A stretch of DNA of 64,000 nt from Adineta vaga (GCA_021613535.1 CP075493.1:16864001-16928000); one strand, 5' to 3'. Positions 1 to 64,000 are shown, counted from the first letter of the stretch. Numbers and translations: made by a program. Notes: generated by a model from the letters alone, not told the origin.

Positions 1-93
1 CGTAACGCTTGGTCGTGCCGATATAGAGGAGTATCGATCAAATATTTGTGTACTCTAGCATCTCCAATAATAATAGAAGAAAAATGTGTTGTA

Positions 94-849
94 CAGTAAA
101 ACCTCCCTATAGTGAACATTAACGTAACTGTTCAAAATGTGTTCACTATGTAGAGATGACTTATTATATGAACGTTAACGTATATATAGTGCACAACGAG
201 TGTCACAAACTAACGAGCGTGTGTTTTTCTGGTTTGAACTTCCTCTAACTATATAGTGCATAGAATAAATAGGTTTTTCTTCGATCTAATACGTATATTG
301 AGGATAAGATCTCTAGGTCTTTCTTACGTTAGTTCTATGCATGTGTACATGCCCATCTTCGTCATCAATCCCTAGTTTTTCATTAATGTTAATATGTTTA
401 GTTGCCATCTCATAAGTGTAAATAGAAAAGAACAATACTGTTGTATGGCACAATCAATCAGTCCGTCAATGACTCTCCATTTTCATTTTTTTTGTTCTAT
501 AATTAGACAGATAAATTTGATATGAACTTTTACTTGTCATTGCTCTTTTATTTAAACTGTGTGACGACATTTTCACGTAATGAACAGACCGTCAAAGAGT
601 TTTGTTGTGACTGCTTCAAAACTTGAGATCTATTCTCTTATCTGGGATTTTTTCCTTCACATTCACCTATTTTATCCCACATGTGTTCACTATATAGAGG
701 TACATTTTATGATTGGGACTGAAAAAAATCGTTCACTGTTCAGAGTTGAGAGGTGTTCAAAATGTAGAGGTCTGTTTACAGCAAAAATCGATCGGGCGGA
801 TTGAAACATGCGTTCAAAGAGGCGGTGTTCACTATCGGAGATTTTACTG
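94..849. mobile_element. Non-autonomous Tc1/mariner/pogo-type element (MITE-like)
   Basis: TIRs cagtaaaacctccctatagtgaaca (94) and tgttcactatcggagattttactg (to 849), flanked by TA on both sides; internal gtgttcactat repeats near 139, 684 and 825. Confidence 0.75.
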
Positions 850-1446
850 TATCTTTCTATGTGATAGAATAATTCTTCAAATAACATTCTGTGCAAAAGA
901 AAAAAAGATTTAATCATTGTAACTTGAAATGCATAAAATAATGAAAAAATGTCGTTTTCTTCAGTAGATGTTTCTAGAAAAAACCTTTGTAAAACTCTTG
1001 AAATCCATCATAAAATAAATAAGCTGTAGTTCATTTGATAACGGACTTGATGCTCTACTGAATGTGATATAGAAGAAAACAATGAATCTGAGCAAAATCA
1101 AATTTTTCTGCGTGGGTAAAGGACCTTAAAAAAAGGCTTTTGTAACCTATGACCTGTGACAGACACACAAACGCGTTTTCGGTTTTTTGATATTTCCCTC
1201 CGTTCATTCGAGGAAACTATATTACTATGCTAAATTCATAGAGCCACATACTACTATACCATCATACCACTGGGACAAGCTTTAGTAACTGTATACTATT
1301 ACCTTAGTTTAATACTATATAGTTAGGTACTTGACTTGTTCATTTTGCTCCCTTATGCCACAAGGGAATAACTTGAATTTGTTACATGTATACCGAAATA
1401 AATTCAAATTTGTTCAAAATCAAATTTCCCATGAAATCACATTTAG

Positions 1447-4400
1447 GCCCTGCATCTTTTGCTCAAGAGCGCATCTTTCTTCATGAGCAAGTTCGCTTCT
1501 CGAATGAAGTTGCCATCTACAATCAACTATCAATTCTACGACTTGTTCAAGGTTCATTATCGATCGATCGTTTATTAAAAGCACTTCGATATATAATAAG
1601 CAAACATAATATATTACGATCATCTCTCATTTTTGACAATGAAGATAGTACTTTAAAACAATATGTTACTCAAAATCATCTATCATTCTCATTAGTCAAT
1701 GAACAAACATTTGAAAATGAAAGTGAACTTTTCGATATTATCCATAAAGTCACATTCAATCCAACTTTATTTAATTTGTCTGAAGGCCGAGTGTTTCATT
1801 GTGAGATTATTCGACAACAGAACTTAACTAATGAAAATAATGATAAGGAATTGATTAGAGAATCCGATGTTGTTATACTGGCTTTTCATCATGCAGCATC
1901 TGATCGATCAAGTTTCGCCGTCTTTTTCGAAGATTTGAGTTTTGCTTACAATAATAATAATGACACAACATGGTTTGAAGATGAGGATTCAATACAATAC
2001 ATTGATTATAGTGTACATGAACGTTTAATGGATATGACATTGTCTCGTGAATTTTGGCATTTTCAACTTGACGGTTACAATCCCGAGCGTCCTTTAGCAT
2101 TGCCAGTTGATCGACATCGTTCATCTGCTGATCAACGATCAGGTTTATCTTCTACAACTTACATATCGTTCAGCAAAGAAATTTCGAAATCATTTCTCGA
2201 TTATGCATCTTCACATCAAGTCACACCATTTCAGTTAGGATTGGCTACATTTTATATATTTTTATTCAAGTTAACTCATGGTCAAACTGATCTATGTGTT
2301 ACTTCTGTCAATGCCAATCGATATCGAAGTGAATTACAAAGTCTCATTGGAATGTTTGTTTCAACATTACCATATCGATTTCAGCTGGATGGTAACTGGT
2401 CATTTGATGAAATTGTAAAACGTGTACGAGAAATATGTTTATCAATTCTTGAACATTCTCAATACCCATTACAGCATATGCTCGCCGATTCGCATCTGAA
2501 TCAGCCGAATGTTCCGTTTCTTGAGACAATGCTAGACTTTATTACTTTATCTTCGAATACAAGTCAAATATCTGTTGATGGTGCAGCTCTAGAAGAAGTA
2601 GCGCTAGTACAATCATTCGAAGCAGCTAAGTTTGATTTTTCAATAACATTTATTTATAATCCAGCGTTAGAAGATGATGAACTGTCTTGTTCTTTCGTTT
2701 TTTCTCGTGACATATTCGAAGAAAAAACCATTAAACAAATAGTTTCAAGAATAGAAATACTATTTGAGAAACTTTTTGCAACAAACTCAAATACTTCACC
2801 GATGGACCAATCTGTCACGTCAATTAACAAACTTTCTATTATTTTACCAAGCGAAGTGAATGAAATGCAAACAGTACACTTCTCTAGACTCAAAAATCTT
2901 GTTAACGAAGGTACGTGAACTAATACGAACATGAAAATGAAATTTGATCGGAACTATATTCCACTTACAAAATAGTGGCACGGAAATGAGAATTAATTGC
3001 TTGGTTAACATCGTTATATTAGCAGAAAATAACTGCATTTGTGATCCTGGTCTTTTCGTTACTCTAAAGATTTGAATATGAGCCGTAGCGTTTTGTTCTA
3101 TCTGAAACAGATCGATTTGTTTCAGATAGAACAAAATCAATATATGTGATAGTTTCATGAGTGGACGTGTCATCAAACAGATATTTCATCCCTTCATGAA
3201 AAAGTAATTTAATTCTTGTATCTTATAGGATTAGCATCCTATGCTCAAGCTCGTATTTGGCTTGATGAACAAACTCGTTTCGGTTCTAACAAACCACAAG
3301 TAGCAATCAACAATATGCCATTTCTTTATCGTCTCTCATCCACACATACTTTATCAGTTAAACAATTTTATCAAGCTCTTCAGCTCATTATCACTAAACA
3401 TCAAGCACTTCGAACATCATTGATCTTTGATTCAAACAAGAATCAACTCTTACAACGAGTCAATGACTTGAACGATAGTCACAAACCATTGTTTACGTTT
3501 ACAGAAAGTACTTTTCAAACAAATGAACAACTCGATGAGATAATGTATGACGAGAAACGCAATTCTCAATATTTCGATCTTACTCAAGGACTTGTCTTTC
3601 GATGTCATCTCATTTACTACAAACAAATATCTTCAAATGATCTTCTTTGTGATAAAGATGTTATTATTTTCAATTTTCATCATGCATTGTTCGATTTTCC
3701 ATCGATGGATATCTTTCTTCGTGATCTCAATCAAGCTTATACAACAAATCAACTATCAACTGATGATAACATGAATCTACGATATCTTGACTGTAATGAT
3801 CAATATTCTTCTTTTCTATTTGATTTCATCTATGTGTTTTTGTTCAACTATTTAGACGCTGTTATCGAACAAGAAATGTCAATGACTGGTGCAAGTCTAT
3901 TTTGGCAAGATGTTCTTTATGATTGTAATTTTGATCGATCTTTACCATTACCATTTGATCGACATCGTCTTGCTAATGAATATAATACTGGTCGTGGAAC
4001 ATCTGTCTCTTTTGATTTTGGTGAAGATCTTTCACAAGCATTTCTTAATTATTCGTTATTGTACAATATTAACCTTGAATATCTGATACTTTCTTGTTAT
4101 TATGCTTTCTTATTCAAATTATCAAATGGAGAAAAAGATCTTTCTATTGGAATTAACATTGATACTCGATCTAGAGATGAACTTAAATCGTTGATCGGAA
4201 TATTCCAAAATGTCATTCCATTACGATGTCAATTAGATCCTCATTGGTCTTTTCATCAATTAATTATATACTCTCAAGAGATAATGAGAAATAGTTTGAA
4301 ATATTCATATTTTCCTCTTCAACGCATTCTCAATCAACATGTCAATAGTTCAAGACCTGCATTTCTTGATATATTCTTTGAATTTCAATCAAATCAAAAC

Positions 4401-6734
4401 AAATCTTGTAAGAATGAGATTATCATTGATGATGTTCATCTCTATCCTATTTCCTATTCGAATCAAATCAATAGAAAGGAAGTTGTGAATAAATATGATT
4501 TCTCTCTTATTATTCAACATGATTCGAATATTAATCAACTATCATGTACAATTAATGCATCACTTGATCTATTCAATGAAAACACAATTGACAAAAGTAC
4601 ACAACGATTTCATTTTATGTTGCAACAATTATTTAGATCTACCGATGAATGGATGAAGAAACCAATCTATGAATTATCATTCATATTGTCAAATGAAAGA
4701 CTACTCGTGGAATCTTTGAATAACACACAAATATTATTTCCTTCTTCCACTTGTATACATCATGAATTTGTTTTTCAGGCAATGAATTATTCACAAAAAC
4801 TAGCAATTGAACTTGATGAACAATCTCTAACTTATTCTGAACTTTTACATTATGTTCAATTGTTTGCTATTGATTTAATAGACAATCATCATATCATTCC
4901 AGGTGACATTGTTTGTCAATGTGTAGAACGAAGTCTATCGATGGTAGGTTGATTGAAAAGTAATTTTTACTAAAATCGATCGAATATTGATCTTGATTAG
5001 GTAATTGGTATAATGGCAATCGAGATGAGTGGTGGTATCTATTGTCCATTATCACCTCGAGATCCACCACATCGTTTGTGTGCACTTGTTCAACAAATTC
5101 AGAGTTGTCTTGTTCTTGTTCATTGGTCGACAAGAACTAAATTCAACGATAATATAATTTCACTTGACATCAGCTCGATGATGGCTGACATTGATATCAA
5201 ATGTGACATTGATGTCGATCGACTCTCAAATGTGCTAGTCACATCGAACAGCGTATCCTACACTATTTTTACAAGTGGTTCAACTGGAACACCGAAAGCT
5301 GTTAGTAGTGATGCATAGATGTAACGAGAATAAAAGCAATATATAACTTGTTTTAGGTTCAAGTTCGACATTGTAATTTTATTGAATTCATATACTCTAT
5401 GATTTATATTGATACATTCACGGTGAAGGATGTGATTGGACAAATGTCACGATGTTCATTTGACGTTCACGTTCAAGATATAATGGGCTCATTGATGGTC
5501 GGAGCTACTCTAGTTATGTTCCGTCCTAGAGGAAATATCGATTTGGACTATCTATTCGAGACAATAAAACGCAAACAAATTACGTTTATGCATACTACAC
5601 CAAGTCTACTTTACAGCTTCTTTAGTTTCCTGCAAGAAAATAACCATATCAAAGCACTTGAATGTTTCCGATCAGTTAGCAGTGGTGGTACGTAACTGTA
5701 CAATAAGCTTGTATAGTGAGGATACCTTTTTATATTTCTAGGTGAACCTTGTTCTGTCAATTTAGTTAATTTAATTAAATATAATTCTATAGACGACTGC
5801 CGCATATGGAATATTTATGGTCCAGCTGAAGTAACCGTAGTATCTACTTTCTTTATTGTAGATGGAACAAGTGAGGCGGAAAGCATTCCCATGGGTGTAC
5901 CACTTGCTAATTATCAATGTGTGGTTCTGAACGAATTTCTCCAAACTGTTACTATTGGTCAAGAAGGTGAACTAGTTGTTGGAGGAGTTGGAGTCTTTGC
6001 AGGATATCTTGGACGTGATGATTTGACACAGAAAGCACTGATTGAGATCGACGGGGAATTATTCTATCGAACAGGTGATCTTGTTCGAATGGATAAGAAA
6101 GGTCTTTTATATTATCAAGGAAGAAAAGATCATCAAGTCAAACTTCATGGACAACGAATTGAATTAGGAGAAATTGAGCGATGTTTACTTCAGACATCTG
6201 TTACAGCTTGTGTTGTCATCAAATGGGGCGACGACCATTTGGTTGCTTATGTTCAAAGTTCTACTATTAGTGAAAACAATTTACGTGATCATTGTCAATC
6301 TCACTTACCACCTCACTTGATTCCATCGATGTTCATCATTCTTGATAAATTGCCATTGAACAGAAATGGAAAAGTTGATCGAAAACTTCTTCCAGTACCT
6401 AGCTTTGCATCAGTCTCAGTTGCCAACAACGAAGATTCGTATATAGAACCAACTAACGATTTGGAGACGATCATTCACTCAATTTGGTGTGAACTTTTTC
6501 AACGCTCTCATATTTCGACGAATACAAGTTTCTTCAGCATTGGTGGACATTCTCTTCTCCTCTTACAATTATATCATCATTACAAGAAGATTTTTGATCT
6601 GCATACAAACAGTATCAGTTTAGTACAACTAACCGAACATCTTACGATCGCCGAACATGCACAATTCATAAATCATTCCATAGATTGTATACGATGGGAT
6701 GCATCATCCTGGTTCTTATTGTCTTTGAATCCTG
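1447..6734 (+). CDS. Non-ribosomal peptide synthetase, C-C-A-T domains, spliced; 5' end probably upstream (exon starts at an AG acceptor at 1446)
   Basis: Exons 1447-2910, 3229-3792, 3856-4943, 5001-5300, 5357-5687 and 5742-6734 join in frame via GT-AG introns. C domains: ASFAQ..FHHAASD and ASYAQ..FHHALFD. A domain: YTIFTSGSTGTPKAV, FDVHV, NIYGPAE, YRTGD, GRKDHQVKLHGQRIELGEIE, NGKVDR. T domain: FFSIGGHSLL. Confidence 0.93.
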
Positions 6735-8462
6735 GTAAGTCGTTTTTGATGGCCGAGGTATTACGTTCATTATATTTTGTGTTAATGATGATGAAGATAA
6801 CATCTATACAAAATGATGATAATCGATTGTATATTCCCAACTTGCAAACCTATCTTCTACCAAGCATGTGCTTCATGAAGAGTTGTTAAGAATCTATTAA
6901 TAATTTCTAAAATAGTTCCATTTTCCAGATTCTCTGACCAAGGATGTACTTTTATTGATGCAGCTGTTAATAATTTACTGATCTCTTGACTAGAAGTATG
7001 ACAGTTCTCAGATTTTGGTTCAGGTCATGTGAGCAAATAAACTATTATAACAGCTCGAACCAGATCGCATGAACTGTTAAAGCAGTTTTTTCCATCTGAT
7101 CTGTTCGAACAGTTCGCGAGATCTAACGGCGATCGGACATTTCGCCTCCTACATTTCAAACATCCATGTATGCCACCGATGTTGGAAATTGTCATTTTAA
7201 TTCGCCCAGACATATTCGTAAAAATGTTTTAGAAGCATTCACTTCTTTCAATGATTGTTACCTTATCTTAAGTGTAAGATTTTTTGCACAGAAACGGATG
7301 TTTGCAATGGAAACTTGAGACAAAACTTTTAATTACCGATCTATTCTGCATCATTACTCCTGCATTGACCGGTTTTCAAAACTGATCTATTTGTACTGTG
7401 TGAACGATGCGAATAATTGTTTCGAGCTTATTCAACTTTCTATTACTAGGAAGTTAATGAGTATTCATCAAGATTTTAGAGTTTGACAATAAGTGGGTAC
7501 TTTTAATCGAAGATTTGAATCCTAACAAACGATTAAAAACTAACATATGTCTTTGCTAAAAATGCAAACATTCATCCGTTTTATATTTTCATATACTACT
7601 GATTTCATACAGTTTTCGCGATGAAATCTATCTTCAATGATATGCGCATAAACTGTGCGAGGATAGGCAAAATCAAAGACAGTCGGTAGCTAGCAGAGAA
7701 ATGATAAATATACACCCTGGAGACTACATTGACGACATTAAATGAATAGACAAAAAGTATAATTTTACGCATGACATTATAAACGATCAAATCCTATGTA
7801 AACTTCAGAATCCTAATCAGTATAGAACGTGTCACTAGTAATACAAAATCGAGACAAGTGCGAAGATTCTTATTAAAGATAAACAAGAGATTCGTACTGA
7901 AATACAACAGCATCGCTTTAGTAATAGTGACAACCTCATATCTTATTGAGGTTAATTGTTTGATCATATACCTGCTCTAAAACAGATTTCACAATTGAGG
8001 ATGTTTCCTTGTAAACTATGTAGTTCCTCGCGGTTAACACTATATTGACAATATTCCGAGAGAAACTGAAAGCTTGTTAAGAGCGCATTTGTTCTAAGAC
8101 TTTCGAGGGAACCACCTAAATTGATTAATCAATTTTGAGCTCATACTTTAGGCATAATTAGCGGATCCCGAAAATAGAATAACCTAAAGAAGAGTTGCGT
8201 CCATGAGCCTGTAGAGTTCAGTTTTAACAATTCTATCGAATTTTTGTCATGTAATACCATTTTACGTACGAAACCAAATGCACGAGTTTCGATCTGAAAT
8301 TTCGCTGATGAAGAGGTCCAAGCACCACTAGAATACTGTGAAAGTTCGAAACAAAACGAATACATTCTTTTCAAGATATCGCGTTTTTAGTAGCTGACTG
8401 TTTCTGGAACAGAATTAAGAAACGTAGTATTTATTGCGAAGTCAATATCTTGAGAAGAATGT

Positions 8463-9414
8463 GGTGACTGGACAATTCGTCGCGGACAATTCGTCGCAGA
8501 CAATTCGTCGCACAGACAATTCGTCGTCGGACAATTCGTCGCATAATTAGTTAATTGTAACAAGATTAACATAATATAAAGGTAGAGAGAGAGAGAGAGA
8601 GAGAGATAAACATTGTATAAGGGTCATTACGTTCGAAAAAGAAACAATAATTTTAAACAAATGTACAATACGTAACGAAACAAACTTAACAGAAATTAAC
8701 TCAAAACTTTACACTTCTGAATAAAACAGTACCTGGATTGTTTTGTTTACGGAAGATGGATTCTCTAAGGGATTTTTAGGGCTTCATAATTACGAATAGA
8801 TATTCTTGATAATTTATTATGTATACTATAAAGGAGCAGTAGTAACTTAAACCGTTTTTGTATCGAGAATCTCAATTTGTAGGTAATACTCATTTTACAT
8901 AGCGATCATTGTTGCGAGCTAATGTGTATTTCATAAAAGAAATCTTTGGATTTTCACTAACTAAAATAAACATCCTAAAAATTAAATATTCACTAAATGA
9001 ACTATGATAAAAATCATTCGCTAAGTTGTAGAATGTTTTTGTATAGTAGAAGTTTGCTTGAATCTGTTTGATTCATAATGTTGAAATATAACCTAACATT
9101 TCAAACGAAATAAATTTTTTGTCTGACAGTTAACTGAATAACGTTCTCCTCTTAAAACTTTCTTAGAAGTTTTTTTACTATTCAAATTCTGTGTTTTGCT
9201 TTTTGGTACTTTCGAAACATTTTGTATGAAGTTTTCAAGTGAATCCGTATCTTCTTGTCCGCAATACTACTAGAATATTAGGTTGCACTTGGTGTTGGTA
9301 ACAGGACTGTTGTGATAGTGTAGTTATTCTATTAATTGAATTACATATGTAGCTTTGTCAATTAATTATAATATATATGCGACGAATTGTCCGACGACGA
9401 ATTGTCCTAGTGCC
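8463..9414. mobile_element. Non-autonomous TIR transposon (GG...CC ends, MULE/foldback-like) with 8 bp TSD
   Basis: aagaatgt is duplicated at 8455-8462 and 9415-9422; subterminal gacaattcgtcg repeats at the left end (5 copies) and inverted at the right end (2 copies). Confidence 0.8.
8583..8606. repeat. (AG)n microsatellite
   Basis: Direct read of the sequence. Confidence 0.9.
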
Positions 9415-9532
9415 AAGAATGTATTCGTTTTGTTTCGAACTTTCACAGTATTCTAGTGGTGCTTGGACCTCTTCATCAGCGAAATTTCAGATCGAAACTC
9501 GTGCATTTGGTTTCGAACGTAAATCGCGCAAC

Positions 9533-9834
9533 CAAGTATTCTTTTTCTAGGCTGATCTGATATATATATATTGTTTGAAAGAGCATATCGACATACAGTG
9601 CCTACTAGGGGTTTTTTTTTCAAATTAAATTTCTTCGTATTATTATATACAGAAACCTGTATGACTAGATGTTCATTTCTAGGGTTTTATGTGAGTCATT
9701 GAACTTGTGATCTCTCTTTTTCACTCAAAAATTTAGAATTTAAAAAAGGACTCTGGTAGACACTGAATCTTCAGATGCTTTTTCGAACAATATATATATA
9801 TATCAGATGTGCCTAGAAAGATAATTCTTGCTTG
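9533..9834. repeat. Small diverged inverted-repeat element
   Basis: ctagg..atctgatatatatatattgtttgaaa (about 9546-9580) versus tttcgaacaatatatatatatatcagat..cctag (about 9781-9816). Confidence 0.6.
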
Positions 9835-10066
9835 TCAAATGTACTGTTTTAATCTTTGTTTAGTGAATATCTCCCTCAAATGTCCTATTTTTGGGCTGAA
9901 AACTTTACTGTAGTCTCCTCACGTCAGCGCTAACATATCCTCAAAATTTCAGCTCATTTGAATGTGCCTGGACCAAAATCGGTTTTCGAAAGGGGAAGAA
10001 GAGGCCTTAAAGCAATTGTATCTTTAGATTTACTTTTATGTATGATGTTTTTATTCTCTTCATTAG

Positions 10067-11665
10067 ACAACTTAGTCACAGATCAACCACCGTTCTCATC
10101 TGAAATTGGGCTTTATGTTGATCTCAAGAACATTTATGATCTTCCTCAGGATACAACGATCGATATTGAACTACTCGAGAAAATCTATCGTTCAGCGACG
10201 ATTCAAGAAATATATATCATATACATTGCTGATCCAAAATTTAATGAAAATACTAAGTCAAAACAACGACTTGCTGCCGTTATTATTTCCCAAGAAAAAG
10301 AAGCAACTGTGTTGAAAGAACTAGAGACAACTTCAAAGTTAAAACAACTTCACCACTATCAACTTCCATGGATCGTCATGATCGAGAGAGAATCATTGCG
10401 CATCGTGAAAGAATCACGGTTTACATTAACGGAAGATGTGAATCGAGAGATTATTGAAAACAATTATCGGATAAAAATAATGAATATACTGCTTGCCAAT
10501 GAAAATTTTTATAATGAAAATGTTGACATTTGTGCGAATACTACTCAGCAAAAAGAATTAGTGCAATCTTGTTTGTTGATCGAAACCGATAAAATACTCG
10601 ATCCCGCAGTAAAGCCGTTTGTCGGAATAAACAGCAAAAAGAATTCTCACGATATTTTTCTTACTGGATCGACTGACTTTCTTGGTCCTTATCTACTTGA
10701 TGAACTTCTAAGACGAACAGATGCAAACATTTATTGTCTTGTTCGTTCAACAACGTCTGTAGACACATCTCAACCTCGTGTGTTTTATGTTTGCGGCGAT
10801 TTGACTCTTCCTCAATTGGGTCTTGACGATCATCAATACTCGATGCTAGTATCAAAAATCCGTTCAATTTATCATTGTGAAGCAGCCACTAATTTCTACA
10901 AACCATATAATGAACATCGATCGGCCAATGTACTTGGTACCATTGAAGTAATCAAATTGGCATGCTTAGCAAATTGTCGAGTCAACTATATATCGTCGCT
11001 GAATGTCTTGGATAGTAGTGATCACAGTAATGGATATGTACAAAGCAAACAAGTTGCTGAATGTTTGTTGAAACAAGCAAGTGAAAGAGGTCTGTTTGTA
11101 ACCACAATCAGACGAGGTATGTTGTCAAGTCCCTGCCGTCATAAAATAAATTTTAGTCTGAACTGTGTTTGAAATAGGTTACATATCATGGTCTTTATCA
11201 ACAGGTGATTTCAACAAAACAGACTGGTTAACCATCCTACTCTTGGATCTGATTAAGTTCGGTATAGCACCTGAAACTGATTTTACATTCAATATTACGC
11301 CAGTTGATTGCATCAGTAGATCCATTGCAGAGCTGGGCGAATCAGAAAAAACTATCAAAGCAACGATCGATCTTCGTGAAACTCATACAGTTAGTTTTAA
11401 ATCAATATGGACAGAGATCTGCCGACAACGTGGTTTGGATCCTCACTATCTCCATGTGACCGAATGGAGTCAAAGATTGGATAAAGTACTAAAGACGAAC
11501 TCACAATTATTACATGGACTACAACTGTTTTCAAATTCACTGACAGATTCTTTCTCAATAGATACGGCACCTACTGTCGGAACTGAATCTGATCTTAATT
11601 TACCAATATTTGTTGAAAAATTCCTTCAGAATTGTCTACTTTTATCATCTGATTTAGAAAAATAA
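10067..11665 (+). CDS. Terminal thioester-reductase (R, extended SDR) exons preceded by a degenerate adenylation C-terminal subdomain; probably the 3' end of the NRPS
   Basis: Exons 10067-11116 and 11178-11665 (stop TAA). Motifs IFLTGSTDFLGPYLL, GDLTLPQLGL, ANVLGTIEV, GYVQSKQVAE and RRGYI. The phase-1 acceptor at 10066 matches the phase-1 donor at 6735. Confidence 0.8.
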
Positions 11666-14600
11666 CTCTGCTGTCCTTAACTCATTTCATTTTCATCATC
11701 TTATAACTTAGTTATTAACAATACATTTAAATACTAACCATTTTCTTGTCATTAAACGTATATGAATTTGAAAGGCTTGTTTCATTACATTGTATGCATC
11801 AACAAGAGCACATGATTTACAGGCAGAGGAAGAAGACACGATAGATACTACAATATTTATATTAGTATGATATTGTAACAACATGTACCGCCTTCAAATT
11901 ATACTGTAAAAAAAGATTTCATACTAATCGTTAGCTACGAAACCTTCTCTACATTGATCTTTCTTTTGGTTTAGTGAAACACTCTTTTTTAATCATCATA
12001 TTCTAGGTTCCATATTCAGCCACTCCAGAACATATCCTTGAAAGATTTGTTTCGAAACTCGCTTCACACTCGTAAATAATGTTATGGGTGTAGATGAGAG
12101 TGAGTGTTGGACACTCCGCTAAATCTGTTGACATTGATTCTAAACAGTCTAGAAAATAAGATGTAGTTTATAACATATCATCATTTACCTATTTGCCTGC
12201 CGGTCTATTGAAAAGTGGACGTCGGCCGACATAAATAGCCAAATCTTTGCTCTCTGCACGGATATCTTGGCAGTTTTTAATGAATCCTACCAAACCAGTG
12301 ATAGTTTTGTATAAATTTTGCCAAAGGATGAGTGAGTTTACGAAACTAAATACCGTTCTGTGTAATGAAAACGAGATTCATATATTTAGCGGCAGTTCTT
12401 AAGAGATTTGCAACTAATCAGAAATACACGCGTGTATGTTCCTTCTGGATTATAACTGAGACTGGTACTCCCACTTGCGTTGAGTTTTTACAAAGGAAAG
12501 GAAAGTTCTGAATTTTTCAACTCTCGTTTTTGAAAGCAAGAAAAGGAATTTTGAAATGTTTTAACGCTTAACTGCTTGCAAAGTACCAATTACAAACATA
12601 ATTGAGCAATCATTCGTATGACGTTAACTCTAGTACCTCTGCGTTTCTTCTCTGTCCATATTCTATCTTTCTCTGAGGTTGAATCTCAGTTCATTTCCTA
12701 ACGACCATTTATGAAAAGAACGAATTAGAAAGATCAATCTTCTTTTTTTCTGCAATGTATGCGAAATGATCAAATATTTCGAAGGATCAGATTGGATAGA
12801 CGCCTGCATATGCACAAATCTCTTTAGACTAAACAGTTATTGAACATAATAGGTTTCATTTCCTTTCTTTTTGCAAAGGAAATTAGGGAAAATCAGAACG
12901 TTTTTCTTCAGGAAACGAAAAGAATATTTCATAGTAGTCGCGGTTGACTGCTCAATCACATAAGAGATGGGGAGATATGAATATACGTATAGAGTTGACA
13001 TTAGTTTAGCTCAATAAGAGAAAGGATTACATATACATAGGGGAGAAATTGTGCTGATCAGTCAGCAGCACAATACCGACAACATTTTCTGATCTAGCAT
13101 CCTTTTTCACACTTCTTTTTTTTATATCAATAATGTTTGAGTTAGGAGTAAATCTCAATTATTTTGACAGTCTTACACCAACATTAGAAATTCAAAGTTT
13201 TGGAGCAGTTTTCGGCTCGAGATTTTGTATGACGTTTGATTTTGAGACAGTTTTAGGTCTGAGATTTGTTTTTCTCATTTATACTTGAGAACTAGTTACT
13301 TTATTAAGGTAATCTAAATCGATTGGCAGACTAGATGTGATAGCGCTGTGAAAGAGAGGTTATAATTACGTCTCACTAACTATTTATCAACTTGACAGCG
13401 TTCAAAGAGAAAATGAAAACCACCGACAACTCAGCTAGAGACTTTCGAATCAAAGTTCACGAACGGCTGCTCATCATCTTCGAATTCAATTTTTCGGTCC
13501 ACAATTACCATTTAAGGGTTATTCTAGTCGAAATCTATAAAAGGATAACTTTACTTTTTTGTAGAATTATGGATACAACAGAAGGCACGTCAAGCTATGG
13601 TGTTTTGTCAAAAATTCAAAGGTGGTCGTATTAATAAGATTAGTAAAAAGATTATGTCAGTTTGTCAGCTCAATTGTTTTTTCATCCGTCAAGTACAAAC
13701 AAATTTCATCTTTCATGGTATATGTTTCATCGTTTTTCTAGAGAATAAACATTTTCTTATGATGACTATGTTAAGTAACAAGTCGTTCGCTCTGATTCAA
13801 AATGTTTTAGTTGTACTTACTCTCTGCTGGTATCTTCTGATGAGCCCTATCTTCTTTATCTATCTATTACTTCTTGGAAGCAGAATCAAACAGCAAATCC
13901 TAATTTGATACGACTACGTGATTAACTCGCTTACTCATTATGAACGTCTGAAAAGAAAAAGCACTACTAACTTGGTTAAACTGATTGTCGATAACAAACA
14001 TAGTTTAGAGTATGTACCAGCGATTAGTGGGTTTCCAATAACGGTATGTCTGGCATTATTTTACGTTCCTTTCTATTTTCACGCGATGGTATGGTGGTGA
14101 ACACAAGAATTCTTGCGATGGAATATTCTGTTAATGTTTCTTTATGCATTGTTGTGGTGCGACGACACGCTTTATGATAGTCACGGCTGGATCACAAAGC
14201 GTCGTCAATGTGTGTGGTACAGACGATTCTTTAGCAGCCGGTTTAGATAATATGCTCAAATAGTTTGGTACCCGCTCAGTCAATATCTGCCCCATCTACA
14301 TATTCACCATAAATTTAGCATGAAAAATCAATGAGATATTGGTTATATAGGATGGTATCAGTGTGATGGTATCATAGACTTCTTAACTTTTCTTATCACG
14401 TACGAGTGGAATCACAATTGAAACTCTTTTCGATATTTTCACACAGTTTCTACTTCTCATTTCTTGCTTCGCATATATATCAAAGACGTGATATAGAAGT
14501 ATGATCTATTAGCATTGCGTGTATTACTATTTTGTTGTTCGGCTCTCATTGTAGTGAATTCTACAACTGGATTGTGCTTTGAAAGCCACACTTTTCATCA

Positions 14601-15147
14601 CGTTTAGCCAACACGATCGATGAAGGAAAATGCAGCATGGGCCAATGACCCGATTAAATTTGCTACCAGCCAATTAAAATACAGACACTTAGCTATCGGG
14701 TGCAGTAACACATATCAAGAAATGCTCTATATGCCTTATTTCATGATCACTAAGCAGTATCCATGTCTATCAACTTTTTCAGAGTCAGTGCAATGACGTT
14801 GAAATCGAACGTAGATTGAAAGCACATTAAGTCATTGCTAAGACATGTATAAAAAACCTAGCGTTATCGCCTTATGCAACTATATTTCCAATCGAAACGC
14901 ATCTAGACAGCTTTTCTGACTAAATCATATATAGACACGTTTCAGTTCAAGTTTTAAAAGTTGTAAAAACAAATGCAAGTTCATCTCAAATCCGAACTGA
15001 GCTGCCATTCGTATTATGTCAGGATCATCTTACGTTAGCCTACTCTGATGAATAAATTAAATCTTTAACCTAAACAACGAAAATAAAATTTAAATCGAGA
15101 AACTAGTGAGCCATACTAGCTTGAAATGGATTCTCGTTAAAAAAATA

Positions 15148-15537
15148 CAGAGTCGGCCAAAAGTAACAAGGCGCGGACTTTTTTTGGTTTTTTTTCCTAG
15201 TAGATCCTTAATTTTGTTTTCTGTTTTGATTACATATACTAGCTAACAATACTCATAGAAAGAGTCTATCATTAGTCTGCAGCTAAAAGAATTTGTCGAA
15301 TCATATTCTGATACTTGGCATGCATTTCTAAATGACTCATTTAAGTTTATCGTTTTTCTGTAATGTTGCGTTTCAATATTTTAGTAAATTTGTATGAAAA
15401 TCTATAGACTGATAATAGATTCATTCTCTGATTATTGTCTACTGATGTGTGCGGTCCTAATATGAGATCGAACTAAGAGTCTATAAAGAAAAACAATTGA
15501 AAAGAAGTCTGTGACTCGTTCCTTTTGGTTCGCCCTG
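15148..15537. mobile_element. Tc1/mariner-type MITE
   Basis: TA|cagagtcggccaaaag ... cttttggttcgccctg|TA imperfect TIRs, plus an internal inverted repeat (agtctatcattagtct / agactgataatagatt). Confidence 0.6.
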
Positions 15538-17282
15538 TATATCGTCTGACTTGGTCGGTTGTTTTACACATACATCGGGCAAACACTCGAGAACTATCAC
15601 AATTAGATGATGTGAGCAACTAAAATATTTATCGTTTTACATTTAAACCTCTCTCACTGCAAAAGAATTGAATTCAGCGTCCCAATAAATGACATGTCGG
15701 TAGTCTCGTTGTATGAGTGGTGTCGCAAATCTCGCAGATCAGGGATGCAAAAGACGTTGTTAAAGAAGCGGGAGATGCATATCCAGAGGAAGATCCCCCA
15801 TATTCGTAGGGATATGTATCTCCCGTTGTTGTCTCAGCCCAAGAATGATGAAAATCTTTCTATTATTTTTTATTCAAGAGGTACTGGAATACGCGTATCG
15901 TTCATCTTCATCTCGCGCTTCCAAACAGAAATTCATGCCATTCTTAATTCACATCTTTACAAAATGTATAAGCCGATTCATACTAACACATAGACATCGA
16001 AGCATATCCTGTACCCACGCCCTTTACTAGTTATTTAAAGCATATAGAGGATCACAGAAATATTTTTAGTTCATAGTATTTGAACTTTTTGTAGAAAAAA
16101 AGGTTAGAAATATCTTAATGAAATATAGAATAAAGAAATCAGAACACAACTTATATGTGTTGCAAAAATATATCAATAATTAAAATAAAATAAAATTTAA
16201 CATCGGTGGATTCTCAACATAACTTTAACTAATATTTTAATCAAAAGAATTTCATATTTTTCATGAAGAAAACGCAAAAGTGCATAAATGCAGAACTTCA
16301 TTGCATTGCACCTAAGATTATTTGAAAAAAAGTCATTTAGGTCGGATGGAATAGCAAAACACATCGAAAGTCTTAGTTCGTACGGTAAAAATTTTATTTG
16401 AGTGATCCCGTTATAATTCAAAGTATTTCCTCCATTTATTTTCCAATTTACTGATGCATCCTCACACTTTCTTTTCCTATACATCGTCCCTATTCCTTCT
16501 CATTTATAAACTAGCGTTAACATGCCAGCTTTTCATTTAAAATATATAACATTTTAAAACATCTGGCAAAGTGCTGAATAACCATGTAAATAATACAAAA
16601 TCGTCGAATACTTTACCGAACTAATAATAATTTCGTAAAGAGAATTTGAAACTTCATCTTATACAGTGAAATAAAAGATGGTTTCGTCTACATATTACGC
16701 AGTTTTTTAACATTCTACAAAGTCATCATTAAGTTAGTTCGTGATGTAAGAAACGACAAACAATCCTCCGGGTTTCGTGGAAAACTCTCTTGAAAATTGA
16801 TGAATAATACAAAAATATGCTAAGCTTGAAGATTTCTGCGTAAAAAATGAAACAGGCTGCATTTCACCAATTTTACACAATTTACTGCAAAAATACGAAG
16901 ATTTGGAAGTTGAATGGTGAACCTATATTTCAAAATATAAAGAAAACCTCTTGACCGATTGAAAATGTTCATTGTCAATTAAGATTATTATTCTTAGTAA
17001 AATACACATGTCCGAAGAATTTGTAAAGATGTGAACTCGATTAGTTTTAGCCAACTATAATGTTTTAGGAAAATATGAAAATATCAGAAATAGTCAACTT
17101 TAGACAAGCTATTTGGATATAGAGCCGAAGTATTTGAAAACAACGGTCAACTTATTGGTTAGAAAATCCTTTATTAAATAAATTTTTCTTTAGTCGAATA
17201 AAAATAAAATATTTATTAGTCGAACAAAGGTCGTTTGTAGCATTTGAGTTTTTTTATTTCGTCTCTGATGGATAGAATTTTC

Positions 17283-18521
17283 CTAATCCTTCCAGATATA
17301 AAAGTATTTATTTGTTTTAAATCCATTGAAATTTGTAGACGTTGCACTAGTATAAGCACCTACATTATAAAACAGAAGACAATCACCAATTTCTAACAGC
17401 GGTAGATTCACTGATATTGACAAGCAATCAAATGAATCACACGTAGGTCCAAAAACAGCTGAACGGTATTTTTTCTCCTTGTATTGAGTCAAATTTCTCT
17501 GACGTTTTCGTAAACAACAAACACGGTAGGTTGCTTTCTCATACAAAATATTGCTCAATGATCCATATATACCATCGTTGAGATAGTAGGAATTTTCTAC
17601 GAGTTGCATTTGGTTAATATCTAAGTGATTACTGTCTATATCTGAGAACACATCGAAGTATTTTTTGTTATCCAAACGGCAACCGATTACTGATGCAACA
17701 AGGTCCATGCAACCAGCAGCAAAGTATCGTCCAGGCTCAGCTATTACATGTATATCTGCAAAGAGTATCAATTAAAAGATGCAGAAAATAAGAACTGTAC
17801 CTTCGCTCTGCGGAAATAATTTATCCAATGTTTGGTTTATTGTTCTAGCTACTTCGGAGAATACCGACTTTCCCTCCTCATCGACACCTGGAAAGCCACC
17901 ACCAATATCTAACACTGTGAAGTTGAATCCATAATTTGATTTTTTCACAATATCAAATAGACTTTTAGCAAATTCCAGTGAGTGCTCAAATGCGATTTTA
18001 TCATAGCATCCGGTGCCGACATGAAATGCGCATCCAATTAGTTCTAGACTTAGTTTTTTCGCTAATTTTAACAGTCGAATAGCCATATATTCGTTAACCC
18101 CAAATTTGGCAGAAAATGCAATCACCGACTGACTATCGTCTACTTTTAAACGGATTAAAACTTTTGCGTTGGGCCAATGTTCTTTGATTTTAATTAGTTC
18201 ATATTCATTATCAGCAACAGTCAGTAGTGCGCCTCGATCTTTAAAGTAAGTAATATGCGAAATCTGCTTGCATGGATTAGAATAAATAATTCGCTTTGAG
18301 CAGTCAATATTTGGACATACTGAAAGGATCACATTTAATTCACTGATCGAGGCACAATCAAATCCTCCACCCATTTTTTCTATTATTTTAATAATAAAAA
18401 CATTATCATTTGTTTTAACAGCATAAAATGATTTTACACGTGGCAGATAATGTGTCCATTTAATATACTGTTTGGCACAATGAGACACGTCAACAATGTA
18501 AAACGGATCTTCGTTGTCCAT
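17283..18521 (-). CDS. Group IV (fold III) PLP-dependent ornithine/arginine decarboxylase
   Basis: Two ORFs joined by a 45 bp GT-AG intron (17756-17800; E-D-I-H-V-I-A-E-P-G-R). Motifs FYAVKTN (PLP Lys), FDCAS, FHVGTG, LDIGGGFPG, AEPGRYF, GPTCDSFD and GAYT. An upstream AG acceptor near 18538 means the start is uncertain. Confidence 0.92.
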
Positions 18522-21319
18522 TTGACGTATAAAATGTCTAATCAGTAATAGAAAAAGTGAAATATTTATTTTTGAAAAAACAATAAGATCAAATTTTTCT
18601 CATTTATTAGATACAAACTACGTAACTATTGTCAAATCATGTTAACGAAAGTAGGCACTGCTATTATGGAACGCCAGTGTGAATTTTCTCCATTGAGTAT
18701 TCAACTAAAAAGCTAGCAAATTGATACGAAACGTTAAAAAAGGCTTCATCTCGAAGTTTGAAATATTTGTGCACTATCAATTATTAATATATTCACTTTA
18801 TTAACTCGAGATTTAAGATATTATAAAGGAAAATTTGTGTTTTTTTGCATTCACTGATTCAATATATGCGTCAGTGAGAATATTGATGCGAAGGATACAA
18901 ATGATATTTTCATATACGTATCAAAAATACTAGCTTTTATTTTGAGTATTGTTCTTTTGTGTTATATGTATATTAATTAACATAAAAGCTTCTCTAAAAA
19001 ATGTCAGTACGCGAAAATACAAGAGAAAAGTTTGTATTTTTATACCACATCCAGTAACAGATTGAAGAAGTTTGCAATAGGATCGAAAGATAAATAAGAT
19101 TGAGAAACAAACGATTGGGTAGAAACCGCGAAACAGCTTTCAAGAATCACAGCGAATTGAAGATCTTTTAGGTTTCATAAAAACATACCGACTGATATAT
19201 TAAACCATTTAATTATTTATCTTATGGAATATATATTCTTATACACATGATACTAGTCTTCTGACGCATATTCTTCATATATTTGGTTCAACTAACCAAA
19301 TAGAGTTAATTTGACATCGCCAGCTTTCTCACCATTTTGTATTATGTCAAAGATTTTATTTTTTATCAGAATATATTCCTAGACTTGACAAATTGATGAT
19401 ACAAAGAGCTTTGCGCCTAGCATTTACTTTATTGTGCAGCGATCGTTTATAGGAATAGAAATGACTATTGTCTAAGTCGGAAAAAGCGTATCTCTGCACC
19501 CCAAAACAACCGAAAATACAAAAAACCACACAAGTCAGAGATGGACAAGTCGAGTCACGTCAAAACGTATGGCATGTATATATTTTATGTACTCCAATTT
19601 TGGTCTCTAATTTGAAGTGTAACAGAAAAATAAAATAAAGGATTTTCAATATGTTGAAAGTCATTTTCATTTTTTTTCGGCCATCTTACTTCCCAGTTGA
19701 TCAATTTTGGCCTTACTTGTCTTACTTAATCTCTGATAGAAATAAGCTTATTATTGTCTTACTGCGCATGTTTATCATCATCGTATACCTAAACCAGAAA
19801 AGCCTGCGCTGCGAAGGCAGAATAAAAACAAACGATTTCTGTACTCTGAATGTGCAAACAAGAATTGTATCGTTCTAATATTTCCTATATCGCTTCAAAC
19901 TCTGCAACTGCTATAGCTGCAGTTGACTTTGATGTTCGTGTGTTTTGCTCACACTACGTTCGACAATGTATCGAAAAATTTCGAACGGGTGTGGATGTAG
20001 GTATGAGCGTGGGTATTATTCTTCTCTTCATACAATATAAAAGATTTAATTCTCTGAAACTCATCTGCGGGAGCTAGATTTTGGAACGCTCAACTATCTG
20101 TCCACCTAAGCCCACCTTTAGGCTTTCAATTTTCAGAATATATTAGAAGTCCACTGGTCTTCTATTCCGTGGAGGGTTTTATTTACTGATGCACTTAGTC
20201 TTTGACAATAAGTGTGTAACAACAGAAACGATTTTGAAACATGCCGTGTGTGAGAATCGCTTATTATTAACTATGGCTCATTTTGAGATTATGAAAATAC
20301 GATTACAACTGAATCAACGTTGGAGCTTAAATTTTTAAAAAGAAAAGATAAAAATTCTCCTTTTTACGTGTTATTCAATACATCAAGATGGAACAACAGA
20401 GAGAGAGGGGGGGGTTTAGAAGACAGATACAGACAAGGTTTGATCTTTTCCCTGAAATTCTTTCCTAACGACAACAAGAAGTAACAACAGCCGACAAACG
20501 CAGAAAGAAAAAGAAGATTAAACGAACAAAAATTTCAAGTAGCATAAAGATTTAAGTACACAATTGATTTTATTGCGTTTAAGCCAATCGCTACAGCAAA
20601 AAATAGTCGTACAATCAGATAAAAAATGTTGGAAAAGTAAATCGTAAGTACGTAGCAGTTGCCGCGAATGAACGGCATACCTTACTGGCTTCCCAGATAT
20701 TTTTACCCGAGAATAATCGCTACGAATAATTAGTTTTTGTATGGTGTATTAGCTTTTTAGTTTAATTATGAATGCAGTACAGAACTTAGTTACGAAAACC
20801 ATGTGTATTTCTCGTTATGAGTTCATATTCGCTGATCAAGGCTCACTATACGAAAATGTATCCACTTGTTCTGTTCAGATTTATTCACCTATCCAATAAG
20901 ACTCTTTCGGACTATCTAAAAATATCCTGGTTGCTGTAATTATATAATTGCTAGAAGAAGTTAATAGGAATATCTCTCGGTCATTTCGAGTTAGACTAAA
21001 ATTCAAAATGTACACTGCAATCGAATACGAATGCTCAATACAACATGCTTTGTTTTAAAACTGTGTGGTGGGAATAAAAGGATAGTCTATGGGCATAATC
21101 TTATGTCTCGGTTCTATTATGTTGAGAAAGGATGTTGAAACACGAAGACTGAAATAAACCATATGGCTTTTTTTCAAAAATCTAAGCATTTTCTTTCACA
21201 ACACAAAATGAACGTGTAGTTTTCTCTTGTTCGTCTTTGAACGATGAAAGTGGTTTATTCAACAGGCTACTTTTTTTGAAAGTAACTGAAATAATACATT
21301 TCCAACTGAAAAATCTTAC

Positions 21320-22887
21320 CTGGCAATAGATTCATCAGATTCGTCAGAAGTAACGTGATGAGCATTCATTTCATTTTCAAAAAAGTTTCTCAATTTATCA
21401 TCAACAAAGAATTGCTGGTTATAAATGGAATTTCCATTTGATGATACTGACTGCTCGACATTATCGATATTGCCAATAGAAGCAGATGTCTGTTTTTCGA
21501 ACCGATGGAAGGCATGTGCTAAACCAATCTCATGAGCTTCTCTTAGTTGACCACTAGTACGCGTTGCTGATGTTATTGGTTCTAAAAATCAAAATAGAAT
21601 TTACCACATCTAAGAAATATTCACTAGAATTTCGTGCTTGGGAATAACTAGGGTGTTTATTTCATTTATTTGAAGAGCTAGGATAGAAAATAGATTTAAT
21701 ATAAAAAGAATCCGAAAATGATGTGTACCGTTCAGGGTTCGATCAGAACGCGTCAGAAAGTTAGCTTTTATTTTGTATATTTTTCGAGTAAAATGCATTT
21801 TATACGCTACTCTAATTTACGATGAAGATTTTTGAAACGTCTATTGATGCTTATAAAAGGAATTTGATTAGATCTTGACAACTATTCAGTTATCGAGAGC
21901 AAAGATGAATGTGAAACGAAATAGTGAGGAGCAGTAGCGTCCTGTAATATCACATATCCGGCGTTTTCGAGACGCACCCTCATCTCTCAAGAGACGAGCT
22001 AGTCTCCATCGGGAGATGCAGCATTTTGGACGATATATGCGCATATCGAAGGGTGAGGGTACGTATTTTGATGGAGATAACTGCATATCCCGCACAAAAT
22101 GCTTACCAAATAAATTCAAATCTTTCCGTTGTGGATATGGCATTTTGTTCTTCAAGTTGCTTTGAGATGGTAAAACACATACTTTTAGTATTGCTATTAG
22201 CATTTGTAATAGAATCAAAAGTAATAAAGATATTAAAGAAACGATATTAATTTTAACTTGCAGGCAAATCGCACCTAAGCAAAATAAAGAGATAGCCACT
22301 TCGATTATATTCAATTTAGCACTATATTTAATAGGCAGTTTTGTTGAAATGATGACGTCATTTTGAGGAATAAAATTCACCAAGTCCAAAACTAAGGGAA
22401 TAAAAACACCGAGTAGTTTTGGAATCCATATGTGAGATTTTGACAACACAAACAAGTGGTAATGGGCTAATCCGTTCAAGACAGTCCATGCTAATATTTG
22501 AATATAGTATCGTGAAAATGTAAGACTCTCTTTTAGTAATAAATGCTTTGAAGTTATTGTTGTGGAATGACCATGTTCATTAGATCTGTCAGAATATTTT
22601 ATTTGACAGGCTAGTAGGAATGATAAGCTAACAAATAGCACAAAAGTGGTGGGTGTAATCATTAAATCATGATAGCAAGTTAAGAAGATTACAATGATTT
22701 TGCCACATAAAATATGTGATATCATCCCTCCAGTTGATAGATCACGAATATCCTGTAGTTGATAATTAAGAATAGCTTGTGTTGTCGATATAATGACTCT
22801 ATATACTGATGCAATTGCTTGGAAGGTATTTGCAAGCGAGACTTGAGTTATCTGTGAAACGTCGATGTCCTTCAAAATTTGTTTCAT
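21320..22887 (-). CDS. Unknown multi-pass membrane protein (spliced, ends uncertain)
   Basis: 333 aa ORF with several hydrophobic segments; the phase-1 donor at 22106 (TTTG|GTAAGC) matches the acceptor at 21582, giving an open exon 21581-21320 that ends at GTAAG. Confidence 0.5.
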
Positions 22888-25800
22888 GGAGTATTCGTTC
22901 TGGTTATAGATCTATCTGAAAACAAAACTAGCGCTCAATAAGGTACAACAATCACTTGAAACTGAATATCCTTATTATTGACGAATCAATACTTATTTAT
23001 TTCAGGAAATCAATTTAGATCGAGCTTATAGTCGTCAACAATAATGTTTTTTTAAGCTTCTTTCGAACCCTTTTTAGATCGACCTAAATCATTTCGATAT
23101 CTAGTAGTCCATTAAGCGTATAAATAACACATTAGACACAATAATTATAAGGCGTTATGTGCAGAAATCTAGGAGTAAATATCTTTATGAGACCTTAAAT
23201 GCAGAAATAGATAATTGGGTACAAGGATGTGCGAACAAATATAGAAAGAAGGAATAAACTTAGTTGTATGGAATTCAGTCTAACGTTAATAGGTAAAATG
23301 AAGGGGGAAAAAATTTATTTCAATATCGGAAATCGTATGAAATCAATGAAACCAATAAATCACGAAATCAGTTTGTTCTCCCTTAGGTAAAATGTAAAAG
23401 TAAGTAATTAGATATATTTACAATCGGTTAAATCTAGAGACGATGACTAGACACAGGGATAAGAGATTTAGTATATCAATAATGTATTATACTAAGTTAT
23501 GAGGAATTGTGTTTACGCACAACGGGTTAGACATAACTAAAAGGAATTCAATAACAAGATAATGTATTAAACATTGGTATAAGGGACTATACATAGTGAT
23601 AAGTAGTTAATTCAAGGAAAGGAGGATCAAGCATAAGGGCTTGATTATAGAAGTAAGATGTCCAACTTAGTTTTTATGAGTTATATCTATGGATAGGGTA
23701 CACTCTACAAAAGAGGTGTTTCACGGAACCAGTGCTCAGAGGAAAAATCTTTTTGGTTTCGTACGAATTGGTCAAACGTAATAAAAGCTTAGCAATTCAC
23801 ACATGGAATCAAAAAAATCTTTAGATGGACACAAGGAGTTCAGCATATGGATAATTGATTAGAGATAGTTATAAGAGTTTATATGTAGGGGTAAGAGTTA
23901 GACATGGTCGTAAGATATTAACCAATTAACTAGAACGATAATGAAGTAGGTTCAGGAATAAGATTTCAGATATAGTTGTAAGAAGTTAACGCAACGGAAA
24001 CTTTAATATATATATATATGACACCAAACGGTAGTGATTTGATTAATAACAAGTATCTACGATAAACTGAACAACACACTGTATTATTCTCAGCAAATAC
24101 ACATAGGAAAGGTTCTTGGAGTACAAAACACTTCTGTTTATTCGTCTCTCGAGTCGACTCTCTCCAGAGGGTGAGACTAAGACTGCATTTAAACTAGATC
24201 AATTCCAGACTAGGGGAAACAGCAGATTAGAAGAAAAATAGGAACAATCAGGCTTTAGCTAACCTTATTGCAACAGAAATACTCACATGAAGCTCACTGT
24301 AGGAATAACCGTTTAGGCATATAAATAATAGTGCAGTAGTAAGAAGAAAAGGATAATGATGTTAATCTGAGGATTGATATGAATCCTTTGCGCGAAATGT
24401 TTACTAATGCAGTCCAAAAAATCTTCTTATTCGAATGTACACCTTTGTGTTTATATAAAGTAGAAAAGACCAATATGTCGACTGGCACAGAAAATTGGCG
24501 TTTTTACGTTGGCTTTTATTATCTGTGTTACGATGACAATTGCGAATTCCACCTTACACCCATAAATGCTTCGGGAACCTAATGAGCACGTATTTGAATT
24601 TATCTAATACAAAAAACCTTTAATAATTTCATGTACAATAAAAGTCGATGCGGTTCACTATCCATTTTGCTATACGTATAAAGCTCTACCTTTAAGTCTT
24701 ACGTAAGACAAAAGCTTCACATAATCATGTGCGACAGGGAGTAGTTCTTTTATTTATATGTCCCATCGTCGAAATGAATATGATTAAAGAACTAAATTGT
24801 CGAAACAAATATCATCGAAATAGAGACCATCAACATACCTGTCCGAACTCCGAATTTCATGGAATCTTCTAATTCGACAATCTTTCTTTGGACAATCTTA
24901 TTTTTCGGTAATATTTGTTTCGGTGATCATCATCATAATCCACGATATTAATTTCCAGATTTTTTCATATTTACAGTTGATATCAAGCAACGTCATATAA
25001 TCTTGTAGAGATTCTCACAATGTATGTTTTCGTATTAAATATACGAAAATTGATGGAGACTCTATGAAGAAAATTTGAAAATACAAAACTATCTATTTTT
25101 ACTGCAACATCCCTTGCGATCTACGAAACGATCATCCCATTCGGCAGTTTACGAAACTACCAGACGTTTCGTATATTTTATAATAAACTTTGAAGCAGAT
25201 AATAAAGTGGTACAGAGCTCAATACCAATAATGCAAAACCTTCGGACCCTTCTTGAAATAATGGATAGTTTCATATAAAAAATACGGCACTTTTCTCAGA
25301 TAATGAAACCAACAACAATATCGCAGCATATTATAAAACCTTATGCTATTTTACAAAATGATTAGACTAGTACATGGTGTAAGTTCTTGAAGAAAATCAC
25401 GAAACTTGAAACCGTTTGATAAAAAAATGCAGAAATTTTAAGCTTCTGTAAGCAATCATTTTTTTAGAGTGTAAGTGAAAGAACGATGACTAATATCAGT
25501 ATATGAGCCGGTGCAAAGTAATTGTTTGAATCGGTACCTATACTATTAAGGAAAAAAGCCTATGTACTAGAATTAAGTCATCAGTAGCGACCGTTCGATC
25601 TGGATTTTTCAAGATTCTGCTGATCGAGTCCATATAGAAGAAATATCTTATGCATTTAGTGATATTTTTGTAAATCCTCGAAATTTTTATCTGTTTTGTT
25701 TGAAAGCTATAGAATACACTGGGGGAGAATGTATTATACGAAACTTCAGAGGTAGTTCGTAGTTCGGAACGAAATAAAAATCTATTAAAAGTTTCATACA

Positions 25801-26769
25801 AATGCGATTTCATAGTAGAAATTTTATTCAGATCTCAATACAGTCCCAATAACATTTTGCCAATCTATTTATAAATTCCTATATTACGATATCTATTGCC
25901 TATGTTTTTGCACATTCACCTGTACTGCTGAATCAAGTCCCCTGTCTTTATCATCTCAATATATCGCCTTAATCTCTATAACCATATTCTGTCACTTTAA
26001 TCTATTCCTTTTATCTATCGCCCTATTCTATTATTAAATCGATTATATGCATGTTACAATATCAATAATATTCATCTTAGTGGTATTTGTATAAAAACCA
26101 GTTATTTTGAAGAAGTTACCTTTCCATAATGAAAATCTCAAGTCTTCATTTTCCCATCCCGGTAAGACTGTTGCTTGAAAATAAAGCTATTTTATAAAAC
26201 CTAGACTAAAGAACTCCGAGATCGGCCAATCTGAATTTTCAAATGAAATATCAAAGTTTTTACATTTTCCCTTGATTCACGTAAGTTAGAAACAAACCAA
26301 AAACAAATTAGCTTGAAGGGTCGAGTCTTTCCTGAGATATAGCTGATCATAATTGCAACGAGTTGGGCCAGATTTTGATAAACTTGAGATTCAACGCTTT
26401 TCAGTAAATTTTGATATTCCAAATAACGATAAGAGTTATAAACGTCATTATTCTACCACGTATACTATCAACAATGAGATTTCTTCTAAGTGTGTTGTAA
26501 GTTGCAATAATCGCATATAATATCAAGCAGATGACAGAAAAGCAAAAACAAAACACACTCAATCGAATAAGACACCCACTATATATACTCTCTAAATATA
26601 GAGAAGCAGAGGGAGGAAGAAAAAGAAAAATAAATGTGAAGAGGATGGGACAAAACAAACAAAACGAAATATGCGAAAGAGAGAATAAGATATGAATGAG
26701 GATGGAAAAATGTTAAGAAGAGTATGCATGGAAAGAAAACAAATGAGAGGGAAAAATGATATATCATAA

Positions 26770-29313
26770 CCCCCCCCCCCCCCATATTAGAAGCCCACTG
26801 GGCTTCTAAACTGTCTATTACTTATAATTTTCTAAGTGGGCTTCTATTGTGGGGGGCTTCTAATACGACTTTTGTGTTAAATTTTCTAAAAAAACATAAG
26901 AAAATTGTTGTTTCAGTTATCTCGAGTTTTATTTAGAATAAGTTCAAAATTAATTACACAAAATCTTCTTAAGATAAATATAAGCACAAATAAATACTTT
27001 TATAAATTATAAGTTACAAAAAAAAAAAAAAAAGAAAGTAGTTTGAAAGTAACTAGTTTACTTTACCTACTTTTTCCATAAGTCAGTTAATTTTAATTGT
27101 TTATTTTTTTCATTTAATATAATTTTATCTTGTTCTGCAGCTAATGTAGCTGCATTTTGAATTTGTTCTTCATCATCGTCTTCATTAATATTTAATGATA
27201 GACAATTGACTACAGATGGATCATACGTATAATTTTGAAGAGTTCTATTAAAAAAACTTAGAAATGTCTTACTTTCGAAATAAACCATTCATTATATTTG
27301 TTCATTGTTATAGTGTTAATAACACTTTCTGGAGTAAAGAACACTTTAATACCATTAGCATATTGTTTTTGTTCATTAGGCGAAATATGACCCTTTCCTT
27401 TGAATAACAACACAGGATCAACACGTTGATCTTCGCCTGAGACTGTAAGAATAACCGTGCAAAATCTCTAAATGAAGAAACGAAATAAAATAACAAATAG
27501 AATAATTTTTTACATACCTTTTCTAAAAATATGACGTGTCTACCGCTAGCTTCTGAAACTTAACGAAGACTTGTGATTATATTTAGTTGTTCTTGGAGAA
27601 GAATATGTATATCTGATAACGCAAACTTTAACTAGGTCTGAAGCCTGTCAGGTCAGCGTTGTAAAGATCTACAAAAACTTCTCTGTAAGTTGTATACAAA
27701 AACTCACGACGAATGAACAAGTTAAATTTGTTGTGTATTGTAAAAAAAGAAAAGTACTCACTTTATTACTTAAACATCCTTCTACTTCATTACAAGTGTT
27801 GATATCATTAATTGAGCGTTTTGCTTGATCGCCGAATAATGCCAGTGGAGATTCATCCATGTTAAAAACGTCACGTGGAGTAAAGGCCCCCATTGGGCCA
27901 CGTTTTGGAGCCCATCGACTAGCTCGTCGTAGATAATTATAGAATGAAGTAGCTTTTTGATGAACTTCGTCGAGTGGAATTTTTTGTTGTCGTTTTGGAC
28001 GTTGAAGAGAAAGTCGATGGCGAACGAGAAAACGACCAAACCATTTTGATGATGGACATGGGTGATTTAATTCTTGGCTTATTTGTCGTCCACGACGTTG
28101 AAGATAACGAAATGTCACTTTTTCTTTACGAATATCAGTAATAGGTGTTGTTGTTGATCCAGGAGCAGTACGTTTTTGACGATACCAGGTAAGTAAACGA
28201 GAATCAAGGTCCACATAAATTAATTTTTTACCAGCTCCATTACGACGCATGCGTTTTTTACCTGAAGAAAAAAAAATAGAGATTGTTTTACTTTTTAAAT
28301 GTAATAAAAATGAACTCCTCACCTTTCTTTTGAGATGACAATTTTATTAATTCATCTTTGTTCTTGATCCACATACGAAGTTGTTTTGTAGCACATCCGA
28401 TATCGTTGGCTGTTTTAGATTTGTTGTTGTTTTTTTCGAAGTAGATGATCGCATTTAATTTTTCATTTACGGTCCATTGACGTCGCTTACGTTTATTAAT
28501 GGTGGTTGATGTTGACGAAGAGGTAGTATCGACAATGCTGTTGTTATTAGAAGATGCAGCTTGATGAGATGATTGTAATAATTCTTCTTCATCACTGGAT
28601 GACTCTGACGACGAATAATTAACGAGTAATGCAGGTTGAGTCGAAGAATAATTATCATCGCTATCATCGTCACTGTCCGAATTAAGTTGTAAATAATTAG
28701 TCCATTTGATTAATTCATATTCATTTTCATCGACAATAGACATAACTTCAACGCTGGAATCATTATCGGAACTGGATTCGTCTAATAGTGAGTTTGTAAT
28801 AACGCCTGGTAACGGCGCTAGATGCTCTTCGATTTGATACATAGTTAATGGATATACAATTCAAGAAAAAATATTTTAATTGAATGACATGTGAACAATG
28901 CCGTCGGAATATACTTTGTATGAATATGTCTATTCAGCCTATTCATTCTGTGCATTTCTCTCTTTCAAAAGATTAGATTATGAAACATCTGAAGATGTGT
29001 CCGATTGATTGTTATGTATTAATTTTGTCGTTGTTAAATAAGATCAAAGAATTGTTCTGTCATGTACATCAATGCTTGTTTGATATCTAATTTCAACATT
29101 GAATTGCTTTGACTTTACTTTACATCCATACATTCGAAGTTCGAATGTATGAATGTTCAGAAGAAAATTGATAAATTTTGAAAAAAAATTCTAAATCTCG
29201 GACTTAATACAAGCCCATGGGCTTCTAATACATCTTTCATATTGCTCCTTCCAAAGGGGGCTTCTAATATGGGGGGGCTTCTAATATGGGGTGGGCTTCT
29301 ATTATAGGGGGGG
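26770..29313 (-). mobile_element. Internally deleted pogo/Tigger-like DNA transposon
   Basis: Ends are poly-C atattagaagccca and gggcttctattata poly-G, with gggcttctaata motifs repeated at both ends; encloses transposase exons. Confidence 0.8.
27762..28842 (-). pseudogene. pogo-like transposase: HTH plus CENP-B/Tc5 HTH and start of the DDE domain, truncated
   Basis: Exons 28842-28323 and 28261-27762 (61 bp intron). RKRRQWTVNEKLNAI...LRMWIKNK; LDSRLLTWY...SSKWFGRFLVRHRLS; FNMDESPL. The rest of the DDE domain is not found. Confidence 0.8.
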
Positions 29314-29469
29314 TTTAGTCAACAGACATAGCAAAAGTCATCAAAAGTACTGTCTATCGAAATTTTCGCTAAGAAAATGTTTCAACAAAATTTTACTGTT
29401 TTTATCAAAAAATCTCCAGTTTGAAAAATAACTGTGCTCGGCATTTGTAACATATTGTTATGATAAACT

Positions 29470-29826
29470 GATCACACAAGTTACACTATATGAGAAAACC
29501 AAGCGTATCTAACTGTTTTCGTCGATATAGCTGAAGTTCGCAACAAAACATTTAGCATATTCTGAATCAATGCAAAATGTCTGCCCTATACTAACTATTT
29601 TCTCAAAAACTGATTGTTCTGTCTCTCAGGTCCGCTTTTTTTGAAAACTACATTGAAGTTCGCTCAAGGTAAACTTAAAAAATTAATTTTTGAGAAAATA
29701 GCTAGTATAGTGCGGACATTTTGCATTGATTCAGAATATGCTAAATGTTTTGTTGCGAACTTCAGCTATATCGACGAAAACAGTTAGATACGCTTGGTTT
29801 TCTCATATAGTGTAACTTGTGTGATC
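29470..29826. repeat. Foldback/MITE: about 140 bp near-perfect inverted arms with a roughly 77 bp spacer
   Basis: gatcacacaagttacac...ttctcaaaaa (29470-29609) versus 29687-29826. Confidence 0.9.
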
Positions 29827-30832
29827 CATAATAAATACTGGTGGATCCTATTTTGTCTCTTGGATAATACGTCAAACGAGGTAGAATTGCACACGCTATT
29901 AGAACATATAGCTTTCTTTACAAGAACTTATTCTCCGAACTAATATAAGGGTAGAAATGTACCAATCTCAAACGGTTTCAAGTGTAGTGGTGTAACGAGG
30001 GCCCGGCACCGCGATTTTTTGCCAGGATACTGCGGAAAATGTTTGCTTAGATATTAGATTTCTTTACTATATAGTAGTAGTGTTGGTTACACATGACTCA
30101 CGAGTGAGACAAAAATTTTGCAACATTTTCTGTTTTCGATCTACCTTCCCTTAAAAAAACGATTAGATCTTGATTTTTCTTCAAAAGATACGTCATGAAA
30201 AACTGCACGAAAAGTATAGAACAATTCTCTATCACTGTTATAGGTGGTGTTTCCCACATTCAATATGATTAACATGTATACTCCTACCGTGTGCCAGTAT
30301 GATATTATATGTGTGCAGGCGGCTGATACTCCAAAGAGATACAACGTACGTTACTTCAATAGAGCTAAGAGAAATAATCCTATCACTATTTGCGTACCCA
30401 GCTATTTCAATTTCGAGTAGAGGTGTTACTTTATCTTTGCCTTATAAAATAATCATAAAGAATAAGGATGATCATTTTTTTTCAATAAAGATAAAAATTT
30501 TTCGTTAATTTATTCTTTGTTGTAAAGTAGAATAAAAATAAAGTAACACCCCTAATCTACAGCACTATTTAAAGTTCACAGCTCTTCCTAAATCATAGAA
30601 AGATAAGTCGACTACAAAGTTAGTTGATAATAATTTGCTTTTCAAATTTTTTGACACGCATTTGCCTAATTATAAATAATTGAAAACTCATACTTATATC
30701 GACTCTTCACTCCAAAAAAAGATTATATATTTAATTATGACAGTAGTCTTTAATTGCTTTCAAATAAATATTATTAGTTAATGGCAGTTCTAAAACTAAA
30801 ATGGTTTGTTGGCAAATGAGCGACGATCATGA

Positions 30833-32464
30833 TTACTTTGTGAGACAAAAGCCTTCATAGTCATTTATCGCGATTTGCTCACATTTATCCATGTACACAT
30901 CGAAACCTCCTACATAAGGCACAAAAACTCGTGGTTTCCCGGCTATATTCGTTCCATTGTACCATGACTTTGCTGTTCGAAATAATGTGCTTTCGGCAAC
31001 GTCGTTCACGTGTTTAATCCAAGCATCTTCTGCTTCAATAGTAGGATCTATCGTCTTGATGTTATGTTTTTGTAGATACTGGAGACATTTTGTTATCCAT
31101 TTAACATGTTCCTCGATGTGTGGAACCATATTAGCTAAGTCGGAAGGGCTACCCGGACCGGTAATAGTAAATAAGTTAGGAAAATCGGCAATCATGAGAC
31201 CTAGATAAGTGCGCCATCCATTTATCCATTTTTCTCTGAGTGTCTTGCCTGAATGACCTCGGATATCTATGTTAAGCAAAGCACCAGTGAATGCATCAAA
31301 TCCAAGAGCAAGCACAATATCATCAACTTGATAACTCTTATTACCAACTCGGATTGCTGTAGGCTGAATTTCACTGATGCCTCTATAGCGAAGATCAACA
31401 AGTGTAATGTTATCGCGATTGAAAGTCTCATAATACTGAATATCACTACAGGGACGTTTGATACCAAAAAGATGATCATATGGCAACATGAGTCTGGCAG
31501 TAGCAGGATTTTTGACAGTCGCACGTATTTTGGAACAAATAAAATTAGATACTGTGTCATTGGCTTCCTTGTTAATATATAAGTCATTGAATGGTAGTAT
31601 AAGCGACATTCCACCACCTTTCCATGCCGATTCATACACTTCTTGCCGCTCTTCAGATGTCACACTTAACGCTGAGCAGTTTTTAGAATCAACTAAAAGG
31701 GCTCCGCTCGTCCGCAGAATATCGCGTCGAAGTTGGTCATAGTTTGATTTCCATTGTTGCACTTCTTCCGGATCGAGTGGAGTATTGTTTAACGGAATGC
31801 TATAGTTGGGTGATCGTTGAAATACATAAACATGATCAGCCTCTTTCGTGATGATCGGAATGCATTGTATACCAGACGGTCCTGTTCCGATGACAGCTAC
31901 ACGACGGCCAGTGAAGCTAACATTTTCATGCGGCCATTTGCTAGTGCTATAGATATTACCTGTGAAGGTTTCAAGTCCTTTGATATCAGGAGTTTTCGGG
32001 ACAGAAAGACAACCCGTTGCCATAATGCAGAACTTAGCCGACAACCAATCACTGCGATCTGTCTTTATCTCCCAACGCAACGTGGTCTTGTCAAAAATGG
32101 CAGAGATCACACGAGTGTTTAGTTGGATGTCTTTACGCAGATCAAATTTATCAGCAACATGATTTAAATATCGTAAAATCTCAGGCTGTGTAGCAAAGCG
32201 TTCCGACCAATTCCAGTTCTGTTGTAGTTCATCGGAGAAAGAATATGAGTATTGCATACTCTCGACATCACATCGCGCTCCCGGATACCGATTCCAGTGC
32301 CATGTACCACCCACTCCATCAGCAGTTTCAAAGAGTTTTGCTGTGAATCCATGCTCTCGTAAATGATGTAACATGCACAGTCCAGCAAATCCAGCACCGA
32401 CAATTACGGCATCAATCGTGTCGAGACACTTGTTAATTTCATTCACGCCTTGCTGACAGCTCAT
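30833..32464 (-). CDS. Type I Baeyer-Villiger monooxygenase (PAMO/CHMO/steroid monooxygenase family), intronless
   Basis: 543 aa; GAGFAG, GGTWHWNRYPGARCD, FTGNIYSTSKWP, VIGTGPSG, FQRSPNY, KRP, FPNLFTITGPGSP and SWYNGTNIAGKPR. Confidence 0.95.
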   Translation of the reverse strand: MSCQQGVNEINKCLDTIDAVIVGAGFAGLCMLHHLREHGFTAKLFETADGVGGTWHWNRYPGARCDVESMQYSYSFSDELQQNWNWSERFATQPEILRYLNHVADKFDLRKDIQLNTRVISAIFDKTTLRWEIKTDRSDWLSAKFCIMATGCLSVPKTPDIKGLETFTGNIYSTSKWPHENVSFTGRRVAVIGTGPSGIQCIPIITKEADHVYVFQRSPNYSIPLNNTPLDPEEVQQWKSNYDQLRRDILRTSGALLVDSKNCSALSVTSEERQEVYESAWKGGGMSLILPFNDLYINKEANDTVSNFICSKIRATVKNPATARLMLPYDHLFGIKRPCSDIQYYETFNRDNITLVDLRYRGISEIQPTAIRVGNKSYQVDDIVLALGFDAFTGALLNIDIRGHSGKTLREKWINGWRTYLGLMIADFPNLFTITGPGSPSDLANMVPHIEEHVKWITKCLQYLQKHNIKTIDPTIEAEDAWIKHVNDVAESTLFRTAKSWYNGTNIAGKPRVFVPYVGGFDVYMDKCEQIAINDYEGFCLTK

Positions 32465-34338
32465 AGTGTTAGCAGTATGTGACTATCTCTAAAACAGAAT
32501 GCAATGAATAGCAACATTATAGCACAATCATGCTGGTTCCGTATACGAGTCACCGGACGTAAGCTACGAGTATTGTAGCTCAAACGGGGCGAGAAGTTCC
32601 TGAGATATATACAGCACAACTGTAGGGAATTGGTCCTATGCCAAAAAGTTCAAAATTCGGGTGTGGGTGTTTTTAGTGAAGTGTGTGTAGTACTGATCAA
32701 CGAAAACTTGGGAATAAGGTGCTTTGAATAAATTTCAGTGTCGTCAAGAAAACAGCACATCGTTGATAGTATTTTTTGGTAAAATTGTTAAAAAAGAGAG
32801 CTGAGATGAACCACAGCTCACTTTGTGACGAGATTTTTCGTTCCAATTGCATGCGAACCAATGCGGTTTTTAGCACTGATTTTGATAACATAACTAATTT
32901 GGTATACAATTGTCTTACCGGAATGAAAATCGCTAAAATTGTTTCATATTTATCGATAAACCATCAAAAAAATAGCAAATTATGAGAGTGATCTGAGCTC
33001 TTTTTTTCTCCAAGCAAACTTTTCTCAAACGTCCTAGGAACCATTTTGTAGCGAAGGAAAAAAAATTACCCAACATATGTAAAATTCAATCTAGGTTTAC
33101 AAGCTATAGTTGAATGGCTGTTGATACACTGGGAAAAATTCACTTATATTTCACTCCAGAACTGACTAGTGACCAACAGTATCCTATAGATAACTATGAA
33201 GCAGTTCGTGAAAATCTAATGTGTAAATATGACATTTAGTTCAGTTTTCGACGCTCTATCTCATGGTATATTACAAGAAATATTTCATCGATTTGATATC
33301 ATTAAAAACATCTTAACTTTCCAGAACTGGTTTTTCAGAATATTTTACAAAAATGCTTCGTGAGTGTTCGACAAAACGCACTAAAAATTTAGGCCTACAG
33401 ACTTTAGATGATGCTGAAAAAGTGACAATATAAAATCAAATATTTTAGTTTTCACGAGTGCTTTGATTTCTCGATAGTCTTATCAGTGCTTTCTAGAAAA
33501 CATTTATACAGTAAATACTTTATCAATACTTTAGAATCCAACGGTTTTCTTTTCCTCGCACACATCATGGAAAAGCTTGTCAGCGCAGCTCCTTTCGAGC
33601 TAAAATGTGGAATTCACGTTGCTTATTTTAGAGCAATTTCTGAATTCGACAGTGTTTTATTCTTAAGAATAACACCCTCAAGATGGAAAATATTACGAAT
33701 TAAGCTATGTCGAAGAAAAAAGGTTTTCTCAATTTATATCGTTTTTTGAGGGTATGGAAGGAACTGGCATGTAAATATGCTACCCTTACCTGCATTCATA
33801 TTATCACCCTCACTCAGTCTATGCGATTTTAACATTTGAAAGGAAGTGGAGTGGGAGGAGATTTTCCTCGTGGCTCCATCGGATGTGATGAACGGTGACT
33901 TGTTTCTATTGAAAAAATATGTCTAGTCGTTCTCTATGTGCACTGGAAAACGCTTCTACAAATGACTTGTCCATTTTTGGGAGAGGGCCCAAAAAATTCC
34001 TCGACTTAAAACTTACACTCTATCATTTTTCTTCGACAAATATATGTGAGCTCCATAAAATCACGTTTTTATGGTATGTTCCTCATAATTCAGTAGCTGT
34101 ATTAGATGCACAACTGCAACTGAATACGGATGTGAAACAGTCGGACGGTAATAACATGTAAAAACATTACCGAAATCCATCAAGAAGAACAAAAGCTATT
34201 GGTACAATACAGTTAGAAGCAGAATTCCACCAGAAACAGTTGAAGTTTAGTCATATGTAAAAGTTGACTTTATGCTTGTCACCCTTACGATCGCCACTTA
34301 TTCATAATACTCTAATAAAACACAGGGAACAGATGAAA

Positions 34339-35808
34339 GAGGCGTAAAAGAACCTACTGTAGTCCCATTGTAGTTTTGTCGACCTGTCTCAAGCAATGAT
34401 ACATAAGGTGAAACAACATGTTGAGGGTGATATTTTGGTGCTAATTCATTAGATTTCTTTTTATCGAAATTTTCAAAAAGAACACTGTTAAGTAAGTTAT
34501 CTTTTTTATCGTCAGTCCAAAAGTAGATTCTTCCACAGGAACTCTATTTTAGAGCAAATGAACAGGAAAAATGGTTCTAAAATGAAGCATTTAATAGCTT
34601 GTGATATGACTTCAATTGTATATATGAATAATTCATTGACTGTTTGATTCGATGGAACGTGGGTGCGATAAATTAACAGACACTAGTAATATAAGCTGTA
34701 TATTTATTATATTTCAACAAATGCTACGTCGTGAAAACTGAGCTACCGGTAATTTCTATATTACTCATTGGACAGTCCATTTCAAAAGCTATAGAACCGT
34801 ATACTTTCTAAAGTCTGAAAAGTTGTACCTGGTTAGAAAACTTCGGGGCTATATTATGTTCGGGCATGATTTTTCCTGTTTTTTTACTATTAGTGAGCCT
34901 ATTTCCTTCGAGAAAACGAGAGTCTATGTCAAGACTAGGTCGATTCATAGGTGTTTCAATTGTTTCTTTTTTTCATTTCTCACTTGCATGCCCTCAGACT
35001 ACCCTTAAAAAATTATTTCTTTTGAAATAATATTTTACCATTTAGTTCTTTGTTATTTACCTTTTACGGTCATTTTAGTACTTAAGCCTCTCTAGTTAAC
35101 GAAGTAAACGGCATTTTTAAGATAAATTATTTTTTGTTATAACGACTAAAGAATTTTTTTCAAAAGAAAGGAACTGTTAGAAGTAATTCGAAACACCTAT
35201 GAATCGATCTAGTCTTGACATAGACTCTCGTTTTCTCGAAGGAAATAGGCTCACTAATAGTAAAAAAACAGGAAAAATCATGCCCGAACATAATATAGCC
35301 CCGAAGTTTTCTAACCAGGTACAACTTTTCAGACTTTAGAAAGTATACGGTTCTATAGCTTTTGAAATGGACTGTCCAATGAGTAATATAGAAATTACCG
35401 GTAGCTCAGTTTTCACGACGTAGCATTTGTTGAAATATAATAAATATACAGCTTATATTACTAGTGTCTGTTAATTTATCGCACCCACGTTCCATCGAAT
35501 CAAACAGTCAATGAATTATTCATATATACAATTGAAGTCATATCACAAGCTATTAAATGCTTCATTTTAGAACCATTTTTCCTGTTCATTTGCTCTAAAA
35601 TAGAGTTCCTGTGGAAGAATCTACTTTTGGGCTGACGATAAAAAAGATAACTTACTTAACAGTGTTCTTTTTGAAAATTTCGATAAAAAGAAATCTAATG
35701 AATTAGCACCAAAATATCACCCTCAACATGTTGTTTCACCTTATGTATCATTGCTTGAGACAGGTCGACAAAACTACAATGGGACTACAGTAGATTCCTG
35801 TACGCCTC
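34339..35808. repeat. Long foldback: about 610 bp near-identical inverted arms, roughly 230 bp spacer
   Basis: 34354-34957 is the reverse complement of 35190-35793 with only isolated mismatches; a diverged terminal extension reads gaggcgta.../...tacgcctc. Confidence 0.93.
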
Positions 35809-36006
35809 CCTTTCCTTCAAATTGCCATCACTATTATAAGGAATACTGAAGGCAAGTGTCACCAATATAAATACGAGTGAAAATGATCCACTGACGTGCG
35901 TGCATATGGCTACACATTAATTATTGTCGTTATCATTTTTCATTTGTAAACAAGAAAAGTAAGAAGAAAAACAGAGATAAATAGTTTGCGTACTCTCCTT
36001 TTTTCA

Positions 36007-36680
36007 ACCGATTCTCACAGCTAGAAGACGACTTAAGAACGAACATCTCTTGGCGTCCCCTTCCGATTTCGGGAATTCCCTCGTATTAAGATAGCACACA
36101 ATGACCTATTAACAAGCTCAAAAAGATATGAGTTGATATTCTGTTGTAACAGAAACATCGACTTTTCAAAAGATCACATTTTTTTAAATCCCTGAGGGGA
36201 ATCTGAGGTTTGCAAAAAACAAAATTTTTATTTTAAATCTGATATTTTGACAAAGTGTGAGCGTAAGCTCAAGAGAGGGAAAGAGCGGAATCGTGATTCC
36301 CGGATTCCCATGGATCCTCTCTGATATTTCTCAAAATTCATAGAGATCTTGAAATTCTACAATTTAGGAGCCCCATCGAATCCGTCGGATTTTACAGAAT
36401 TCCGCTCTTTCCCTCTTGAGCTTAGGCTCACACTTTGACAAAATATCAGATTTAAAATCAAAACTTTATTTTTCTCCAAACCTCAGGTCTCCCAGAGGGG
36501 TTTCAAAATGTGTGATCTATTGAAAAGTCGATATTTCTGTTACAACAGAATATCAGCTCAATCCTTTTAAACTTGTTAATAGGTCATTACGTGTTGTCAA
36601 AATAGAAAGAAATTCCCGAAATTTGAAGGGGGACACAAAAGATGTTCGTTTGTAAGTCGTTTTCAAGCTGTGGGAATCGG
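36007..36680. repeat. Diverged foldback element (about 285 bp arms)
   Basis: ccgattctcacagct...gaaagagcggaat versus attccgctctttccc...agctgtgggaatcgg. Confidence 0.85.
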
Positions 36681-36756
36681 GTGTGGGTATAAATCATAAG
36701 ACTCTCATTCACCCTCACCGACATCCTTTCTTTAATAACGACATGGAATTAGTAAT

Positions 36757-37503
36757 TTATCTTGTTTTAGTTGGCGCTCGTATTTTTCCTTCCATTTCGA
36801 CCATGTTTTCGTTGAGAAATCGCTGGTATGAAATGAAGAAGTCTGATCGTGGTTATTAGGTGTTACTTCATTATAACGACGCCCAACTATTTTTCATCGC
36901 TAATAGCGACGTGCGATCGATTTGATTTTAGTGATGATTTATAGCTAATTTTCACCCTGAATAACGACGGAATAGTGATTTTTGTGTCAAATAATGTTTA
37001 TAAGCTATTCTGGAACCCTAATAACGAGGACATTGGATTTTCAAAGTATAATAAAGGGTTTATAAATGTTTTTCAAGTGATGTTTACAATTTGTAAAACA
37101 ACTCTAAATATTTTTTGGCAGACCTCTGTCGTTGATCTGCATTTCTTTTTGCAAAAACTATCGATATCAAACAGTTGAGACAATTAATTATTGAAATTAA
37201 AACTGAACAAAATGCATTGTCGTCGTTATTAGGATTCCAAAATAACTTATAAATATTATTTGATACAAAAACCACTATTCCGTCGTTATTCAGCGTGAAA
37301 ATTAGCTGGGCGTCGCTATAATGAAGTAACACCTAAGAACGACGATCAGACTTCTTCATTTTATATCGGTGATTTCTCTACGAAAACATGGACGAAACAG
37401 AATAAAAATACATCGTTATAAAGAGCGTCATCGGAAGATCCCCAAAGCATAAAATAATTAGGAATCGGTCTTGAAAAATACGAGCGCCAACTAAAATAAG
37501 ATA
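36757..37503. repeat. Diverged foldback element with aataacgac repeats
   Basis: ttagttggcgctcgtattttt / aaaaatacgagcgccaactaa; gaagaagtctgatcg / cgatcagacttcttc; ctgaataacgacggaatagtg / cactattccgtcgttattcag. Confidence 0.8.
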
Positions 37504-37807
37504 CAGTACTGCAGAATAATGCTCTTCTGTATGGACGCCTCATCATGAAGAAAAGCAGCCTATGTTTTGACTCTGACGAAGTAGTGACTGTTACTGTTGA
37601 GAAGTATAAAGGAATGTTGATTTCGAATTCTTTCTGGCTGGAACAAATAGCTCGTATAATCGTTGACAAAGTATGGTCGTTAGCGAAGGTCGCTACAGTC
37701 AATAAACACATAAAATATTAACCTTTTGTTACGTAGTACATGAGTTGCACGATCTTTTCGGACAACCTGAGCTTTCTTTCAGATAAATAACACGAAATAT
37801 ATATTCC

Positions 37808-38755
37808 ATGACGAACAGAAAGTCAACAGAAAAAAATGATGAAAAGAATGTCAATGACACCAATAATAAGTTCGAATATCCATCTTTTCTATTGTGTCCA
37901 CCTACGATGTATTCAGAACGAATTCCTAATAATATTTGGATGAAAAATCTGACAGATGAACAACGTGCACCTGACTATAAAGTGGCTATGGAGCAATTTA
38001 TTGATTTATATAAAGTACTTGCTTCGAAATCTTTATTATACTTACTACCATCTCCAGATGATGTTCCTCTTCAAGATCTAGTGTTCACGGCAAATCTTGG
38101 TATAGTGTTAAGTCACTTACCTAATAGAAAAGTGGCAATTGTATCTAATTTTACTTCGGAACCAAGAAGAGGAGAAACTGAATTTGGTCTGAAATTCTTC
38201 AACACATTGGGATATGAGACATTTGTTCCCGAGACCAAATTCGAAGGTGAAGCTGACTTGAAATATTTGTATGACAATATTTATGTTGGAGGATATGGTA
38301 TGCGTTCTGAATTGGAAACATACAAGTGGATGGAGAAAATGTTTGACATGAAAATTATTTGTTTGAAAATGGGAGATGAATATTTGTACCATCTTGATTG
38401 TACCGTATTTCCACTGACCAGAAGCAAAGTATTAGTATGTACATCACTATATAGTGATGAGGAATTAAAGAATTTGGAAACATTTGCAGAAATTATTGCA
38501 ATTGATTATGAGTCAGCTCTTTCTGGTATATGTAACTCTGTTCGTGTTGGGAATGTTATTTTTAATTCTAATAATTTTAAACTATTCGAACCAGACACTA
38601 AAGATTTTAATAATGAAGTATTGAAAAATAGATGTTTAGAAAAAATCGCTGCCGACAATGGTTTGGAAGTTGAATTTATGGAACTGGATGAATATACAAA
38701 AAGTGGAGCTCTTTTGTCCTGTATGGTTTTGCATATGAATAGGAATAATTACTAA
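37808..38755 (+). CDS. Pentein (amidinotransferase/guanidino-hydrolase) superfamily protein, ArgZ/AgrE arginine-dihydrolase-like, intronless
   Basis: 315 aa; LLCPP..NNIWM, QDLVFTANLG, RRGE, FEGEAD, YHLDCTVFPL and KSGALLSCMVL (Cys-His-Glu triad). Confidence 0.85.
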   Translation: MTNRKSTEKNDEKNVNDTNNKFEYPSFLLCPPTMYSERIPNNIWMKNLTDEQRAPDYKVAMEQFIDLYKVLASKSLLYLLPSPDDVPLQDLVFTANLGIVLSHLPNRKVAIVSNFTSEPRRGETEFGLKFFNTLGYETFVPETKFEGEADLKYLYDNIYVGGYGMRSELETYKWMEKMFDMKIICLKMGDEYLYHLDCTVFPLTRSKVLVCTSLYSDEELKNLETFAEIIAIDYESALSGICNSVRVGNVIFNSNNFKLFEPDTKDFNNEVLKNRCLEKIAADNGLEVEFMELDEYTKSGALLSCMVLHMNRNNY

Positions 38756-41384
38756 TTCATAATTCATTGAACTGACATATTATTTTTCTCATTCTGAACG
38801 TGACTTTGACATTATTCTTTTTATGACAGACTTTCTTCAGTTATACAGCTTGTTCCATTTTTTTAATCGCTACTATTATATTAATCTCAAATAAATAAAT
38901 TATCATATTCGACGTAATAGAGGGTATTTAAATGTTTGTTTAACTCAATTAATAATTTCCTTTGATTGTATTGGTGCTTTTAATCCTAATAGTGAATGAT
39001 TAGTCATGCAATAACAGAAAGACATTCAAATACGAGATAATCTATAATACATTTCAATTGTCGACTCTTCTACGAGCGTCTCCTAAATGTTAGATACCTC
39101 AAAATGCCTGCTGATTCTTTAATTAAGGCAGGTTCAAATGTGTGAATGAGGCCAGAAGCTGATTTTTCTAAACGATACATAAAGAAATACTCTAATATAA
39201 TTGCAAATTAAAGTACTTGCGAGTTAGAAATTTTTAAGTGATGAATACAAGTAAGTGAGCATGGGGTATTGCTGCTTTCGATCGGAATAGAAATAAACAT
39301 ATAAACCCAGAGTTGCCAACTCCAAATTTTCGAATGGGCTTTCTGAAAGTCTAAATGGAGTTCATTTGGGGTACATTCGTTTTTGATACGGGGTACATTA
39401 GTGAGGTACATCATTTATCCCCTGAAATAAAATATTTAAGAGAGAAATTCGATAAAATAATACTTTTTATGTAAAAAAGAACACAACATTTCACTATTTT
39501 TATAATTGACCTAGCTTTATTTTTCATTTCCTTTTAAAAAGAAGTATACTAGTTAATTCATAAGTTCAACATTAAAAACAATATAATTAATTGTGAACAA
39601 AAGCAAAAACTTCGGATTTACATCCGAACAATCTGTGTATTGGAAAATGGGAAAAAGAACATCCACTCTTTTTCGCTCGTATTTTTTCCTAAATCTTTGA
39701 TATCCTCCACATCAAAACTAGAGCGAGAAGCGAATATGCTACTGAAGATATAACTTATGAAGGCTGCTGTTATGGAATGAATGACTTAAAATCAACGAGT
39801 TTATGCTGATTAGTAAGCCATTATGGCTGCACTAATTCTTTTGAAAGGAAATAAATACAGTTATTCAAGAACCTGCTCTCTCTTTTAACAAAAAAAAGTA
39901 GTGTTGATAATATGAGAAACAAACAAATATCAGACTAACACATTATCAAGATACATGAGTTTTTCGATACTGTGATACAGAGGAAATCTTGTGAGCGACC
40001 TGTATAACCCTATAATTCAGCATCATTTCGCAGCCCTTGAAATTCTCCATCTAGTGGTAGATGGTAATTGAAATTTTGTTTTGATTATGATAATTCTTTT
40101 CTTTTAAGAAAATTAAAAAAAATTAGAATAGGTCACTGTTTACATAGAAAAATAAGAATATTTTTACCCTCACTCAGATAATCCTTAACGGATGGTTCTC
40201 ATCTTTGAACTGGCTTGAGATATTGATGAGATCGTTCTATGTACTAAATTTCATGACGATCGAATGAGTCTTTCAAAAACTATCGCGTTAACGGACGGAT
40301 GGATATATTGACCGATTCTAGAGTATACTCACTTTTTGGTACACAAAAATGATGAAATAATGACGCATGAAAAAGAAAAAGAAGAAGAATCGATTAAAGT
40401 TTATTTTATCGTTTCGATAGTGAAAATACAATGTAAAGCATTAATTCAGGACGAAATCAAGATATATGGTAATATATATTGATCATTTCTTTACAAATAC
40501 TAGGTATCTCATAGATAAGTAAATCATTTCATTAACTAACGAATTCTAATTGGAAGAGTGACTTTTCTAAAATAAAGGCATTAGAAAGCCGTTAGAAATA
40601 CCTTATTGGTCTGTTGCCAGAGACTGAACGAGCACAGCAAGTACAAGTAAAACTACTTGCACTTTAAAAGTTGTATTTGGGACTTTTACTCAGATACATT
40701 TGCACTCAAAAGAACAATATCATGGACCATTATAATGAAAGCATACAGTATAATCATCTACAGAGATCTTTGTAAGATATTTATATTTATTATCTGATAT
40801 TGCTCTCGATTGTATCATACATTGGCGGGACGACGGTTTCTATCTTTCGTCTCGTCCTGCGTTCAGTCTTCATTAATCATTTTTCAGCGTTTTATTTTCA
40901 AATAGTAAACACATAGATAATATTTGTTTTCTATATCAGTGTTATTACAATAAAACTTTACTGATTATTTTCATCGTAAAATGTTTCGCACAATTACAAA
41001 AGAATTAACTAGAAAAGTTCAATTTCTGTTGACAAAAAGATAACTATTCAGTTGGATTCATCGAATAAATAATATATTATCTTTTTGAGATGGAGAGAGA
41101 TTGATTCAACGTCTAGTTACTCTTTGTTCACCACAACTAAAACTGCGTTCAACTGAAGCTGTCGTTGCAGGCATGGAATGAAGACAAACAAAACTATTCT
41201 TTCTTTTTGAAGAACAATAGTGAAAGAATTCCACCCAATTTTTATATAAGCATTAAGAAAAAAAGGAACACTCACATATTGTAGATAAGGAACAGCGATT
41301 ACAATTAATTGCATAGAATTTGTCTAAAAAGATATCGCTTTTCACACCGTTTTAGGTTTCTCCTATAGATGATGTTACCCTACT

Positions 41385-41494
41385 TTGTAAAAAATAAACG
41401 TAGAATACAGAACCCTTCACAAGGGTTTATTAGTTACTTATATCCTTTCACAAACCCTTTTGAAGGGTTCTGTATTCTACGTTTATTTTTTACA
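41385..41494. repeat. Short hairpin MITE
   Basis: tgtaaaaaataaacgtagaatacagaacccttca / tgaagggttctgtattctacgtttattttttaca. Confidence 0.85.
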
Positions 41495-41872
41495 GTGTAT
41501 AGTATATATATATATATATACATATATAAAGGGTGGGTGTGGGTATATCTTCTTCACTCACATCTACACCCTCAAGATGGTATTTACGTAGCTATCATTT
41601 CGGCATCCTGCTATTTGTATTATTAACATCTATGCACACCCGATGAAAAAAGACAAACACTATACATCTAGCAAGAGGAAAAATCAAACTCTGTGCCTTT
41701 TATTCATTGGACAAGCTTTTACGAATACTTTTTCATATATACGAGAAGCAAATAATGACAAAGATACAGTTGATCAGTCACATACTCGTGATCGGTTTAT
41801 TTCAGCTTTATATTAGTCTATCTACATCACTATCTTCATTACTACTGAAGGTAATACACATAAAAAAATAAT

Positions 41873-44800
41873 ATGAGCGAAGCGCAGCCTCTGTTAAGTC
41901 GAACCAATAAGCAGTTTAGCAGGGATGACAATAATCACAGTGATCATCAGCTTTCAGCCAATGGGTAAGATTAAATAGAGAATTAACTTCGTGACAGATA
42001 TCATGAATTTACGATTCTTTGTAGTTTTACTGATTGGCGTCGGTGTTTCAGTGGTACAGAATCTGATAACAAAAGTAGAAAAGATGATACTGAACCTGAC
42101 GCTAACGATACAATGATTGGTGTTTTCCATTTAGTAAGTACATTTGGACGAAATACTTTCTTATTAGTCCAATTGATTTATCTGTAGTTTCGATTTGCAA
42201 ATCGCATTGATCGTTTCTTGATGTTTATGGCGGTGTGTGGTATTATGGTAGCCGCTGTTGGAATTCTCGTTACTTTCTTTCTTTTCGGTCGAGTCATGGG
42301 AATTTTTGCTACTGAATCATTTAGTGTTGATTGTCAACATGCACACCAAAATTCGACGTCAATCATAGATTATATAACTTTATTGTCAACACCAGCTACC
42401 CCAAGGTCGTCATTTCGAATCAAAGTTATGACCATAGTTCATTGGTTATTAAGTAAGCCAAATAAATGTAATGATTTAATTTAGCAGAATAATAATATTT
42501 GCTTTTCTCCTACGTACATATAGTTATTGGTATTGTCAAGGTTTTATGCTTTTTCTTGGCATATTTCATTTGGACAATCGCTTTGAAACGACAGATAAGT
42601 CGTATGAGTATTTACCTCTTTCGGTCGCTTTTACAACGTGTAAGTCAAACATTATTTTCCACATACAAAAATTTATTCTATAAGCTCAGTCAAAAGATGA
42701 CCCAGGATGATTGTTACTCTCAGTATTTTTGGAATATCTTTTCCAAATCTCAATGTGTAGACCTGTACTTTGTGAAACACGATCTGAAAGAGAGTGTTGA
42801 AGTGTTTAAGGGTAGAAACCTGGATCCGTCCCGTCTCCCCTCCCCCACAGTAGTCACCGACAGCCTGACAACCCCATCACAACGTTATCGGCAGACACAA
42901 TGAGCTCATGTTGAAGGTGCGGACGCGGTTGAGGTTAGCTTATTTACACTTCAAGCTTACCTACACTCACCTTCATTCACTTACACTCTCTATTCATTTA
43001 TCTATGAAAATAATCACAGATAATTCAGATTTTGGCAATAATGCAAACGCAGATCAATTATCGATCAGAGATCTCCGTTCCAATACTAGAAAACAGAGTT
43101 ATCGTGTTTCACATTTTTAATCTCGCAAGGAATTGCGCTGAAAGCTTTTTTTTATAAGATTCGTCTTTAAATGCTCTACGAAAGCGGTTTTTATATTAAC
43201 GTCGATAACAACCGTTAATTTTTGACAAGTGATGAGGAGCTACCAGGATTTATTTATTTCATATGGATTTATTCTCAGACTCATCCTCAGCCTACACCCT
43301 CACTTATACTTCTATCCCACACCCTTAGCCTGCACCCTTACCTAACACCCTTGCCAACTTTCGAGATGAGATTGAATTCTCTTCTGCAACCGATTTTTCA
43401 CCTTTTCGATTGCTCTTCTCGTTCGAATAATAATTGGCTATCCTGGTGGACTCGAGAGTTGTAAAAAAGCCCGTGTCATGGATAATTTTGCACCACCTTT
43501 TAATTGTAAGAAGACAGAGAGCATCACTAAGATCACGAAATATTTTCGTTGGACACACGCCTTTTTTGTACTTTGAAAAAAACGAACAAAATTTGATCAA
43601 GATGTCGTAGAAATACTGAGGGTAACATTTATCCTGGGTCACCCGTTATAAACTCAAATATATCTAAAAAAGTCGCCATTCTTTCGCATTAAACTTTTTT
43701 CAAACGTGTGATCAAAACATAATTGTTTTGAAATTTCATATCCATTTATTATCATTATTTTTTCGCGAAAAACTCTATTTAAATATGTAATAGCTTTATT
43801 GTAATGCAGGTAATGACATTCATTATTCATATGATTAAGAAGTAGAAAGATTTTGTGCCGTATGGTAGAAATCAAATTTTCCCTTTCATTCTCTAGAACA
43901 TGTCGTATTTGGATACAAATCCAACTAGTCAATTCAGTACTAAATTATTTGAGTGAGTTATCGAGGTATTTTTTGTCTCGCAATCTATCTAATTCAATAC
44001 TGTTGTAGCAATATTGCAATTATTGAGCAAGGTATTGGTTTTGAATTTTTAATGCTAATTGAAATGGCTTTCGGGATCATCGGTGACATAATCTTATGTT
44101 TCGTTGTCAACTGGCAATTGACTTTGATCATGATATCCATTGTACCTGTTGTAATTACTAGTTCATTCATTTTTTCTAAGGTATGAATTATCATTATTCA
44201 TTCAATTGATCTTGTATGATTTGTTGCAGCTTATCGCTCGCGAAGCAATGAACGTGTCAGAAACACACGCAAAAGCCACACAAATCGTTCAAGAAGTATT
44301 CAGTTCTATTCGAACTGTTCTTTCATTCAATGGCAGTAAATTTGAGCAGAAACGGTAAAAAATAGATAGAAATTGGTTAACTATAAAATATGTTGCTCTC
44401 TATATTAAATTTAGATACGAAAGAGAGCTGCATCCAACTCGATGGAATAGTATTCGACAAGGTGCCATATATGGCGTTTTTGTCGGTTGCATGTCGCTTA
44501 TAACATATCTTGTTTATTCAGTTGGTTTCATCTCTGGTTCTCTTCTGATGTATCATGGAATTCATAATAAATTGAGTATCAGTGATATGATTGTCGTAAG
44601 TAATGCATGTCGTAAGTCAATAAGGAAATAGTTACATGATTGCTATTTTAATACAGATTGTCTATATATTTGTGCAAGACATCTCTTGCTTCGATTTTAT
44701 TGGTCCCTTCTTGCAATCATTTTCAGAAGCTCGAGGTGCAGCAGTATCAGTATTTCGACTGATTGACGAGGTAAATATGAGTAAATAAAGGTCTTGCATT

Positions 44801-47800
44801 GACTAAAACATCTCTTCTTTGTTTACTTTACAAAGGCTCAAGACGCAAGTGTGAATGAGAGGGATGTATGGGAGAAGACTGCATCAGATGAACAATCAAC
44901 TTATCATGTCGACGGTGACATTGAATTTGCTAATGTCAACTTTATATATCCATCTCGAAAAGATACGCCAGTTCTGCGTGATCTCTCTCTAATTGCTCGT
45001 ACAGGTCAGACAACCGCTCTCGTTGGTCCAAGTGGATGTGGTAAATCTCTATATATAAAGAAGAATGTTTGTCTTTTCTTTGTATAGTTGTTCACTCTGA
45101 TAGCCAGCGTCACCAACCTTTCTCTGGTACTCCTCTAGGCCAAGAGGAAGATCGAGAAAAGGTTGGCACGACTGAAGCGAGTGGGAGTTAGATGAAATTG
45201 CACCTAGTTAAAAAAATTGTAACTGTTACCGATTTTTCAGAAACTTTGGAAAATTATGTAGTATTTTCAGAGTATTCATCTACTAATAACTTTTCGCGTT
45301 GGGTGTGGATCTGGCGCATAGAAATGCGCATAAGTAAAAAGAAAGACACTCACTTTCAACTGCCTAGTTGGGTTCTTAACCTAGAGATGGAGTGAAGTTG
45401 AATTAGTCTGGACTAGAGTTCGAATGAGATTTTTAAAATCGACACAGATTTAGAGCGAAGTCGGTGTAGTACATAATCGGAATAGTCAATCTCTGGTACG
45501 CACACCGGGACATGTTATCATGATAGATGGACAAATTTCAAGTACGTCTCCGTCTATATCTCTTGTCGCTTTCTATCATGTGAAATTTTCAGTAAGAAAG
45601 TTTCGTGACCAACATCGGGTACTTTCACTATTTTTTTCTAAAATAAAGATGTTTGTTATTTAGTTCATTGGTTTCTATATTTCATTCATAGGAAAGAGCA
45701 CATGTATGTCACTTCTTCTTCGTCACTATGACACTTCATCTGGTCGAATTACTATAAATGGTCGATCGATTGCAGACTACAATCTCAACCAACTTCGACA
45801 AAGCATTGGAGTTGTTAGTCAAGAACCAGTATGTTTATATTTTCTTTTAATGCCTCTTTCTCTCTCGCTACCACAATACTGCGATAGGTTTTGTTTGGTA
45901 TGAGCATTTATGAAAACATTCGTTTTGGTAGAATAAATGCAACAAGAGCAGAAATTGAAGAAGCAGCTCAACAAGCAAATGCCCATAATTTCATCATGCA
46001 ACTGCCTGATGTTTGCAATTAATATATATTTATCTTTATCTATAAATATATAATATTATTATTGTTTAGAAATATGAAACATCGGTTGGTGAATGTGGTG
46101 TACAATTGAGCGGTGGTGAAAAACAACGTATAGCATTAGCTCGTGCTCTTCTTAAACAGCCTACATTACTCCTATTGGATGAAGCAACAAGCTCACTTGA
46201 TACTATTAGCGAAAATATTGTCCAAGAAGCACTCGATCGAGCATGCAAAGGTAGAAAATTTCTTTCTTCAATTAACTTACTGATATATGACTGTTTGTAG
46301 GTCGTACTACTATTGTAATTGCTCATCGTTTAACTACGATTCAAAATGCTAATTACGTATATGTACTAGACAATGGTGGTGTTATTGAACAAGGCACACA
46401 TAATACATTGATGACTAAAGAAGGTGGTAAATATCAAGATATGGTTAAAAGACAACAGATAGGGAGAATAAATGCTACTAAAGATGACACATTGAATATG
46501 GAAAAGGTGATAGAAGAAGATAAAGAACAAATATGTATGTTGACATAACAGTAATAATCTTGATCTGTTCTAAGTTCTTTTTCTTAAATAGTGGAAAGGT
46601 CTCGTTTATTCAGCGACAGTCGAGCTGTGAATACAGATCACGTATAAATATGTCTCCAATTATTTTTCTAAATCTTTATCAATAATTGTTTTTCTAGAAA
46701 AATCCAACATTATCAAGTCGGCAATCCATTTTTACAAGAGTCTTGTCGATGAACAGTCCAGAATGGATCACTATCTTAATCGGCTGTATAGCTTGTCTAA
46801 TAATTGGAGCTGTTCAACCAATTTTTGCAGTTCTACTTACCAAGATGCTTAGCGTGAGTGATGCGTTTATATAAACATCGTTGAAAAACGATAGCGATTA
46901 TATATCTTTTAACGTCATCTTATTTATTATAAAGGCATTCAACGATTGTGTAAACCCTATAATACATCGTCAAGTATGGATTTCCAGTTTATACTTTTTA
47001 CTTTTGGGTATTGCTGTATGGTTTCTTCATTTTCTACAGGTAAGAATATTTATTCGAAACTTGATAGATAATCTTTTTACTTTTTTGTACAGTTTACGGC
47101 TTTTTCGATATCAGGAGCTAAATTAACTGAACGTATTCGTTTAAAAGCTTTTTCATGTCTTCTTCGCCAGGAAATTGCTTATTTCGATCGATCTGAAAAT
47201 AGTTGTGGTGCAATTTGTGCTCTTCTTTCTTCTAACGCGTCAGTCATCCAAGAAATAAGTGGTACAAGATTAGCAGTCATCTGTGAAGCTTTCGCACTGG
47301 TTTGCTTTGGTCTTATTTTTGGCTTTTATTTAAATTGGCATTTAATTATAATCAGTTTCATTCCTATTTTTATATTTGCTATTATAAGCTACCTACAGAT
47401 ACGCTCAGCTTCATGGTTGAAAGAACAATCTGATATTATTTTCGGACGTGCAAGCTCGGTAAGATCAGGTTTTTGCTTTAAAAAGAATTAATTTATCATG
47501 TACTGTTTAATAAACCGACCGCTCTAAATGCATTTTATCTTTCCGCTCATAGTTTGCTATTGAAGTCATTCACAATATGCGTACAGTAAAACAGTTATCA
47601 GTAGAAAAAGAAGTTTTACAACGATATTCACAATTCATTTATCAAATGTTTTCGTTAGTCTCTCGAATATTATTCTTAAATAAATCTTCAGTCAAATTTG
47701 TTTTTTTATAGAATTTCTTGGAAACCTACTCTACTATCTGCACTGACATATAGTTTTCTTTGTTCAATGGATTCGTTTATTATTGCACTGCTATGTTGGT

Positions 47801-49293
47801 GGGCTGTTAATCTCATTGAAAAGAATGAACTAGCGTTGAAAGATAGTATAATGTACTTCAGACGACAGCTGATAATCTGTATACAATGTTTTGTTGTGTT
47901 TCTATCTTCCTAGGGTTTTTGCTTTTGCTATTTTCTCGACACAATCACTACAAATCGTCGGAATGCTGTGAGATTATCACTTTCTCATTCGTCCTCAATT
48001 CTGTTGCCTTTCTTTTAGGTCTCAACGTATTGGTGCATCCTTAATGGCTGCTAAGAATTTTTTTGATTTATTCGATCGAACACCAACTATTGATAATTCT
48101 TCCATAAAAGGGCAAGAGTTGGTAAGAAAACGTTAGAGGGAAATTATTTTCTTTGTTTGTGCATTTACATTTGACATATAAAATGGATCATTTAGGACGA
48201 TTTTCGTGGTAGTATAGAATTCGATCAAGTCGAATTTGCCTATCCAGCTCGACCGACACATATTGTTCTTAACAAACTTCACTTGAATATCAAACCAGGT
48301 TAGAAAAAAAGTTCTCCCTTAAACCAATAGTTTTTCTTATTTTATTTCCTGATAAGGTCAACGTATAGCACTTGTTGGTATGTTTGAATAAGATTACACC
48401 TTTTAATCATTAATTACCCAACATAATCTATTTAGGTATATCTGGATGTGGAAAATCAACTATTATCCAATTGTTAGAGCGTTTCTATGATGCCACACAT
48501 GGTAAACTGGTTAGTATTTATCCGAATACAGTTTAAGTAATCATATGGAGGCTGTCAATTTTATTTAGCTTCTTGATGGTATTGATATTCGTGAATTGAA
48601 TATACAATGGATTCGTTCTTCTTTCGGTCTTGTCAGTCAAGAGCCAATTTTATTCGATCTAACAATTTCTGAAAATATAGCATATGGATTAGAAAATGTG
48701 CCAATGGAAGATATTATTAATGCCGCAGCTAAAGCCAACATACATGATTTTATTCAACAATTGCCTCAGGTAAGACAATATAAGATATCATTAGATGTCT
48801 AAAAATATTATTGTGTGATATGTTTAGGGCTATGAAACAAAAGTAGGGATGAAGGGTAGTTTTTTGTCAGGTGGTGAAAAACAACGTATTGCCATTGCTC
48901 GAGTTCTTCTTCGTCGACCCAAAGTATTGCTTTTAGATGAAGCCACAAGCGCCATGGATTCGCACAATGAACAAGTAAGTTGAATGTCCTGTTTATTTAT
49001 GAAGGTTTAAGGATGACACTTTATGTTTATTTTACTTCGAAATAGTAAAAATTAAGTACTAGCCTTACGAAGATTTTTTTCAATTATAGATTATACAACA
49101 AGCTCTTGAACATGCTCAAACAGAAGATCCTAGTCGAACATCACTTATTATTGCTCATCGTCTTTCAACTATTCAGTCATGTGATTTAATTTGTGTGCTT
49201 GATAAGGGACGTATCTTGGAAACGGGTACTCACACAGAATTGATTGAACAACGTGGAGCTTATTACAGAATGCTTGCTCAAGATAATTTATAA
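41873..49293 (+). CDS. Full-length ABCB (P-glycoprotein/MDR-type) ABC exporter, many exons
   Basis: ATG at 41873, LFRFANRID in exons 2/3. NBD1: GPSGCG|[30 protein letters not shown]2: [31 protein letters not shown]. Stop TAA at 49291-49293; short GT-AG introns throughout. Confidence 0.9.
42681..43648 (-). mobile_element. Degenerate Tc1/mariner element in an ABCB intron
   Basis: Inverted ends tgacccaggat..tgttac.ctcagtattt (about 42698 and 43611-43641); frameshifted HTH-like text [31 protein letters not shown]. Confidence 0.65.
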
Positions 49294-49775
49294 TACTATC
49301 AACTGAACTATTTTGAAAAAGCAAAAAAATATATTGTCCAACATTTAGTAGAACTTTACCTAAATGGTCTGTCAAAAGATATATAGAAATAAATTACAAC
49401 TTTATTTTGTCTTTATACTATATGTAAAAGTGTAGTATCTCGAGTTTCTCTTTATCAATCCCCATGTTTTTCTTGCGTATCAGACTCCTCTTACTAGTCC
49501 TCACTACTACACAGAATGATTCAGGAGTTTATGTCTGACAGATCGTGAGATTTTATACGAGCAAAGTTTAAAAGACTGAATTTTATTGTCGCTCATTAAC
49601 TCTCTCACTATGGATAATCCAGATATAAGGTATATAAGTTTTCCGATGTATTAAAATTCATAGAATCATATTTGCCATGTTTCTTGAACGCATACAACAG
49701 GCTCTCGTTAGTTTGTTCTTTGTCACAGGTTCTTGTACTTTAATAATCAACACTGCATAACAAATAGCATACCAC

Positions 49776-49960
49776 TAGAGATAGGCGCGGTTCGTTCTTT
49801 TCGAAATTTAAACCGAACCGAACGTAAACTGAGAGAAATTTGACGAACGTTGAAAAGGACAAAACCTAATTGATGAATTCCAAAACCCAACCGAATCAAA
49901 ACCGATATTATTTTTAAAATCTCAGCCTGAACCGACTAAACCAAACCGATTCCGAAATGT
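49776..49960 (+). mobile_element. Probable hAT-like transposon end
   Basis: tagagataggc terminus followed by many aaccga motifs; partner end not found. Confidence 0.4.
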
Positions 49961-52581
49961 TTTTAAAGTTCTATTAGTGATAAATAAAATCATTTAACAT
50001 CTATTTCAAATTCGATGGTGTTATTTATAACATTAACTTCGATTGTAAATAGATCCAAGTTTTCTTCAATTCGTATTGGTTTTTATCTCATTCATATTCG
50101 AAATAGTCATGTTCATGTCAATATAAATATATCGCGCAAAAGACAAATAACGAAGTACATAAACATATAAACGCAAAAACAGAATAACAGTAGCGTATTT
50201 CAAAAGATCTAAGAAATATGAATATCGATCGTTTTCGTCTGCTTTAGATATTCGTTTTATTATATTTATTAAATAACTTTGAAAAACTAAATCTATACCT
50301 AAGTTATAATTGGTTTAGGCTTCATACAGATTACACGATAAAAACAAACGTAGAAAAATATACCTTTAAAACGTTTATAAACGTGCAACGTATAACAAAC
50401 CCTTTTCCTCCGTTTATTAGATTTCCATAAAGCGTTAAATGAAGGATTCAAAAAGAGAATATGGAAACATTCATGAGCATAAAAATATCACAGATGTAGG
50501 GTTTCTTAAAGGGATTATTATATGTTGGAATTTCAAAAACCCATTATAACCGTTTATACATCAAATAGACCGTATATTAAAGTCCTCAAACAATCCAATC
50601 GGAAGGACATATGAAGACGAAATACCCTATCATGTTGTTGAGATAACCATATATGAAAAAGTTTATCAGCACAACAGCAGCAACTCTAAAAAGGATTTAT
50701 AAAGACATAGAGTATAAAGTATATTAGCCGTAAATATTCGTCGTCCGGTAGATGATTAAGTTGAAGAGTCGATGATTTCGGATGAAAAATACTAATGAAG
50801 GTACATGAAGTGGTAGAATCGAAGATAAGTTCAAGTCACAAATATCGATGAGAGAAGGGTGTGGGTGAGTGTTGATGGATGCAAGTCATTGTCTCTATAT
50901 TCACTCACACTCTCAAATAAACATATCGATGTTCATCAAACATTATTTTTTAAATAAGAAGAAAAATTTGATCAAGATTAGTCTCTGTTTTTGTTGACAG
51001 AACTCTTCCGAAGAATTGATCAATCATTTCATTGAAAATAAAGAATATATAAGTATTTCAAGAGTAATTAAAATATCTTTATTATGAATATTATTGATTC
51101 CAAAAATAGTTATTAATAAGAACCGAATGATTACATATGATAAAATAAATGTAAATGTCTAATTAAACGAATTCTTTACAACAAGATTTATTCATAGATT
51201 TCACTTTTGACTTCTCAAAGAAGCGGTTTAAATTTCAATTTCATTTTTCTATTTGATCTAAATTTAGTTTATTAATTTCGAATTACGGAATTTGACATTA
51301 CATACAATCATTGTATAAAACCTTCGTAGAAAATTATTTTAAATGTGAAGATTCTAATGTAGCATATCTCTAACATAATTTTACATTTTATTTCTTAAAA
51401 ACTCTAAAATCTTGAAAAATAGTTTTTTTTTGAGAATTGAAACTTTAAAACAACATCTTGACCATTAGACCTATCTATACTTATTATCTTTGAATAATAT
51501 ATCTCGTGAATTCGTAAGTTTCTAAGTCGAACTGAAATATAGTATGACAATTGAAAACGTCTACGTCTTATAAGCTCTTATAGAAATATACCATTACATA
51601 AGAATATTTTAATGGAGATTATTTTCTGGATGAAACTGAGTGTACACTAAGGTTCACTAAATGCACACGTTTATGATAAAAAAACACATCAAATGAATGG
51701 AGTAGTAAAGAATATATTCAAAAGAGAGTAAATAAACGGAAGAATTCGTGTCAAATAACTGACTGGATTACAATATTGATGTTGAAATTTTTTCTTGAAA
51801 TCATCATTAAAACATAATAAATCTCCTTAACAAGGCATTAATTAATAAAGTCTTTCTATGATCATTTATAACTATGCTATTAATATAAAACATTTGTCGG
51901 ATACTTTAAAATCAAGACATTTTACTGAAGATGTAAAATGGGTGTAAAAAAATAAGATCGTTTACTCCAATCTTCAAATTAACGATTATTAAAAAAAATA
52001 CATAGACCATACATGTATATATATTTTTTTGTTTTTACTTTTGATTCATAGATTATATCCACGTGTATGAGGGAATAAAATCAATGGACGAAAAAGAACA
52101 GAAATAGTATGAGGAAATGTATTGACGCATTAATAAAGCAGAAACGAATAACATAAATAATATTTGTAATGTGGTCTTATACTGTACACCATGTGACAAA
52201 TGAAACGAAAAAATATATAATAAAATATGGTTATACACATAAAACAGGTATGATATAAAAATTAACGATTTGATTTCTCTAAATATCGCCAATGAATCTC
52301 ACATTAAGAAATTTAAATAATTTGATAAGAAATTTTATATCATCAAAACACATCATGGACTTTCCCCAATAGACATTTCATCCAGGTATTTTTCGCCAAC
52401 CATTGGGAATACATCACATGGATCTCGTCAATATACCATGGATTTCGGATAGTTTTTTGGACTTGAACTATCATCAAAATATGAAGAGAATAAATCTTTA
52501 TTAACTAGTCATATAGCAAATATTCGTTTATGCCGTGATCATGAACTTCATATATAATTTTAAATTTTGTTTACATCCCAA

Positions 52582-53136
52582 ATGCCTGTTATGACTTGTG
52601 CTGCTGCACTGCGATCTCAGACAACGGTACTTAATAAAGCAATATCGAAGCCTGTATCTCGTGCAAAGATTCGAAAACATCAAGAAAAACAAAACAAACG
52701 ACTAATTACACAAGTACCTACAAGTGATCTTCAAACGATAATGTGTTTCGCTGTTGATCAACAACCTTTAACTACACGAGTTGAATCCGCAGCACAAGTA
52801 GATGGTCCTAATGATGAAATAAACAAACAAGTAGAAGACGTTGATATGTCACTCAAAAGTTTGTTTTTTGAAAAACATTTCGCTTTGTCTACTATTGGTG
52901 CAGAGAAAATAACCGAACAAGATATGGAAAAACCAACATCATCTACTAAAGAACAACTAAAAGAAGGGGAGAGAGAGAGAAAGAGAAAGGCATGTGATGT
53001 TGTAACAGACGAAGCGAGTTATACGGTCTATAAGGAAAAAGGACGATTAAGAAAACAAAATATCAAAAGAAGCATGGAAAGAAGAATTTATTATGAGATG
53101 GACACGACAAAATATGTCAGGCAGCTGAAACCTTAA
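52582..53136 (+). CDS. Hypothetical charged protein, possibly TE-derived
   Basis: About 185 codons open in very AT-rich DNA; no recognisable domain. Confidence 0.3.
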   Translation: MPVMTCAAALRSQTTVLNKAISKPVSRAKIRKHQEKQNKRLITQVPTSDLQTIMCFAVDQQPLTTRVESAAQVDGPNDEINKQVEDVDMSLKSLFFEKHFALSTIGAEKITEQDMEKPTSSTKEQLKEGERERKRKACDVVTDEASYTVYKEKGRLRKQNIKRSMERRIYYEMDTTKYVRQLKP

Positions 53137-53200
53137 CACATAATGATTCCCGTCCTTCTATTAGGAATGACGGTATGAACACAGTAACCCTTTTTATCAA

Positions 53201-53432
53201 CTGGCGAATATAAAATGACTCTCGTTCATGGGCGAATGTCCACTGTAATTTCGCCAATGGTTCTCGGGACTTTCGTCAATTGGCGAAACTCCACTGTATT
53301 TTCGCCAATATAACTTATGGAATTTCGTCAATTGGCGAGAGTCCATTGCACTTTCGCCAACGTATTACGTGACTTTCGTCATTGGCGAATATCCAGTTGG
53401 CGAAAGTCTTATTGGCGAAATTCGGGAATCCC
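53201..53432. repeat. About 51 bp palindromic tandem units (tggcgaa...ttcgccaa...ttcgtcaat), likely transposon subterminal repeats
   Basis: Units start at about 53230, 53281, 53333 and 53383; the array ends in gggaatccc. Confidence 0.7.
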
Positions 53433-54899
53433 TTTGATTTGACTTATTATATTAGACTTATTTTTATAAATTTAAATAGAAACAAATAATGTTCTATATA
53501 TTTTACAGTGTTAAAAAATCATATAAATCTTTAATTCTTCGCAATTAGTTTTAAGATTAATTAGATGACGATCAGATCGTATTTAATCTAATATTTTATC
53601 ATTATGTTGTTTTCTAACATAAAATTAAATTGATTTACAGAAAAATTTTTTCTTTAATAGAATACTTTAATTAGAATTTATTTATTAGAATTTTAAAGAT
53701 TGACGTAAGGTAATGAGAGAGGCACGTTTAAAGATCAGTTCGCCATCTTTGGAGCCAACTAATGTAACTAAGTATTTGTTTCAATATCTGAAGCATCTAT
53801 CTTCAAATGAAAGTACATCTGATAAATATGCAAATAAGAAATCATGATCATTTCAATAAAAGAGATGTTTTTTTTTCTAAAAACTCGAAAGGAATCGATC
53901 AAAACTAACCTCTGTCTGATTTTCAACAGTGATCTATGAATCAATTTTTTCCATCTTAACCTAGGTCAACTATGATATCCCAAATACTTGAATTATTTTT
54001 TCCATTTAATTTTACTCCCACCAATTGCAATGTCGAAAGACGCATAAACAAGGAACACGTGTACTTCATATAGAACGAGTCGTTTCACTTTTTATATATG
54101 GTGATATATAGATATTTGTTTCTTTCTATGAAAGTAAGAAATGAGTCAATATATCTTTTATCATAACAGAACAACAAAAGTAGCTCATCCTCATTTATTT
54201 TAAACCTTTAATGGGCGACTTTTATATAAAAAAGATGGAGAATGGGTAGGAAAAAACAGAAAGAAAAAGAGTGGTATATGTATGTACTACCACCCGTTAA
54301 AGCGTTAATCTATTGAATAATTATTATTTTTACAATTCTATCTTATGTGATAAAACTATTCAAAAAAGTTATCGATTGTGTACTACAATAAGTTGTGTTT
54401 TTCCTAAAAGACTTGAGTTTAAGATACTCTCAATACAAAGACAAGAATTCTATTTTTCTGAGTAAAGAACAGTCGTTAATTTTTCACTATTCAAGTATCA
54501 ATCATTTTATACTGAGATATTTCTTACATAGTTTTGAAATGTATTATTATTTAAAATAAATCTATGGAGATCGATGAACATAGATTATATCATGATGCCT
54601 TCGAATAAAAAAGTTCAGAATAATATAAATAAAAATTGAATAATGGAAATGAATAAATAATTATTAGTTTATGTTTAAATCGAATAGAAAGGAATTAATT
54701 TTGAAAAAATAACTATACTTATTTCTCTTCTTTATACAAAATTATCTGATAAATAATAAAATTATAGAGATTTAATTAAATTTTACTCACAAGGATTTTA
54801 GCAATAATCTTCACGAAGTTTCAACAAAAATTGTTTTTTGTTTGCGTTCATGTTTATTTTTTCTATTAAGTTTTTAGAATAAAAATATCATTGATATCA

Positions 54900-57800
54900 A
54901 TGGAAGTTCCAACTGTGCGAATAAAACAAAAAGATCTACAAAATTTTGTTAGTTTTGTCTATCAACATGAACAACAATTAAATCGATTTGGAGCAATTAA
55001 AATACAACTCAATAATGATTGTAAATTGGCTTTGAGGAAACGAAAGAAAACAATGTCATCTTTAATCACAAAACAAATTATAAAAAAGAATAAAGAAGAA
55101 CCTATTTATATTGTACAAAAAATGACTGATTATGACGAAATTATTTCACAAAGTTCATCAGCAATAGATGAAAGTACTTTTTGGTCTTCTTTATCTTGTA
55201 TTAACTCCAAAGAACAACGATCAACTAACAGTTCAATATTACACAATAAAAGTTATTTTTTACAAAAAATGTCTTCTTCACATTTCAATCTTAATCGTAT
55301 ACCTCAACAATCACTTCTTAAATTAGGTGGTAAAAAAGTAACAAGTCTATTTGTTCCGCATATAAGAAGATCTCATGGACCAGGTGCTATTTTTCCGTTA
55401 ACGTCTACGCCACATTATCTTTTCTCAGTTGATTACCATCATGAAGGTGGTGTTCATCATTGGTACATTATTCCAGCACATAAGAGAGAAACTTTAAGAA
55501 GAGCACTTAGTCAAGAAAATTACTCTGTCTGTCTTGAACATGGACAAATACTTGTTGATCCATTAGTACTAGACAAACATCATATTCCTTATTATCGAGT
55601 TATCCAACAGCCAAATGAATTTGTAGTTTTATCAGCCGGTACTCTAACACAAAGTTTCGCAGAAGATAGTAGTTGGCATGAATCAGTTGCTTTTGCTTTA
55701 CCCAGTTGGGTTGTAGAAGGTCATGCATATGCTTCTATTCCACCTTGTCACTGCCATGCCTCTCAAGAATATTTACTACAAGCCATTAATATGGATTTAT
55801 TTAGACCAGAACATATACAAAAATACATTACTTCGCATCTCAGTAGTATTGTTATCGACAACTTACTGACATCGAAAGGTTATCATTGTTTATATAATAG
55901 AGTTTTTCATACTATGTTATACATTTATAGATTTTTATGGTAGAGATGAAGTTACTAAAAAAACACCACATGGTACTGAAACGAAATTATTAAATGGTAT
56001 TTATAGATTTCAATTATCTAACATAACTAACAATGCTTGAATTAAATTTAAAAAGAAACTAACATTATTATCTAATTTGCTTTTGTTTTTTGGTCCGATC
56101 ATTATTTGTCAGGAATGTTAGTATATGTTTTCTATATATAAGTAAGGAAATCTTTGTCATCTACGATGTAAAGATAAAACAAGAAAGTGTCAAATAGATA
56201 CAACTGAGAATTTCATTCAAAGTTTTCATACCTCATGTAGAAAAGTCTGTTCTACAAATTTTTAGTCTATTTTCAAATTACGAAAGACTCTACATTGTGT
56301 TGATTAAGATACAGACAATTAAGAATCTGAAAAGTGTATAAGTTCATGTGGAACTTATTTCTGCTCGTAGAAATTTGAGGTATATGCTATCCTTTGTCAG
56401 AAACTTCCTTCGTTATATACTCTGAAATTAGGATCGACTCTCTTATAATACAGTAATTTTATAAAGTGAAAGAGAAGATTGAAAAGAAAACTATAGTCTG
56501 TGTGTGCCATATGAATAGGATGTAGAGCGATGAGTACTACGTATAAAGTCAATTACATATTTAAAGAATTATATAGGTTTCATTATTTGTCATCATATGA
56601 AATATGATTAAACAAAATGACTCGTCCATCATATATAGTATGTAAAAACTATGCCGTTCTTTTGACTCGAACTTATGAAGAAAATACTAGAATACTATAG
56701 AATCTTTCTTATACCATATCATAGCTTAACAGAATGTAACGAATTTGAGACTGTTTAAATTTCATTAATTTCCAATATAAATTTAGTTCCAACTCTGACA
56801 CCAACATTTATGACACCCATTGTACGATTGCAACCAATAGTAACGAATCTTGAATCTTCACCAACTACATTGACAACATCATTACATAGTAATTTCTATT
56901 GTACAGAAGACAAGAAGAAAGCTGCTGATGATAGTAGTCAATCACAGTGTGAGACATTAAAGTAAGTGAAATATATTCTAAAAAATTGTCTCTAGAATGA
57001 CTAACGTAAGAGAAAGAAGTGATTCCCACTAGATGAACATGTTTCGTACTGATATACAAATCATCACTGTTGTCTTTACAATATGTTCTTAAGCGGAAAA
57101 TCTGTGAAATAAGAAAGTCGAAGAAAGTGTAAACTCAAGTTGCTGTTCATCATAAACGTGAACGTTTTCCCGATATATTTCTTGAAAGTTCTGAGTTTCT
57201 AATAAGATTACACTCGTCGAGATCTAACACTACATATACAATCCTATAGCAATGTCCTGCTGACTTATATAGTACATGCTATATCTTCCAGGTATTTTGA
57301 AGATATGGGTGTTCTTCCTACTCTACCACATACTATCACCTACACTCACACCCTCCTGGATATGGAATACTACCGATTGAGAGTGATGATTTAGCTAATC
57401 GTCTCCTATCTTTATTGTGAACAGTTGAAATATGATAGTATGTCGCTTTGGAAGTAGGAAATTAGACTAGACTAATTTGATAGAATATCACATGCCAGGT
57501 TTGTAATTTTTCAGTTCTCGAAATTTTACCTACTCTGTATAGTTTACAATGTTTGGAATGCGACAATGTTTCCAGTATGACTGCTTTTCCATGTGTACCG
57601 GATACGACGACAGGTACGAAAGAGGAAAAGCTAAGAATTATATCTTTTCAAAAAGTTTGTACAGATGATTTAGATCAATACCTCATGGATACCGATCCAT
57701 CTTCTATGGCGTCTGTCGAGAATGAGAAAGCAATTCTTGATTACTTGTCGCAATTATCTTCGACTTCTGCGGAATCGTACTCGTTTTCTGAAGCCTTCGA

Positions 57801-59146
57801 TTATTCTTCAGACGTGACTCTCTCATCATCGTCGTCGTCGTCGTCTTTTCTGGCGTTTTCTAAATTGCAACTTGAGAATGTAGAAGAACCATCGATGAAT
57901 GATACTGCTCGAACATTTTCTCAATCATCACAAGCGTCTATGTCTAAGACGCTCTTTGTTTCTCACTTGCCAATTACAATAAATAATCGACAGCTTCGTA
58001 CATGGTTTCCCAAGTGTCACAAAATAATCTTTAAGAAATACTATTGGAATAATGACTTCAGGTTGTACAAGCATGAGTATCGTATTATAAATTAGTTATT
58101 TTCTGCTATATAGATACGCGTTAGTAAAACATCACAATTTCGTCGATGCTCAACGAAACTTGAATACATTTCTTACTTCACCTCCATCACTTGCAAACAT
58201 CTTCCATGTTAAAGCTAGTTATGCGAGAGAAACCGTGGTACACTCAAAGATCATCACTACTTCAACTGAAAGTAAGTTTCGATTTTCACAGCTTTCAATA
58301 ATCGGAATTTGTTGATATTAACTAAAGTTAAGAGTACGGGTGTGGTCTTATCTAGATAAGGTAGAGGGATGGATTTAAAAGTATTCCAATAGTTTCCCGA
58401 AGATATCTTGAACACTCATATGGGCATAAATCTCCTAGCTTCTGTCTTCTAACATTCTTGATACTGATATAGTATCAATTCATATTTAACTATTATAAAG
58501 TTTGTAGAACAAGTCAGTGTATACCTCATTATATGAAAATATTGGTCAGAAAATACTAATTATATACATGTTATATACACACAGAACTAAAACTAAAAGT
58601 TAAATACTATGAGAATTCTAAAATATTAGAAGAAGATCATGTTTTACTTAAAATATCGTTTTATCCCTCTCACCGAGACAAAAATCTTACCCCAACTTTC
58701 GAAAATTTCTAATCAGTTGTAGAAATTGACACTCGTAAAAAGTCAACATCACTGTATTGTTATCTTAACATCAGATGAACATATATGTCATCATTTCTTT
58801 TTACTATTATAGTTTCAAATACTGTCCACGATCTTTATGTAGGCCAAATTCCCAGTTCGGTTAGTCAAAATCAACTTGAACAACTCTTTCCTCAATCTAC
58901 TTCCATCAAATACCGACAAGGCAAAACTACGCGTGACCGAGTTGGCTTAGGGTATGAAAACATCGTCAGTATAATCCATAGATTTCTATTTGATTGTTTC
59001 ATTAATATAGATTTGCCTTTCTGCAGTTTGCTGATGCGCAGGCAGTTGCATGGGTAATGAAGCACAAAAATCAGTATTATATCGATAATCAACCCCTCTT
59101 AATCTCCTATAAACTATTAAAAAATACGACTATTACAAGCAGTTAA
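54900..59146 (+). CDS. JmjN/JmjC (KDM4/5-like, metal ligands lost) protein with two C-terminal RRMs
   Basis: Exons 54900-55878, 55931-55996, 56787-56960, 57543-58061, 58114-58271, 58813-58951 and 59011-59146 join in frame. JmjN: VPTVRI..FGAIKI. JmjC: FSVDYHHEGGVHHWYIIP, IQQPNEFVV, ESVAFALPSW. RRMs: TLFVSHLP..RYALV and DLYVGQIP..GFAFLQF. Confidence 0.75.
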
Positions 59147-59762
59147 AATGAATGAGTACAATAAAACAACACATTGTGAACAAAGCTAATTCTACATACA
59201 TTTCATTATTGTTTTCTGCATGTTAATAATCTATCATATAGATGTTTATTTATAATTAACTCTTACTGACGTCAACTGGCTACCGTTTTGGATAAAAAAT
59301 TGGAAATCTTCTAATCCATACTCGTCTACACTTGACAAGACAAAAATTTGAAATATTAGATACGCGAACTAAATGTATATCCCACCACCTGACACCACAC
59401 TTTCATAGCCCCTTGATAAACTCACTTCTGGAATAAAACACCCCAGATCTATATCACGGTACATTACAATTAATTAAGAAATCTACACAAATTTTCGCCC
59501 CAATATAGACAATCTTCCGAGAAATCTTTTCCAAAAGGATTTTTCTAATGGGTGTTCCTTTCAATATGAAAATCTTCTGTTACTGTAAGAAGAAGTTCAT
59601 ATTTGAAAATAAAATACTTTGTATTAAGAATAAAATATACAATACATCACTTACCAATAAAATGAACTGGTTGAATCGGTTTTTCAAGAATATATAAAAA
59701 TTGCAAGAATGTATGCTTCTTAGGAGCCCTTGCGCGTAAGCCACGCCCAATTTGACATAACC

Positions 59763-61417
59763 TTGCTCAATGACCATCTCCGATTTGGCTGATACTTTTA
59801 TAATAGATAGATCATGTAATGTTAGGAAGAAACCCAAAATTTCAGCTCAAACGAATAAGCCCTTCCGGAGATATAAGCGTTACAAGTGTCATGAGTAACG
59901 TATATTTTGACCACTTTTTAGTGCAACAGTTCTCAGTAAATTTTCAATATCTCACGAACGATAAGAGACAGAACCATGATTTTTTTATCATAAATACTAC
60001 CGGTAGTGGGCTATCGTTTGATCATATTAAAAGTGCTTGATGTTAGAATTTTTTTCCTTCAGTATATTAGGGTTGTTGGGGCAGGGGTCCAAGCCATATC
60101 GAGTGGATCAGCGCGCTAGATCATTTCGAAAGTACTCCTATATGAAAGAGCACATCGAGACGCATCGGTTTCTGTCTTCAAAAGTTTGTGGAAATGAATT
60201 ATGCTATACCAAATTTTTTCAACAATATCAAAGAGTCCAACTGGGGCACCCAGACTCTTCATATGAGAACACACAATTAGCCTTGCATTCTTCGATTTGA
60301 ATAGCTCAAATAAAAGCCCGTAGTGAAAAACCTCTAAGTTCAAAATTTCAGCTCAATCGGATGTACTGGAGGGAAATTATGATATATTCATTTTTTTGTC
60401 TTTCTTATTGATATCAGGTATACTAAATATTTAGCCTCCTGAATTTTGATTTTAATGCGACCAAAAGATATGAAAATTTTGCAATAAACTATTGACAGTA
60501 ACAGCTTAATTTATGCAAAGTATCAGCCCAAAATTGGAACTTCGATTTTTTTTCATATCCCTGGGGGGGACCACAGCATTTTATTATACATATCTCCTTA
60601 TAATGAGCATACGAATAAAAGAAATTATCAATGGGAGCTTATGCATGAATTTCATATCTAATTTGAAGCTATTAATTATATATTCCTTCCTGGTGAAGCC
60701 AATGGTATTCCCAAGTAAGTTGTATGAAAAAATATCTGGAAAAACCACAAACATATTATGTGCGGTCCACAATAAGAAAGACAAAAAAATGAATATATCA
60801 TAATTTCCCTCCAGTACATCCGATTGAGCTGAAATTTTGAACTTAGAGGTTTTTCACTACGGGCTTTTATTTGAGCTATTCAAATCGAAGAATGCAAGGC
60901 TAATTGTGTGTTCTCATATGAAGAGTCTGGGTGCCCCAGTTGGACTCTTTGATATTGTTGAAAAAATTTGGTATAGCATAATTCATTTCCACAAACTTTT
61001 GAAGACAGAAACCGATGCGTCTCGATGTGCTCTTTCATATAGGAGTACTTTCGAAATGATCTAGCGCGCTGATCCACTCGATATGGCTTGGACCCCTGCC
61101 CCAACAACCCTAATATACTGAAGGAAAAAAATTCTAACATCAAGCACTTTTAATATGATCAAACGATAGCCCACTACCGGTAGTATTTATGATAAAAAAA
61201 TCATGGTTCTGTCTCTTATCGTTCGTGAGATATTGAAAATTTACTGAGAACTGTTGCACTAAAAAGTGGTCAAAATATACGTTACTCATGACACTTGTAA
61301 CGCTTATATCTCCGGAAGGGCTTATTCGTTTGAGCTGAAATTTTGGGTTTCTTCCTAACATTACATGATCTATCTATTATAGAAGTATCAGCCAAATCGG
61401 AGATGGTCATTGAGCAA
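59763..61417. repeat. Long foldback: 648 bp near-identical inverted arms, 359 bp spacer
   Basis: 59763-60410 is the reverse complement of 60770-61417; the ORF track shows identical peptides on opposite strands. Confidence 0.95.
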
Positions 61418-62689
61418 CGGTCGGTGTGGCTTACATGCAATGCCTCTTAGATACATAAAGGATTCTCTCACTCTTTTTCGCTTCGATACACAATCCCCAT
61501 TTTTTTCTTTTTCTTTCCTACCGTTCTCTGCTTTTCTATGTATTCTCACAGATAATCGAAAAAAATAATGATTTCTACCAATCAACTTACATATATATAT
61601 ATATCCCTTATACCATTAGTATGTTCAACATGCACAGTAGCTGCCTCCACAAATCACAACACTAAAAGAAAACTTCAGTGATTAAAGGTTTTTCTCAATA
61701 TATTCCTCACAGCTCAACTTGATCCTCACCAATGCACACCCTCAAAAAAAATAGCACTATTCTCTCGCACTAATGCAAACCAAATCCAAGTACAATCCTC
61801 TCACTAAAACCTTGTGCTATGCAATCCCAAAGTAAAATTTAACTACCACACTGCTTAGAATACATTTATTTCAGGAACGATCTACTCTTTCTCCTTCAAA
61901 CATCCGCATTATACTTTTAAAAAAGCCATAGTGCAAATAATTCTTCAAGATTTCATTAAAAAACTGTCATGTATCCTATGAGTCCTTTTAAGACTGTTCA
62001 TAAAAGTGTCCACCAAATATTTCTGAAGGTGAGTGTAAGGGTAATGATCCACGTCTCTTTCTGGCCAGTGAACTCTTTGAACGACAAAACTATTCTTTGC
62101 GATAGAAATCATACGAAATTATTGAATTATATATCATAAAATAATGAATATATATGAAATCACAGTAGTAAGTAAGCTGTCACAATTAGTTTTGCTCAAT
62201 TACAAGAAACAGCGAACAAACGATGCACCCCGAATAGAAAAATTCGGAACAATGATAATTTTCACATCGATGCATAGGGTTTCATCAATATCTTATAATA
62301 ATAAAATATTTTAACAGTAATACGAATGTTAAAATAATCGTGAGATTTCAAAGAAAATCTTCAATGGGCTCAAAACACATTTTAAGTACAAGATATTTTA
62401 ATAAAATATAATACAAGATTTATCATGAACACGTCCAGCTATCGATTACTCTTGCATAGAGAAGGCTTGGAATCATGATGTTATAGAAAACCTTTTTTAC
62501 TATAGAAAATTTAGTATTAAAATATTATTAAATCTGCTCCTGACATGAAGTTACTAGACTGACATAAGATTCCAACTACATTTTCGTCCATTCATCGATT
62601 TCATCGATTTTCGCTTTGTAACTTTTCATTTTTGTTTGACGCGTGTAATTTTCTGTCAAATTCGAAAACGAAGATAAAAACAAACTAAT

Positions 62690-63830
62690 CGATTTATAGA
62701 AAACAACATAACATGTACAGGTCTTACAATAAGCTCTGAGACAGTTTGCGGTTTTTTTCATCCATCAACTTTTGTGCAAATAAAAATATATCGGTGTGAA
62801 GCTAGTACGACGGAGCTAGCATGACGAAACAAAGATTTAGCTAAAACTTTTTTATAAAGTAAGTCCCATCCATAAAGACGAGTCCATTCGATGCAGAATT
62901 TAATTCTGCATCGAATGGTGCTATAGGTTTTTTTCTCTTACATAAGAGGAAAATAAAGATGTAGGCAAAACTTTTCCCAAAGCTTGACCCGTGAATAAAA
63001 GTAGCACCATTCGATGCAGAATTAAATTCTGCATCGAATGGACTCGTCTTTATGGATGGGACTTACTTTATAAAAAAGTTTTAGCTAAATCTTTGTTTTG
63101 TCGTGCTAGCTTCACACCGATTAAAAAAAGTAGTACTGAAAAGCCAATAAAACCGAGTATAACTGATAGATCTTCGTGGTTACCATCGTGCAGAAGAAAT
63201 GCTTTCCACATGAAGATGTTTTGCTGAAAAATACTTTTGATCGTTAGAAAGATTTTTAGAGACTAGCAAAAAGACACAAGATATTGTTTTAAATCTAAAT
63301 AAATTTTGAAGAAGAGAAAGAACTGAACAAAATGAGACGTTCATGGGCGTTATAAACTCTTGTAGAAATGCGAGTTATAATAAAGAAGAAGAAGAAAAGC
63401 ATGTTTTATCTTCTTTTCACAAATAAAATAACTAAAAAAGTGTCAACCTGTATAGCTCTATTGTATACTACACTATTTTATACGCTATACAGTTCGTGAA
63501 CGTCTCATTTTGTTCAGTTCTTTCTCTTCTTCAAAATTTATTTAGATTTAAAACAATATCTTGTGTCTTTTTGCTAGTCTCTAAACATCTTTCTAACAAT
63601 CAAAAGTATTTTCCTGCAAAACGTCCTCATTTGGAAAGCATTTTATCTGCACAATCTTAATGACGAAGATGTATCAGTTATACTCAGTTTTTATGGGCTT
63701 TTCAATACTATTTTTATTCGCACAATAGTTGATGGATGGAAAAAACCGAAAACTGTCTCAGAAATTTTTGCAAGAGGCGTTAAGTTGTAATTTATATTTC
63801 AACTAACGCGATACAATCCATTAAATCGGT
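62690..63830. repeat. Diverged foldback element with a younger hairpin element (62790-63121) inserted in its left arm
   Basis: Outer arms 62738-62788 plus 63130-63345 pair with 63496-63762; inner TIR atcggtgtgaagctag / ctagcttcacaccgat, with about 110 bp near-perfect arms. Confidence 0.85.
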
Positions 63831-64000
63831 TTTTCCTTGGAATCAGAGAATGTACGGTTCGAAGCTACTTAATAATCAGTATAAAGTTAGGCTTATATTT
63901 TGTTATTTTCGCTTGCTTTGGCGACAAAATTGTTAGTAATCATTTTAATTACAGATTTCCTACTAGCTTCCCGGTGAGAAATGAGTTTTGTCATTTTTCT

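Follow-up and report, generated by a model that had tools for sequence, protein, structure and literature searches.

A catalogued nonribosomal peptide synthetase beside a candidate arginine-to-putrescine module in subtelomere-proximal DNA of the bdelloid Adineta vaga

Introduction

Among candidates for antibiotic synthesis encoded by an animal, the bdelloid loci for nonribosomal peptide synthetases (NRPSs) rank first, and descriptions of them have to date dealt almost solely with the megasynthases. Whether the genes next to such a synthetase work together with it is the question raised by a locus on Chrom_1 of Adineta vaga Av20 (CP075493.1). The window, by which we mean the whole stretch of 64,000 nucleotides analysed here (bases 16,864,001–16,928,000), is subtelomere-proximal, 1.2 Mb from the chromosome end. 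Five gene types, all apparently intact, are found inside 48 kb of it: an NRPS, a decarboxylase, a Baeyer-Villiger monooxygenase (BVMO), a guanidino-group-modifying enzyme of the pentein type, and an ABCB transporter. An earlier note had read this set as a candidate animal biosynthetic cluster built from foreign-type genes and had added the caution that it might equally be a transposon-rich landing zone for horizontally acquired genes. Here we describe each gene and its neighbourhood in other genomes, and weigh how far the five can be regarded as one pathway.

Results

The NRPS of the window is already catalogued as A. vaga "Cluster 1.8", ~10,088 aa in size, in a published antiSMASH region (region1.8, Chrom_1 16813488..16888582) that ends at window position 24582 (Nowell et al. 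2024, Nat Commun 15:5787). The two descriptions concern the same locus and agree in foreign origin, presence of introns and subtelomere-type setting. Four coding pieces of Cluster 1.8 fall inside the window (16865386–16866918, 16867216–16868952, 16869891–16870889 and, for the TD, 16873958–16875172), and the window pieces correspond to Chrom_1_23436, 23438 and 23442 in Supplementary Data 9 (Nowell 2024). The pieces begin at record position 16,824,053, ~40 kb upstream of the window, which therefore holds only the final module of the synthetase (1386 to ~11665, + strand). The published text names no accessory enzymes and mentions neither a decarboxylase nor a monooxygenase; the BVMO, the pentein, the ABCB gene and the fusion gene model described below are not discussed there. 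The '1 frameshift' recorded for Cluster 1.8 (Nowell 2024) was not found in its window part, and the 'Nitro_FMN' domain reported for it (Nowell 2024) is absent within the window. Coordinates of all features are collected in Table 1.

Table 1. Features of the window, with positions counted from its first letter.
Feature	Position	Strand	Basis
Last C-C-A-T module of NRPS Cluster 1.8	1386..6886	+	Pfam: Condensation x2, AMP-binding, AMP-binding_C, PP-binding
C-C-A-T exons	1386-2910, 3229-4943, 5001-5300, 5357-5687, 5742-~6886	+	splice sites read
C-C-A-T introns	2911-3228, 4944-5000, 5301-5356, 5688-5741	+	GT..AG ends
MITE-like element, 109-nt terminal inverted repeats, 99% complementary	8261..9523	.	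repeat search; within the T-to-R stretch without coding signal
Open frame: ~230 aa without assignment, then thioester reductase (R/TD) domain	9934..11665	+	NAD_binding_4, E 1e-33
PQ-loop::linker::ODC fusion gene, 750 codons	17283..22887	-	NCBI call of 750 aa with ODC domains
Fusion gene exons	22887-22107 (PQ-loop-like 7-TM), 21581-21320 (linker), 18537-17801 and 17755-17286 (ODC); stop 17285-17283	-	splice sites read
Degenerate pogo/Tigger-type transposase gene	27067..28842	-	CENP-B_N, E 1.6e-10; weak HTH_Tnp_Tc5; NCBI call of 440 aa
Single-exon flavin monooxygenase, type I BVMO family, 543 aa	30833..32464	-	Pfam Pyr_redox_3 and FMO-like
Foldback and palindromic repeats, most of the BVMO-to-pentein spacer	34339..37408	.	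repeat search
Single-exon pentein (guanidino-group-modifying enzyme), 315 aa	37808..38755	+	PDB phmmer AgrE, E 2.7e-22
ABCB1/ABCB4-type full transporter, many exons, 1311 aa, animal-type	41873..49293	+	NCBI call: ABC_membrane x2, ABC_tran x2

NRPS, decarboxylase, PQ-loop and ABCB sequences were searched exon by exon, and joined spliced proteins were used neither for database searches nor for fold prediction. Both condensation-type domains of the NRPS module are recognized by Pfam (E 2e-50 and 7e-40) and carry the HHxxxD motif, the T domain carries GGHSL, and all four introns of the module have GT..AG ends and preserve the reading frame. The reductase domain is encoded by two exons, which match positions 2–197 and 191–318 of TIGR01746, respectively. 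The 61-nt intron between them (11117–11177) can be read directly in the sequence and accounts for what might have been taken as a frameshift. The YVQSK motif of this domain is present and its NAD(P) motif is atypical (TGSTDFLG); the motifs were sought by regular expression in the two exon translations set end to end, where the match lies wholly inside the first exon. Between the T and R domains there are 3 kb without coding signal and ~230 aa without family match. Pfam detected nothing in 6886–9934, and tblastn with the C, A and T exons from the window as queries gave no sign of a degenerate module hidden in this interval. For the residues that precede the R domain, AF2 gave a model too poor to use (pLDDT 33), and no record was returned when the first NRPS open reading frame was looked up as an annotated product. 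With the C-C-A-T module and the R domain, the core scaffold-forming enzyme of a biosynthetic cluster is present.

The decarboxylase (17283–18521, - strand) is of the fold-III PLP type, is matched by both PF02784 and PF00278, and is encoded by the last two of the four exons of a fusion gene. The exon lengths, 781+262+737+470 = 2250 nt, add up to exactly 750 codons, the size of the NCBI product; this agreement is arithmetic on coordinates. The same donor phase occurs at two other loci, L093 (intron of 57 nt) and L092. An in-frame stop that could have marked a pseudogene lies inside a 45-nt GT..AG intron, and a 333-aa open reading frame (21886–22887) that could have been a separate orphan gene is replaced by exon 1 of the fusion. 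The ODC part matches human ornithine decarboxylase (ODC) with E 2e-56, shares ~45% identity with animal ODCs, and has human, mouse and trypanosome ODC as closest structures. FYAVK (the lysine motif), GPTCDS, EPGR and DIGGGF are intact. With its two fold-III domains, the PLP lysine and, at the substrate site, the Cys-Asp pair, it is classified as a eukaryotic ornithine decarboxylase, with activity predicted from these features.

The N-terminal part of the fusion protein belongs to a family of 14 homologue clusters, in which PF04193 is matched by eight of 13 aligned members (best E 3.8e-24). The window's own copy has no direct Pfam match; a single FIPQ motif can be made out in it, the first loop being degenerate. 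A profile of the family weakly matches cystinosin and SemiSWEET, in line with PQ-loop transporters of the cystinosin/PQLC2 type. In contrast to animal ODCs and PQ-loop transporters, the two parts are exons of one 750-aa gene in the window. The PQ-loop and ODC pair is also found at L092 and L093, where no pentein is called nearby, and we found no paper in the literature that describes such a fusion.

The pentein, like the BVMO, is a single uninterrupted open reading frame. Its AF2 model (pLDDT 80) matches cyanobacterial ArgZ (6jv0; Foldseek E 1e-19, TMt 0.86), and matches to DDAH, amidinotransferases and agmatine deiminase were also returned. His195, Asp197 and Cys305, the presumed catalytic residues, are invariant in 16 sequences, and based on modelled fold and on these residues (catalytic Cys, His and an acidic residue) the protein is assigned to the pentein superfamily. 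The product of this single-copy gene comes closest to the arginine dihydrolase domain of ArgZ (Sll1336) and AgrE (Alr4995), with which the fold, the YHLD His and Asp and the C-terminal Cys are shared (sequence E 1e-20 to 1e-22). In contrast to ArgZ/AgrE, to which its identity is only ~25%, the window protein has no fused ornithine cyclodeaminase domain. It scores 101.3 bits against the NCBIfam model for ArgZ/AgrE (NF052232), whose cut-off is 450, and likewise stays far under the curated cut-off for DDAH. It belongs instead to a separate family of ~320-aa proteins placed loosely under PF19420 (10 of 16 members), whose bacterial genes share an operon with one for a PS_Dcarbxylase-like protein. 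The window protein is 50–55% identical to its bacterial homologues, nine bdelloid-like sequences group in a single clade (SH-aLRT 100), and the gene is judged to be of bacterial ancestry. A metagenome scan with the pentein returned two short loci only.

A bacterial ancestry is likewise indicated for the BVMO, which shares 57–59% identity with its bacterial matches and whose tree has a branch with support of 100 parting the named bdelloid from the named bacterial sequences. Its best NCBIfam match is PtlE (E 1e-82, under the equivalog cut-off). In length, in the two Rossmann motifs and in the long motif GGxWxxxxYPGxxxD it resembles type I BVMOs such as cyclohexanone monooxygenase and PtlE; the sequence has GGTWHWNRYPGARCD and two GxGxxG motifs. 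It departs from the type I fingerprint FxGxxxHxxxW[P/D] at the histidine, which is replaced by serine (FTGNIYSTSKWP). This replacement is common to its Adineta subclade, and the histidine is kept in 95 of 120 homologues. The gene belongs to a multi-copy bdelloid family with at least five paralogues in A. vaga. A second paralogue lies ~50 kb from the Cluster 1.9 NRPS, and the A. steineri orthologue of that paralogue is 0.8 kb from a condensation-domain fragment.

Exon-wise Pfam matches of the ABCB gene agree with the order TMD-NBD-TMD-NBD, and the exon for the second TMD has human ABCB4 and ABCB1 as its nearest matches (E 2e-26); the gene is assigned to the full transporters of the ABCB1/ABCB4 type. 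With the ABC gene found after the pentein in bacteria it shares generic NBD similarity only. The spacers between the genes measure 3–10 kb and are filled with repeats. The pogo-type transposase reading frames are broken across frames. The foldback at 34339..37408 has 619-nt arms that are 99% alike (pair I2), with pairs I7–I11 nested in it; no gene is called there, and its open reading frames have no Pfam match. Thirty further intergenic open reading frames gave no convincing match to Pfam. The genes past 49 kb are of ordinary types, e.g. one for a KDM4-like JmjC protein.

The domain calls of the earlier note, made from raw sequence, among them those of the ArgZ-like pentein and of the terminal reductase, are borne out by Pfam, PDB phmmer and Foldseek, and the five gene types are real and look intact. 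Its start of the NRPS at 1447 is superseded by the module start at 1386 and by the upstream pieces of the synthetase. The Arg/Orn decarboxylase that it named is indeed a fold-III PLP ODC, whose fusion with PQ-loop exons it had missed. Only three of the five genes are foreign-type as it had claimed: NRPS, BVMO and pentein are bacterial-type, whereas the decarboxylase (human ODC, E 2e-56) and the ABC transporter (ABCB1/ABCB4-type) are animal-type.

In bacteria, a PS_Dcarbxylase-family gene lies directly upstream of the pentein gene at 75 of 80 loci, spread over at least eight phyla. An ABC exporter is found within 1.5 kb of the pentein at 25 of the 80 loci and an ODC-family gene at two. Condensation domain, reductase domain or BVMO were seen near the pentein at none of them, and transfer of the five-gene set as one block is therefore unsupported. 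Because the bacterial partner is a pyruvoyl-type decarboxylase and not a PLP enzyme, the analogy with the A. vaga genes concerns function only. No PS_Dcarbxylase-like remnant was detected next to the rotifer pentein in the window or at loci L002–L004.

In three assemblies of Rotaria magnacalcarata the pentein gene lies 1.1 kb from a divergently transcribed gene for a fold-III PLP decarboxylase. This enzyme was rejected as orthologue of the window ODC, given that it shares only ~28% identity with it and that its closest structures are bacterial Lys/Orn decarboxylases. The true orthologue (77% identity) is on a different contig from the pentein, with no pentein seen within 10 kb upstream; a 315-aa gene upstream of it shows no similarity to the PQ-loop part or to the pentein. 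Neither NRPS nor BVMO is present within 10 kb of the ODC orthologue or of the pentein in Rotaria, and their contigs show no ABCB gene. Gene order is not shared with the Rotaria contigs examined, and neither conservation nor joint transfer of the neighbours with the NRPS was found among the 80 bacterial loci and these contigs. In A. vaga, pentein and ODC are 19 kb apart, with the BVMO, the transposon and palindromes intervening. Since the published A. vaga gene set has ~7 genes with the GO term 'ornithine decarboxylase activity', the chance that any given gene has one of the ODC family within 20 kb is small, by a rough estimate of the order of 10^-3. Pentein and decarboxylase are the only pairing for which the comparison of neighbourhoods suggests a joint function.

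Discussion

Taking into account these data we tentatively prefer, at somewhat short of an even chance, the view that the known NRPS lies beside a loose arginine-to-putrescine module and that this module, instead of the whole set, is the working unit. We propose that the pentein would hydrolyse arginine, or a close analogue of it, at the guanidino group and so yield ornithine, as its fold, its conserved catalytic residues and its closeness to ArgZ suggest, and that the membrane-anchored ODC fusion would decarboxylate ornithine to putrescine, a step to which the intact catalytic motifs of ODC point. It is tempting to speculate that the PQ-loop part serves to bring in or take away the cationic substrate. 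In favour of the module speaks that the closest fold of the pentein is an ArgZ-type arginine dihydrolase, whose product is ornithine. Against it stand the 19-kb gap in A. vaga, the lack of orthology between the window ODC and the decarboxylase next to the pentein in Rotaria, the PQ-loop and ODC pairs at L092 and L093 without a called pentein, and the pentein score of 101 bits as compared with a cut-off of 450 for ArgZ. The neighbourhood as such is a loose mix over 38 kb of two native genes, two separately acquired bacterial-type genes and transposon debris.

That the set has no functional linkage, foreign genes and transposons having come to lie beside native genes by chance in a subtelomere-proximal landing zone, is quite possible, even if we lean away from it. 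NRPS clusters and foreign genes have been reported to concentrate in dynamic, TE-rich subtelomeric regions (Nowell 2024), and the caution of the earlier note in this respect was justified. The pogo-type, MITE-like and foldback repeats in the window are in keeping with such a zone, as are the different histories of the three foreign genes (an NRPS clade, a multi-copy BVMO family and a single-copy pentein), a gene order that differs from that of the Rotaria contigs, and the ordinary genes that follow. It is hard to credit to chance, however, that a decarboxylase is found by the pentein at 75 of the 80 bacterial loci, at 1.1 kb in Rotaria and at 19 kb in A. vaga, and all genes are intact amid a heavy repeat load. 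A full chimeric cluster, in which pentein and ODC make a diamine for coupling to the aldehyde that the R domain of Cluster 1.8 sets free, the BVMO tailors the product and the ABCB pump exports it, appears unlikely to us. It would fit the apparently intact state of all parts inside 48 kb and the frequent ABC exporter of the bacterial pentein operon. Another bdelloid NRPS-PKS cluster has ABCB1-type pumps and a P450 at its flanks, and on fungal attack these are induced together with it (Nowell 2024). The BVMO paralogue near Cluster 1.9 and its A. steineri orthologue point in the same direction; yet a BVMO within 20 kb of an NRPS is unsurprising because A. vaga has at least five paralogues and regions of this type are rich in NRPSs and foreign genes. 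The full cluster is further opposed by the lack of C domain, R domain and BVMO at the 80 bacterial pentein loci and of NRPS, BVMO and ABCB genes on the Rotaria contigs, by the published region ending at 24582 with no accessory enzymes named (Nowell 2024), by the repeat-filled spacers, and by features of the enzymes themselves: an R domain that follows the T domain only after 3 kb without coding signal and ~230 unassigned aa and that carries an atypical NAD(P) motif, and a BVMO lacking the fingerprint histidine.

A more detailed scenario, which we regard as quite improbable, is that the pentein lost its pyruvoyl partner on transfer and was re-partnered with host decarboxylases (in Adineta the ODC anchored by its PQ-loop part, in Rotaria a different PLP decarboxylase), and that it acts with the foreign BVMO and the host ABCB pump to supply a diamine for the product that Cluster 1.8 releases reductively. 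From the cluster interpretation of the earlier note there remains the recurrent pairing of pentein and decarboxylase, on which our preferred module is built; none of the tests run tied the neighbours to the NRPS.

Our study draws attention to two gene arrangements that are apparently undescribed: the PQ-loop::ODC fusion protein, which is kept on several rotifer-like contigs, and a bacterial two-gene operon of PS-decarboxylase-like and pentein genes found in at least eight phyla. If the neighbours proved to be co-regulated with Cluster 1.8, this would mean that an animal can wire foreign and native genes into a multi-enzyme pathway. If they did not, the locus would be a clear case of gene content alone mimicking a cluster in subtelomeric DNA rich in horizontally acquired genes.

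Results

An exact match of the 543-aa monooxygenase ORF maps the window to chromosome CP075493.1 (18,146,847 bp; assembly GCA_021613535.1), where the record position equals 16,864,000 + w for window position w, and the chromosome end lies ~1.2 Mb away. G+C content is ~33% across the whole window, and N is absent. The palindromes listed below represent genuine foldback elements or else artefacts of the assembly.

Features of the window (window positions)
Feature	Position	Strand	Remarks
Two condensation-type domain ORFs	1386-2915, 3216-4949	+	Pfam E 2e-50, 7e-40
AMP-binding, AMP-binding_C and PP-binding ORFs	5001-6886	+	NRPS domain matches
1.26-kb element, 109-nt terminal inverted repeats (99%)	8261-9523		Inside carrier-to-reductase gap
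Thioester reductase ORFs	9934-11169, 11162-11662	+	NAD_binding_4 E 1e-33; TIGR01746
Decarboxylase (ODC)	17283-18521	-	Two exons
Fusion-gene exons	22887-22107, 21581-21320, 18537-17801, 17755-17286	-	781, 262, 737, 470 nt
Degenerate pogo-type gene	27067-28842		
Flavin monooxygenase (BVMO)	30833-32464	-	Single ORF, 543 aa
Near-perfect palindrome	34339-35808		Arms 619 nt, 99% complementary
Near-perfect palindrome	59763-61417		Arms 648 nt, 100% complementary
Smaller nested palindromes	36005-37408, 29470-29826, 62814-63701		
ArgZ-like pentein ORF	37808-38755	+	
Many-exon ABC gene	41873-49293		NCBI: 1311 aa, TMD-NBD-TMD-NBD

Nowell et al. 2024 list the NRPS in their Supplementary Data 9 as 'Cluster 1.8' (region1.8, 16813488..16888582), put its length at an estimated 10,088 aa, record '1 frameshift' and name Nitro_FMN and thioester_redct as extra domains; their publication already covers the core locus. 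The published region stops at window 24582, and neither a decarboxylase nor a monooxygenase is mentioned anywhere in the text of that paper. Because the ORF pieces of Cluster 1.8 begin at 16,824,053, most of the NRPS lies outside the window, which contains only the last module, whose ATG at 1386 is separated by 8.5 kb from the end of the preceding one. The two C domains share 32% identity and both keep HHxxxD, the carrier domain keeps GGHSL, and the introns (2911-3228, 4944-5000, 5301-5356 and 5688-5741) all read GT..AG at their junctions and preserve the frame.

A 3-kb stretch without coding signal separates the carrier domain from the reductase ORFs. A frameshift in the reductase was rejected, since a 61-nt intron at 11117-11177 accounts for its appearance. 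The catalytic YVQSK is intact, and the NAD(P)-binding motif at the domain start (window 10654-10680) reads TGSTDFLG, with Asp for the second Gly. The open frame just 5' of the reductase domain (9934-10650, ~230 residues) matched no family and gave a single-sequence AF2 pLDDT of 33 without an in silico fold; it may represent either the degenerate remains of an adenylation-C/carrier segment or a linker domain of a new kind.

The decarboxylase is of animal rather than foreign type. Human, mouse and trypanosome ODC are nearest to both of its exons (E 2e-56 and 7e-25), identity to animal ODCs is ~45%, and orthologues at 65-80% occur in Rotaria and on rotifer-like metagenome contigs; an in-frame stop falls within a 45-nt intron (17800-17756). 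The NCBI product at this locus has 750 aa. On the same strand, a 333-aa ORF (22887-21886) has 14 homologue clusters of ~250 aa each, and eight of 13 aligned members match PF04193 (PQ-loop). Four of these homologues are on contigs that have the same lengths as contigs with ODC homologues (14409, 14964, 5535 and 6869 bp), and on two rotifer-like contigs (L092 and L093) the PQ-loop ORF lies 5' of the ODC exons on the same strand. In the window, L092 and L093 alike, a short conserved linker exon ends with '...DESDESIA' and a consensus donor comes next. The exon runs in frame into the ODC exon via a split codon, which is AG|A for the window and CG|T for L093, where the intervening intron is just 57 nt long. 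The four exons sum to 2250 nt, exactly 750 codons by coordinate arithmetic, the database searches having been done on unjoined exons. A single 750-codon gene (17283-22887, minus strand) thus has among its exons both a seven-helix membrane domain of PQ-loop-like type and an animal-type ODC, and its exon phase is also found in both contigs (L092:1787-8972; L093:10001-11973). A literature search found no paper describing a PQ-loop/ODC fusion. In L093 (11013-11973; a 449-kb metagenome contig) the ODC part has an in-frame stop and changes frame over short distances, reflecting either a decaying copy or long-read indel errors at 12x coverage.

A Pfam search with the pentein ORF returned nothing. It does match the arginine dihydrolase domains of AgrE and ArgZ (E 1e-20 to 1e-22), and an AlphaFold model built from 16 homologues (pLDDT 80) retrieved ArgZ first in Foldseek (TM 0.86) and DDAH next; His195, Asp197 and Cys305 are invariant. 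Identity is 50-55% to proteins of Actinomycetota, Verrucomicrobiota, Gemmatimonadota, Acidobacteriota, Pseudomonadota and other phyla, and rises to 64-77% for a single protein of Rotaria magnacalcarata and several from metagenomes. These nine sequences group together, apart from 80 of bacterial origin (one clade, SH-aLRT 100). Of the 80 bacterial pentein loci (L009-L088; pentein at ~10001-10950), 75, representing at least eight phyla, have a PS_Dcarbxylase-family gene (~221 aa) directly 5' of the pentein, the two forming an operon. A remnant of this gene was looked for in the rotifers (window and the three Rotaria contigs) and is absent. Some actinomycete loci also carry a PAD_porph or ODC-like gene.

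The BVMO has bacterial relatives at 57-59% and falls in a bdelloid family of which A. vaga carries at least five paralogues; named bdelloid sequences are parted from named bacterial ones by a branch supported at 100. Its fingerprint, FTGNIYSTSKWP (window 31930-31965, residues 167-178), has Ser in place of the conserved His, as in 13 of 120 homologues, Adineta relatives among them (His in 95 of 120), and activity may be altered by this replacement. The largest exon of the ABC gene is nearest to human ABCB4 and ABCB1, and its resemblance to the ABC gene often found 3' of the bacterial pentein is limited to generic similarity of the nucleotide-binding domain; the window transporter is animal-type. 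Past it, a JmjC-domain ORF (54870-55940, plus strand) with distant similarity to KDM4 histone demethylases is an ordinary animal-type gene that closes the enzyme-rich stretch. A family search of other intergenic ORFs of the window gave no matches.

Discussion

The gene list of the earlier note was correct: NRPS, decarboxylase, flavin monooxygenase, ArgZ-like pentein and ABC gene were all identified. Its reading of them as a biosynthetic cluster of foreign-type genes is partly supported, and the underlying observation partly confirmed. The label 'foreign' holds for the NRPS, BVMO and pentein but not for the ODC and the ABC gene, and the three foreign-type genes differ in history: an NRPS clade, a multi-copy BVMO family and a pentein present in one copy. 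The data fit a known NRPS with a downstream neighbourhood of native and foreign genes with separate histories.

Transfer as a block was tested with the 80 bacterial pentein loci, taking up to 10 kb on either side. Within these flanks a condensation domain, a reductase domain and a BVMO occur in none of the 80, an ODC-family gene in two and weak adenylation-type matches in seven; an ABC_membrane plus ABC_tran exporter lies within 1.5 kb of the pentein in 25. Synteny in Rotaria upheld a pentein beside a decarboxylase, but a different enzyme. In each of three R. magnacalcarata assemblies (L002:7540-10939, L003, L004), 1.1 kb separates the pentein from a fold-III PLP decarboxylase gene in divergent orientation, whose identity to the ODC of the window is only ~28% and whose nearest relatives are bacterial Lys/Orn decarboxylases. 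It is ruled out as the ODC orthologue. The true orthologues (77% and 69%) reside on other contigs, with retrotransposon and TPR genes as neighbours and no NRPS, BVMO, pentein or ABCB among them. Suggestive of linkage is BVMO-NRPS proximity at other loci: a 77% BVMO paralogue lies ~50 kb from the NRPS of Cluster 1.9, and its A. steineri orthologue 0.8 kb from a condensation-domain fragment. As a caveat, NRPS clusters and foreign genes reportedly share a concentration in TE-rich subtelomeric DNA (Nowell et al. 2024).

Pentein plus decarboxylase is the sole association that recurs independently, the partner being pyruvoyl-type in bacteria, a bacterial-like PLP enzyme in Rotaria, and an animal-type ODC 19 kb off in Adineta. 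Given that the pentein's nearest characterised relatives convert arginine to ornithine, the substrate of ODC, we infer that a two-step route is the most economical mechanism: the pentein would form ornithine from arginine, ODC would then yield putrescine, and the PQ-loop part would possibly organise the route at the membrane. This route may be coupled to the NRPS, BVMO and ABCB pump, and at another bdelloid cluster ABCB1 neighbours are co-induced (Nowell et al. 2024); none of the linkage tests made here supported such coupling. If shown to be co-regulated, the accessory gene set would add one more case to a known kind.
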